DNA of 64,000 nucleotides from an uncultured bacterium (GCA_963705505.1 CAVPJU010000010.1:608001-672000); one strand, 5' to 3'; positions 1-64,000 are shown, counted from the stretch's first letter. Notes: generated by a model not told the origin, from the letters alone. A program made the numbers and translations.

Positions 1-33
1 TATGGTGCCTGCAGCACCGGAATAATTTCGCAC
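1..33 (-). CDS. possible 5' end of a gene running off the left edge
   Basis: GGAGG (41-45, minus strand) 7 nt before a GTG; frame open to the window edge; only 11 codons visible. Confidence 0.3.
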   Translation of the reverse strand, partial: MRNYSGAAGTI

Positions 34-77
34 GGGACATCCTCCTTATTCCTGATTTTCTTAATTGTAGGGATTTT

Positions 78-707
78 TTACTTATGTTGCAATAGCTTTT
101 TTATATCGGAAGCGATGCCCTCGGGGTCGAGCTTATAATGAGGATAGGTCAACAGAAGGATTCCGTCTCTGTCGACGAGGAAAACGGTGTTCGTATGCGT
201 CATGAGATACTTGTCCCAGTGGTCCTTCTCGCTCCTCCCGTAAACTTCCTCGTGCTTGACAATCTTCACTCCGTACTCATGTGCGGTCTTTTTAATTTCT
301 TCGGGTGTTCCTGTCACGCCGATAAACCCCTTATTGAAGAACGGGATATACGATTTAAGTCTTTTCGGCGTATCCCTGTTTGGGTCAACCGTTACAAAAA
401 GGACCTGAACGTTTGCTGATTCATCCCCCAGCTCTTCCATCACCTTGTTAAGTTTTGAGAGGGTAAGGGGGCATACGTCGGGACAGTTCGTATATCCCCA
501 TTCGATCAGCACCACCTTATCATGAAAGTTGCCGAGCGATACGGGGTCTCCGTCCTGATCGATCAGATTGAAATCCGGGGCCCGCATGTGATAAACCTTT
601 CCGTAATATTTGTCGGTTCTTTCGTATTTCACATACAGGTAAGCCGTAAGCGCCCACCCCGAAATTGCAGCTGCAAGTATCACGAGTAAAAGGAGTTTAT
701 TTCTCAT
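78..707 (-). CDS. SCO1/SenC family copper chaperone
   Basis: N-terminal TM anchor, GYTNCPDVCP (CxxxC), FVTVDP-RDT and distal His (MTHT); start set at MRNKLLL. Confidence 0.9.
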   Translation of the reverse strand: MRNKLLLLVILAAAISGWALTAYLYVKYERTDKYYGKVYHMRAPDFNLIDQDGDPVSLGNFHDKVVLIEWGYTNCPDVCPLTLSKLNKVMEELGDESANVQVLFVTVDPNRDTPKRLKSYIPFFNKGFIGVTGTPEEIKKTAHEYGVKIVKHEEVYGRSEKDHWDKYLMTHTNTVFLVDRDGILLLTYPHYKLDPEGIASDIKKLLQHK

Positions 708-813
708 GGCCGGGAAATTCCATACATTATAACCTAAACGGGAGGCATTGAAGGAGGGGGGGCTATATTTTATTAGTAGAATATACAAGCAAATTCGATT
801 AAACTTTCAGATT

Positions 814-1242
814 ATGAAACTTACGTGCGTGAAGTATCTCGCAGCTATTTTTGTGTTTTTGGGGGCTGTCTCTTACGCTCAGGCACCAGACGACTCCAAT
901 AAATTCAGCTATGACAGCAATCAGGTCCTCCACCCGGAATGGTATATAAAAGTCTCCGACTGGTCCTTTTATACCGCCGCAAGGGTTGCGATATTGAGCT
1001 CGGTCACAATAGAGAACACGGCCGACGTGCCCTACAAAGACATACGTGTAAAGCTCATCTATACAACTTATTCCCAGCCCAACGCCGGCATTGTTGCCAC
1101 ATCGACCGGAATGCTCCCGATAACCCTTCCCCCGAAAAGCAAAAGCACGTATCTGAAGAGCGGACAAACTATGGGTGCGGGAAATCAGGATTATGATTTA
1201 AGCGACATACAGGTTATATCGGCGACACCGATAAAAGACTGA
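814..1242 (+). CDS. hypothetical secreted protein
   Basis: Signal peptide ending SYA-Q; beta-rich Ig-like character. Confidence 0.7.
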   Translation: MKLTCVKYLAAIFVFLGAVSYAQAPDDSNKFSYDSNQVLHPEWYIKVSDWSFYTAARVAILSSVTIENTADVPYKDIRVKLIYTTYSQPNAGIVATSTGMLPITLPPKSKSTYLKSGQTMGAGNQDYDLSDIQVISATPIKD

Positions 1243-1286
1243 GCAAAACGCCGGATATCGAGCACGGAAAATATATTTACACCGAA

Positions 1287-2012
1287 ATGAGCGAGACTAT
1301 CAAAAAATCACCCCCCGGAATATTGTCCATTGTTCATTCGCTGCTTACGGCGGCAGCAATCTGCCTCATTGCTCTCTCCATAGATTACAACTCCGCCTCC
1401 GCGGCTGACTTTTCTTCCGGCTCCGACAGACCGCTCATTCAAAATGACGAAAACGACATTGCGCCTCCCCCCGTGCCGGATACGCCTCAAGCGCCGGGGC
1501 CCGACGATATACAGGACGATGCCCTCTCTCCTGACAGCGTAATTTCCGACCCCGACCCTCCCATAGACGAAACCGAACCCTATGTCGTGGAGCCCGAGCC
1601 CGCGGAACCCGAGAACGGGGAAGAACAGCAGGAATATTATCCCGACGCGAATGATCCGGAAGCTTATATCGATCAGCCGAGGCTTCTGGCGGACGAGCCC
1701 GACCCGCTCGTAGATCAACCTGACCCTTTAGTCGACCAACCTCATCCTCTGGTAGAGCAGTCTGACCCGCTCGTCGATATGCCCCCTCCATTGGTAGAGC
1801 AGCCCGACCCGCTCGTCGATCAGCCTGCGCCGTTGGTGAAGCAGCCCGACCCTCTTGTCGCTCAACCCGCGCCTCTGGTGAGACAGCCACGGCCGCTCGT
1901 AAAAGAGCCCCCGGCTCTGGTCAACCATCCTCAACCGCTTGTCAATATGCCTGAGCCCCTGGTGCGCCAGCCCGATCCGCTCGTCAACCGGTCTGCGCCT
2001 AGAGTTCAGTAG
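1287..2012 (+). CDS. secreted/anchored Pro-rich heptad-repeat protein (paralog 1)
   Basis: Hydrophobic N-terminus, segment shared with the next ORF, ~16 PxPLVxQ repeats. Confidence 0.8.
   Translation: MSETIKKSPPGILSIVHSLLTAAAICLIALSIDYNSASAADFSSGSDRPLIQNDENDIAPPPVPDTPQAPGPDDIQDDALSPDSVISDPDPPIDETEPYVVEPEPAEPENGEEQQEYYPDANDPEAYIDQPRLLADEPDPLVDQPDPLVDQPHPLVEQSDPLVDMPPPLVEQPDPLVDQPAPLVKQPDPLVAQPAPLVRQPRPLVKEPPALVNHPQPLVNMPEPLVRQPDPLVNRSAPRVQ
1656..2009 (+). repeat. 21-bp / 7-aa coding tandem repeat (PDPLVDQ-like) x~16-17
   Basis: PEAYIDQ PRLLADE PDPLVDQ PDPLVDQ PHPLVEQ ... PDPLVNR SAPRVQ. Confidence 0.9.
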
Positions 2013-2078
2013 TCAATCCGCAGGGGGATATCAGGATGATATCGGGTATGCTTGCCAAGGATTGAATGAACGGGCCCT

Positions 2079-2108
2079 ATTGACAATTTTACAAAAGGTC
2101 AATATAAC
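2079..2108 (+). promoter_or_regulatory. sigma70-type promoter overlapped by an inverted repeat
   Basis: TTGACA(2080-2085)-17 nt-TATAAC(2103-2108); ATTGAC...GTCAAT inverted repeat 2079-2103. Confidence 0.7.
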
Positions 2109-2136
2109 AAGTTATTAAAGCATCGGGAGAAAATGT

Positions 2137-2688
2137 ATGAAAATATCCGGGCAGATAACGTTTTCGGCAACCAACATATTATTGTCTTTGGCTCTCATAA
2201 GCCTTACTGCATTTTACACATACCCGGGCACTGCTGCCGGAGGGGATTTTTCCTCCGCAAAAGGGAGGACCCTCATACAATACGACGACGATGACCTTGC
2301 GCCTCCGGTGGTCCCCGATACTCCCCAGGCCCCTCAGCCGGGAGATATAGATGACCCCGCGCTCTCACCGGACAGCGCGATATCCGAGCCCGATCCGCTG
2401 TTTGACCAGCCTGAACCCGTGATAGAGCAGCCTGAACCCGATGTAATAGAAGAGCAGCCCGGAGCCGACGAGGGCGAAGACGTGGTTAACGAGCCCGGAG
2501 CCGCGGTCGAAGAACCGGCGCCCCTCGTCAATGGGGACGAGGCCGTAGTAAACGAACCCGATCCTGTTGTAGAAGAACCCGATCCGCTCGTAAATCAGGC
2601 ACAGCCCCTTGTGGAACAGCCTGAACCGGTAGTACCCCAGGGCGAGCCTCTGGGTGACGCCGAGGCTGAGGGAAGGGGTTTGAAATAG
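2137..2688 (+). CDS. secreted Pro/acidic heptad-repeat protein (paralog 2)
   Basis: Signal peptide; DFSS..R.LIQ..APP.VPDTPQAP..ALSPDS shared with 1287..2012; degenerate PxPLVxQ/E repeats. Confidence 0.8.
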   Translation: MKISGQITFSATNILLSLALISLTAFYTYPGTAAGGDFSSAKGRTLIQYDDDDLAPPVVPDTPQAPQPGDIDDPALSPDSAISEPDPLFDQPEPVIEQPEPDVIEEQPGADEGEDVVNEPGAAVEEPAPLVNGDEAVVNEPDPVVEEPDPLVNQAQPLVEQPEPVVPQGEPLGDAEAEGRGLK

Positions 2689-2754
2689 TAGTAATTCCTT
2701 AAAAACCTGTTAAATTCTCTTTACACAAAAAGACCTGAAAGGAGGTATGGGAAA

Positions 2755-3102
2755 GTGCTATTCGACAGAAAACTCGACTTCAGCGATTCCAAGAAGGAAG
2801 AATGGGAGCTTTTGAAATCAAAAATAGGGACGGGCATCGAGCTGCCCCTTCCCGACTCCGAGCGCTGGTTTCATGCGCGTGTGGACGGGGACGACATCGT
2901 CGTGGAGAGCGCCAGGTTAAATGTACGCCCCATTATGATCCACGATCCTATAAGAATTAACTTCGATGAATTCAGTATTGTCGCCAGACACTACAACAGC
3001 TTCCTCGAGCTCCAGGTGCGCACGATGAGCGACACGCATGAAGTGAGGGACAAGGTAAAGAACCTCCGTTATGTCTTCATGCTCATCTACCATTTGTTAT
3101 GA
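2755..3102 (+). CDS. hypothetical protein
   Basis: GTG start with GGAGG 9 nt upstream; 115 aa. Confidence 0.65.
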   Translation: MLFDRKLDFSDSKKEEWELLKSKIGTGIELPLPDSERWFHARVDGDDIVVESARLNVRPIMIHDPIRINFDEFSIVARHYNSFLELQVRTMSDTHEVRDKVKNLRYVFMLIYHLL

Positions 3103-3163
3103 GCCTTAAATGTCGGGTTCTAAACCCCTCCGGGTTTAGAACCGTATCCTAAAGACAAAGGAG

Positions 3164-3451
3164 GTGCTCCCCCTCTTGTACCCAGAAAATTACTACGAGC
3201 TGATGGCCGAATATAACCAATGGATGGACGCCAAGATTTACGATGTGTGCGGCGGAATCCCGGACAGAGAGCGAAAGAAGGATATGGGGGCATTCTTTAA
3301 ATCAATCCACGGCACGCTTAACCATATTTACTACGGAGACACGGCCTGGCTCGAAAGACTCCGCGACAATAAATTTACACCGAGGAAGCCGGGCGTCGAT
3401 ATGTTCGATGATTTTAATGACCTCTCTCCCGTGTCTTCGGAACAAATATGA
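3164..3451 (+). pseudogene. DinB/YfiT family protein, C-terminally truncated
   Basis: YNQWM...GAFFKSIHGTLNHI..GD..WL is typical DinB N-half; ends at 95 aa with no continuation in other frames. Confidence 0.7.
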
Positions 3452-3558
3452 AAGGCACATAAAAACTTAACTTTATCTTAACGGGATCCCTTAACTTTTC
3501 TCGAATAATTTAGTGTGTTGCTTGAATTCTGATAATCGGTATTCCGGAGACCACGCTT

Positions 3559-4257
3559 ATGAAAAATGTTTTCCCGATATTACCCGCGGTTTTATTATCC
3601 ATATTCACCGTCATTTCCGCACAGGCGCAAACGGAGGGCTTCAACGTCAAAACACCCGTTGAAACCCTATCGGATAATTCCTCGAAATTCTTAAATGACA
3701 TTTCGGCGGATGCAAAAATCGATCCGAAAAATTCCATTCCGCAAGATATGATCTGCAGAGCCGAATGCTACCTCGTCATTCCCTCAGTCGAAACAATCCC
3801 CAGCAGGCACGATTTCGCAGGCTCCGGTCTTCTCGGCTGCCGTACGGCCGATTCCGGCAAATTGACTCCGCCGATATTCTTTCAGATCACGAACCTCGAT
3901 TCGTTCAATGAAAGCGGCGGCGGACTGATCATTCTGGTCATGGACAGGAAAGGGGTCAAATCTATTCTCGGCGATCAGCTGCAGTTAACTCCCGACAATG
4001 CTACCGGCGGTAGAGTCGGCTCCGAATCTGATGTCAAAACTTTGAAATCTTTCATCGCGTACGCAAGGCCGGCAGGCAATGCAATTCAGGGGTTCGATGC
4101 ATCCGGCAGCACCCTCGTTTACGGGAGCGGGGACACGTTCAATGCGTATCAGCAGGACATCGACCCTATCGACATAATGTTATTCGGCATCGACGTCCCT
4201 CCGGTATTGAGGGGCTTCAATACATCCCTGGAGGGGTTGAGAAAAGGGTGTAAGTAG
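3559..4257 (+). CDS. secreted protein, divergent SYLF/Ysc84 lipid-binding-like
   Basis: Signal peptide; IP..M..RA.C..VIP, GSGLL.CR, ILVMD.KG pattern resembles SYLF domains. Confidence 0.6.
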   Translation: MKNVFPILPAVLLSIFTVISAQAQTEGFNVKTPVETLSDNSSKFLNDISADAKIDPKNSIPQDMICRAECYLVIPSVETIPSRHDFAGSGLLGCRTADSGKLTPPIFFQITNLDSFNESGGGLIILVMDRKGVKSILGDQLQLTPDNATGGRVGSESDVKTLKSFIAYARPAGNAIQGFDASGSTLVYGSGDTFNAYQQDIDPIDIMLFGIDVPPVLRGFNTSLEGLRKGCK

Positions 4258-4324
4258 ATAAACGACATAGACCCTTCCGGAAGAATAAGCGCGGAGAGCA
4301 TCTTCAACGGTTTCTACAGGGCTC

Positions 4325-4528
4325 CTATTCAAAATAGCAGGTCCCCATGCCGTCCTCTTCCTCAAATGTAGCCTGACAATAGCAGACCCCTATTTGACCA
4401 CAGTCATAGGAAGTGTAGCATTTGTTTCCCTGCTTGCAGTCGTCGCACTTCGCGGGTTTTGCAGAGAGATAAACGCCTGCCGCAGCCGCTGCGATCAAAA
4501 GAACCAAAACAAAAAAAAGCGTTCTCAT
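4325..4528 (-). CDS. small secreted Cys-rich protein
   Basis: GGAGG RBS, hydrophobic N-terminus, 7 Cys in the last 36 aa. Confidence 0.7.
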   Translation of the reverse strand: MRTLFFVLVLLIAAAAAGVYLSAKPAKCDDCKQGNKCYTSYDCGQIGVCYCQATFEEEDGMGTCYFE

Positions 4529-4566
4529 TCCGTAACCACCTCCCTATATTTCCACAGCTAATGCCC

Positions 4567-5790
4567 TCAATCTTTGGGCCTTCTCCATAATCTTATCATA
4601 AACACCAGGCCGGACAGTAGGAGCAGTATCGGAAAGTTTCCGTCACCGCCCGAAGTAGCGAGCGCACAGCCCCCGCCGCCGCCATTGTGCTGCTCCCCGC
4701 AGAGTGTGCCGTTGATGTCGCACTGGGGTGTTATACCCTTCTCCCTCTGCCTCTTGTTTAGTCCGAACACCGCTTTATCAGTTTTGTTGTCCGCTTCACA
4801 GCCGCAAATCTGGCTCGCGCAGCAGCTGCATCCTACCTCCGATTCAAGCTTGACGATCTCCGAAATTTCACAGCCCTGAAGCCCCGTGCACGCTTCCCCG
4901 ACGAGCCCCCTGTCATTACAACGCGATGTGCATAACGTAGCGTCGCACGTATATCCGGACTGAAAACCGTCTGACCCTATGCAGCTGTCGTATTCCTCGC
5001 ACACCTGACCGCAGTCCACGTTTGGCGGAGGAGTAGGAATATCCGCGGTAATCAGCGGACAACCGCCCAGCGACTCCGGCGCGTCGGGTATGCATCCCCC
5101 GGGGGGAGGAGCAGGAACAGTGCCGGTCAAGTTAGGGTTGTATGCCGCCGACCAGACGAGGTCGTCACTGAGAGTGCAGGCTTGGTTATCGAGTCCCACC
5201 TGGTAGGGGCCGTCGTACGTCGGACACGAGCATTCAACGATCCCCTCTTCCCCGGTCCTTCGGCATGGGGCCGTCATACACCCGGCATAAAGGGATTGCT
5301 GGCAGTTGGTCTCGCCGATCCCCTCTTCGGGGACACAGTCGAAACTGAAAACAGATACGACGTCCGCATCGGGAATAAAGCTTCCGGTATTTATCGACCC
5401 GCACACAGGTGCCGAGTTCGTAGTCTGACATCCGCTGCCGTCAGCGCCGCATACATCCACCGTAGCGAGATATACGTCCACGTCCAGTATCGCATTTATA
5501 TCCACGAAATATTTCCCGTACGCGATTTCGAAGCATTTACAATTGGCGAAAGTCCCGTCGCCCGTAAGCTCGCAGGATTCGGGTTCCGGACCCGAATAAT
5601 AGCAGAGAGCGTACGGCCCTCCCTCGCACGGCACGAAGTTCGTAGGCTCGAGCAGTATGTCGGCATACGCGGGACCGTAAGGCGTGGTCATCAAGTTGTT
5701 GGGCACAAAATTAAAGCCTGCGTAAGACGGGGTGATAAAGAAAAACGGGACTATTAGCGTAGAGACTATAAGAGCACGGATAGAATTCAT
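4567..5790 (-). CDS. secreted Cys-rich protein with GGGGGC-TM-basic C-terminal sorting signal
   Basis: Signal peptide (SYA), 33 Cys, C-terminus GGGGGCALA...FPILLLLSGLVFMIRLWRRPKD; GGAGG RBS. Confidence 0.85.
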   Translation of the reverse strand: MNSIRALIVSTLIVPFFFITPSYAGFNFVPNNLMTTPYGPAYADILLEPTNFVPCEGGPYALCYYSGPEPESCELTGDGTFANCKCFEIAYGKYFVDINAILDVDVYLATVDVCGADGSGCQTTNSAPVCGSINTGSFIPDADVVSVFSFDCVPEEGIGETNCQQSLYAGCMTAPCRRTGEEGIVECSCPTYDGPYQVGLDNQACTLSDDLVWSAAYNPNLTGTVPAPPPGGCIPDAPESLGGCPLITADIPTPPPNVDCGQVCEEYDSCIGSDGFQSGYTCDATLCTSRCNDRGLVGEACTGLQGCEISEIVKLESEVGCSCCASQICGCEADNKTDKAVFGLNKRQREKGITPQCDINGTLCGEQHNGGGGGCALATSGGDGNFPILLLLSGLVFMIRLWRRPKD

Positions 5791-6120
5791 GCCGACACAC
5801 CTCCTTTCACCTAATCCGAATATATATTTAAAGCATGCCGGCTATTATACCGACCGAAGACTAAGACAATTGAATTCTCCCCAATTATTGAGCCCTTTTG
5901 AAATTATGTCAATAATAATGAAGAGGGCCGGATTCATACCATAATAAAGTGACTTATTTCATATAGATTGAGTATTTGCAGAAGAAATCAGGCACCGGTT
6001 AACCTGGACGGCGGCTTGTTGAAAATCATGAACAAAGTATGATAGTGTATTAATTCCGATTCAACTGCCCGGGGGGGCACAAAAATACAGGCTTACCATA
6101 ATGGAAAAAGGAGGGATAAG

Positions 6121-6960
6121 ATGATTGAAAAGGGACAATTTTTCAGAGAGGGGATGATCCGGATATCCCGCTCTATATTCATCTTCACACTTTTAGCCGC
6201 GGGCTGCGGCTTATACTTCTTTAACCCCGGCGCCATCGCCCAGGACGTCAATCCGAACATAGACCCGAAGGCTGCCGGTATCCTTCAGGAAATGAGTTAT
6301 TTAATGGGCAGTCAATACGAATACACTTTTAAAGCCGATATTATGTACGACGATCTATTGGATTCGCGGCAGAAGGTTCAATACAACGCCGAAGAGACGG
6401 TCTTCATCAAGAAGCCCGACAAATTTTATGTCGGCTACGTAAGCGACCTCGGAGGATATAAGCTCTGGTATGATGCAGGGCAGGCGACGCTGCTCGAGGT
6501 GCCGACGAACGATTTTTCTCTCGCGACCCTTCCCGCGTCCGTGGATCAGGCTTTGAATAAGCTCAAAGAGCAATATCAGTTTACCCCGGCACTGAGCGAG
6601 CTCCTTTTTATAAACACCTATAAAGTGATGACCGCCAATGTAATCACGGGCGCCTATTTCGGCCTGAGCAATGTCTTCGGGGCAAAGTGCCACCACCTTC
6701 TATTCGTCGAGAAGGACATCGACTGGCAGATATGGATCGAAGAAGGTAAACGGCCGGTCCCGAGGAAGCTAGTGATAACCTACAAGAATTTGCCCGGGTC
6801 GCCGCAGTTCATCGCGGTATTTAAAGACTGGATATTCGGCAAGCCGATCACGAATTTTGCATTCAAGCCGGATATTCCGAACGTGAACAGCCGCGTGGAA
6901 TTCAATCAAATAACGGGGAACCCCAAATACAAGATAGGAAGTATCAGGGCGTTTCAGTAG
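6121..6960 (+). CDS. DUF2092 family periplasmic protein
   Basis: Signal peptide; CHHLLF..DIDWQIWI..G..P.P.KLVITY...PG.PQF motif. Confidence 0.85.
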   Translation: MIEKGQFFREGMIRISRSIFIFTLLAAGCGLYFFNPGAIAQDVNPNIDPKAAGILQEMSYLMGSQYEYTFKADIMYDDLLDSRQKVQYNAEETVFIKKPDKFYVGYVSDLGGYKLWYDAGQATLLEVPTNDFSLATLPASVDQALNKLKEQYQFTPALSELLFINTYKVMTANVITGAYFGLSNVFGAKCHHLLFVEKDIDWQIWIEEGKRPVPRKLVITYKNLPGSPQFIAVFKDWIFGKPITNFAFKPDIPNVNSRVEFNQITGNPKYKIGSIRAFQ

Positions 6961-6987
6961 AAACGGATAAAAAGTTTAAGGAGTGAG

Positions 6988-7018
6988 AAGTGAGCCGGGG
7001 TTAACCGGCTCACTTTTT
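6988..7018. terminator. intrinsic terminator between convergent genes
   Basis: AAGTGAGCCGG-GGTTAA-CCGGCTCACTT followed by a T run. Confidence 0.8.
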
Positions 7019-7026
7019 ATTTACCG

Positions 7027-7236
7027 TTAAGCCAGTACTACGTTTTGAGCCTGGGGACCTTTTTGTCCTTTCACAACGGTGAACTCTACACGCTGACCTT
7101 CTTCCAGTGTGCGGAAACCGGTCGCTTTGATTTCACTGTAGTGAACGAAAACGTCTTCACCATTCTCGATCTCAATGAAACCGAAACCTTTTGTAGAATT
7201 GAACCACTTTACAGTGCCAATTTTACGTTCTGCCAT
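7027..7236 (-). CDS. cold-shock protein (CspA family)
   Basis: GTVKWFN.TKGFGFI (RNP1), DVFVHYS (RNP2), KGPQA.NV. Confidence 0.97.
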
Positions 7237-7336
7237 TAAGGTTCTACCTCCTATTTTAAATTGGGTTATGCAAGTGGTTCAAAATCTTTCAGATGGTGAT
7301 CTTACATTTGACAAGAACTACTGCAACCTAATTATA

Positions 7337-7365
7337 ATTTTAGCTTATTTAAATCTCATCGTCAA
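7337..7365 (-). promoter_or_regulatory. sigma70-type promoter of the csp gene
   Basis: Minus strand TTGACG-17 nt-TAAAAT, implying a ~95-nt leader. Confidence 0.7.
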
Positions 7366-7550
7366 CCTCAAGAAAAATATGAGGTTATGTGATGCGGATC
7401 GTCAGAGCAGTCAGCGAAAAGCCGCCTCCCTTTAACATATGTAAGAGGCTCATCCTGTTCTATATAGTCAGAATACGCTCCCCGTTATCGTAGACTGTAA
7501 TGGGACCGTCCCGAGACACCGTTATTGCGAGACAATGCGCCCCTGACAAC

Positions 7551-8240
7551 TCACTCGATCAGGCAATTCGAAAGGAATTCGGGGATGCCCTTCTGCACCC
7601 CGGGCAGGTTTGACCAGCACTCCTCATCGGGCGTACACTCGAGCATGAAGGCCCAGTGAGTGACCTGGTTCGAGGAGGAGCCCGAAGCCATCTGCATATT
7701 GAATGTCCAATCGTTTCCCTTAAGCACCATTTCCCCGACCCCGGTCGTAAGGGAGGGCGACCCTACCGGGACGGAACTAAGGGAGTTAAAAGATATATAA
7801 ACCATGCCGTTCGGCGTTACGGAGCCTATCATGTACTGACATATGGGGGGATGCACACCGATCTGCGCAACTACGGTCCCGAAGAAATATCCGTCCGCAT
7901 AATGATCTATATGCCAGACCGTCTGGTCCGATACGGGCGAATAGCTCTGGGGATCGGACGTATCCCATTCTACCGCCGGCAGGTTCGCCGTGGGTACGTA
8001 CCAGTAGGTCCCCTCGCCCTCTCCGAGCCAACTCCAGCGGGAGGGCTCGATACCGGGGGCCTGGGCGATGCCGCTCAAATCGACCTCAGTCTCTTTGGGC
8101 CCGCACTCGTCAGGACGCATTCTGACGATTCCGCTTCTTTTATTGGCGCAGAGTACATCTGCTCCCGAATTAACGGACCCTACAGTTGCAGAAATTATCA
8201 ATATCGAAATTAAAGCCGGAACATATTTGCGAATACTCAT
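7551..8240 (-). CDS. hypothetical secreted protein
   Basis: Signal peptide, AAGGAG RBS, Trp/Tyr-rich beta domain (GTYWYVP...DQTVWHI..Y.DGYFFG), paired Cys. Confidence 0.75.
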   Translation of the reverse strand: MSIRKYVPALISILIISATVGSVNSGADVLCANKRSGIVRMRPDECGPKETEVDLSGIAQAPGIEPSRWSWLGEGEGTYWYVPTANLPAVEWDTSDPQSYSPVSDQTVWHIDHYADGYFFGTVVAQIGVHPPICQYMIGSVTPNGMVYISFNSLSSVPVGSPSLTTGVGEMVLKGNDWTFNMQMASGSSSNQVTHWAFMLECTPDEECWSNLPGVQKGIPEFLSNCLIE

Positions 8241-8544
8241 CGTTTTCTCCTTTAACCGCTTATCTGCAGGAAGGCTTTTCCTTTCCTCGATACAAATTCT
8301 ACTGCCGAATTGAATCAGCCGCAGAGATCGGAGTAAATATCAGGAAACGAGGTTTTTATCATTAAAATTATCTTCCCCAAATACTTACACAAATCCGCAA
8401 TAAATTCGTATCTTTCTCAGGGTTAGGTAATATTTTCAATGGCTATGGAGGGTTTGAGCCGGGCAGGAAAAGGGCGGATTCCTCAGTTAACGGTAAAGTT
8501 TCGATGCCTTCCAGTGACTATGCATAAAAAAAGGATATAGACTC

Positions 8545-9708
8545 ATGACGAAAAAGCTGTTCCCGCTTTTCGCTTATTTACTGCTCATTCTCTGCGGCTG
8601 CGCCGCCAAGACCGCCGTTCAGAACAATCCGCCGACGGAGCAACAATTTACCTTTAGCTGGGAGTTCGCTGACAGCAGCTCCATGAAACCGAGAGGGGGA
8701 GTGACCCGGGGCGCGCCCGTAACTCTCGACAAGTCCCCCAACCCCGGATGGGTCTCGATCCGGGAGCCGGGATTAACGAAATACGAGCGGGACAGGAGGG
8801 CTATCCTGTCGATGGCCGGAACCTACAGGGTCTCTTTCAACTTCATAGAAACGATACCGCTCCGCAAAGACTACAAGGCGGACCGGCCCTATCAGTCCTG
8901 GGCGACCGAATATATAAAGGTGATCGAGGACAGAGGCAATTTCATAAGCCTCCAGCACATACTCGTAATGTACTTCCTCGATGAAAAAGGGAAAGCAGAA
9001 GGCCCTGCGGTCACGAAGCACTGGCGTCAGGACTGGACTTACCAGGACGAGGACATACTCGAATATAGAGGCAATAACACATGGCAGACGGTCAGAGTCC
9101 CGGGGAATGAAGCGGCGGGGAAATGGTCCCAGGCGGTGTACCAGGTCGACGATACCCCGAGATACGAAGCGCTCGGGGAATGGACATACGATGGAAATTA
9201 CTCGACATGGACGAGTCCAGTAACGTGGCGTCCCCTGCCGAGAAGGGAATTCAGCGTGAGGGACGATTATAACGTGCTGTCCGGCGTCAACCGCATCACG
9301 ATCACTCCAACCGGCTGGGTACACGAGCAGGACAACCTCAAGATGATCGTGGACGAGAACGGCAAGGAGCTCGGAACCGACCCCTATCTCGCAAAAGAGA
9401 TCGGACTCGACCGATACGAAAGGGTTTCCGACTTTAACGACTCGCCCGCGATCCAATACTGGGAGCGTACGGCGCCCTTTTGGGCCGACGTAAGGCAGGT
9501 GTGGCAGGAGATAATAACCGAAAACCCGACTCTCAAGCTCAAAAACAGTTACAAGGATAAGAAGCTATACGAATACCTTTTCGAATACTCCGATAAATTA
9601 GCCGAAGGCGGCGTATACGACGGGACTCAGGGGAAGGAGTACGTCAAGACGACCATATACAATTACGTTATCGAGACCGGCAAAGCGCCCGACAAAACGG
9701 TCTACTGA
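8545..9708 (+). CDS. DUF6607-like lipoprotein
   Basis: Lipobox LCG-C; DRRAIL.MAG.YRVSF.F.ET, SLQHILV, KHWRQDW, RPLPRRE motifs. Confidence 0.8.
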   Translation: MTKKLFPLFAYLLLILCGCAAKTAVQNNPPTEQQFTFSWEFADSSSMKPRGGVTRGAPVTLDKSPNPGWVSIREPGLTKYERDRRAILSMAGTYRVSFNFIETIPLRKDYKADRPYQSWATEYIKVIEDRGNFISLQHILVMYFLDEKGKAEGPAVTKHWRQDWTYQDEDILEYRGNNTWQTVRVPGNEAAGKWSQAVYQVDDTPRYEALGEWTYDGNYSTWTSPVTWRPLPRREFSVRDDYNVLSGVNRITITPTGWVHEQDNLKMIVDENGKELGTDPYLAKEIGLDRYERVSDFNDSPAIQYWERTAPFWADVRQVWQEIITENPTLKLKNSYKDKKLYEYLFEYSDKLAEGGVYDGTQGKEYVKTTIYNYVIETGKAPDKTVY

Positions 9709-9835
9709 GATCGATAATTAAGCTAATATCGAAATCCTTGAATAGATATCCCGGCCTCTATTGACATAATCCATTAACTTAAGGTATTTAAAAGATAGGC
9801 GGCTGAGGGTAAAAAGGTTGCTGTATTAAAATCTA

Positions 9836-10625
9836 TTGCAGGACAAAACGAAATTGTTTAAGGATCTCAGGAAATTCTTTTATAGAAAAGAAAGTCCGAA
9901 GCCCCGATTCGAGGACATGGCTTTTATCGAAGGTCCTCACTCACGGCTAAGGGAGCTCTGGTTTTTGTTCCGTGTGATGCGGGAGTTCTTGAAGGGATTC
10001 AGAATACTCCATTTCGCAGGCCCGGTAGTCACGGTCTTCGGCTCCGCCAGGACGAAGGAAGGACATCCGAAATACGAGCTTGCGCGGAAAGATAGGGTTT
10101 GAGCTCGCGAGCATGGGTTTTTCGGTAATGACTGGGGGCGGACCCGGCATCATGGAGGCGGCCAACAGAGGGGCGAAGGAAGCGGGCGGAAAATCGATAG
10201 GCTGCAATATCATGCTCCCGATGGAACAGAAACCGAACCCCTACCTCGACATAATGGTGACCTTCAAATACTTCTTCGTGAGGAAGCTGATGCTCCTTAA
10301 ATACTCGTACGCATTCGTCGTGCTTCCGGGCGGGGCGGGCACCATGGACGAGCTCTTCGAGACACTGACCCTGATACAGACAAAAAAGATATATAACTTC
10401 CCGATAATCCTTCTCGGCAGGGAATACTTCAAACCCCTGATGGATTTCCTCGATTTAATGGTTATCGAGCGGACGCTCGACGAGAACGACCTGGGCTTTC
10501 TGATATTGACCGATTCGGTCGACGAGGCCGTTTCCTATATACAGAAAAACATAGTGGACAAATTCGGAATAAAACTGAAAAAAGTACCCAAGCCTTCGAA
10601 GATACTCCTGGAAAAAGGCGTATGA
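9836..10625 (+). CDS. LOG family protein (TIGR00730-like), split by a frameshift at ~10088
   Basis: VTVFGSAR in ORF1; TGGGPGIMEA, YFFVRK, PGGAGTMDE in ORF2; one extra A joins them. Confidence 0.85.
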
Positions 10626-10628
10626 TCC

Positions 10629-10650
10629 CGGGCCGGCATCACTCGGCCCG
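10629..10650 (+). terminator. GC stem-loop after LOG gene
   Basis: CGGGCCG-8 nt-CGGCCCG; weak pyrimidine tail. Confidence 0.45.
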
Positions 10651-10688
10651 CCTTCCTTAAACGATCCACCCCCGAAGATATAAGCATA

Positions 10689-10716
10689 AATCCATCACAT
10701 CTATGCCTTCGTCTAA
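10689..10716 (+). promoter_or_regulatory. putative ECF promoter, copy 1 (glucose dehydrogenase operon)
   Basis: AATCC-N16-CGTCTAA. Confidence 0.75.
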
Positions 10717-10750
10717 CTAGGCAACTTCAGAATTTAAGGAGAGCCAAGTT

Positions 10751-11858
10751 ATGAAAGCGATAGCAGTGATTCCCGGAAAGCCGGGCAGCGTTCACCTGGC
10801 CGAGCTTCCGAAACCGGACATAAATGAAATCCCGAACGGACGCGGAGTATTGGTGAAGGTGCTGCGAGTCGGGGTGGACGGAACGGATAAGGAAATAAAC
10901 GCCGCGGAATACGGAGCCTCGCCCGCAGGATGCGATTTTCTCGTCATAGGACACGAGAGCTTCGGAATAGTAGAAAAAGTGGGAAAGAACGTTACCGAGT
11001 TCGTCCCCGGAGACTACGTAACGGCTACCGTACGCCGTCCCGGGAGGAAGTATTTACGACAAGATCGGCAAGTACGATACGACGACAGACGACACGTACT
11101 ACGAGCACGGCATCAACCTGCTCCACGGCTTTCTCACGGAGTACTATGTCGAGGATCCCGAATACCTTGTAAAGGTCCCGAGAGGGTTAAAAGAATACGG
11201 CGTGCTGCTTGAGCCCGCGAGCGTCATCGAAAAGGGCATAGCTCAGGCGTACGAGATACAGAGACGCCTCCGCGTCTGGCGCCCGAAGCGAGCCGCGGTG
11301 CTCGGGGCGGGGACAATAGGCCTCCTCGCGACTATGGCGCTGAGGCTGAGAGGGCTGCAGGTACACACCTTCGGCAGAACGAAAGCCCCTTATCTCAACT
11401 CCGACCTCATTCAAGAGATCGGGGCGGCATATCACACGACGGACGACATCAACCTCGTTGAGGCGGCGGAGAAGTACGGTCCATTCGACATAATCTTCGA
11501 GGCGACCGGTTTCTCTCCGATAGTGTTCGAAGCGATGAATATCCTCGGTAAAAACGGCGTGCTCGTGCTTTCGAGCGTGACGGGAGGGGAACGGAAGATC
11601 GAGGTGCCCGCCGACATGATAAACCTCGGTTTCGTACTCGGGAACAAGGTCGTCGTCGGAACAGTCAACGCGAACCGCGAGTATTTCGAGATGGGCGTTA
11701 AAGACATCTCGCACGCGGAGCACGAGTGGCCGGGGTGGATTTCCAAATTCCTCACTCACCCGGTGAAGGGTCTCGAGAACTACAACGAGCTCATAAGCAC
11801 GCTCACCGAAGCGAAAGGCGCGATAAAGGTCTTCTGTGAAGTAGCCCCGATTAATTGA
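10751..11858 (+). CDS. Zn-dependent MDR-family glucose 1-dehydrogenase, frameshift at ~11042
   Basis: VGVDGTD, GHES.G.V, TVRRP, HGFL.EY, LLEP.S, GAGTIG, VGTVNA; one extra G joins frames. Confidence 0.85.
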
Positions 11859-11876
11859 GCACCGGTTCTTACCACC

Positions 11877-12710
11877 ATGATGACAACATTAAAAAAACAT
11901 TGGCCTGAATACCTGATGGAGGGAGCCGGGCTCGGATTTTTCATGATATCCGCCTGTTTTTTCGTGGCGCTCCTGGAGCATCCGTCCTCTCCCGTCCACA
12001 TGGCGGTATCCGACCCGATGACGAGGAGGGTCCTCATGGGTATGGCAATGGGGCTGACCGCCATATCGATTATCTATTCCCCCTGGGGCAAGCAGTCGGG
12101 CGCGCACATCAACCCGTCGGTAACGCTGACATTCTTCAGGCTCGGAAAGGTAAGGGCCGTGGACGCGGTTTTTTACATCATTGCCCAGTTCGCGGGCGCG
12201 GCGGCAGGCGTTCTGATCGCCCACCTGGCAATCGGGAAGATCGCGTCACACCCGCATGTGAATTACGCGGCGACTTTCCCGGGCATGAAAGGGGTGGTAA
12301 TCGCGTTCATAGCGGAAGTAATCATCTCGTTCATCCTGATGACCGTCGTACTCGTGGCTTCCAACACTTCGAGCGTCGCGAGGTATACGGGCGTTTTCGC
12401 GGGCCTCCTCGTAGCGACATACATAACCTTCGAAGCCCCGATCTCGGGCATGAGCATGAACCCGGCGCGTTCCTTCGGATCGAGCCTCTTCGCGAACAGC
12501 CACGCGGGGTTGTGGATCTATTTCACCGCGCCCATATTCGGGATGCTTCTCGCTGCGGAAGCTTACGTCCGTATGAGGGGAGCGAGCGCCGTTTCCTGCG
12601 CAAAGCTCCATCATCAGAATAACAAGCGGTGCATCCACTGCGGCTACCCGGGCGAAGTTAAAGCGGAGAATCCGGCTTTGATAACTGAAAAAGTAAAAAG
12701 TTTGATATAA
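11877..12710 (+). CDS. MIP/aquaporin family channel with Cys/His-rich tail
   Basis: SGAHINPS and SMNPARS motifs, six TMs, C-terminal CAKLHH..RCIHC. Confidence 0.92.
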   Translation: MMTTLKKHWPEYLMEGAGLGFFMISACFFVALLEHPSSPVHMAVSDPMTRRVLMGMAMGLTAISIIYSPWGKQSGAHINPSVTLTFFRLGKVRAVDAVFYIIAQFAGAAAGVLIAHLAIGKIASHPHVNYAATFPGMKGVVIAFIAEVIISFILMTVVLVASNTSSVARYTGVFAGLLVATYITFEAPISGMSMNPARSFGSSLFANSHAGLWIYFTAPIFGMLLAAEAYVRMRGASAVSCAKLHHQNNKRCIHCGYPGEVKAENPALITEKVKSLI

Positions 12711-12745
12711 GGGATTTTTAAAATAATAAAACAGGAGGAATTACC

Positions 12746-13159
12746 ATGTTTAAATCATTCGAACTGAAAAGAGGTAAATCCGGTCTCGTCTGCTTGCTCG
12801 TGCTTCTTGCGCTCTTCTTCGGAGCGATAGGCAGTCAGGCGGCGGGCAGCATGACGACACAGCCGTTCACGGGCGTAAAGGTAAACGGCGGAACGGTAAC
12901 GCTTACAAAAGAAGGCGGCAAAACCGTCCTCACGCTGTCTGACGATTTCGTAGTCCCCCAGACCCCCGATCCGCACTGGCAGGTAGTCGACTCGAAAGGG
13001 AACGTTTACCTCCTCCAGAGACTGCCGATTAAGGGCGACAAAATAAACAAGTCCATAACGGTGCCGTCGTATGTACCGGATATTGCAAAGGTACAGATAT
13101 GGTGCGCTTACGCGGAGACGCTCCTCGGCGAGGCGCCGTTCGCTTCGCCTGTGAATTAA
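12746..13159 (+). CDS. secreted DM13-like protein
   Basis: Signal peptide; PDPHW...VQIWC..A..LLG.A resembles DM13 (PD...V.IWC..F...FG.A). Confidence 0.6.
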   Translation: MFKSFELKRGKSGLVCLLVLLALFFGAIGSQAAGSMTTQPFTGVKVNGGTVTLTKEGGKTVLTLSDDFVVPQTPDPHWQVVDSKGNVYLLQRLPIKGDKINKSITVPSYVPDIAKVQIWCAYAETLLGEAPFASPVN

Positions 13160-13264
13160 AGAGGTTAATCGAATAATGTGGCGGCCGGCAGTGTTTCGAT
13201 TGCGGAGACAGGCCGGCCGGTCAGTCAGTGAAGATAAAGAAAACCCGGAAACGGAGGAAAATAA

Positions 13265-14125
13265 ATGAGAATGATCGAGCTACTTCTAACTTTACTTCTT
13301 TTCATGTCGGCGGTTTCAGCGGACGCGCAGGTGGCGGAGAAAAAATCACTCACGCTCGAAGGCGCGAATACCGTGATCGCGGGCGCGATGGCCGAGGCTA
13401 AAAAGCTTAACGCTCCGGGAGGAGTCATAGCGGTCGTGGACGACGGCGGGAACCTCATGGCGCTCGAGCGTATCGACGGGACTTTCGCAGCGGGCGCTAA
13501 CATATCGATCGGAAAGGCGAGGACTGCGGCGCTCTTTAAGAAACCGACAAAATTTTTCGAGGACGTGATTAAGAACGGGCGCACCTCTATGGTCGCGCTC
13601 GCGGACTTCACACCGCTTCAGGGCGGAGTACCCATAATCATCGACGGCGCGATAGTTGGAGCCGTGGGCGTGAGCGGCGCGGCCAGCGCGCAGCAGGACG
13701 AGGAGCTCGCCATAGCGGGCGCCGACGCGGTAATGAACGGCACGGCGGCAAATACGAACCCCGCACCGATCACGTACTTTGACAGCGCCAGGGTGCAAGC
13801 CGCGTTCGCAAAGGGTATGCCCCTAACCGAAGCCGGAAATTACAAGGTTCATGCGAGCCGCAGGACCGATCCGGGCATGGCGGAGGTCCATACAAAGGAT
13901 ACGGACATCATCTACATGCTTCAAGGCTCGGCGACACTGGTGACGGGAGGAACGGTCGTTGACGGCAAGACGACAGCCCCCGACGAGATACGCGGAAAGG
14001 AGATTGCGGGCGGTGATACACTCAAAATCAATCCGGGCGACGTGATCATCATACCGGCCGGCACACCTCACTGGTTTAAGGAAGTGCAGGGTCCGGTCCT
14101 CTATTATGTCGTTAAGGTCAGTTAA
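13265..14125 (+). CDS. secreted GlcG/HbpS heme-binding protein fused to a cupin domain
   Basis: IAVVDDGG.L..LER.D, GKARTAA, LQGGVP..GAVGVSG; cupin EVH...GDVIIIPAGTPHWF. Confidence 0.88.
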   Translation: MRMIELLLTLLLFMSAVSADAQVAEKKSLTLEGANTVIAGAMAEAKKLNAPGGVIAVVDDGGNLMALERIDGTFAAGANISIGKARTAALFKKPTKFFEDVIKNGRTSMVALADFTPLQGGVPIIIDGAIVGAVGVSGAASAQQDEELAIAGADAVMNGTAANTNPAPITYFDSARVQAAFAKGMPLTEAGNYKVHASRRTDPGMAEVHTKDTDIIYMLQGSATLVTGGTVVDGKTTAPDEIRGKEIAGGDTLKINPGDVIIIPAGTPHWFKEVQGPVLYYVVKVS

Positions 14126-14143
14126 CTCCGGGAGAAGACAGAA

Positions 14144-14641
14144 ATGAAAACTATAATAAGCTCTCTGATCCTTTTATTTACCATATCCTCGCCGCTCGCG
14201 GCCATTGCGGAGACACCCGTAAAGCCGGTACTAACCCTGAGCGCCGCGAAGAAAGCTGCAGACGCAGCCGAGCGCGAGGCGGCAAAGAGGGGCGCGACAG
14301 TAGTGATCGCCGTGGTTGACGACGGCGGGCACCTGATACTCCTCGAGCGGCTCGACGATACACAGGTCGCAAGCGTCGAGGTAGGAATAGGCAAAGCCAG
14401 GACCGCCGCCATATTCAGGAGACCGAGCAAGGTGTTCGAGGACCAGATACGCGACGGCCGGGTCGCCGCGCTCGCGCTCCCCGGGGCGACGCCGCTTCAG
14501 GGAGGCATACCGATCATCATAGATGGCAAGGTAGCCGGGGCTATAGGCGTCAGCGGCAATACCCCCCAGGAAGATGAAGAGATCGCAATCGTCGGGGCTT
14601 CGGCAGTCAGCGACTCGTCAGTTAAAGGAGATAAACAATGA
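14144..14641 (+). CDS. secreted GlcG/HbpS heme-binding protein
   Basis: Same GlcG motifs, signal peptide. Confidence 0.88.
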   Translation: MKTIISSLILLFTISSPLAAIAETPVKPVLTLSAAKKAADAAEREAAKRGATVVIAVVDDGGHLILLERLDDTQVASVEVGIGKARTAAIFRRPSKVFEDQIRDGRVAALALPGATPLQGGIPIIIDGKVAGAIGVSGNTPQEDEEIAIVGASAVSDSSVKGDKQ

Positions 14642-16278
14642 GACTCGAATCAATCATATATGCAGCCGCATTCCTCTTATCCATCGTTTCCGCACTCGTC
14701 GCCCACGGCGCGGTGCCCGCGGACGTGCCGGGCGGAAAACCCGGTGCCGTCATCGATCTTGCGACCACGGAAGGGGTTAATCTCGTAAATGGGCAGTGGA
14801 CATACAGCGACGTCGAGATAACCGAAGTCGATTTCAAAGGACCCGGTGCGGACGGTCAGCCCACCGGGGCACCGATAAAAACGTACGATTATAGTCCGAA
14901 AGCGGGAGTATCGGACTACGATGACTCGAAATGGGAGAAGATAGCGCCCGAGACCCTGAATCAACGCCGCTCGACGGGGAGGATATGCTTTAACTGGTAC
15001 CGGATCAGGGTGACGATCCCCGAGAGCGTCCGGGGTTTCGCGACCGCGGGCTCGACGGTGGTGTTCGAGACCGCGATAGACGACTACGCGGAGGTCTGGG
15101 TGAACGGGGAGCTCCCCCGCTACATCGGTCAGGAGGGGGGCTCCGTGATTTCCGGATGGAACGCCCCCAACAGGCTCGTCATAGGGCGGGACGTCAAGCC
15201 GGGCCAAACCATACAGCTCGCGGTATTCGGTATGAACGGCCCGATCTCGAACCCGCCGACTAATTTCATATGGATGAGGGAGGCAAAGCTCGAGTTCTAT
15301 AAGGGGAGCGAGGTGCCGATCGCAGTAAAGCCGTCCGAAGTGAACGTGGAAGTCGTAAGGCTCGACCCCGCGATGGACGCAGTCGCCGGGCCTAACCCGA
15401 AAATATTCAAGCTAGCCGAAGGCTTCAAATTCACAGAAGGCCCCGTCTGGGTGGGTGACGGAGAATACCTCCTCTTCAGCGACCCGAACAGCAATGTTAT
15501 CTATAAATACTCGAAGGACGGAGACCTCTCCGTATTCCGCGAGCCGAGCGGGTATTCAGGCTCCGACATCGCGGAATATACGCAGCCGGGGTCAAACGGC
15601 CTCACTCTCGACAAAGCCGGCAGGCTTACGATTGACGAGCACGGGAACCACAGGGTCACGCGGATCGAGAAAGACGGCACTGTCACTGTATTGGCCGACA
15701 GCTACGAGGGTAAGAGGCTAAACAGTCCGAATGACCTGGTTTATAGGTCTGACGGCTCCCTGTACTTCACGGACCCGCCTTTCGGACTGCCCAAATTCGA
15801 GAAAGACCCAAGAAAAGAGATACCCTGGAGCGGGATATACCGAATCTCTCCTGACGGTGAAGTCGTCTTATTGAATAAGGAGTTAAAGGGACCGAACGGG
15901 ATAGCCTTTTCGCCCGATGAAAAGTACCTCTACGTCGGCAACTGGGACACGGAGAATAAGGTCGTGATGCGCTACGAAGTCAGGGAAGACGGCACTCTCT
16001 CGGAAGGACAGCGGTTCTTCGATATGACGAGCGCCCCGGGCGAGGACGCGATCGACGGAATAAAGGTCGATGCCAAAGGGAACCTGTATGTCTCGGGACC
16101 GGGCGGTGTGTGGGTGATTTCAGACGACGGTAAGCATATAGGGACTATCATTGCTCCGAGGCACGTCCACAATATGGCATGGGGAGGGGAAGACGGGAAA
16201 ACCCTCTTTCTCTGCGCGCAGAGCGGGTTATATATGATGCGCCTCGGTATTCAGGGCACAAATGTGCATTATAATTAG
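14638..16278 (+). CDS. secreted SMP-30/gluconolactonase family protein with N-terminal sugar-binding-like domain
   Basis: FTEGPVW, GSNGL, LNSPND, YFTDPPFG, PNGIAFSPD, DGIKVD; N-domain WYR...IDDYAEVWVNG. Confidence 0.88.
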   Translation: MRLESIIYAAAFLLSIVSALVAHGAVPADVPGGKPGAVIDLATTEGVNLVNGQWTYSDVEITEVDFKGPGADGQPTGAPIKTYDYSPKAGVSDYDDSKWEKIAPETLNQRRSTGRICFNWYRIRVTIPESVRGFATAGSTVVFETAIDDYAEVWVNGELPRYIGQEGGSVISGWNAPNRLVIGRDVKPGQTIQLAVFGMNGPISNPPTNFIWMREAKLEFYKGSEVPIAVKPSEVNVEVVRLDPAMDAVAGPNPKIFKLAEGFKFTEGPVWVGDGEYLLFSDPNSNVIYKYSKDGDLSVFREPSGYSGSDIAEYTQPGSNGLTLDKAGRLTIDEHGNHRVTRIEKDGTVTVLADSYEGKRLNSPNDLVYRSDGSLYFTDPPFGLPKFEKDPRKEIPWSGIYRISPDGEVVLLNKELKGPNGIAFSPDEKYLYVGNWDTENKVVMRYEVREDGTLSEGQRFFDMTSAPGEDAIDGIKVDAKGNLYVSGPGGVWVISDDGKHIGTIIAPRHVHNMAWGGEDGKTLFLCAQSGLYMMRLGIQGTNVHYN

Positions 16279-16315
16279 GCAAATTCGAAGGAGATCAAAT
16301 CCAAAGGACATTCAT

Positions 16316-17314
16316 ATGAAAGGACTATTCAAGAAGATTCATAGAGCGAAACATGCAGGCAGCAAAGACAATTCCGCACGTAACAGATGGGGCATAATTT
16401 TAGCGGGCGGTGACGGCACACGCCTCCGCTCTCTAACGAAATTGATTTCCGGAGACGAGAGACCCAAGCAATTCTGCCGCATACTGGACGAAGAATCCCT
16501 CCTCGAAAAAACTGTAAAACGGGTAGAGATAGGCATCCCCCGAAGCAATATCCTTTTATCACTCACGCGCACGCACGAAAAATTCTACAGCGACCTCTTC
16601 GATACATTCAATCAGAGCCAGCTTGTGGTTCAGCCGGCAAACCTGGGGACTGCTCCGGCGATACTTTACGGCCTCGTACGGATCGCAAGGATGAACCCCG
16701 AAGCCTCCGTCACATTCTTCCCTTCCGACCATTACCTGTCCGACGACGGAATATTCATGAGACAGGTTGAGTCGGCTTTTGAAGGGGTGGAGCGCGAACC
16801 GGGAAAGATAGTGCTCCTCGGGATAACACCGAGCTCAGCCGAGACGGAATACGGATGGATAGAGCCCGAACCCCACAACTATGACAACAACCCGGAATCA
16901 TTAACGAGAGTCAGGCGGTTCTGGGAGAAACCGGAAAAATCGACTGCGGTCGAGCTTCTGCAAAGAAGATGCCTCTGGAATAGCTTCGTCATGACCGGAA
17001 AAGTTTCTGCTTTTCTTAACATGATCAGCACGTCTCTCCCCGGGCTTTACCACGATTTCATGAGAGCGTGCGATATGTTCGGCACTCCTTCAGAGAGCGA
17101 CGCAGTCGAATACATCTATGAGAAACTCACCCCTTCGAATTTCTCACATAGGGTGCTCGAGGTGTCGACGAAAGACCTAATGGTGCTCGCCGTAAGAGAC
17201 ATCGAATGGAGCGATCTGGGTGAGCCGGGACGCGTGCTTTCAACCATGGAGAACATAGGAATACAGACGGATTGGACTCTTAAGAAAGAAAACCTCGTCC
17301 GCAAAATAGCGTAA
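16316..17314 (+). CDS. mannose-1-phosphate guanylyltransferase-like sugar nucleotidyltransferase
   Basis: ILAGGDGTRL, PKQF, GTAPAI, PSDH, YGWI, FWEKP, WNS, WSDLG. Confidence 0.88.
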   Translation: MKGLFKKIHRAKHAGSKDNSARNRWGIILAGGDGTRLRSLTKLISGDERPKQFCRILDEESLLEKTVKRVEIGIPRSNILLSLTRTHEKFYSDLFDTFNQSQLVVQPANLGTAPAILYGLVRIARMNPEASVTFFPSDHYLSDDGIFMRQVESAFEGVEREPGKIVLLGITPSSAETEYGWIEPEPHNYDNNPESLTRVRRFWEKPEKSTAVELLQRRCLWNSFVMTGKVSAFLNMISTSLPGLYHDFMRACDMFGTPSESDAVEYIYEKLTPSNFSHRVLEVSTKDLMVLAVRDIEWSDLGEPGRVLSTMENIGIQTDWTLKKENLVRKIA

Positions 17315-17392
17315 CTCTGCTCCTCCATACACACCGAACAAGAGTAATGTATATGCATGTGGAATAGCATGCATTCAGCAAGGGCAATCACC

Positions 17393-18037
17393 ATGGATAC
17401 TCAAGCCAAGCCGTTCGAATTAGGAAAAAACAGAATAGAGGCGCTGAGTGACGGCATATTCGCAATCGTCATGACGCTCCTCATATTCGAGCTCAAGACT
17501 TCGGACCTGCCGCAGCATGCATCCAACATCCAGCTCGCCCCCGCGCTTTTTAATATGTGGCCGAAGTTCCTATCATACATCGTAAGTTTTATCGGACTCG
17601 GAATCTACTGGGTAGCCCATCATTACATGTATCATTCGATAAGGCACTCGGACCGGATACTGCTCTGGCTCAATATCCTTTTCTTTATGTTCGTCTCCCT
17701 GCTCCCCTTCTCCACTAGTCTCATCAACTCATTCGGCCAGACACAGATAGCCCCCTTATTCTTCGGCGCCAACCTTACACTCATCGGATGGACGCTCTAT
17801 TTCCAGTGGCTTTATGCAAGCTCGAAGCCCGATCTTATCGCGGACTTCGTGACCAGGGAGTATGCGGAGTCCGTGCGTTTCCGGTTCCTTATAATACCGA
17901 TAATAGCGACCGTAACCATGCTCGTATGCTTCTGGAGCGTCGAGATACTGCTGATCGTATATGCGCTCCTCCTCCCGTTCTATACACTTACCGGAAAGCT
18001 GACGCCGCCGCGCGAGGCATCCATCGTAGAACAATAG
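17393..18037 (+). CDS. TMEM175 (DUF1211) family K+ channel
   Basis: RIEALSDGIFAIVMTLL signature, W..HH, SLLPF. Confidence 0.9.
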   Translation: MDTQAKPFELGKNRIEALSDGIFAIVMTLLIFELKTSDLPQHASNIQLAPALFNMWPKFLSYIVSFIGLGIYWVAHHYMYHSIRHSDRILLWLNILFFMFVSLLPFSTSLINSFGQTQIAPLFFGANLTLIGWTLYFQWLYASSKPDLIADFVTREYAESVRFRFLIIPIIATVTMLVCFWSVEILLIVYALLLPFYTLTGKLTPPREASIVEQ

Positions 18038-18076
18038 CCACCTGCCCGCAGCTCCAAATTAATAGTGAAGAAGAGA

Positions 18077-18104
18077 AATCCAAATGCGCACGGATTCCGT
18101 ATAG
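18077..18104 (+). promoter_or_regulatory. putative ECF promoter, copy 2 (msrB)
   Basis: AATCC-N16-CGTATAG. Confidence 0.7.
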
Positions 18105-18146
18105 ATAGGTTAAGATATAAAAATCATTAAGGAGAGGAAAATTTCC

Positions 18147-18755
18147 ATGATAAAGACAACAGTAATTGCAGTTATAGCCATTATCGCGATATTCGTCGCT
18201 TTGAACTTGCTCGACACAGATAGAATAATTCGCGCTGATGACAGCGGCCAGCAGAAAGTGAGCGAAACCGGAACCGGGAACAACGCACAAACAAATAATA
18301 GTGGGGCGGCACAAACCGGCTTTGTAAAGCCCTCTCAAGAGGAGCTTAAAAAGAAGCTCACGCCCCTTCAGTATAAAGTCACACAGGAAAGCGGAACCGA
18401 AAGGCCGTTTAACAACGAATACTGGGATAATCATAAGGATGGAATATACGTCGACATAATCTCGGGTGAGCCGCTTTTCAGCTCCAAGGACAAATTCGAT
18501 TCGGGCACAGGGTGGCCGAGCTTCACGAAACCTCTGGTGGCCGAGAATATCGTCGAAGTGAAGGACAATAGCCTCGTTATAACGAGATTCGAAGTCAGAA
18601 GCAAGGAGGCAGATTCACATCTCGGGCACGTATTCGACGACGGGCCTCCCCCTACGGGACTCAGATACTGTATCAACTCCGCATCGCTCCGCTTTATACC
18701 GAAAGCGAATCTGGAGAAAGAGGGCTACGGGGAGTTCCTGGTTTTATTCCAATAA
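18147..18755 (+). CDS. msrB: peptide-methionine (R)-S-oxide reductase with N-terminal signal/anchor
   Basis: [30 protein letters not shown]. Confidence 0.95.
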
Positions 18756-18797
18756 GCCTGCATCGCCTGAAGAGGCCAATAATTTAATCGACTACAG

Positions 18798-18845
18798 GGC
18801 TGCTGCCGGTAACGATCTCTTCGTTATAAGCAGCAGCCTTTTTTT
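18798..18845 (+). terminator. intrinsic terminator after msrB
   Basis: GGCTGCTGC...GCAGCAGCC with inner TAACGA/TCGTTA stem, then T7. Confidence 0.8.
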
Positions 18846-18973
18846 ATATTTTGGGGCTCAAGGTACGAAGCCCGGGTAAGTGGTTTTAATTCTTCTCGGG
18901 CGGGACATCGCCGGTCACACAGCCGTCCGTTTTGACTTTTTTCAATCTTAATACTCCGTTAATGCAATCCCTA

Positions 18974-19001
18974 AATCCCTCGTATAAGTTCATTCGTCTA
19001 A
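18974..19001 (+). promoter_or_regulatory. putative ECF promoter, copy 3 (DM13/GMC operon)
   Basis: AATCC-N16-CGTCTAA. Confidence 0.75.
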
Positions 19002-19079
19002 CTTAGCAAATCCAGAAGAGAGGCATGAGATATAACGAGCTTATGCCTTTTCAAAGCATAAAACGGAGGCTTTAATAAA

Positions 19080-19922
19080 ATGAGAAAGGTCATTATCGCG
19101 TTGGGAGTAATCGTAATTATTATAGCGTGGTACCTGTTCAGGCCGGAGAAGCTGTTCATAAACAAGAGCGTGAATGAAGAATTACCGAGCGCTTCCACGG
19201 AGCAGACTAATTCACCCAGGATCCTAACAGAAGGCAATTTCCACGGTGTAGCCCATGAAACGAAAGGGACTGCGGCAATCTACGAGCTCCCGGACGGGAA
19301 TCGTGTGCTTCGTCTGACAAACTTCGAAACATCAAACGGCCCCGACGTGCATGTCTTCCTGGGAGCCGCTCAGGACGCGAACGACAACGACACCGTTACA
19401 ACCGCCGGATATATAGAGCTCGGCTCGCTCAAGGGCAACGTCGGCGATCAGAACTACGAGATCCCTTCAGAGATAGACCTCGGCAAATACCATTCGGTCA
19501 CGATCTGGTGCAAACGGTTCGGCGTTAACTTCGGCACCGCGCCTCTGACAACTGCTTCCGCATCGGATTCGGGACCGGTCGGGATCTATCAAGGCAGCTT
19601 CCACGGAGTAGCCCATGAAACGAAAGGGACCGCGGCGATCTACGAGCTCCCCGACGGGAATCGGGTGCTTCGCTTGACGGACTTCGAAACCTCGAACGGC
19701 CCCGACGTGCATGTCTTCTTAGGAGCCGCTCAGGACGCGAATGACAACGACACCGTCACCACTGCCGGATATATAGAGCTTGGATCACTCAAGGGCAACG
19801 TCGGCGATCAGAACTACGATATCCCTTTAGAGATAGACCTCGGGAAGTACCACTCGGTCACGATCTGGTGTAAACGGTTCGGCGTTAACTTCGGGACGGC
19901 TCCACTTGTAGCATCTAAATAA
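19080..19922 (+). CDS. membrane-anchored tandem DM13 domain protein
   Basis: G.FHG.AH.T.G...LRL..F.TSNGPD..V.L...LG.LKGN.G.QNY.IP...V.IWC.RF.V.FG.A twice. Confidence 0.92.
   Translation: MRKVIIALGVIVIIIAWYLFRPEKLFINKSVNEELPSASTEQTNSPRILTEGNFHGVAHETKGTAAIYELPDGNRVLRLTNFETSNGPDVHVFLGAAQDANDNDTVTTAGYIELGSLKGNVGDQNYEIPSEIDLGKYHSVTIWCKRFGVNFGTAPLTTASASDSGPVGIYQGSFHGVAHETKGTAAIYELPDGNRVLRLTDFETSNGPDVHVFLGAAQDANDNDTVTTAGYIELGSLKGNVGDQNYDIPLEIDLGKYHSVTIWCKRFGVNFGTAPLVASK
19231..19907 (+). repeat. internal direct duplication, 360-bp period
   Basis: ~19231-19547 vs ~19591-19907; 4 aa differences over ~105 aa. Confidence 0.92.
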
Positions 19923-19936
19923 TGGAGGCCATGAAA

Positions 19937-21487
19937 ATGTCATCTGACAAACATTACGACGTAATAATAATAGGGACAGGGGCAGGCGGCGGCACATTGG
20001 CCCACGCCCTCGCTCCCTCGGGCAAGAAAATTCTGCTCCTCGAACGGGGAGGCTACGTGCCGCGCGAGAAGGACAACTGGGACACCCGTGCCGTAAACGT
20101 CGAGGGTAAATACCAGACAAAAGAAATCTGGCACGATAAAGACGGGAAGCCCCTCCATCCGCACACGAACTACTACGTCGGCGGCAATACCAAATTCTAC
20201 GGAGCGGCCCTCTTTCGGCTTCGGAAAGAGGACTTCGGAGAGCTCAGGCATAAGGGCGGCATCTCTCCGTCATGGCCCATCTCATACGAGGAGCTCGAGC
20301 CTTACTACACAAAAGCCGAGCAGCTTTACCATGTGCACGGAAGACGCGGGGAAGACCCGACAGAGCCTCACGCGAGCGCCCCGTATCCCTACCCCCCCGT
20401 ATCCCATGAGCCCAGGATGCAGGAGCTTCATGACGACCTCGAAAGAAGCGGACTAAAGCCATTCCATGTACCCGTAGGGGTCAGGCTCGATGAGAGTAAC
20501 CCCAGGAAGAGTCCTTGCATAAGGTGCAGCACATGCGACGGTCACCCGTGCCTCGTAAACGCAAAGTCGGACGCACAGGTGCTATGTGTAGACCCCGCAC
20601 TCGAGTATGAAAACGTATCGCTCCTTACCAACTCCTATGTATCCCGCCTCGAAACGAGCCCTTCCGGACGGGAGGTATCGAAGGTTATAGTCGAGCGGAA
20701 CGGGAGCAGGGAGGAATATACCGCGGACATAGTCGTCGTATCATGCGGCGCAATCAACTCAGCGGCACTCTTACTCAGGTCGGCGAACGACAAGCATCCC
20801 CGCGGGCTCGCCAACGGCTCGGACGTCGTCGGAAGGCATTATATGGGACACGTCAATTCAATACTGATGGCATTATCGAAGAAGCCCAACCCCACGATAT
20901 TTCAGAAGACGCTCGCCCTTAACGATTACTATTTCGGCTCGGAAGATTACGAATACCCGATGGGCCACATCTCTTTTGTGGGAAAGCTCGATGCGGCTAC
21001 TCTGTCGGCGGGAGCACCCGCCATCGTACCGGGGATGACCCTGGATATTATGGCCAAGCACTCCCTCGATTTCTGGATCACGTCTGAAGACCTGCCTGAC
21101 CCGGAGAACAGGGTCACGCTCGATTCGAACGGGAACATAGTGCTGTCCTATACGCCCAACAACCAGGAGTCGCATAAACACCTGATAGCAAAGCTCAAGA
21201 GCCTCATGAACTCGATCGGCTGTCACGAGGAGCACCTTATACCAAGGAACCTCTTCATCGGACAGCAGATACCGCTTGCGGGCGTCGCACACCAGAACGG
21301 GACAATACGTTTCGGCAAAGACCCGGCGTCATCGGCTCTCGATGAAAACTGCAAGGCGCACGAACTCGAGAACCTCTACGTCGTGGATGCGAGCTTCTTT
21401 CCCTCCTGCGGCGCTGTCAATCCCGCACTCACAATCATGGCGAACGCACTCCGCGTTGGGGATCACATGCTCGGAAGGATGGGATAA
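19937..21487 (+). CDS. GMC family FAD oxidoreductase
   Basis: IIGTGAGGG, LLERG, VGGNTKFYGA, CIRCSTCDGHPC, AHQNGT, NPALTI; start chosen by GGAGG spacing. Confidence 0.92.
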   Translation: MSSDKHYDVIIIGTGAGGGTLAHALAPSGKKILLLERGGYVPREKDNWDTRAVNVEGKYQTKEIWHDKDGKPLHPHTNYYVGGNTKFYGAALFRLRKEDFGELRHKGGISPSWPISYEELEPYYTKAEQLYHVHGRRGEDPTEPHASAPYPYPPVSHEPRMQELHDDLERSGLKPFHVPVGVRLDESNPRKSPCIRCSTCDGHPCLVNAKSDAQVLCVDPALEYENVSLLTNSYVSRLETSPSGREVSKVIVERNGSREEYTADIVVVSCGAINSAALLLRSANDKHPRGLANGSDVVGRHYMGHVNSILMALSKKPNPTIFQKTLALNDYYFGSEDYEYPMGHISFVGKLDAATLSAGAPAIVPGMTLDIMAKHSLDFWITSEDLPDPENRVTLDSNGNIVLSYTPNNQESHKHLIAKLKSLMNSIGCHEEHLIPRNLFIGQQIPLAGVAHQNGTIRFGKDPASSALDENCKAHELENLYVVDASFFPSCGAVNPALTIMANALRVGDHMLGRMG

Positions 21488-21508
21488 GAACGCAAGGATC
21501 AGAATCCT

Positions 21509-22549
21509 ATGAAAGCTCTCGAAACTACAAAAAGAAAATACTTCCTCGTCTGTCTGATCGTACTAATTTTCACATTTGTCGGCGGAAGAGACGCCTCCGC
21601 CGAAAATAAATCCGCCGCGCAGGCGGTGGATGCTGTGGGAATGACCGTCTCCGATATGGACAGGTCGGTCGATTTCTATACAAATGTGCTTGACTTTAAA
21701 AAGATATCGGACGCCGAAGTGTACGGCGACGACTATGAGCACTTACAAGGTATCTTCGGGCTCAGGATGAGGGTCGTCCGCATGCAGCTCGGGGACGAAA
21801 CCATAGAGCTAACGGAATACTTGACACCGAAAGGGAAGCCTTTCCCGCAGGACACAAGAAGCAACGACCGCTGGTTCCAGCACATCGCAATTGTCGTGAG
21901 CGACATGGATAAGGCGTTCGAGCATCTCAGGCGGAATAAGGTCCGGTACGCCTCTACCGCCCCTCAAACAATCCCTGCCTCGAATAAGGCCGCAGCAGGA
22001 ATAAAAGCCTTTTACTTCAGAGACCCGGACGGGCATTTCCTCGAGATAATTTATTTCCCCGCCGGAAAGGGCAATCCCAAATGGCAGGCAAACCATGATA
22101 AACTCTTTTTAGGCATAGACCATACTGCGATTGTCGTCGGGGATACCGAGGAAAGCCTTAAATTCTACCGGGATGCGCTGGGTATGAAGATAGCGGGTGA
22201 AAGCGTCAATTACGGTACGGAGCAGGAGCACCTTAATAACGTATTCGGCGCAATACTTCGAATAACGGCTTTAAAGCTCCCTTCCGGACCGGGGATAGAG
22301 TTCCTCCAATACCTCGCGCCGGGAGACGGACGTCCCGCGCCCGCGGACGAAAAGGCAAACGACATAATGCACTGGCAGACTACGATAGACGCCGAAGACC
22401 CGGCCGGGCTTGCGGAGAGTTTGAGGGACGACGGTTATTCCGTAATATCTCCGGCAGCTGTGGAGGTCCCGGGCGGGGAGCTGGGATTTAAAAAGGGGTT
22501 TATGGTCAGAGACCCCGACGGTCACGTAATGCAGGTCATCGAAAAATAA
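21509..22549 (+). CDS. secreted VOC/glyoxalase family protein
   Basis: Signal peptide; repeated MTVSDM.RS..FY, HIAIVV, RDPDGH motifs. Confidence 0.88.
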   Translation: MKALETTKRKYFLVCLIVLIFTFVGGRDASAENKSAAQAVDAVGMTVSDMDRSVDFYTNVLDFKKISDAEVYGDDYEHLQGIFGLRMRVVRMQLGDETIELTEYLTPKGKPFPQDTRSNDRWFQHIAIVVSDMDKAFEHLRRNKVRYASTAPQTIPASNKAAAGIKAFYFRDPDGHFLEIIYFPAGKGNPKWQANHDKLFLGIDHTAIVVGDTEESLKFYRDALGMKIAGESVNYGTEQEHLNNVFGAILRITALKLPSGPGIEFLQYLAPGDGRPAPADEKANDIMHWQTTIDAEDPAGLAESLRDDGYSVISPAAVEVPGGELGFKKGFMVRDPDGHVMQVIEK

Positions 22550-22570
22550 AATCCCTTCAAGGAGAAAATA

Positions 22571-23138
22571 ATGGATTCCGGGAGACCGATATTTATACCC
22601 GTAATATTGGGAACGACGAGAAAGGGCCGTATGAGCGAGCACGCGGCAAAATTCATGGCGGGTGAGCTCGCAAAGCAGAAAGATGTAGAGACCGAGATCA
22701 TCGACATACTTGACATCCCCCTCCCGAAATGACGACGCCGGTGAGCAGATAAAGGACGCGGGATTCTCGAAAACCGCAATGAAGGCAGACGCATTTGTTA
22801 TTGTGGCTCCCGAATACAACCACGGCTATCCGGGATTGTTAAAACACGCTCTCGATACGAACCTCAAGGAATATATACATAAAGCCGTAGGCATATGCGG
22901 AGTATCGGCAGGCCCATTCGGCGGCGCGAGGATGATCGAGAACATGCTGCCGGTGATGAGGGAACTCGGGCTTGTATCCATATTCTGGGACGTCAATTTC
23001 TCAAGCGTCCAGAACGCATTCGACGGAACGGGGAAGCTCCTGGATGAGGCATACGTAAGACGCGCGGAAAAATTCATAAAAGAGCTCATATGGATGGCAA
23101 AGGTGCTCAGGTACGGACGCGAGAACGTGGAAATATGA
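22571..23138 (+). CDS. NADPH-dependent FMN reductase, frameshift at ~22727
   Basis: MDSGRPIFIPVILGTTRKGRMS from ATG 22571 (not in ORF track); PEYNHGYPG.LK.ALD; one extra A joins frames. Confidence 0.85.
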
Positions 23139-23203
23139 GAACTCAATCAAGGACGTAGCGAATCCCCCCTCAAACCGGGCGGGATTAGAAAGAAGGAGGA
23201 CTT

Positions 23204-23383
23204 ATGCCGAAGAAAAAAATGAAGTGCCCCGCATGCGGAGCGGATATGAATAATCATGCCGAGAAAATCAGTTATGACACGGGCGAAGGGAAATACAAAG
23301 CCGACCCCGAATTCGGAGGGATCGTCGAAGAGGTCCATACATGCCCTAATTGCGGGTACGTTATGCTTAAGAGAGAGGACTAA
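23204..23383 (+). CDS. 59-aa CPxCG zinc-ribbon microprotein (not in ORF track)
   Basis: AGGAGG RBS; MPKKKMKCPACGADMNNHAEKISYDTGEGKYKADPEFGGIVEEVHTCPNCGYVMLKRED. Confidence 0.8.
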   Translation: MPKKKMKCPACGADMNNHAEKISYDTGEGKYKADPEFGGIVEEVHTCPNCGYVMLKRED

Positions 23384-23435
23384 GAGTGAGCAATCGGCTC
23401 ATTAAAGCGATAAACAATATAAGGAGAGGAAGAAA

Positions 23436-23630
23436 ATGTCTGAAGCCAAGAAAACAAAACCCGGAGCGGTCAGCAGGAAATCAAAAAAGAATGAGGATAT
23501 GCTCAGGGATATGATCGCAAGGAAGGCGTATGAAATATACGAGGAGAGGGGAAGAGAAGAAGGGAAAGATTTCGAGCACTGGCTCGAGGCTGAAACCAGG
23601 ATCAAGGCTGAGACTAAAAAAACCAGGTGA
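23436..23630 (+). CDS. DUF2934 domain protein
   Basis: IA.KAYEIYE.RG...G.D..HWL.AE. Confidence 0.88.
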   Translation: MSEAKKTKPGAVSRKSKKNEDMLRDMIARKAYEIYEERGREEGKDFEHWLEAETRIKAETKKTR

Positions 23631-23741
23631 ACCGGACCCGGAAGTAGTCCGATCGGTATCAGTCGGGTAACCGAGGTGAATAATTGCACGAGCGATCGGT
23701 TGAGGACCGGTAATATTTGAATGCAGGGAGGGGGTAAACTT

Positions 23742-24089
23742 ATGAGCGTTCTTAAGATCACACTTTATCCGGTGGATTTTGAAACACCCTTCAGTCTGGG
23801 GGACTGTGTTATGTCGATCGCGCTGCTTTCAAAAGAAAGAGGACTGAGCTATGAGCTCAATTCGTCAGGGGCAGTTATCGAGGGCGATAGTCTATCCATC
23901 CTCGATTTCCTCAAGCAGCTTAAGAACGAGGCCCTGGGGAAGCTTGCGGATAAGGTAGTAATGATCGTGAATTTCATTGATAACGACGAATCGGCCGGGG
24001 ACCTACCCGGGACGGAAACTATATATGCCGGCGGCATACCCCGCCCGAATCCTTCGCTCGAGGAAATGGTTCTCGATATGATCGGGTAA
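23742..24089 (+). CDS. thiamine-binding/YkoF-like small protein
   Basis: ITLYP...GLSYEL...GAVIEG resembles MTH1187/YkoF. Confidence 0.55.
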   Translation: MSVLKITLYPVDFETPFSLGDCVMSIALLSKERGLSYELNSSGAVIEGDSLSILDFLKQLKNEALGKLADKVVMIVNFIDNDESAGDLPGTETIYAGGIPRPNPSLEEMVLDMIG

Positions 24090-24136
24090 TAAAAGTCTTT
24101 TAATATATCGACGGTAATCTTCGACAGGAGCAACAA

Positions 24137-26834
24137 ATGACGAAAGAAGAAAAAAGGCTTGATGAGGACAGGGAGAAAAAAGGACACTGGAGGAGATGGG
24201 GGCCTTACTTAAGCGAGAGGCAGTGGGGAACGGTGAGGGAGGACTACAGCCCATACGGGACCGCATGGGATTATTTCTCTCATGAACTCGCCCGCTCGAG
24301 GGCGTACAGATGGGGAGAGGACGGAATCGGGGGTATTTCAGACAACCACCAGAGGCTCTGCTTCGCGTTAGCCCTGTGGAACGGAAAAGACCAGATACTG
24401 AAAGAGAGATTATTCGGACTCACGGGCAGCGAGGGGAACCACGGGGAAGACGTAAAGGAATACTATTTTTATCTGGACAACACACCCGTGCATTCCTACA
24501 TGAAATACCTGTACAAATATCCGCAGGAGGCTTATCCATACTCGGAGCTCGTCGAAGAGAACAGGCGGAGGGGCAAGCACGAGCTCGAATACGAGCTCAT
24601 AAATACGGGCGTGTTTGACGGCAACCGCTATTTCGACGTCTTCATCGAGTATGCGAAGGCATCGCCCGACGATATGCTCATTAAGATAACGGCAGTTAAC
24701 AGGGGCGGGCAAAGGGCTTCGCTCCACATGCTTCCGACGCTCTGGTTCCGCAATACCTGGTCATGGAACGGAGGGCAAAGACCTTCTTTAAGTACAGCGG
24801 GGTCGGATAAAACCCACAAGCTCGTCGAAGCGAATCACCACTCCCTGGGAAAGAGGTGGCTGTATATAGAGGACCCGGACGATCTGCTCTTTACCGAAAA
24901 CGAGACCAATTCGGAAAAGCTTTTCGGGATTAAAAACGCCTCTCCCTATGTCAAGGACAGCATCAACGACTACATCGTGGACGGAAAAAAAGAAGCCGTT
25001 AACCCGGCGGGGACAGGCACGAAAATGTCCGCTCATTACGTGCTGGAGATTCCGGGCGGCGGGACAAAGACAGTGAGGCTCCGCCTGACCGATTCTGGAA
25101 AACTGACCTCACCCTTCGGCGCGGAATTCGATACCGTATTCGAAGACCGGAAGCGGGAGGCCGACGAGTTCTACGCGAACATCAACCCCTTCAACACGAG
25201 TGAGGAAATGAAAGCAGTCCAGAGACAGGCTTTCGCAGGGATGCTGTGGACAAAACAGTTCTATTACTATGTCATAGAGGACTGGCTCAAGGGAGACCCC
25301 AAGCACCCCTCCCCTCCCGGCGAACGAAGGAAGGGCAGGAACCGCGAATGGACGCACCTCTATAACGACGACATACTTTCTATGCCCGACAAATGGGAGT
25401 ACCCGTGGTTTGCAGCCTGGGACCTCGCGTTTCATACGATACCGCTCGCGATGATAGACCCCGAATTCGCCAAGCGTCAGCTCACTCTCCTGACGAGGGA
25501 GTGGTACATGCATCCCAACGGCCAGATACCGGCCTACGAGTGGGCGTTCGGAGACGTGAATCCTCCCGTTCACGCCTGGGCCGCGTGGAGAGTTTACAAT
25601 ATCGAAAAGAAGATGTACGGCAGAAAGGACTTTCGCTTCCTCGAGAGCGTGTTCCAGAAGCTCCTCCTGAATTTCACGTGGTGGGTAAACAGGAAAGACA
25701 GGGAAGGGAGGAACGTATTCGAGGGAGGGTTCCTCGGACTCGACAACATAGGCGTATTCGACAGGAGCGCCCAGCTCCCGACGGGCGGGCATATCGAGCA
25801 GGCGGACTGCACGAGCTGGATGGGGATGTACTGCCTCAATATGCTTGCAATTGCGCTCGAGCTCGCTAAAGAAAATCCGAGCTACGAGGACATAGCCAGC
25901 AAGTTTTACGAGCACTTCCTTTACATAGCGAAAGCCATGAATCTGCTCGGAGGCGATATGGACGGGCTCTGGAATGAAGAAGACGGGTTTTACTATGACG
26001 TGCTCCACCTGCCCTGACGGCAAGCATATCCCAATGAAGGTCCGCTCGATGGTCGGCCTTATCCCGCTCTTCGCTATCCAGACACTCGAGCCTGAAATTC
26101 TGGAGCGACTGAACGGATTTAACAGCAGGCTCTCATGGTTTATAGAGAACCGTCCCGATCTGAAGGAAAATGTCGCCTGCATGAAAACGACGGGTATGAA
26201 TGAGAGAAGGCTGCTCTCGATAGTCGGTAAGGAAAAGCTCACGAGCATACTCAGGAAGATGCTCGATGAAAACGAGTTCTTAAGCCCCTACGGAATCCGG
26301 GCGATCTCGAGGTTCCACAAAGACAACCCCTACAAGTTTAATGTAAACGGCAACGAGTACAGGGTCGATTACGAGCCTGCCGAGTCCACGAGCGGTCTCT
26401 TCGGCGGGAACTCCAACTGGCGCGGTCCGGTCTGGTTCCCTGTCAATTTCCTCATTATAGAATCCTTACAGAAGTTCCACTATTACCTGGGAGACGATTT
26501 TAAGGTCGAGTGTCCGACCGGCTCCGGCAAGTACATGACACTCTGGGAGACCGCGGCTGAGATTTCCCGCAGGCTTACGCGCATATTCATTAAAGACGAA
26601 GAGGGAAGAAGGCCCGTGTTCGGAGGGACAGAGATGTTCCAGACAGACCCGGAATGGAGGGACTATATACCCTTCCACGAATATTTCCACGGGGACAACG
26701 GCGCTGGAGTGGGAGCGAGCCACCAGACCGGCTGGACCGGATTAGTAGCCAAGCTCATTCAGCAAACCGGGGAGTATTCACTGCTGCCGGAAACAGGGAA
26801 GAAAAAGGTGTCCGGACGCTGGGACCACACTTAG
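24137..26834 (+). CDS. GH63/MGH1-like glucosidase (paralog 1), frameshift at ~26012
   Basis: [54 protein letters not shown]; one extra C joins frames. Confidence 0.88.
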
Positions 26835-26893
26835 ACTCATGATATCCGTTCTCTATTTTTTATTCCCGACAGGGCCGGGAGGTAGACTCGATT

Positions 26894-28888
26894 ATGGCAA
26901 TTGAATTCGGAAGGGAGATTTGCTGCGAGCTGGATATAGCGGAAAGAAGGGAATGGCTCGTGACGAACGGGATCGGCGGATTCGCCTCCGGCACGATCGC
27001 GGGGATGCTTACGCGCAGGTATCACGGGCTCCTGGTAGCGGCGCTCAAGCCGCCCCTCGGCAGGAACCTCCTCGTTACGAAGCTCGACGAGACGGTAAGT
27101 TATGAAGACAAGGAATATCCACTCAGCTCGAACCGCTGGGCCGACGGAACGGTCGATCCCCGGGGCTATGTCCAGATAGAGAAATTTTACCTCGACGGGA
27201 CGACCCCGGTTTGGAACTTCGCATGCGCCGACGCCCTGCTCGAAAAACGCATATGGATGGCCCGGGCTGCTAATACGACCTATGTAAGATACGAGCTTAA
27301 AAGAGCCGCGCGCCCCCTCGGTATAAGCATCAAGGCATATGTGAATTACAGGGATTACCACGGTACGACACACGCGGGCGGCTGGAGGATGAAGGTCGAA
27401 AAAGCCGGGAACGGCGTACGGATTAACGCCTATGACGGGGCGGTCCCCTTTTATATCCTCACCGATAAGGCGGACGCTGCACAATCGAACGACTGGTATT
27501 TCGGCTTCGACTTGGCTCTTGAGGAATCGAGGGGGCTCGACCACATCGAAGACCACCTCCACGCCGCGACCCTTACGTACACACTCGAAGAAGGCGATTC
27601 ATTTATCGTAGTCAGCAGCACCGAAGCGGCTCCCGAGCTCGACGGAAATAAAGCGCTCGGGCTCAAAAATAGCTACGAGGAAGGAATAATCGGAAGGTTC
27701 AGGAACAAAAGATCGACATACGCTAAAGACGGAACTCCCGAGCTAAACCATCTGGCCCTCGCCGCAGACCAGTTCGTAGTAAACAGACCTTCCGGGCAGG
27801 ATAAAGAAGGCAAGAGCGTGATCGCCGGTTATCATTGGTTCGGGGACTGGGGAAGGGACACCATGATAAGCCTTCCCGGATTGACTATTGCCACGGGCAG
27901 GCCCGAAATCGCGAAGTCGATACTCAAGACCTTCGCCCTTTACGTCGATGAGGGGATGCTCCCCAACCGCTTCCCCGACGCCGGGGAAAAACCTGAATAT
28001 AATACGGTCGATGCCACGCTCTGGTACTTCGAGGCAGTGCGCGCGTATATTGAAGACACGAAAGACAGCGCTTTTCTGGAAGAGCTCTTTCCGGTCCTGG
28101 AGAGCATTATCGACTGGCACAATAAGGGCACCCGTTACAATATCAAGACCGACCCGAAGGACGGACTTCTTTACGCAGGAGAGGAAGGCGTCCAGCTTAC
28201 ATGGATGGACGCCAAAGTGGGGGATTGGGTAGTCACCCCCCGGATCGGGAAACCCGTCGAAGTAAACGCCCTCTGGTACAACGCCCTTCATTCCATGGCG
28301 GAATTCTCGAAACTCCTGAAAAAGCCGTCAAAAAAATATGAAGCCGCGGCCGACACCGCTCTCAAGGGCTTTTTGCGCTTTTGGAACTACGAATCCGGTT
28401 ACTGCTTCGACGTTATCGACGGGCCGGGAGGGAACGACCCCTCGCTAAGACCGAACCAGCTGTTTGCCGTTTCACTGCCCGAGAGCCCCCTGGCGTCCGA
28501 TAAGCAAAAGAAAGTCGTCGAAGCCTGCGCTCTGAGCCTCCTTACCTCCCACGGACTGAGGAGCCTCTCTCCAGGCCATCCGGACTATAAAGGACGCTAC
28601 GGAGGGGACCCGAGAGCGAGGGACGGAGCGTACCATCAGGGCACCGTCTGGGGGTGGCTCCTGGGGCACTTTGCACTCGCGCACATGAGGGTGTTCGGCG
28701 ATCCTGAAAAAGCGAGAGGTTATTTAGCTCCGATGCTCGGCCAGATGCGGTCGCACGGCGTGGGCAGCCTTAGCGAAATCTTCGACGGCGACGCGCCCAT
28801 GACTCCCAGGGGATGCATCGCCCAGGCCTGGACCGTGGCCGAGGTAATACGGGCATGGACGGATATCGAGAAATATAGCGGCAAATAA
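26894..28888 (+). CDS. amylo-alpha-1,6-glucosidase (glycogen debranching enzyme, GH133-like)
   Basis: REWLVTNG.GG, AGYHWF.DWGRDT, LTWMDAK, RPNQ, YHQGTVW.W, QAW. Confidence 0.92.
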   Translation: MAIEFGREICCELDIAERREWLVTNGIGGFASGTIAGMLTRRYHGLLVAALKPPLGRNLLVTKLDETVSYEDKEYPLSSNRWADGTVDPRGYVQIEKFYLDGTTPVWNFACADALLEKRIWMARAANTTYVRYELKRAARPLGISIKAYVNYRDYHGTTHAGGWRMKVEKAGNGVRINAYDGAVPFYILTDKADAAQSNDWYFGFDLALEESRGLDHIEDHLHAATLTYTLEEGDSFIVVSSTEAAPELDGNKALGLKNSYEEGIIGRFRNKRSTYAKDGTPELNHLALAADQFVVNRPSGQDKEGKSVIAGYHWFGDWGRDTMISLPGLTIATGRPEIAKSILKTFALYVDEGMLPNRFPDAGEKPEYNTVDATLWYFEAVRAYIEDTKDSAFLEELFPVLESIIDWHNKGTRYNIKTDPKDGLLYAGEEGVQLTWMDAKVGDWVVTPRIGKPVEVNALWYNALHSMAEFSKLLKKPSKKYEAAADTALKGFLRFWNYESGYCFDVIDGPGGNDPSLRPNQLFAVSLPESPLASDKQKKVVEACALSLLTSHGLRSLSPGHPDYKGRYGGDPRARDGAYHQGTVWGWLLGHFALAHMRVFGDPEKARGYLAPMLGQMRSHGVGSLSEIFDGDAPMTPRGCIAQAWTVAEVIRAWTDIEKYSGK

Positions 28889-28919
28889 ATGTATCAAGAC
28901 AGGAAAAGCGAAGTATATC

Positions 28920-31166
<2,247 letters not shown>

Positions 31167-31331
31167 ATGTAGTTACAGGTTTCCCGTCCGTAAAAGTATT
31201 TTCCCGAGGGGTATCAAAGTCAATACAACACTAAAATATATATACATCGCTGCGGAGCGAATGGATCCACGAAGTATTTAACCGAAATGAAATCAGCAGG
31301 ACACAACCGATCCTTTACCTTAACGGAATAT

Positions 31332-31366
31332 CACGATATTTCGTAACAACCACTATATTTCATAAC
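31332..31366. promoter_or_regulatory. candidate upstream activator sites (tandem imperfect repeats)
   Basis: CACGATATTTCGTAAC (31332-47) and CACTATATTTCATAAC (31351-66), 14/16 identical, ~100-135 bp upstream of the -24 element. Confidence 0.6.
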
Positions 31367-31464
31367 CCCTCCTTAATACCCTTTAGCTGCCCACGTATTG
31401 CTATACGGCAAATAATGCAATGATATAGGAGTGTTAGAGCGCTATATCGATATTATTTTGACAT

Positions 31465-31480
31465 TGGCACAACGCTTGCA
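31465..31480 (+). promoter_or_regulatory. sigma54 (-24/-12) promoter
   Basis: TGGCAC-AACGC-TTGCA with exact GG-N10-GC spacing, facing the STAS gene and divergent from the activator. Confidence 0.88.
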
Positions 31481-31560
31481 CTTAGTAGGAACAAATGAAA
31501 TCGCAGATTAAAAAAGCAGAGACGCGAAATCCGAGGAATCAAAAAGAGGAAGGCTCATAA

Positions 31561-31860
31561 ATGCTGATGATATCGAAAATAAAGCAGGACAATGAAAACA
31601 TCACGTTGAAGTTGGACGGGAAGATCGAGGGGATGTATTTAGAGGAGCTGGAGGGGGCATGTAAATGTCACCGCGCCGGAAACAACAAAACGATAACACT
31701 GGATTTTTCGGGTGTGACCTTTATAGACGATAAGGCTTTGGAAGTACTGTCGAGGTTAAAAGACAGACGTTTAAAGATAGTCAAGTGCTCTCCCTTCATC
31801 AAGACTCTGCTGAACGAACTGGCGGACGATGAACGGGAAGAAGGTAGCGTAAAAAATTAG
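31561..31860 (+). CDS. STAS domain protein
   Basis: LKLDG.I...TLDFSGVTFID...L..L. Confidence 0.8.
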   Translation: MLMISKIKQDNENITLKLDGKIEGMYLEELEGACKCHRAGNNKTITLDFSGVTFIDDKALEVLSRLKDRRLKIVKCSPFIKTLLNELADDEREEGSVKN

Positions 31861-31882
31861 AATGCCATGCGGAGGCAACGTT

Positions 31883-32551
31883 ATGAGTGCGTATAAATTA
31901 AAGAGCAGGGAAGTCAGTGTTAAGTCGAATATAGGTAATTCGTGTTTGGATATTTCAGAGATGCCCGATGAGAATCTGCTTGACCGCATTGCCGTAAGCG
32001 GGAACGAGCAGGCGCTTAATGAAATCCTGAGACGCTACAGAGACAGGATATACAGGACCGCTCTAAAAGTTACGAACAACCATAACGACGCCGAGGATGT
32101 AGTTCAGGAGGTTTCGCTGACGATTTACAGAAAGGCGCATACCTTCCGCACGGATTCCAAGTTCTCGACCTGGCTATACAGGCTCGTCACAAACGAAGCC
32201 ATCTCGAGACTGAGAAAAATTAGAAGAGAAAGAACCGTCTCGCTCGACGATTATATGCCCAGGTTCGACGATGACGGTCACCATGCCGAAAGACCTGTAG
32301 TCGACTGGTCGCAGGAGGTGGAGAAAAAGGTAGCCGTGAGGGAGATACAGTCCATTATAGAACGGGCAATGCAGGAGCTTACGCCCATCGACAGGACCGT
32401 AGTGGTACTGAGCGAAATAGAGGAGCTGACGAATCCGGAGATCGGAAAGGTGCTCGGCCTGAGCGTACTGGCAGTGAAAGGGAGACTCCACAGGGCGCGA
32501 CTTTTTCTCCGTGCAAAACTGGCGGTCCAGCTGGGATATTCAGCAGCTTAA
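31883..32551 (+). CDS. ECF RNA polymerase sigma factor
   Basis: Region 2 DAEDVVQE..FSTWLYRL..N; region 4 EIG.VLG.S..AVKGRLHRAR; GGAGG RBS. Confidence 0.95.
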   Translation: MSAYKLKSREVSVKSNIGNSCLDISEMPDENLLDRIAVSGNEQALNEILRRYRDRIYRTALKVTNNHNDAEDVVQEVSLTIYRKAHTFRTDSKFSTWLYRLVTNEAISRLRKIRRERTVSLDDYMPRFDDDGHHAERPVVDWSQEVEKKVAVREIQSIIERAMQELTPIDRTVVVLSEIEELTNPEIGKVLGLSVLAVKGRLHRARLFLRAKLAVQLGYSAA

Positions 32552-32644
32552 TCGGAATTTTTGCTTGATAGCAGGTGCTTACGTAAATAAATATGCTTTA
32601 AGCCGCACACCCGATCGGGTCCCGACATATTCTATTAAATTTCG

Positions 32645-32672
32645 GATCCAACCCCTTCTTCCATACGTCTAA
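32645..32672 (+). promoter_or_regulatory. putative ECF promoter, copy 4 (anti-sigma)
   Basis: GATCC-N16-CGTCTAA. Confidence 0.75.
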
Positions 32673-32691
32673 TCAGGTAAAGAGGAAAGAA

Positions 32692-32907
32692 ATGGCCGGA
32701 CGAATAATTCCAAAGAATAAAAGACAGTCTGTTGACACATGCAGGGATGCGACGAGCCTGATACTAGAGTTTCTGCAGGGAGAGCTGAGCCCGGAGACCA
32801 ATTCCGAATTCGAGAAGCACCTGCAAGTATGCCCTGATTGTGTAGCGTTTCTGAACACGTACAGAAAAACCATCGAGCTTACCAAGAGGTTTCTCCATAA
32901 GCAGTAG
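32692..32907 (+). CDS. soluble zf-HC2 (ZAS) anti-sigma factor
   Basis: C...L.GEL...HLQVCPDC (HxxxCxxC); no TM segment. Confidence 0.88.
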   Translation: MAGRIIPKNKRQSVDTCRDATSLILEFLQGELSPETNSEFEKHLQVCPDCVAFLNTYRKTIELTKRFLHKQ

Positions 32908-32954
32908 GCATTCCCCGGTATTCTCAAAAGACATCCCGCAAATTAAAAAAAATG

Positions 32955-32982
32955 GATCCCTTTTCGTATTCCCAGCGTATAA
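32955..32982 (+). promoter_or_regulatory. putative ECF promoter, copy 5
   Basis: GATCC-N16-CGTATAA. Confidence 0.72.
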
Positions 32983-33023
32983 ATATCTATAGTTCTAAAA
33001 AATCCAATAAGGAGGTATTTAAA

Positions 33024-33378
33024 ATGCAAAGATTGAGATTACTTGCATTTTCGTTAATAATAGCAGTAAGTTTCGCCAGTCTTTTTACGGCACGGTCTTT
33101 TGCCGCTGACGCGGGCACAAAGACGATTACGGGGACCATAATCTGTTTGATACCCGATTATAAGAAAGGCACTGTTACGCCTGTAATTGCAACGGGTCCC
33201 TGTAACAGCTTACCCCCACATCAGCACATCCTCGTGACGAAGGAAGGAACCGTTTATACCCTTCAGGGTCTTCAGGAGGGCTTGATGAAGGTCGTCCATG
33301 ATGCCCAAGAGGACCAATGTAACTATGACCGGGAAGGTAGAGGGCAATAATTACGGCTGGGTTCTATTTGTAGATTAG
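33024..33378 (+). CDS. small secreted protein, probable frameshift at ~33295
   Basis: TAAGGAGG RBS, signal peptide (SFA-AD), two Cys; shifted frame gives MPKRTNVTMTGKVEGNNYGWVLFVD*. Confidence 0.65.
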
Positions 33379-33390
33379 ATAACGTTTTTT

Positions 33391-33415
33391 GGGGAGAGAT
33401 TCGAAATCTCTCCCC
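33391..33415 (+). terminator. stem-loop after the secreted protein gene
   Basis: GGGGAGAGATT-CGA-AATCTCTCCCC; poor U-tract. Confidence 0.55.
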
Positions 33416-33572
33416 GAAATTATCCTCTTTTATTTAACGTTTATAGCCCTCCCGCCGGGCAATGACTTTAATCCAGGCAAAAGTATTTTTAACCTTCTAA
33501 AGCAACAAACCGAAGCAAAAACTAACGAGCCGATCGACTCGTTAAATGCACCACTTATATACCGCGCAAATT

Positions 33573-33600
33573 AATCCAATGGACTCCGGACGTCGTCTAA
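33573..33600 (+). promoter_or_regulatory. putative ECF promoter, copy 6
   Basis: AATCC-N16-CGTCTAA. Confidence 0.75.
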
Positions 33601-33650
33601 ATTAAATTAATGCACGCAAGAAGGTATGATAATGTTTCGGGTGCTGAATA

Positions 33651-36281
33651 ATGTTTGCGCAACAACTGAGAGACTGGGCCCATACGCAGCCTGATAAAAT
33701 CGCATTACAGTCGAGAAATAAAGAAGGCTCCTATTCCAGAGTCACCTTCAAGGAATTATACCGAAGATGCCTTGAGTCGGAATCGAAACTCGCTGACATG
33801 GGATTCCGCGCCGGAGACCATATCGCGCTCTATGGAGAGAACTCCATAGATTGGGTCGTCTCCTACATTTCCATACACTTCTTGGGAGCTTCCGTCATAC
33901 CGCTCGATGCGCTTTTCAGTCCCCGTGATATTTTGAATTTTCTCGACTTCTCGGAAGCCAAGGCCATATTAACAGACCTATCTCATATCGATAAACTTAA
34001 AGAAGAATTAGCCTCTAAAGATTCCGATATCAGAGTAATCCCGATGGAATCAATTATCGCTGAACCCGCCGGGAACAGACTGATCGAGCCCCGTATCCCG
34101 AACCCGGATGATTTAATAGCGATATTATTCACGTCCGGCACAACGGGCACTCCGAAAGGCGTACAGCTATCAAATGAAAACGTGTTCAGCACCGTAAAGG
34201 CAATATTAAAATCAGTCGATGTCTCAAAAAGCGATAACATTTTGAACATACTCCCGCTCCACCACGGGTATTCGTCGATCGTAGCGTTGATTTCCCCGCT
34301 CTCCGCCGGCGCAACCGTGACTTTCTCGGAATCAATTAAAAGCTCAGACCTTTTGGCTGCCGTCAGAGAAACGCAAGTTACGGTATTCCCCGGAGTACCG
34401 AGGTTATTCGAGCTTCTCCACAATGAGATCGATAAGAGGGTAAGCCGGCTGCCGTTACTCCAGAAGCTCATATTTAGAGCTCTCTTTAAAATTTCGGAAA
34501 TCAATTGGAAAACGCTCAACATAAGGCTCGGCAAGATATTTTTTGCAAAGATTCATGAACCGTTCGGAGGACAGTTCCGTTTTTTTACGTCCGGAGGGGC
34601 AAAGCTCGACCCGAAAATATCGAGCGACTTCCTTACCCTCGGCTTCGGCATGGCGGAAGGGTACGGACTTACGGAGACTTCGGCTGTTTCAACGCTGACC
34701 TCTCCGGACAGGCCCGTGCCGGGGAGCGCAGGAAAACCACTTCCCGGAGTCGAAATCAGAATCGATAACCCGGATGCATCCGGTGTAGGCGAGATCTGTA
34801 TAAAGGGGCCGAATATTACCACCGGGTATTACAAAAACGAGCCCGCCACGCGTGAGCTCATTAGAGACGGATGGCTCTACTCGGGAGATCTGGGGAAAAT
34901 CGATCGAGACGGAAACGTATATATAACCGGCAGGGCGAAAGAGGTCATAGTGCTTCCTTCGGGGAAAAACATATACCCTGAGGACGTCGAAAGCCTGTAT
35001 AAAGAGGGCCCTCTCATCGATGAGCTCTGCGTCCTGGCTTTGAAGTCGGGCACCGGAAACACAACCGGACTCCGTATGATAGTAGTGCCGGACATGAAAG
35101 AAATCAAAGAAAGAGGCATATACGATATCAATGAAAGGATACGCTCTGCGATCTCAATGACCGGTTCGAGCCTGCCGTCTTACATGCAGGTATCGGACGT
35201 GCTCATATATAACGGCGAGCTGCCCAAGACAAGGCTGGGCAAATTCAAAAGAAACGAAATCGAAGCGATCGCGAACGAGCTGAAGACAGGGGAAGGACCC
35301 AGGGAAAAGGTATTGAGCCCCGAAGGCAGAGAGCTCGTGCAAAGGCCGGAATCTGTAATATTCTTGAAACGCTTCTCAGAAATAACAGACCTGGAAGGAC
35401 CCTTTACTCCCGGCGATGACCTCACTCTTGACCTGGGGCTCGATTCCCTGATGCTCGTTCAGATTCTGACGTTACTGGAGATGGAGTTCGGAGTATTGAT
35501 ACCGGAAGGAGAGATTCCCGAGCTCCGCACGATCGGTGATATTCTCGGAAAATTACCCGAAACACACCGGGCTGAAACCGAAGGGGAAGTATCATTAAAA
35601 GAAGGGAGAGAGACCGAATCGTTGGATGAAATCTTTAATTTAAAAAGGGGAATCGTTAAAAAAATTTTAATGAGGGCCTTTCAGTTAATTGTCAGGGTAA
35701 TCGTGCTGATCGCGTTCAGGGCAGAAATCAGAGACATCGGCAAGATGCCTGCCGATACGCCCATATTGATATGCCCTAATCACCAGAGCCTCATCGACCC
35801 TATACTCGTATTTGCCCTCCTCCCCGGCCGGATGCTCGATAGACTCCTGTTCACGGGATTCGGGGAGTATTTCAGCAGCGCGCCCCTGTCCTGGATCGTT
35901 CGTCCCATGAGGATAATACTGACAGGGACAGCAAGGACGTACGGGGAATCCCTGAGACTCGCATCTCAGGGACTGAGGCGGGGCATGGCCGTGTGTATCT
36001 TTCCCGAAGGCGAGCGGACGAGTACCGGAAATGTGATGAGTCCGAGGATAGGCACGGGATTACTGAGCGTGGAAACGGATACCCGGATAGTTCCTATCCA
36101 CATCGACGGAGCTGCAAAAACCCTCTCTCCTCTCCACCCGGGGCTGAGATTCCCCAGAGTGTCCCTGACCGTAATGGACCCGATCGAGCCTGCCGGAGTC
36201 GGCGAAAATCCTAAAGACTCGTATAAAATGACGGTCGATAAATGGTTTAACGCCATGAAGAAAATTGAGGGAAACAGCTGA
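33651..36281 (+). CDS. long-chain acyl-AMP/CoA ligase - acyl carrier - PlsC acyltransferase fusion
   Basis: FTSGTTG.PKG, GYGLTET, SGDLG, GRAK; DLGLDSL (Ppant Ser); NHQSLID and FPEG. Confidence 0.9.
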   Translation: MFAQQLRDWAHTQPDKIALQSRNKEGSYSRVTFKELYRRCLESESKLADMGFRAGDHIALYGENSIDWVVSYISIHFLGASVIPLDALFSPRDILNFLDFSEAKAILTDLSHIDKLKEELASKDSDIRVIPMESIIAEPAGNRLIEPRIPNPDDLIAILFTSGTTGTPKGVQLSNENVFSTVKAILKSVDVSKSDNILNILPLHHGYSSIVALISPLSAGATVTFSESIKSSDLLAAVRETQVTVFPGVPRLFELLHNEIDKRVSRLPLLQKLIFRALFKISEINWKTLNIRLGKIFFAKIHEPFGGQFRFFTSGGAKLDPKISSDFLTLGFGMAEGYGLTETSAVSTLTSPDRPVPGSAGKPLPGVEIRIDNPDASGVGEICIKGPNITTGYYKNEPATRELIRDGWLYSGDLGKIDRDGNVYITGRAKEVIVLPSGKNIYPEDVESLYKEGPLIDELCVLALKSGTGNTTGLRMIVVPDMKEIKERGIYDINERIRSAISMTGSSLPSYMQVSDVLIYNGELPKTRLGKFKRNEIEAIANELKTGEGPREKVLSPEGRELVQRPESVIFLKRFSEITDLEGPFTPGDDLTLDLGLDSLMLVQILTLLEMEFGVLIPEGEIPELRTIGDILGKLPETHRAETEGEVSLKEGRETESLDEIFNLKRGIVKKILMRAFQLIVRVIVLIAFRAEIRDIGKMPADTPILICPNHQSLIDPILVFALLPGRMLDRLLFTGFGEYFSSAPLSWIVRPMRIILTGTARTYGESLRLASQGLRRGMAVCIFPEGERTSTGNVMSPRIGTGLLSVETDTRIVPIHIDGAAKTLSPLHPGLRFPRVSLTVMDPIEPAGVGENPKDSYKMTVDKWFNAMKKIEGNS

Positions 36282-36541
36282 AATTTCCCGACCCCCGGGA
36301 TCATTCCGGCTGATACGTTCCGCGGCCTTCCCATCTCCGAGTATTTTTTGATTGATTTACACCGGATTACCCGGCAAAATTACTCGGAACGGGCAAATGG
36401 GTCCCTGCCCTTGTGGTTTACGTTCCAAAACCAGAAAAACTAAATCGCAGTCATATACCGGGTATCGTTATGAAGGAAATGTTACAAGCGATGACCCGGC
36501 TTATGCCGGGATGCCTATAGACCCTTTTCGGGATTATTGCA

Positions 36542-38252
36542 ATGCAAAGCCTTACAGCAGAAAACATTATGGTGTTTTTTCTCTCGCTCGGCTTATTGCT
36601 CGGCGTGGCACGGGTGCTGGGCGAGTTGGCTCAGAAGCTCCATCAGCCGGCCGTATTGGGAGAGCTCCTCGCCGGCGTGATACTGGGCCCGACGGTTCTC
36701 GGAAGCCTGGCTCCCGAGGCGAGCGCTTTTTTATTCCCTCAGGAAGGTCCGAATTCCATTGCCCTTAACGCAATCACAACCCTTGCCGTTACCCTGTTAA
36801 TGCTTGTGGCGGGAATGGAGGTCGACCTCTCCACCATTTGGAGGCAAGGTAGAATCGGTTTCAAGGTCGGTACCGCCGGTATGATAATCCCGTTTTTTTT
36901 GGGGTTAGCAGCGGCATGGCTTGCTCCCCAGGCTCTCGGCCGTGACGTTGATGCCGACCCGTTGGTATTCAGTCTCTTTTTCGCGACGGCCTTATCCATT
37001 TCGGCTCTTCCTGTAATTGCCAAGACGCTTATGGATCTTGATCTTTACAGGAGCGATTTCGGTATGGTGGTTGTGAGCGCCGCTATTTTAAACGACCTTA
37101 TAGGGTGGATAATCTTCGCCATAATCCTGGGTCTTATAGGCGCTGAGTCAGGCCATTCGAACAATATCCTGTTTACGATCACGCTTACCCTCGCGTTCGC
37201 CGGAGTCATGCTCACCGTTGGACGCTCGCTCATTCACAGGACACTTCCTTTTCTTCAGGCTTATACGCGATGGCCGGGCGGGGTGCTCAGCTTCGCGCTG
37301 ATCCTGGCGCTCCTCGGAGCCGCGTTTACCGAATGGATCGGAATTCACGCTATATTCGGTTCTTTCATCGTTGGAGTAGCAGTGGGCGATTCTTCGCATT
37401 TGCGCGAGCGTACGAGGGTAATTATCGATCAGTTTGTCTCATTCATATTCGCGCCGGTATTCTTTGCGAGTATAGGACTGAAAGTAAATTTCATAACACA
37501 CTTCGATCTTGTGCCGGTATTGACAGTCCTGCTCATCGCATGCGTATGCAAACTCGCAGGCGGCACACTGGGGGCCAGGTGGGGCGGAATGCCGCGTCGC
37601 GAATCCTGGGCCGTGGGTTTTGCGATGAACTCCAGAGGGGCGATCGAGATCGTCCTCGGCCTCCTGGCTCTTCAGGCGGGCATAATCCGTAACCGCCTTT
37701 TCGTGGCCCTCGTCATCATGGCTATCGTCACATCAATGATGAGCGGTCCGGCGATGCGGATTATCCTCCGGCTGGGCAAGAAGCGCAGGCTCCAGGACGC
37801 TCTATCCTCGAGGCTCTTCACACGAGAGCTGCAGGCCTTCTCAAGCCGTATGGCAATACACGAGCTGACGACGATGGCATGTGAAGCGGCGGGTCTCAAC
37901 GCTGGCGAGGTCGAAGCAGCTGTCTGGGAGCGCGAAGAAACGCTGCCCACCGGCATCGGATACGGGATAGCACTCCCTCACGCCCGTATCGAAGGCATTA
38001 CGCAAGCCCATAGTGACGATCGGATTTTCCGATTCGGGGATCGACTTCGACGCGCCCGACGAAAAGCCGGCATACATAATATTCCTGATACTCACTCCCG
38101 TGGACGACCCGGATTCGCAGCTTGAAATCACCGCGGAGCTGGCAAAGCTCTTCCGCGAGAACGGGATGACGGAACGGGTGCTGAAGACAAAGAGCTTTAC
38201 GGAATTTCTTGCGCTCGTGAGGAGCTCCCCGGCAGAGACCGAACAGGCATAA
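36542..38252 (+). CDS. cation:proton antiporter fused to PTS EIIA-like domain, frameshift at ~38003
   Basis: GELLAG..LGP, GME.D, ND..GW, MNSRG; RE...PTGIG.GIALPHAR and GIDFDAPD. Confidence 0.85.
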
Positions 38253-38566
38253 TCAATTTATATCCTGCGCCGCGAAAAGAGCCATGGCCATTCAGGTTGT
38301 GTTACCAGACCCTTGCAGCATCTCTGTAAAAGAGGATATGGAGAAAAGCCCCGATATACAGGAGTCTGACAGTCTTTCTCCTCTTCCCGGACTGAGACAC
38401 ACCCGTTGCTGTCAGGAGCCATCCGAATCTGTCTACCGTTGCGACCGAACAAGTCGTTATGCAGAATAGAATAAGAAACGGGTCCTTCAGCTTGGACGTC
38501 TCTATTTTCGAGGGTTATTAAAAATAACATTGCAAATAGAGGATATTATTCCCACGTTTAATACAA

Positions 38567-38680
38567 TCATTTCGCAGCCTGACTCTCTTTTATCTCTTTC
38601 CGCTTCTTGGTTTGCTCCATCGCCATCTCGTAAGCGACATAATATTTATAAATATTTCCCACGTATGTTACCGTCTCCCT
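38567..38680 (-). pseudogene. C-terminal remnant resembling MltF-like lytic transglycosylase
   Basis: Minus frame reads RETVTYVGNIYKYYVAYEMAMEQTKKRKEIKESQAAK*; no start or upstream domain. Confidence 0.6.
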
Positions 38681-38721
38681 GTAACAGGAATTAATGACGA
38701 GCAATTAGCCCATTACGAGTA

Positions 38722-38949
38722 TCATTTATGACTTTCCCCGATTATATAACCTGTGAGCGCACCGGCACCCGCGCCTACCGCGGTCCCTACCCAGAGGTTC
38801 CCGCCCGATAGCGCGGCTATGCCCAGCCCGGCCCCGGCGCCTATTGCACCCCCGCTCACCGTGCGCTGCTGCGTCTCGGACATCCCTGCGCACCCCGCGA
38901 TGGGGAGAATTATTGAAGCCACAGCTATCAAATATTTAATCTTTTTCAT
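38722..38949 (-). CDS. glycine-zipper (YMGG-like) lipoprotein
   Basis: Lipobox IAG-C; GGAIGAGAG..GTAVGAGAGAL.G. Confidence 0.85.
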   Translation of the reverse strand: MKKIKYLIAVASIILPIAGCAGMSETQQRTVSGGAIGAGAGLGIAALSGGNLWVGTAVGAGAGALTGYIIGESHK

Positions 38950-38980
38950 TGTCGATCTCCTTTTTTGAACTCATGTCAGA

Positions 38981-39424
38981 TTATTTCAATGGCTTGCCGG
39001 CTATCCCTGTTTTGATGTTTGGTTTCACCATCGTATCCCATATGACCATCATCACAGGCGTGCCGGTCTTGTCCGGATTATCCGCATAGAATTTATCGAC
39101 GGCGGCGACGACCTGGCTCATCGTCATCGGAGAATTTGAAGCCGCTTCGACTACCTTCGCCACGAACGTGTCCCGCTTTTGATCTGGATACTTCTCCATT
39201 ATCACCTCTTCGATAGTCACCACGTGACCCGCTCCCCAGACGAACGCAACCTTGGAATTCTCGTCCATGGTTACCCACTGGTCCCCTTTAAGGACGGGCA
39301 TCTCCCTCTCGACTGCCTGCGGGATTGTCTCCTCCGCAGACGCTCCGAGAATGGGGGCCGCAATGGCAACTTGAAACAATGCGAATACAAGCATTGTAGA
39401 TACATTCAACATCTTCATGGTCAT
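38981..39424 (-). CDS. hypothetical secreted protein
   Basis: GGAGG RBS, signal peptide; G..W..M....K.AF..G and VD.FY..NP pattern. Confidence 0.75.
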   Translation of the reverse strand: MTMKMLNVSTMLVFALFQVAIAAPILGASAEETIPQAVEREMPVLKGDQWVTMDENSKVAFVWGAGHVVTIEEVIMEKYPDQKRDTFVAKVVEAASNSPMTMSQVVAAVDKFYADNPDKTGTPVMMVIWDTMVKPNIKTGIAGKPLK

Positions 39425-40103
39425 ACCTCCTCGTTTATTTAATAAGTTTTTTCGATGCCGTCAGATTTTGGTTATTTGCAATATTACGAAGTAACAGGAG
39501 GAAGCAGGAGCGAGTAAAAGATGCGTATCACAGGAAAACCTCTAATCGGCTGTAGCTTGATCGTCAGCGGCTTACGTTTAATCCTAACTGCGCAAGGCTC
39601 CGCTATGACAGGCAATGCCTGCTGCTCCTCTTTGTCTTAATTAACTTACTCACCCCCCCTGATATTCAGTTAATCGACAATCAACCTATTGTTATAGATT
39701 CCCCGTACCCGATCCTTACTCTTCAGAAGTAATACAATTCCATTCTAGCATGTTTGCTTTACCCTGTGAATAATTATTTTAGTATTATAACGAAAATGGT
39801 AACTATTTGTTATCATTGTTGATTGTTGTTAAACATGTGCCTTCCCTCGTATTCCCTGTACTATTGCCCGCCGTGGGGCTATATATAAGGAGGAATATCG
39901 AGATGCAATCGTGTTTGCAAGATGGTAAAAAAAGAGAGAGAGTATTATTTCCGACTATTAACCGGGGGGAGAAAATATGTACGAATCCTAACAGGCATAG
40001 AGCACTCTTACACACATGGATATAACCTGTTGATTATATGATTGTTTTACCTGAAACTTAAACGTCCCGGTATAGCAGCGGTGAAGATTTAAAGGAGACT
40101 CGG

Positions 40104-42820
40104 ATGGAGAATAACGAGAGGAAGCGGCTTAACGATTCGAGAGAAAAGATAATCCCATGGAAGAAGTGGGGGCCTTATCTGAGCGAGAGGCAGTGGGGGA
40201 CAGTGAGGGAGGACTATAGCGAACACGGCACCGCGTGGGATTACTTCCCGCACGACCATGCGCGGTCTCGCGCATACAGGTGGGGCGAGGACGGACTCGC
40301 GGGTTTCTCAGACGACAAGCAGACGCTTTGCTTCGCGCTCGCCTTATGGAACGGCAAGGACCCTATTATAAAGGAGCGGCTCTTCGGCCTCACGAACAGC
40401 GAAGGGAACCACGGCGAGGACGTGAAGGAATATTATTTCTATCTCGACAGCACGCCCACGCACTCGTACATGAAGTACCTCTATAAATACCCGCAGTCCG
40501 CATATCCCTACAGGGAACTGGTGCAGAAAAACAGGGCGGCGACCAGACATGATCTCGAATACGAGCTTATGAACACAGGCGTGTTCGATGACGACAGGTA
40601 TTTCGACGTGTTCGTCGAATACGCTAAGGAATCCCCGGAAGATATGCTGATAAGCATTAACGTCTTCAACCGTGGGAAAGAGACCGCCGAGCTTCATGTC
40701 CTTCCCACGCTCTGGTTCAGGAATACGTGGTCGTGGTCGGAACCGACGCCAAAGCCCGTAATCAGGCAGATAAAAACCGGAAAAGAATTCGCCGCGGCCG
40801 AATCGTCCCACGAGACTCTGGGGCAAAGATATCTCTACTGCGAGGGCAATGTCCCGAACTTCTCTTTACCGAGAACGAAACCAACACCGAGCGTTTGTTC
40901 GCGACTCCTAACGGGAGTCCTTATGTGAAGGACGGCATCAATGATTACATAGTTAAAGGAAGAAAAGAAGCAGTTAATCCCGATAAGACGGGAACAAAAG
41001 TCTCCGCCCATTACTCACTCTCGATCGGCGGCGGAGAAGCAAAGACAGTGCGGCTCCTTCTCACAGACAAGTCGCCGGAATCTCAAGATAAGAATCCGTT
41101 CAGCGGCTTCGATAAGACCGTGAAAACGCGCAAAAAGGAGGCGGACGAGTTTTATGATTCGATCACACCGCCGTCGGTGGACGGGGATTCGAGGAACGTA
41201 ATGCGTCAGGCGCTCGCGGGGATGCTATGGTCAAAGCAGTACTACTATTTCGATCTCGACACGTGGCTCCGGGAGCACGGCGCGGATATTCTGACCATCC
41301 GCCCGAAGCAGAACGTTAGGAACAGGGAATGGTTCCACATGATTAACGACGACGTGATCTCCATGCCCGACAAATGGGAATACCCGTGGTACGCCGCGTG
41401 GGACCTCGCCTTTCATACTATCGCGCTCGACATGGTCGACCCCGATTTTTCGAAAGACCAGCTCGAGCTCATGCTGCGCGAGGTCTATCTCCACCCGAAC
41501 GGGCAAATCCCCGCCTACGAATGGAACTTCAGCGACGTGAACCCCCCCGTGCATGCCTTCGCATGCCTATTCCTCTACCAGACACAGAAAGTGGTTTACG
41601 GCAAGGGCGACATCGAATTCCTGAAACAGGTATTCGACAAGCTCGTGCTCAACTTCACATGGTGGGTAAACCGGAAGGACCGGCACGGGCGAAACATATT
41701 CGAGGGCGGCTTTCTGGGTTTGGATAACATAGGGGTATTCGACCGCAGCTCGCCCCTCCCTACAGGGGGTTTCCTCGAGCAGGCCGACGGAACGGCCTGG
41801 ATGGCCATGTTCTGCCAGAACATGCTGGAGATCGCGTTTGAGCTTGCGAAATTCGATCCGACGTATGAGGATATGGCTTTGAAATTCGCCGAGCATTTCC
41901 TCTGGATCGCCTCGGCGATGGACCGCGTAGGCGATCACTACGATGAGATGTGGGACGATGAGGACGGGTTCTTCTACGACCTCCTCAGAGAACCCGACGG
42001 GAGCGCCCAGCGACTGAAAGTACGGTCTCTCGTGGGATTACTCCCGCTCTGCGCCTCGACGGTTTACGATTATGAGACGGTGCAGAGATTCCCGAAATTC
42101 AGGGAGCGCCTGAACAAACGCCTGAGCAGGATGCCCGACCTTCTGGCAACCATACATCCGCCGGCACAGCTTGGTTACGCAAACAGGTACCTGCTTTCCA
42201 TACTCAATGAGGACAAGCTGAGGCGCGTGCTTTCGAGGATGCTCGATGAAAACGAGTTCCTGAGCCGCTACGGGATACGCTCGATCTCCCGTTATCACAT
42301 GGAACATCCTTATGTATTCGACGTGCACGGCGAGCAGTATAAAGTTGAGTACATGCCCGCCGAATCCAGCTCCGGGCTCTTCGGGGGGAATTCCAACTGG
42401 CGGGGCCCGATATGGTTCCCGATAAATATCCTGATAATAAGGGCGCTCATCCACCTCTACAAATATTACGGGGACGAATTCAAGGTAGAATGCCCCACCG
42501 GATCGGGGAAGTATATGACGCTCTACGACGTGGCGGAGGAAATATCCCGGCGCCTCGAGAGCATCTTCCGAAAGGACGAAAAGGAAAGAAGGCCTGTTTA
42601 CGGAGCATCCGAGAAATTTCAGAAAGACCCGCTCTTCAAAGACCACATTTTATTTTACGAGTATTTTCACGGGGACAACGGCGCGGGAATAGGGGCGAGC
42701 CACCAGACGGGCTGGACGGGCCTCGTAGCCAAGCTCATTCAGATATACGGACACATTACGAGCGAGATCATTCTCGAAGTCCCGCGCGGCGGCGCACAGG
42801 TGTATAAGAAGGAGAAATGA
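40104..42820 (+). CDS. GH63/MGH1-like glucosidase (paralog 2), frameshift at ~40853
   Basis: Same motif set as 24137..26834; one missing base joins frames. Confidence 0.88.
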
Positions 42821-42927
42821 GTTTTTCTCCGGAACATAAACAATTAGGACTCTGTTTTGAACATACTATCTTTGAAATCAGGGCGATGGGAGTTTGGATT
42901 TTGAATACGCAAAACTGAAGAATATAG

Positions 42928-43665
42928 ATGGCAAAAGAAAAACACATCCACATCGGGACATCAGGCTGGCATTACGAGCATTGGGAAGGCCCTTTTTATC
43001 CCGGCCACATTTCGAGTGATAAGTATCTCGAATATTACTCGAAGTTCTTTCATACGGTAGAAATAAACAGTTCTTTTTACAAACTGCCCGATAAAGAAAC
43101 TATACTGGAATGGCGGGAGACAGTACCCGAAAAATTTATATTCTCAATGAAAGCCAGCCGCTATATTACGCATATGAAAAAATTAAGAGACCCGGGTCCG
43201 GCTGTATCCAACCTTATTACTACGATTTCATTATTCAAAGATAAACTCGGGCCGATTCTATTCCAATTGCCGCCCAATTGGCATGTTAACCCGGAGAGAC
43301 TTGACTCATTTATCAAATCACTGCCCCAGGATTACAGATATGCGTTTGAATTCCGGGATACAAGCTGGTTTGATGACCGTATTTATGACATTCTCGAAAA
43401 GTACAATACTGCTTTTTGCATTTACGAAATAGGCGGGTTGCTCTCCCCGAGAATCGTAACAGCAGGCATAGTCTACATCCGGCTCCACGGGCCCGACGGG
43501 CCTTACAGAGGGCAGTATTCGACATCCGTCCTCGCAGAATGGGCCAGCACATTTTCAAAATGGCTGAAAGGCGGAAAGGAGATTTTCTGTTATTTCGACA
43601 ACGACGAGGCCGGTTATGCCCCTCAGGATGCGATGAGGCTACAGGATATGGTCAGGCAAAAATGA
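42928..43665 (+). CDS. DUF72 family protein
   Basis: IGTSGW.Y..W, VEINSSFY, LFQLPP, FEFR..SW, YIRLHG, YFDND. Confidence 0.92.
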   Translation: MAKEKHIHIGTSGWHYEHWEGPFYPGHISSDKYLEYYSKFFHTVEINSSFYKLPDKETILEWRETVPEKFIFSMKASRYITHMKKLRDPGPAVSNLITTISLFKDKLGPILFQLPPNWHVNPERLDSFIKSLPQDYRYAFEFRDTSWFDDRIYDILEKYNTAFCIYEIGGLLSPRIVTAGIVYIRLHGPDGPYRGQYSTSVLAEWASTFSKWLKGGKEIFCYFDNDEAGYAPQDAMRLQDMVRQK

Positions 43666-43682
43666 TGAATCCTTAGGCGATA

Positions 43683-43898
43683 TCAATTAGAAGAAACATT
43701 AGTATTAGTTGAACCTTTAGTATCCGGCCTGACTTTCGGGCATGAAGTAATATTGGCGCTCTCATCCGTATATTTTGTTTGTGTGCAATCTACTCTTCTA
43801 CTGTAACGCAATTGATATTCCATAGCCCTATCCTGCTTGGATATCCCGAAACAGCTTAAACAGATAAAAGCCAATCCCAAAATAATTATCCATTTCAT
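43683..43898 (-). CDS. small putative lipoprotein
   Basis: MKWIIILGLAFICLS-C lipobox-like. Confidence 0.5.
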   Translation of the reverse strand: MKWIIILGLAFICLSCFGISKQDRAMEYQLRYSRRVDCTQTKYTDESANITSCPKVRPDTKGSTNTNVSSN

Positions 43899-44007
43899 AT
43901 AATTACCTTCAGACATCGCTTTTTTTAACAGTCCGACAGAATAGATTCACGAGGTGTCAATATATTACATGTGGAAACTGAAATTGGCAGTATCTACCTG
44001 AAAAAAT

Positions 44008-44083
44008 TGGCTCCGGCGGAGAGATTCGAACTCCCGACATGGTGATTAACAGTCACCCGCTCTGCCAGCTGAGCTACGCCGGA
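44008..44083 (-). tRNA. tRNA-Asn (GTT)
   Basis: TCCGGCG acceptor, GGTGA-CTGTTAA-TCACC anticodon arm, GTTCGAATC T-loop, encoded CCA; 76 nt. Confidence 0.97.
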
Positions 44084-44272
44084 ACCGATTTATAAAGCTC
44101 AGAACTAAAGCAGAATAATCTATACATTAGAACTATACGAGTCAAGAGATTTTCTGCAATTTCATATGTTTAACAATCACGGCACGTTAGGCCGTCAAAG
44201 AAATTGCCGGTTGATTAGCACCCCCTGAAAACGTATACTACATATTACTTCTCGAGTAATAAACTAGGCCAA

Positions 44273-45169
44273 ATGTCTCTAGACCCGCAGAAAAAAAAAG
44301 AAAAGAAACACCAGAGTACTCTTCTTCCGGCACATACTACGTCCCTTCACAGATACCTTGCCGAATTAAGCAACTACCCCGTGCTGAGCCGGGAGGAAGA
44401 ATATAAACTCGCCATGAAGTATAAAGATGACGGCGATCTCGAGGCCGCGAGGAAGCTCGTCACATCCAATCTGAAATTCGTCGTAAGGGTCGCAAACGAA
44501 TATAAAAACTACGGCTTCAACACGATGGACCTCATTCAGGAAGGGAACGTCGGGTTGATGCACGCAGTCAAGGGATTCGACCCGACCAAAGGTTACCGTC
44601 TGATCTCCTACGCCGTCTGGTGGATACGGGCTTATATTCAGAACTACATAATCAAGAGCTGGAGCCTGGTCAAGGTAGGTACGACACAGGCCCAGAGGAA
44701 GCTCTTTTACAAACTCCGCTCCACAAAGAAAGAACTGGAAATGGGCGGGGACAACTTAAGCTCCGAAGATTACAGAGAGCTCGCGAAAAAGCTCGAGGTG
44801 CCCGACGAAGCCGTGATCGAGATGGAGCAGAGGATGGGCAGTAAGGATTTGTCACTCGACGCCGAATTGACGACCGAGAGGGACGCCTCTCATATGGACT
44901 TCCTTACGGGAGGAGAGGATACCCAGGAAGAGCTCCTGACAAAGGTGGAGGAAGAAGAGAGGGTGAGGAAAGGAATGGCGGTCGCGCTCAAAACCTTAAA
45001 GGACAGGGAGCGTTATATTATCGAGAAGCGGGTCCTGGCCGATAAACCCCTGACACTCGAAGAGCTCGGCACCAAATTCAAAATTTCAAGAGAGAGAGTA
45101 AGGCAGATCGAAAGCGCCGCTCTTAAAAAGATCAAAAGCGTACTCGAAGAAAAGGGAATAAGTAAGTAG
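44273..45169 (+). CDS. rpoH: sigma-32 family RNA polymerase sigma factor
   Basis: DLIQEGNVGLM.AV, YAVWWI, RpoH box TTQAQRKLFYKLR, SRERVRQIE. Confidence 0.92.
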   Translation: MSLDPQKKKEKKHQSTLLPAHTTSLHRYLAELSNYPVLSREEEYKLAMKYKDDGDLEAARKLVTSNLKFVVRVANEYKNYGFNTMDLIQEGNVGLMHAVKGFDPTKGYRLISYAVWWIRAYIQNYIIKSWSLVKVGTTQAQRKLFYKLRSTKKELEMGGDNLSSEDYRELAKKLEVPDEAVIEMEQRMGSKDLSLDAELTTERDASHMDFLTGGEDTQEELLTKVEEEERVRKGMAVALKTLKDRERYIIEKRVLADKPLTLEELGTKFKISRERVRQIESAALKKIKSVLEEKGISK

Positions 45170-45182
45170 TCAGTTAAGCAAA

Positions 45183-47831
<2,649 letters not shown>

Positions 47832-47846
47832 TTATTTGAATTGATA

Positions 47847-48908
47847 TTATAAAACCGCCTGCGCATTGCTCTTCGTATTTTTAATTTTCCTGGCCGGATA
47901 TTTCGCGGCCAGCTGACCGCACGCGCCCAGTATATCGCGTCCGCGGCTCTTTCTTATCCTGACGTTGACGCCGAACGACATAAGAATTTCCTGAAAACTC
48001 AATACCCTCTCACGGCTCGGAGAGCGGTAAGGGAGGGGATCGGCTTCATTGAACGGTATGAGGTTCACTTTGCAATTAATGCCGCCGAGGAGGTGTCCGA
48101 GGTCGTAAGCGTCCCTGTCGGAGTCATTGACCCCGCTCAAAAGGACGTATTCGAACATGAGCGCCTTTCTCGGGGGCACCGGGAATCTCACGCTCGCCTT
48201 TATTAGCTCCTTTATAGGATACTTCCTGTTTATGGGCATTATCTCGTCCCTCAGTTCGTCCCGCGGGGCGTTAAGGGATACTGCGAGGTTGACGGAAATC
48301 TGCTCGCCCAGCTCCTTTATCCTGGGAACGAGACCCGAAGTCGAGACCGTTATCCGCTTCGGAGAAAGGGCCAGGAAATTCTCGTCCGTCATCGTTTTAA
48401 GCGCCCTTACGAGGTTGTCCAGGTTGTCGAGCGGCTCGCCCATTCCCATAAATACGATATTGGTAACCGAGCCCCCGCTGTAGCGGTTCGCGAGCAGGTA
48501 CTGGTCGAGTATTTCGGAAGGGGTCAGGTTTCTTATTCTGCCGACAGTTCCTGTAAGGCAGAAAGTGCATCCGAGGGCGCACCCCACCTGTGAAGATACG
48601 CAGAGCGTATGTCTCCCCTTATCGGGTATCAGAACGCTTTCTATCTGGTTCCCGTCTCGGAGTCTGAAGAGGTACTTCCTCGTACCGTCTTTTGAAATTT
48701 GCTCATCCGCAAGCTCTATCGAATCACCGGCGGAAAAAGAGCTTTTCAGAAACTCTCTCATCTCCTTGGACAAATCGGTCATTTCATCGAACGTCAACGC
48801 CCCCTTCCTGTAAACCCATTTGCCTATCTGACGGGCGCGGAAAGGCTCCAGGCCGTTATCGGTAACGAATTTTTCCAATTCCCCGGGACTCAAATCCTTT
48901 ATGTTCAT
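47847..48908 (-). CDS. rlmN: 23S rRNA/tRNA m2A methyltransferase (radical SAM)
   Basis: CVSSQVGC...C.FC, MGMGEP, GACGQL. Confidence 0.96.
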   Translation of the reverse strand: MNIKDLSPGELEKFVTDNGLEPFRARQIGKWVYRKGALTFDEMTDLSKEMREFLKSSFSAGDSIELADEQISKDGTRKYLFRLRDGNQIESVLIPDKGRHTLCVSSQVGCALGCTFCLTGTVGRIRNLTPSEILDQYLLANRYSGGSVTNIVFMGMGEPLDNLDNLVRALKTMTDENFLALSPKRITVSTSGLVPRIKELGEQISVNLAVSLNAPRDELRDEIMPINRKYPIKELIKASVRFPVPPRKALMFEYVLLSGVNDSDRDAYDLGHLLGGINCKVNLIPFNEADPLPYRSPSRERVLSFQEILMSFGVNVRIRKSRGRDILGACGQLAAKYPARKIKNTKSNAQAVL

Positions 48909-49062
48909 ATTTTCCTGATTTTGTTAAACCGGTGTCTTTATTATCCAATTAAGGATACAGGGGGGCGGATATTTATACAATAGGCAGGGTATCTCCCAGG
49001 GAGCTCGTAATAATCTAAATTTATTAAACGGACACATCGGAAGAAATTATATAAAAAATAAT

Positions 49063-50055
49063 CTATGCGGTGCTTTTTTCCTGCTGCAGCTGCTGAAGTA
49101 AATCGGAGAATCTCTTAAGCTCCTTCCGGAGCTCGACTATTTCTTTCTGAAGCACAGCCTGACGTTTTTCATCGGACCTATAGTATGACGTCTTCCGTAA
49201 AGCGAGCCTGCTCACGAGCGCAAGGTACTTATCCTTATTAAGGTACTCGGGAAACCAGCTCCCCCTTCTCATGGCCCTGTAGGACATCAATATTTTTCTA
49301 TGGTCGGCCGGCAGGACACCCAGGTCGAACTCCTCGACAAGCACCACCTCCCTCTGCTTCCGCTCCCCCATTATACCCCTCACATAGATTACGAATATAA
49401 AAATGATGTAAATAATGAGGATGAGAACGGCTATCCCCCAGTAAGCCTCGCTCCTCGAGGTAACGAGGAAATTCCACGTAGCGTGGAGGAAAACGGCGAG
49501 CAGGTAAAACCCGCCGACGGACATCCAGGGGTTCTTCCCACCGTCCTTCAATTTGCTTATACCCGCTCCGAAAGTGGCGCTCGCGGCGCAGTGCATGTTC
49601 GCCGTCATCATGCTCCTGATAAATAACAGGTTCAACCATTCGAATCCCGGTGCAGAGCCCGCAAATTGCGTGAAGTACATGAAATTCTCGGTCATTCCGA
49701 ACCCGAGGCCCGAAGCCGCGCCGTAAACAAGGCCGTCCGTCACATTATCGAACTGCCTCATCCTGAGGAGGAAGATAACAACGAGCCCCTTCATGAATTC
49801 CTCTATGAAAGGAGCCAGAACCACCGCCGGAAAGTCGAACTCCGTGGTATTAACGATGCCGCCCAGCATTCTTATTCCGGCGTCCGTTCCGAGTATCGAC
49901 AGGGCTATAGCCCCGAAGCCGCCCCAAAGGAACGCTCCGAACACATACTTCAGCGGTTCCCTGTCATATCGGTCGACCCACCAGATGAAAATGAGCATCG
50001 CCACCATAGGGGTGACAGCCACTATCAATGAGACGAAAATTATTACGTGATTCAT
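49063..50055 (-). CDS. prsW: PrsW family glutamic-type intramembrane protease
   Basis: DRYDREP, APFIEE.MK, GLGFGMTEN, H, LHATWN. Confidence 0.88.
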   Translation of the reverse strand: MNHVIIFVSLIVAVTPMVAMLIFIWWVDRYDREPLKYVFGAFLWGGFGAIALSILGTDAGIRMLGGIVNTTEFDFPAVVLAPFIEEFMKGLVVIFLLRMRQFDNVTDGLVYGAASGLGFGMTENFMYFTQFAGSAPGFEWLNLLFIRSMMTANMHCAASATFGAGISKLKDGGKNPWMSVGGFYLLAVFLHATWNFLVTSRSEAYWGIAVLILIIYIIFIFVIYVRGIMGERKQREVVLVEEFDLGVLPADHRKILMSYRAMRRGSWFPEYLNKDKYLALVSRLALRKTSYYRSDEKRQAVLQKEIVELRKELKRFSDLLQQLQQEKSTA

Positions 50056-50309
50056 AAATTTACAATCATATTAGTATCCAATGATGATTATTTCAAGGAG
50101 CGCCGCCGCGCCGGATCATAGGGCTGCCGCCGGGATAATCGGAATAATTTAACGAAACCGGACACATGCACATGCACGATATTGACAACGCCGAGAACGG
50201 CATCAAATTAAATAACTCCATATAAGAAATAAGGAGTGTTATTTCGAGCTCCGTTCAGTGATTAGGTCCCGATAAACTGGTATATTAAACAAGAGAGTGA
50301 CCGAGCTAA

Positions 50310-52507
<2,198 letters not shown>

Positions 52508-52521
<14 letters not shown>

Positions 52522-53929
52522 AGAAGAGTGCGGCGTATTCGGCATTTACGGTAATGTCGAGGCTTCGAACCTCACATACCTGGGCCTTCACGCGCTCCAG
52601 CACAGGGGACAGGAAAGCGCCGGTATAGTAACTTCCGACGGAGTCAACCTCCATAACCACCGGGCGATGGGCCTCGTCTCCGACATATTCACCGAAGAAA
52701 TCCTATCGCACCTCACGGGACAGAACGCAATAGGGCACGTACGCTACTCGACCACGGGCTCGAGTCAGGCAAAAAATATGCAGCCCATCGTCATCAATTA
52801 TTTCCGCGGGGCGCTTGCCATAGCGCACAACGGGAACCTGACGAACGCGAGGACGTTACGTGAAGAGCTCGAAGCGGAAGGCGCGATATTCCAGTCCACC
52901 ACAGACACGGAAGTCATAGTACACCTCATCGCGAAGTCGAAAGAGGAAACGCTCCTGCACAGGATAATAGAAGCCCTCATCAGGTGTAAGGGGGCATATT
53001 CGCTCCTCTTCCTCACACCCGAAGCGATGATCGCGGCAAGGGACCCGTACGGCTTCAGGCCGCTCGTCATGGGCAAGCTCGGCGACTCGGTAGTCTTCGC
53101 GTCTGAAACATGTGCGTTCGACCTCATAGAAGCCGAATTCGTAAGAGAGATAGAGCCCGGCGAAATAGTCGTGGTCAATGATAAGGGCGTCGAGTCGTTC
53201 AAGCCCTTCGGGGATTCCAAACATGCTTACTGCGTATTCGAATACATTTATTTTGCGAGGCCCGACAGTTTCCTCACGGGACGTAACGTGTACCAGGTGA
53301 GAAGAGCGCTCGGGAAACAGCTCGCGATAGAGCAGCCCGCCGACGCGGATATAATCGTCGCGGTGCCGGACTCCGGAGTACCCGCAGCCATGGGGTTCTC
53401 CGAGGAATCGGGGCTTCCGCTGGAGCTGGGGCTCCTCAGGAGCCACTACGTCGGGAGGACGTTCATAGAGCCCCAGCAGTCGATAAGGAACTTCGGCGTG
53501 AGGCTGAAATTGAACGCGATTAAGGAAGTGCTCGACGGGAAGAGGGTCGTGATCGTGGACGACTCGATAGTCAGAGGGACGACGTCGACGAAAGATTGTG
53601 AAGATGATACGCGCGGCGGGCGCGAAGGAAGTGCACATGAGGATAAGCTCGCCCCCGACTAAGTTCTCATGCTATTACGGGATAGATACACCGGTCAAGG
53701 AAGAGATTGATCGCCAATTCCCTCGAGATAGACGAGATAAGGAAGTACATCACGTCCGATTCTCTTGGATATTTCACGCATGGAAGGCGTAATGAAAGCG
53801 GTAGATGATACGAAGAAGTTAAACGGCACGGAAACATTCTGCAACGCCTGCTTCAGCGGCAAATACCCGGTCGAACTTACAGACCTCAAGAAAACCAAAC
53901 AGAAACAGCTTGGGCTTTTTGGGGGATAA
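52508..53929 (+). CDS. purF: amidophosphoribosyltransferase, three frameshifts near the 3' end (~53591, ~53706, ~53775)
   Basis: [29 protein letters not shown]; shifted frames give [21 protein letters not shown]...GG*. Confidence 0.93.
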
Positions 53930-54071
53930 CACCCAAAACAAATCCCATTTAATTTCACGAACACACCTTACGTCCTTTATCTCCGCAAATATAATTTTTT
54001 AGATACAGTTTTAAAGGAATGACCCGGGCGGGTAGCGAAAATACCTAAGACAGATTTAAGGAACTTATAAC

Positions 54072-56780
54072 CTAAGCGATCTCGCTCAGCTTATGAAGCA
54101 CGTCTTCCATCTTCTTTATCTGGAATGAAAGCTCCTCGAATATTTCGCGCTCTTTTTTGATGATATCTTCAGGGGCGCGCTCGAGGAATTCGGGGTTGGA
54201 GAGTTTCTTTTCGGTGCGTTCCAAATCTTTAGAAATCTTGCCGATCTCTTTTTTTATCCTCTCGGTTTCTTTCCCTATGTCGATCAGCCCCTCGACGGGA
54301 AGGAATATCTCGACGCCGGGGATTACATGGGCGATCGCCTTTTTCGGTTTATCTTTCTTCGCGATTTCAAATCCTGACAATGAAGCCAGGCTGAGTATAA
54401 AGCCCTTATTGTCCTCAATCTGCTTCCGGGCTTCCTTGGTTTCAGGGAGGAGGACGACGCTCACTTTCTCAGACGGATGGAGACCTATCACAGCCCGGAG
54501 GTTCCTTACGCCGACGACTATCTCCTTCATAAGCTCCACTTCGTCATGAGCGTCGCGGAAAATCTGCGTCTCGTTACATTCGGGGAACGAGCTTATCATT
54601 ATGCTCTCCGCCGTACCGCCGTCAACAGCGCTCAATTCCACCCCGAACCCGCGGAGCCTCTGATAGAGCTCCTCCGTTATGAAGGGGGCCATGGGATGGA
54701 GCAATTGGAGCGCGGTCTTGAGCACCCTTACGAGCACGCTCTTCGTTTTTTGCTTCCCGCGGGGGTCGGCTCCGTACAGGACGGGCTTTACGGACTCGAT
54801 GTACCAGTCGCAGTACTCAGACCAGAAGAACTTGTAAACAGCCCCGGCAGCTTTGTCGAATTCGTAATTCTCAAACGAATCCCCGACCTCTTTGACGGTC
54901 TCGTTGAGCTTGGTCAGTATCCATTTATCGTATGTCGAAAGCTCTTCATCGGGGACCTTCACGCTCTCGTCGTAGTCCCCGAGGTTCATGATGAGAAAGC
55001 GCGAAGCGTTCCAGATTTTATTTATGAAATTCCTGTAGCCCTGAATGACGGGCATCGAGAGCTTGATGTCCCTCCCCTGAGTGGCGAGCGCGGTCAGGCT
55101 GAACCGGAGGGCGTCTGCCCCGTTCTCCTCTATGACGTCGAGAGGGTCTATGACGTTCCCCCTCGTCTTACTCATCTTGTGCCCCTTCTCGTCCCTTATG
55201 AGCCCGTGTATGTAAACGTCCTTAAACGGGACGTCCCCCATGAACTTGAGCCCCTGCATTATCATGCGCGCGACCCAGAAAAAGATAATATCGAACCCCG
55301 TAACTAAAACGCTCGTCGGATAGTATCTCTTTAACTCGGGCGTAGGCTCGGGCCAGCCGAGTGTCGAAAACGGCCAGAGACCGGAGGAAAACCACGTATC
55401 GAGCACATCGGGGTCCCTCTTCAATTCCACTTCCTTTCCGTAATGCTTTTTTGCAGCCTTGTACGCGTCCTCTTCCGAGAGCGCTACGAAAATCTCCCCG
55501 CCGGGCCCGTACCATGCGGGTATCTGATGCCCCCACCAGAGCTGACGGGATATGCACCAGGGCTCTATATTCTTTAGCCATTCGAAGTAGGTGCTCTCCC
55601 AGTATTTCGGTACGAACCTGATCTTACCCTGCTCGACGGCGGCAATAGCGGGCGCGGCGAGAGTGGCCGCATCTACGTACCACTGGTCCGTGAGCCAGGG
55701 CTCGACCGCGACCCCGGACCTGTCGCCGTAGGGGACCGTGTGCCGCGTGTCCTCTATCTTATCGAGGAGCCCCCGCGCTTCCATATCTTCGACAACGCGC
55801 TTTCTCGCCTCGAACCTCTCGAGGCCTCTGTATTTTGCGGGGACGTTGTCGTTCAAGTGAGCGGTTTCGTCGAATATGTTGATCATAGGGAGGTTGTGTC
55901 TCCGCCCGACCTCGAAGTCGTTGAAGTCGTGGGCGGGTGTGATTTTGACGGCTCCCGTACCCTTCTCCGGGTCGCTGTATTCATCGGCGATTATGGGGAT
56001 GGGGCGCTCAGCGAGGGGGAGCACCGCGTTTTTCCCGACGAGACGCTTATAGCGAGCATCATCGGGATGCACGGCGACGGCTGTATCCCCGAGCATCGTT
56101 TCGGGCCTCGTAGTGGCGACGGTTATGAATTCGTCATTGCTTCCCTCGATCGGGTACCTGAAATGCCAGAAGTGGCCTGAGACCTCGCGCTGGTCCACCT
56201 CCAGATCGGAAATAGCCGTGCAGAGCCTGGGGTCCCAGTTGACGAGCCTCTTGTCCTTATAGATTAGCTTTTCGTTATAGAGGTCGACGAATACCTTCCT
56301 CACGGCGTAGGACAACCCCTCGTCCATCGTGAAACGCTCCATATCCCAGTCGGGGAGCGCCCCGAGACGCCTCAGCTGGCGCGTGATGGTATCGCCGGAT
56401 TCCTGCTTCCACCGCCAGACGCGCTCGACGAACCTCTCCCTGCCCATCTGCGCCCGCGACGTGCCCTCCTTTTCGAGCTCGCGCTCGACCATCATCTGCG
56501 TCGCGATCCCGGCATGATCCGTGCCCGGGACCCAGAGCGCATCGAACCCTTTCATACGCTTCCAGCGGATGAGTATGTCCTGGAGCGTGTTGTTGAGCGC
56601 GTGGCCTATGTGAAGCGACCCCGTCACGTTGGGAGGGGGGATTACAATCGTATAAGGGGGTTTTCCGCCGGACGGCGAAGATTTATAATAGCCTTTTTCG
56701 ATCCAGTCGGCGTACCATTTCTCTTCAACCTTTTTTGGATCGTAGACCTTATCCAGCTGGGTTTTACTATCGTCCGGCAT
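54072..56780 (-). CDS. valS: valine--tRNA ligase
   Basis: PPPNVTG.LHIGH, TTRPET, WCISRQLWWGH, KMSKT. Confidence 0.98.
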   Translation of the reverse strand: MPDDSKTQLDKVYDPKKVEEKWYADWIEKGYYKSSPSGGKPPYTIVIPPPNVTGSLHIGHALNNTLQDILIRWKRMKGFDALWVPGTDHAGIATQMMVERELEKEGTSRAQMGRERFVERVWRWKQESGDTITRQLRRLGALPDWDMERFTMDEGLSYAVRKVFVDLYNEKLIYKDKRLVNWDPRLCTAISDLEVDQREVSGHFWHFRYPIEGSNDEFITVATTRPETMLGDTAVAVHPDDARYKRLVGKNAVLPLAERPIPIIADEYSDPEKGTGAVKITPAHDFNDFEVGRRHNLPMINIFDETAHLNDNVPAKYRGLERFEARKRVVEDMEARGLLDKIEDTRHTVPYGDRSGVAVEPWLTDQWYVDAATLAAPAIAAVEQGKIRFVPKYWESTYFEWLKNIEPWCISRQLWWGHQIPAWYGPGGEIFVALSEEDAYKAAKKHYGKEVELKRDPDVLDTWFSSGLWPFSTLGWPEPTPELKRYYPTSVLVTGFDIIFFWVARMIMQGLKFMGDVPFKDVYIHGLIRDEKGHKMSKTRGNVIDPLDVIEENGADALRFSLTALATQGRDIKLSMPVIQGYRNFINKIWNASRFLIMNLGDYDESVKVPDEELSTYDKWILTKLNETVKEVGDSFENYEFDKAAGAVYKFFWSEYCDWYIESVKPVLYGADPRGKQKTKSVLVRVLKTALQLLHPMAPFITEELYQRLRGFGVELSAVDGGTAESIMISSFPECNETQIFRDAHDEVELMKEIVVGVRNLRAVIGLHPSEKVSVVLLPETKEARKQIEDNKGFILSLASLSGFEIAKKDKPKKAIAHVIPGVEIFLPVEGLIDIGKETERIKKEIGKISKDLERTEKKLSNPEFLERAPEDIIKKEREIFEELSFQIKKMEDVLHKLSEIA

Positions 56781-56815
56781 GGCAGATATTCAATGATAGA
56801 AAGAATCGAGAATCA

Positions 56816-56850
56816 CGGGTTCGGAGACGGTTCTTGAGCCTCCGAACCCG
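56816..56850 (-). terminator. stem-loop downstream of rpoC
   Basis: CGGGTTCGGAG...CTCCGAACCCG 11-bp stem. Confidence 0.6.
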
Positions 56851-56865
56851 GTTTATTCGCTATGT

Positions 56866-59800
56866 TTATTCTTCGTCCGCAGAAGCAGCCGCGGGTACGG
56901 GCACTTCGAGAACGGGGACTTCGACATCTATATTCCTGTATATTGGGAGTCCTGTCCCTGCGGGTATCAGCCTTCCCATTATAACGTTTTCCTTAAGACC
57001 CCTGAGGTTGTCTTCTTTGCCCTCGCAGGCTGCCTCGGTGAGCACCCTCGTAGTCTCCTGGAACGATGCGGCCGAAAGCCAGCTGTCAGTGCTCAGCGAA
57101 GCCCTCGTTATTCCGAGAAGGAGCGGCTCCGCGGACGCGGGCCTTCCTCCCTGCGCAACGACCCTCTCGTTCTCCTCGAAGAAGATGTGCTTCTCTATGG
57201 CCTCTCCGACGAGCAAAATGGTGTCTCCGGGGTCTTTAATCCTTACCCGCTTGAGCATCTGCCTCACTATGGCTTCGATATGCTTATCGTTTATCTTGAC
57301 TCCCTGGAGCCTGTAAACCTCCTGGATCTCGTCGACTAAATATCTCGTGAGCGCCCGCTCTCCGCGGATTCTCAGTATGTCGTGGGGGTTTACGGACCCG
57401 TCGACAAGCTGGTCTCCGGAAGTCACCACCTCGCCTTCCCTCACGAGGACGTGTTTTCCCCTCGGGACGAGGTATTCCTTGGGCTCGCCTATCTCCGGGG
57501 TTACAACGACCCTTCTCTTACCCTTAAGGTCTTTCCCGTAGGTTACTATACCGTCTATCTCGGTAACGACGGCAGGGTCTTTGGGCATTCTGGCTTCGAA
57601 AAGCTCTGCGACCCTGGGCAGTCCGCCCGTGATGTCCTTTGTTTTCGCGGTCGCCCTCGCGATCTTGGCCACTACGTCTCCGGCGCTGACGACATCGCCT
57701 TCGTTCGCTTCTATAATCGCCCCGATCGGGAGGGAGTACTGTATGCTTTTTCCTTCATCGGTCGTGATAACGAGACCGGGGTGAACTTCAAAGTTCTTGG
57801 ATTCCATAACGACTTTTTTATAAATACCCGTAACTTCGTCAACCTGCTCTTTAAGAGTTATGCCCTGCTCCAGGTCCACAAAACCTACCTTGCCGTCGAA
57901 TTCCGAAATAAACGGCGTCGTGTACGGGTCCCATTCCGCGAGGAGCTGTCCTTCCCTGACCTTATCACCTTCGTTGATCCTCAGTCTGGCTCCGAGCGCG
58001 AGCGGATAACGCTCCCTCTCATACCCTTTATCGTCCACTAATATCAGAGTCCCGGTGCGGTTAATTACGACCAAGCTTCCGTCCTTGGCCGTTACAGTCC
58101 TTACAGTGTTGAATTTAATCGTGCCTTCGTGCGCGGATTCGAGCGTACTTTCGGCAGCCCTCTGGCTCGCGGCGCCTCCGATGTGGAACGTTCTCATCGT
58201 GAGCTGAGTTCCGGGCTCGCCTATCGACTGGGCGGCGATAATTCCGACCGCTTCTCCGATATTCACGAGCTTTCCCGTAGCCAGGTTCCTGCCGTAACAC
58301 AATACGCACACTCCTATGCGCGTCTCGCAGGTCAATACCGACCTTATCCTTACCTCCGTTATGCTTCCGGCCTCGTCTATTCTGGCCGCCGCCTGCTCGT
58401 CTATTTCCTCGTTCGCTCTTACTATTACATCGCCGCTTACGGGGTCGAGTATGTCCTCGACGGTAACCCTTCCGAGCACCCTTTCGCCGACCCTCTCTAT
58501 AATCTCGCCGCCCTCGACGAGGTCGCTGACCGTGATTCCCTCCACGGTCCCGCAGTCGAATTCTTTTATCATTACGTCCTGGGCGACGTCTATGAGCCTT
58601 CTCGTAAGATAACCCGCGTTAGCCGTTTTCAAGGCTGTGTCGGCAAGTCCCTTCCTCGCGCCGTGGGTCGAAATGAAGTACTGAAGGACGGTAAGTCCCT
58701 CGCGGAAGTTAGACGTAATCGGAGTCTCTATGATCTCTCCCGACGGCTTGGCCATGAGTCCCCTCATACCCGCCAGCTGACGTACCTGTGTCTGGCTGCC
58801 CCTCGCCCCCGAGTCTATCATCATGTATATGGGGTTTGAGCTCGCCCCTCTCTTTAAGTTGCCGTCCTTGTCGGTGTACTCTTCGTAAGAAATATCTCTC
58901 ATCATTTCCTGAGCCACTTCGTCGCTCGTACGGGCCCAGATGTCGATAACCTTGTTGTACCTTTCGCCGTCCGTAATCAGCCCCTGAGAATACTGGTTCT
59001 GGACTTTGACTACTTCGTCCTGCGCCTTCTCAAGGAGCTCCTTCTTCTTGTGCGGGATTCTCATATCGTCTATCGATATGGAAATACCGGCTCTGGTCGA
59101 ATACTTGAACCCGAGTGTCCTCATCCTGTCGGCGAGTATCACGGTGTTCTTGCCGCCGGCCATCCTGAAACAGGTATCGACTAGCTCCTCAATGGCTCTC
59201 TTGGTCATGACCCTGTTTACAAGCTCGAACGGGATGTCCTTGGGCATGATATCGTAAAGGAGCACGCGTCCCGCGGTCGTCTCGAATATCTTGCCGCTCA
59301 CGCGGACTTTTATCTTCGCATGTATCCCAATTTCTCCGGAATCGTACGCAATCTGCACTTCTTCGATGCTCGAGAAGATCTTGCCGTCCCCCTTATCGTA
59401 CGCCATATCCCTCGTCATATAGTAGATGCCGAGGACTATGTCCTGTGTCGGGAGGATTATCGGCTTCCCGTGCGCAGGGGATAGAATATTGTTCGTAGAC
59501 ATCACGAGCGTCCTGCACTCCGTCTGCGCTTCTATGGAGAGCGGTACATGTACCGCCATCTGGTCGCCGTCGAAGTCCGCATTATAGGCGGGGCAAACGA
59601 GCGGGTGGATCTGAATCGCCTTGTCCTCTATCAGTATGGGCTCGAACGCCTGAATACTGAGGCGGTGAAGAGTCGGAGCGCGGTTGAGTAAAACCGGGTG
59701 CTCCTTGATTACCTCGTCGAGCGCGTCCCATACTATCGGGGCTTCCTGTTCTACGAGCTTCTTTGCTATTTTTATTGTCGCCGCGGCTCCCCATTTCTCA

Positions 59801-60981
59801 AGCTTCTGGTATATGAACGGCCTGAAAAGCTCGAGTCCCATCTGCTTCGGGATACCGCACTGATGGAGCTTCAGCTCGGGACCGACGGTGATGACCGAAC
59901 GGCCTGAGTAGTCCACCCTCTTTCCGAGGAGGTTCTGTCTGAACCTTCCCTGCTTACCCTTGATAATATCGCTCAGGCTCTTAAGAGGCCTGTGGTTATG
60001 ACCGAGTACCGGCCTTCCCCTGCGTCCGTTCTCAAGGAGAGCGTCCACGGACTCCTGGAGCATCCTCTTCTCGTTCCTTACGATGATATCGGGCGCTCCG
60101 AGCTCGAGTAATTTCTTAAGCCTGTTATTCCTGTTTATTACACGCCTGTATAGGTCGTTCAGGTCGGACGTCGCGAACCTTCCGCCGTCCAAAGGAACGA
60201 GCGGCCTCAGGTCGGGCGGGAGTACGGGTATCCTCGTAAGGATCATCCACTCGGGACGGTTCTTCGATTTCCTGAACGCCTCGCAAATCCGGAGCCTCTT
60301 CGCAATCCTCGCCCTTTTAATAGGGGAGGTCGTGTTTTTCATTTCGTGCCTTAACTGGTCCGAGAGCTCTACGAGGTCTATCTTCTTGAGCATCTCCCTG
60401 ATAGTCTCGGCCCCCATGCCTACCTTGAAGCTGTGGCCGTATTCCTCTACAGCCTTTCTGTATTTATCCTCGCTGAGGACTTCCCCGAATTTAAGGGTCG
60501 TGCCTCCCGGATCGAGGACTACGTATGATTCGTAGTAAAGGGCTTTTTCCAGGTCCTTGAGCGTCATATCGAGCAGCATGCCGATTCTCGACGGTATGCT
60601 CCTCAGAAACCAGATATGCGCGACAGGGGACGAAAGCTCTATGTGAGCCATCCTCTCCCTTCTGACCTTGGATGAGATAACCTCGACCCCGCATTTTTCA
60701 CAAGTGATGCCTCTGTGTTTTAATCTCTTATATTTTCCGCAAGTGCATTCGTAATCCTTCACAGGACCGAATATCTTTGCGCAAAACAGACCGCTCCTTT
60801 CGGGTTTGAATGTCCTGTAATTGATAGTCTCGGGCTTCCTGACTTCTCCGTGCGACCACTCCTTGATCTTTTCAGGAGAAGCTATCGATATCTTTACCGC
60901 CGAGTACTCCGAAGGATTCTTAGGCTTTTCAAAAAGGGTATCTACGTCCACGTTTTTCTCCCTCCCTAATCTTATATTCAA
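56866..60981 (-). CDS. rpoC: RNA polymerase beta' subunit (true start may be GTG at 60951)
   Basis: [38 protein letters not shown]. Confidence 0.99.
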
Positions 60982-63900
60982 TTCCTTCCTGATTCTTCTT
61001 CCTCGAGAAGGTCGACGTCCAGCGCCAGCGCCTGGAGCTCCTTTTGAAGGACCTTAAACGACTCCGGCAGGCCGGGCTCAAAATTCATATCGCCCTTGAC
61101 GATCGAATCGAAAATCCGGGTTCTGCCTATAACGTCATCCGATTTTACGGTCAGAAATTCCTGTAATGTGTATGAAGCGCCGTAGGCTTCGAGCGCCCAG
61201 ACTTCCATCTCCCCGAGACGCTGGCCTCCGAAATGCGCCTTACCGCCCAGAGGCTGCTGCGTGACGAGGGAGTACGGACCGATCGCCCTGGCGTGGATCT
61301 TCTCCTCGACAAGGTGATGGAGCTTGAGCATATACATCACGCCGACCGTGACTTTCTGGTCAAACGGCTCTCCGCTCTGACCGTCGAAGAGTATAGTCTT
61401 GCCGTCCTCCGGCAGTCCCGTCTCCGCCAGCATGGTCTTGATCTCTTCTTCCGACGCTCCGTCGAATACGGGAGACTTGACCGGGACACCGTTACGCAGA
61501 CTCCTGGCAACGGAAATTACATCCTCGTCGTCCAGCTTGTCTATCAGCTTTGCGGTCTCGGAAGCTTTATATATATCCTTCAGCTTCGCCCTCAGGGCCT
61601 GGGGACTGAATTCCCTTTCCATTATCTCGTTTATCTGATTGCCGAGCTCTTTTGCGGCCCACCCCAAGTGCGTTTCAAGCACCTGACCGACGTTCATTCT
61701 CGAAGGAACGCCGAGCGGGTTTAGAATCATGTCGACCGGTGCCCCGTTCGGAAGGTAGGGCATGTCTTCCTCGGCAAGTATTTTCGAGATTACACCCTTG
61801 TTTCCGTGTCTTCCGGCCATTTTATCTCCGACCTGGAGCTTCCTTTTAACGGCGATATTTACCTTTACCACCTTGAGGACTCCCGGCGGGAGCTCGTCCG
61901 GTTTTGTGAGCTTCGATATCCTCTGATCGTATACCACGTTAGTCAGATCGATCTGCTCGAGCGTTCTTTCGATGATCCGCTTGATCTCGGCTTCCGCTTC
62001 GTCTCCCTTTTCGATTGTGATATCGGCAAACTTCTCAAACGGTATGGTCTTGAGTATGTCTTCCGTTATCTTGTCCCCTTTCTTGAGTACGGTCTTTCTC
62101 GAAACAGTCAGCTTCGCGGAAGATATTTTGCCCGCAACGAGAGACTTGATACGCTCAAAAGCGTCGTCTTTCAATATCTTGATTTCGTCGTCCCTGTCCT
62201 GCTTGAGGCGGGTTACCTCAAAATCTTCGATGCTCTTCGCTCTCTCGTCTTTATCGACTACCCTCGAGATGAGCATCTTCACATCTATGACAGTGCCGTA
62301 AATGCCGGGGGAGGCTCTCAAAGACGTATCCTTCACATCCCCCGCCTTGTCCCCGAATATAGCCCTCAGCAAGCGCTCTTCAGGAGAGAGCTGAGTCTCG
62401 CCCTTGGGAGAAATCTTACCTACGATTATGTCCCCGGGCTTCACTTCAGCGCCGATCCTGATGATTCCGCTCTCATCGAGGTTCCTGAGAGCGTCTTCGC
62501 TCACATTCGGAATATCCCTCGTTATCTCTTCTCGTCCGAGCTTCGTTTCACGCGCTATGCATTCGACCTCTTCTATATGTATAGAGGTAAACATGTCTTC
62601 TTTTGCGAGCCTTTCGCTCATCAGTATTGCGTCTTCAAAGTTATATCCGCCCCATGGCATGAAAGCCACCAGTACGTTCTGACCGAGGGCGAGCTCGCCT
62701 GAATCCGTAGAAGGCCCGTCCGCAATGACCTGGCCGGCTTTTATCTGCTGGCCTTTCTTGACGATGGGCTTCTGGTTCCAGCACGTGCTCTGGTTCGATT
62801 TCTGGAATTTCAAGAGGTTGTACATATCCACTCCGGCCTCGGTCTCGGAGGTGTCTCCCGTGGAGCTCACGACCACCCTCGCCGAATCGACGTACTCGAC
62901 AATACCGTCTCTCTTCGCGATCACGGTTACCCCCGAATCCTTGGCGACGGTGCTTTCAAACCCGGTGCCGACGATAGGCGAGCTGGTGCGTATGAGAGGC
63001 ACCGCCTGACGCTGCATGTTCGATCCCATAAGGGCGCGGTTCGCGTCGTCATGCTCGAGGAAGGGTATAAGCGATGCCGATACGGATACGAGCTGCGACG
63101 GGGAGACGTCCATAAGCTCGACCTTTTCACGCTCGACCATGAGGAACTCGCCGCTGTGTCTCGCCGAAATAAAATCCGACGTGAAATTGCCGTTTTTATC
63201 GAGCGGCGCGTTTGCCTGGGCAATGATGTACTTTTCCTCGGCAAGGGCGTTCATATATACAATTTCATCTGTAACCCTTGCGCTCTTTACCACCCTGTAG
63301 GGCGTCTGAATAAATCCGAATTCGTTGATCTTGCCGTAAGTGCTGAGACTCGAAATCAGACCGATGTTAGGTCCTTCCGGAGTTTCTATGGGGCAGATTC
63401 TCCCGTAGTGGGAAGAATGTACGTCCCTCACTTCAAACCCGGCCCTCTCCCTGGTGAGACCTCCCGGCCCCAAAGCGCTCAATCTCCTCTTGTGCGTGAT
63501 CTCGGAGAGAGGATTCGTCTGATCCATGAACTGCGAGAGCTGTCCCGTCGCAAAGAATTCCTTTACGACCGCAATGACCGTCTTCGGTATAAGCAGCTCG
63601 CTCGGCATCAGGTTTTCGACCGCCTGATAACCCATCTTTTCCTTCACGGAGCGGGCAAGCCTTTCGAGTCCGTGATAAAACCTGTCTTCTATAAGCTCCC
63701 CTACAGTCCGCACCCTCCTGTTTCCCAGGTGGTCTATATCGTCTGTCGTACCCCTGCCCCCTCTCAGTCCCAGCAGGTATCTGACCGACTCCAATATATC
63801 TTCCCTGGTAAGAGTGGATACGTCGTCAGGGATACCGTGATTCAATTTATAATTTATTTTGAGACGACCGACCTGAGAAAGCCTGTAAGTGTCCGGATTG

Positions 63901-64000
63901 AAGAACATGTTGTCGAAGAAAGACTGCGCGACGTTGAGTGTGGGGGGATCGGTCGGACGGAACTTCTTGTAAATCTCAGTAATTGCGTCTTCACGAGTTT
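60978..64000 (-). CDS. rpoB: RNA polymerase beta subunit, 5'-partial
   Basis: [46 protein letters not shown]; frame open to the window edge. Confidence 0.99.

Follow-up and report, generated by a model that had tools for sequence, protein, structure and literature searches.

The window analysed here, a stretch of 64,000 nt from an uncultured bacterium, contains six copies of a two-box repeat resembling ECF sigma factor promoters, which raises two questions: which sigma factor reads them, and what switches that factor on.

Six repeats and their putative target units

All six copies proposed in the first-pass annotation were found on the plus strand, each with a 16-nt spacer, and their distances to the start codons (34, 42, 78, 19, 41 and 50 nt) agreed with the claimed ~20-80 nt. 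The repeats and the genes behind them are as follows.

10689..10716, plus strand: P1, predicted ECF promoter ATCC-N16-CGTCTAA, 34 nt before glucose dehydrogenase; both boxes invariant in 9 aligned loci
10751..18037, plus strand: putative unit 1, 8 genes, presumably co-transcribed (gaps -17 to 105 nt)
18077..18104, plus strand: P2, predicted ECF promoter ATCC-N16-CGTATAG for msrB; CGTATA in 10/10 aligned loci
18147..18755, plus strand: msrB (SelR) with N-terminal extension
18796..18847, plus strand: strong intrinsic terminator 3' of msrB (z -6.0, U-tract)
18974..19001, plus strand: P3, predicted ECF promoter ATCC-N16-CGTCTAA before DM13
19080..28888, plus strand: putative unit 3, 10 genes, presumably co-transcribed (gaps -1 to 111 nt)
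32645..32672, plus strand: P4, predicted ECF promoter GATCC-N16-CGTCTAA before the anti-sigma gene
32955..32982, plus strand: P5, predicted ECF promoter GATCC-N16-CGTATAA before the secreted-protein gene; its counterpart in other genera is CGTCTAA or CGTCCAA
33024..33350, plus strand: small protein with signal-peptide-like N-terminus, without Pfam family
33573..33600, plus strand: P6, predicted ECF promoter ATCC-N16-CGTCTAA
33651..36281, plus strand: AMP-ligase / carrier / acyltransferase fusion

The six matches exceeded the mean of 0.07 found in 100 shuffles, but this figure is circular because the same copies had served to define the pattern; with one mismatch allowed, the window yielded 0 extra copies and 5 of the 100 shuffles reached six. 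The fair tests of the motif are the spacer control and the orthologues, and a reversed-pattern control, which differs in word composition, was set aside in favour of the former. With the pattern [AG]ATC[CT]-Nn-CGT[AC]TA[AG], six matches occurred in the window at n = 16 and 0-1 at every other n from 10 to 23, and genome-wide there were 11 at n = 16 versus 1-6 at other spacers. Upstream of orthologues, where the first-pass annotation had suggested looking for conservation, all six promoters showed a two-box footprint in the aligned loci, with ATCC and CGT(C/A)TA fixed and the 16-nt spacer free to drift; at P4, identity was 0.97 and 1.00 in the boxes versus 0.56 in the spacer. Most likely, all six are genuine ECF-type promoters, and a stress sigma factor encoded nearby would read them.

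Other details of the first-pass annotation needed adjustment. The base after ATCC is always A or C in the window, as described, but T and G occur too in orthologues. A hairpin or terminator was said to precede three copies; this is a strong terminator at 18974 (z -6.0) and a hairpin at 33573 (z -2.85), but at 10689 only a weak hairpin, not above shuffles (z -1.06). The motif is local in that six of the ten strict genome matches lie in the window, but four lie outside, two adjoining a different ECF on contig C6 and two inside genes on the antisense strand. The regulon, put at ~25 kb, spans about 21 kb in six units; the activator, STAS and ECF genes carry no copy.

Unit 1 encodes a Zn glucose dehydrogenase (split in this assembly; intact, 368 aa, in 6/6 relatives), a MIP channel, a secreted protein, an HbpS-cupin protein, HbpS, a gluconolactonase-like protein, a nucleotidyltransferase and a TMEM175 channel. 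Unit 3 encodes DM13, a GMC oxidoreductase, glyoxalase, FMN reductase, a Zn-ribbon protein, DUF2934, a thiamine-binding-like protein, an MGH1-like glucosidase (two ORFs) and a glycogen-debranching enzyme. The small secreted protein, whose gene precedes a strong hairpin (about 33387-33424; z -4.9), matched only unnamed clusters in an atlas search. The earlier label of a redox-stress regulon is too narrow, since carbohydrate enzymes are numerous among the targets. By appearance, the 22 putative targets combine glucan/sugar breakdown with detoxification and resemble a general-stress rather than a singlet-oxygen set. A plasmid search gave nothing at E 1e-35.

Candidate readers of the repeats

The nearest candidate reader and its neighbour are the following.

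31883..32551, plus strand: ECF sigma factor, 222 aa, the proposed reader, without an ECF promoter of its own
32692..32907, plus strand: soluble 71-aa zinc anti-sigma, zf-HC2, HxxxCxxC, without cupin

The local ECF carries sigma r2 and r4_2, with no sigma3 domain, in 222 aa, which places it in group 4 of the sigma70 factors. That it reads the motif, as first proposed, gained support from comparative co-occurrence, which points to it as the likeliest reader. Of 23 orthologous loci, 18 have a site before the anti-sigma gene, and none of 7 paralogous pairs does. DM13 is preceded by a CGTCTAA site in 14 of the 17 genomes that have an ECF orthologue and in 2 of the 11 that lack one; the relatives are kin and not independent samples. 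G013 lacks the activator, STAS and sigma54 site, its anti-sigma gene carries a frameshift and its sites have decayed. Against the local ECF as reader, the activator-STAS-ECF head is truly deleted in G001, G004 and G009, yet their sites are almost unchanged; a changed -10 is present at one site only, in G004.

The motif is also found with the local ECF clade in another family and in distant metagenome loci, where the ECF is mostly 40-56% identical. With the window-derived pattern on the ECF strand, 76 such loci gave 17 matches at n = 16, 0-4 at other spacers and 1 on the opposite strand. The spacer profile was flat, with 4 at n = 16, in 80 generic ECF loci, which came from a contig scan with generic patterns, were mostly 23-38% identical and serve as a negative control only. 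A strict site ≤650 nt after the ECF was found in only 13/61 distant loci (7/42 clusters), and a widened pattern, fitted afterwards, reached 24/61 (13/42 clusters). In L247, a locus without STAS or activator matches, the site lies directly upstream of the ECF. In the tree, which took 31 of the 76 metagenome rows, hand-picked and site-enriched, sites were confined to one clade (100/96), with 26/39 rows inside and 0/15 labelled rows outside. Homologues were labelled Ca. Dadabacteria, Thermodesulfobacteriota, Deltaproteobacteria and, in one case, Ignavibacteriales.

By published residue rules (PMC7776599), Lys at RpoE-171 goes with C at -31 (0.98); at -34, no preference is expected from Gly or Ala at RpoE-172. 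The A/G mix at -34 fits the latter rule, and the Lys-171 rule also counted for the local ECF. T at -32 is tied to Arg at RpoE-175 (PMC7776599), where the local ECF has His (H203), which counts against the fit; at distant sites, -32 is T in 10/21 and A in 9/21. Among the candidates, the local ECF has the best support as reader, at least for the four CGTCTAA copies.

A second reader is possible for the two CGTATA copies. A SigK/ChrR-type locus (C6:321155-323312) with an ECF, a ChrR-cupin protein and fasciclin carries GATCC-N16-CGTATA, and strict sites adjoining ChrR-type ECF orthologues in 8 genomes have this form in 16/16 cases, matching the RpoE-ChrR consensus TGATCC-N16-CGTA (PMC5507510). The msrB promoter is CGTATA in all 10 loci, and SelR and fasciclin appear as context genes in the ECF18 entry of the classification supplement (PMC7826278). 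We give somewhat less than an even chance to a division that leaves the four CGTCTAA copies to the local ECF and gives SigK/ChrR-type ECFs encoded elsewhere in the genome the main part, or a share, in reading the msrB and secreted-protein copies; P2 is the best candidate for such sharing. However, the secreted-protein promoter toggles among CGTATAA, CGTCTAA and CGTCCAA across genera, always adjoining the local ECF type, and A stands at -34 in 6/10 msrB sites, whereas Ser172 prefers G (0.83). Such a division is compatible with most of the two-tier cascade set out below. The local system itself was rejected as a member of the RpoE-ChrR family, and the first-pass singlet-oxygen analogy fell with it: the 71-aa anti-sigma is a lone zf-HC2 without cupin, CGTC takes the place of CGTA in 4/6 copies, and the genuine ChrR-cupin locus lies on contig C6.

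Four paralogues in the genome have the region-2 loop of the local ECF and two carry Arg175, so cross-reading is possible. A paralogue (C10:524244, C2:89508 or C6:513822; 41-44% identical) as main reader, or as backup where the local ECF was lost, would explain the sites kept in G001, G004 and G009, yet we consider it unlikely: no site was found beside paralogous ECFs (0/7 pairs, 0/10 labelled paralogue-clade rows), and all three G036 paralogues have His175.

Even less probable is that SigK/ChrR-type ECFs read all six copies in trans, with the local ECF as a bystander. These ECFs carry Arg175, the -35 core and spacing are those of ECF11, and sites persist in the three genomes without the local ECF. 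However, in distant loci CGTCTAA sites go with the local ECF clade, and sites beside ChrR-type ECFs are uniformly CGTATA. Six genomes (83-96% complete) have the ECF orthologue and CGTCTAA sites with no SigK/ChrR-type match found, and in G036 the SigK/ChrR-type ECF is a pseudogene; these two observations make sole reading in trans unlikely. Finally, it is very improbable that the copies arose by chance or serve a transcription factor other than a sigma factor, the post hoc pattern and the shuffles that reach six with one mismatch being outweighed by constant spacing on a single strand 19-78 nt before ribosome-binding sites, by the two-box footprint with its free spacer, and by recurrence in independent lineages.

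Predicted sigma54 control of the ECF gene

Upstream of the local ECF gene no motif copy was found, and a sigma54 site stands there instead, with the following surroundings.

28920..31166, minus strand: divergent sigma54 activator, GAF-GAF-AAA+-HTH, FhlA/NifA-like, GAFTGA at residue 508
31332..31344 and 31351..31363, no strand assigned: tandem enhancer, 2x CAC(G/T)ATATTTC(G/A)T, a conserved block in the 13-locus alignment
31465..31480, plus strand: sigma54 -24/-12 promoter TGGCAC-N5-TTGCA for STAS-ECF, the only match in the window
31561..31860, plus strand: STAS-domain protein; weak domain match, below cut-off; travels with the activator

Activation of the ECF gene appears to depend on a second sigma factor, sigma54; rpoN is present in the genome. 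The activator has the sequence characters of a sigma54 enhancer-binding protein (AAA+ with GAFTGA, HTH, enhancer about 100-150 bp before the -24/-12 site), and its C101 and T131-P132-C133 are invariant in 13 aligned relatives. The tandem enhancer at 31332-31363, its predicted binding site, is the sole one of 3 such genome matches with a sigma54 site after it, and a related repeat was seen in distant loci. The sigma54 site is kept in 13/14 phylum loci and 20/22 distant STAS loci; an apparent loss in G002 was an assembly gap of Ns. The conserved sigma54 promoter and enhancer over the ECF gene were absent from the first-pass reading.

We consider it probable that sigma54 and its activator control the ECF, and the ECF the six units, with the anti-sigma as brake. 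The GAF domains would sense a small-molecule or redox signal, and the active activator, on its tandem enhancer, would open the promoter at 31465 to give a STAS-ECF mRNA. Comparative data argue strongly that the ECF holoenzyme would then read ATC(C/T)-N16-CGTCTAA, probably tolerating CGTATA also (in distant lineages, GYAWCN-N16-CGTCYAA), and would turn on six units (about 22 genes) with roles in glucan/sugar breakdown, glucose oxidation, detoxification, repair and small-solute channels. Through P4, the zinc anti-sigma would itself be an ECF target, acting as a delayed brake by negative feedback, and zinc-thiolate oxidation could keep the ECF on; output would therefore need both induction and release. 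No terminator was found between the ECF and anti-sigma genes (z -0.13), so read-through into the anti-sigma is possible. In distant lineages, the anti-sigma would be co-transcribed with the ECF instead of having its own promoter. Distantly related bacteria have this predicted two-step switch too, again together with the sugar-breakdown and detoxification genes.

A broader and more tentative proposal is that this ECF belongs to an undescribed group, a general-stress/starvation sigma of Dadabacteria and other uncultured lineages. It would work as an AND gate of sigma54/GAF-activator induction and release from a self-made zinc anti-sigma, with STAS as a further feedback part. Its -35 would be common with the host SigK/ChrR-type ECFs and insulated by one -10 base (CGTC vs CGTA), msrB and the secreted-protein gene integrating both systems.

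Relation to known systems

In the sections of PMC8999054 and PMC7826278 that treat HrpL (ECF32) of Pseudomonas syringae, the AAA+ enhancer-binding protein HrpRS and sigma54 transcribe this non-autoregulated ECF. From sequence alone, the locus has the same arrangement: an ECF gene downstream of a sigma54 promoter, an enhancer-binding protein and a clustered regulon. In contrast to HrpL, it has a single GAF-GAF activator, a STAS gene and a zinc anti-sigma brake, and metabolic/stress targets where HrpL is described with a GGAAC / CCAC promoter and type III secretion. The locus is best described as a putative HrpL-like sigma54-to-ECF cascade, distinct in its anti-sigma brake and metabolic targets. 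HrpL is the only such cascade found in the part of the classification supplement that was covered, and the locus would represent a second kind.

ECF270 is described with a soluble zinc anti-sigma at +1 and promoter motifs 'not conserved' (Casas-Pastor et al., 2021), its entry naming Deltaproteobacteria, Nitrospirae, Ignavibacteriae and Zavarzinella. By description, ECF270 (and ECF271) resemble the locus in this anti-sigma and may overlap with it in taxa. The ECF270 entry names neither a promoter nor any context gene other than the anti-sigma, whereas the locus adds a target cluster, a motif and a sigma54/STAS head. 'Not conserved' is what that entry would be expected to report for a non-autoregulated ECF; the usual searches upstream of the sigma gene miss the promoters of such ECFs. 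ECF270-type groups are listed in their entries without conserved promoter or experimental data, a blank that the locus would explain by transcription of the ECF from sigma54. The locus offers these groups a candidate promoter and regulon, and an ECF270-like clade probably gains its first promoter here.

RpoE-ChrR (ECF11) and the SigK-like ECF18 and ECF19 share ATCC at -35 and the 16-nt spacing to CGT, but they have CGTA at -10 and an anti-sigma with a cupin or RskA domain, whereas the locus is mostly CGTC; ECF11 has an autoregulatory promoter upstream, unlike the local ECF, which was not SigK-like by family search and tree. ECF19s7 and ECF19s18 are described with a STAS gene at -1 (a weak STAS match at the locus) and a soluble zinc-finger anti-sigma, but in both a mycothiol maleylpyruvate isomerase domain is joined to the anti-sigma, and their entries describe no sigma54 control. 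FhlA of enterobacteria has the same GAF-GAF-AAA+-HTH order and was the local activator's second-best NCBIfam match, below cut-off. Its enhancer CATTTCGTACGAAATG (PMC4987338) has the ATTTCGT core in common with the local one; enhancer geometry and target differ.

The locus bears on the ECF recognition code, through His175 with T at -32 and single-base insulation at -10, and could yield orthogonal parts for synthetic circuits.

Motif copies in the window and their conservation

The window corresponds to G000:C10:608001-672000. All six copies of RATCC-N16-CGTMTAR described by the first-pass annotation were present: the strict pattern gave exactly six matches in the window, all on the plus strand, against 0.07 expected. 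Because this pattern had been fitted to the six copies themselves, spacer length was taken as the control, with six matches at 16 nt and 0–1 at every other spacer in the window, and genome-wide 11 matches at 16 nt versus 1–6 at other spacers. The ten strict matches in the whole genome comprise the six in the window, two adjoining another ECF on contig C6 and two that are intragenic and antisense. Start codons lie 19–78 nt downstream of the copies, and strong hairpins stand 3′ of msrB and of the secreted-protein gene, so the units that follow require their own promoters. The copies and the neighboring regulatory genes are as follows.

10689 (+), copy before the glucose dehydrogenase gene (gdh)
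18077 (+), copy before msrB
18974 (+), copy before the DM13 gene
28920–31166 (−), activator gene
31465–31480, sigma54 consensus before STAS-ECF, the only one in the window
31561–31860, STAS gene
31883–32551 (+), local ECF, 222 aa
32645 (+), copy before the anti-sigma gene
32692–32907, anti-sigma, a 71-aa zf-HC2 protein
32955 (+), copy before the secreted-protein gene
33573 (+), copy before the acyl-ligase fusion gene

Upstream of orthologues, ATCC and the −10 boxes are kept and the spacer drifts at all six promoters, in an alignment that took in only loci where the search had found the site. At the anti-sigma promoter (15 loci), ATCC agreed with the majority at an identity of 0.97 and the −10 box at 1.00, against 0.56 for the spacer; at the remaining five (5–10 loci each), the values were 1.00 for ATCC, 0.95–1.00 for the −10 box and 0.75–0.91 for the spacer. 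The −10 type depends on the gene: the gdh, DM13, anti-sigma and acyl-ligase promoters have CGTCTAA, and msrB has CGTATA in 10/10 aligned loci. The secreted-protein promoter has CGTATAA in the source genus, whereas family f7 has CGTCTAA there and genus g4 has CGTCCAA. A second msrB (G000:C6:646853-647426) is preceded by ATCC-N15-CGTCTAA and is a possible unlinked target.

A putative sigma54 tier above the local ECF

The observation of the first-pass annotation was confirmed and its interpretation borne out only in part: the six copies and ECF promoters of its single-tier regulon stand, but it overlooked what appears to be an upper tier, a sigma54 promoter and activator above the local ECF. No ECF motif copy was found upstream of the local ECF gene in the window. 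With one mismatch allowed, a single sigma54 match in the window is expected by chance (0.85), but the site is kept in 13 of 14 phylum loci having STAS and sequenced upstream DNA (no strict match at G043:C130; G002, with an assembly gap upstream, was excluded). A relaxed pattern finds it in 20/22 distant STAS loci as well. In a 13-locus alignment, a tandem repeat with an ATTTCG core stands 100–135 bp upstream of it, and most distant loci show a related repeat. The gene divergent from STAS-ECF encodes a GAF-GAF-AAA+-HTH activator with GAFTGA, and rpoN is present in the genome. We infer that STAS is more likely an activator partner than an anti-anti-sigma factor, because it is missing wherever the activator is missing (G013, L244, L247) and also accompanies paralogous activator-ECF modules.

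Homologues 81% identical to the local ECF carry the label Candidatus Dadabacteria, where the distance from ECF to anti-sigma is usually 100–145 nt and a separate ECF promoter serves the anti-sigma; this gap is 3–30 nt in most distant loci, and there the first site lies 3′ of the anti-sigma. The proposed cascade would work like HrpRS-sigma54-HrpL, but the local ECF is not ECF32, the only group for which the available part of the PMC7826278 supplement mentions sigma54 control. ECF270 is the best candidate group. ECF11 was rejected, as the ChrR-cupin partner belongs to the C6 ECF instead. Among the promoter words in that part of the supplement, GATCC was not found, and AATCC (ECF284) and GATC (ECF11) each occurred once. 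No description of this system was found in the open-access literature.

A second activator-sigma54 promoter-ECF module lies at G000:C2:89508-93071; its ECF is a paralogue with Arg175, no anti-sigma was seen in it, and downstream of it there is a remnant of the secreted-protein gene. The 2.9-Mb genome also has eleven RpoD-like sigma paralogues on several contigs, and two of them (C1:56114-57289 and C1:270303-271454) sit behind sigma54 consensus sites, which suggests further sigma54-to-sigma70 cascades.

The probable sigma-factor reader of the sites

The genome has 26 sigma2 matches, 13 of them ECF-sized, including four local-ECF paralogues and three SigK-like ECFs, one with ChrR-cupin and fasciclin partners:

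G000:C6:321155-323312 (L001:7156-9313), SigK-like ECF, ChrR-cupin anti-sigma and fasciclin gene, with two GATCC-N16-CGTATAA sites and ECF19s19-like architecture

Reading in trans by such SigK/ChrR-type ECFs is a serious rival, because all 16 strict sites adjoining C6-ECF orthologues (eight genomes) are GATCC-N16-CGTATA, matching the RpoE-ChrR consensus (PMC5507510); near such an orthologue in G013 there is also one looser match, CATCC...CGTCTAT. Against this, among the best 30 anti-sigma loci fetched from 120 genomes, ATC(C/T/A)-N16-CGTC(T/C)AA lay at most 170 nt from the anti-sigma start in 18/23 orthologous loci versus 0/7 paralogous pairs. Similarly, among 30 DM13 loci (two without upstream DNA), CGTCTAA sites occurred in 14/17 genomes with the ECF orthologue versus 2/11 without, both of the source genus; CGTATA-type matches occurred in three non-orthologue loci. 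Moreover, G023, G036, G042, G043, G045 and G046 (83–96% complete) have orthologue and sites with no SigK/ChrR-type match at E 1e-22; the orthologue is frameshifted in G023, and the SigK/ChrR-type copy is broken in G036. At G000:C3:103476, AATCC-N16-CGTATA follows a SigK-like ECF and an anti-sigma-like neighbor, with the GATCC form in G002, G007 and G009.

Distant loci also argue against a trans reader. Scanning metagenomes with the C-terminal half as query gave 80 loci, of which four close ones were dropped and 76 kept (295 kb). On the ECF strand the window-derived pattern matched 17 times at n = 16 and 0–4 times at other spacers, with one match on the opposite strand and four in 80 generic ECF loci (1.1 Mb). 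A widened pattern, chosen afterwards, gave 25 at n = 16, four at n = 15 and none at other spacers, with one in the control. In a 66-row tree, whose 31 metagenome rows were hand-picked from the 76 and enriched for sites, the local ECF falls inside a 39-row clade (support 100/96) containing all 26 site-bearing rows, and sites occur in 0/15 labeled rows outside it. A strict site follows the ECF in only 13/61 distant loci (24/61 with the widened pattern); in L247 the site lies directly upstream of the ECF. Among distant loci with at least 2.5 kb downstream (n = 17), anti-sigma was found in 14, gdh in 11 and MIP in nine, and therefore the target cluster was inherited with the cascade. Downstream of the anti-sigma in metagenome loci L266, L268, L272, L288 and L296, for example, the gene next to the ECF promoter is a conserved ORF of 67 aa.

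The proposal that the local ECF is the reader thus gains from the co-occurrence of sites with its clade, but sites persist in G001, G004 and G009, where real deletions have removed the activator-STAS-ECF head entirely or for the most part. These islands are decaying: gdh is shortened in each of them, G009 has several frameshifts and G004 has one −10 change. Recent loss or paralogue cross-reading would therefore account for the kept sites. Repeated head loss with target-island decay was seen within one family (G001:C61, G004:C45, G009:C17, G013:C7).

Residues F88, S92, K199, G200 and H203 of the local ECF were placed on RpoE numbering by a mapping that we assume; Phe and Ser, at positions 64 and 68, are presumably linked to C at the −10. 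In PMC7776599, these two positions are the −10 determinants, T at −32 accompanies Arg at RpoE-175, and the measured preferences agree with Lys171 and Gly/Ala172. The local ECF clade has His at 175, and distant sites (n = 21) have T in ten and A in nine at −32, a mix that suggests tolerance there.

Targets and putative function

The putative targets are as follows.

Glucose dehydrogenase, gluconolactonase-like protein, MGH1-like glucosidase, debranching enzyme
GMC oxidoreductase, glyoxalase, FMN reductase, HbpS proteins, MsrB
Nucleotidyltransferase, DM13, MIP and TMEM175 channels, DUF2934, acyl-ligase fusion

The putative set reads as mobilization of reserve carbohydrate plus detoxification, and such a set resembles general-stress regulons; no literature linking DUF2934 to general stress was found. 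The "redox-stress regulon" proposed earlier is too narrow, given the many carbohydrate enzymes in the set. A redox input would be plausible via the zinc anti-sigma and invariant GAF cysteines.

In the window, as in G007, the DM13 protein (19080–19922) consists of two domains, against one in most relatives. The MGH1-like glucosidase (24137–26834) consists of two ORFs, a split that looks natural because the boundary is identical in every relative mapped, including two families; a paralogue lies at 40104–42820. Split genes, purL among them, were found at 10751–11858, 22571–23138, 40104–42820 and 50310–52521. As gdh is intact (368 aa) in 6/6 relatives, assembly indel errors in the window are likely.
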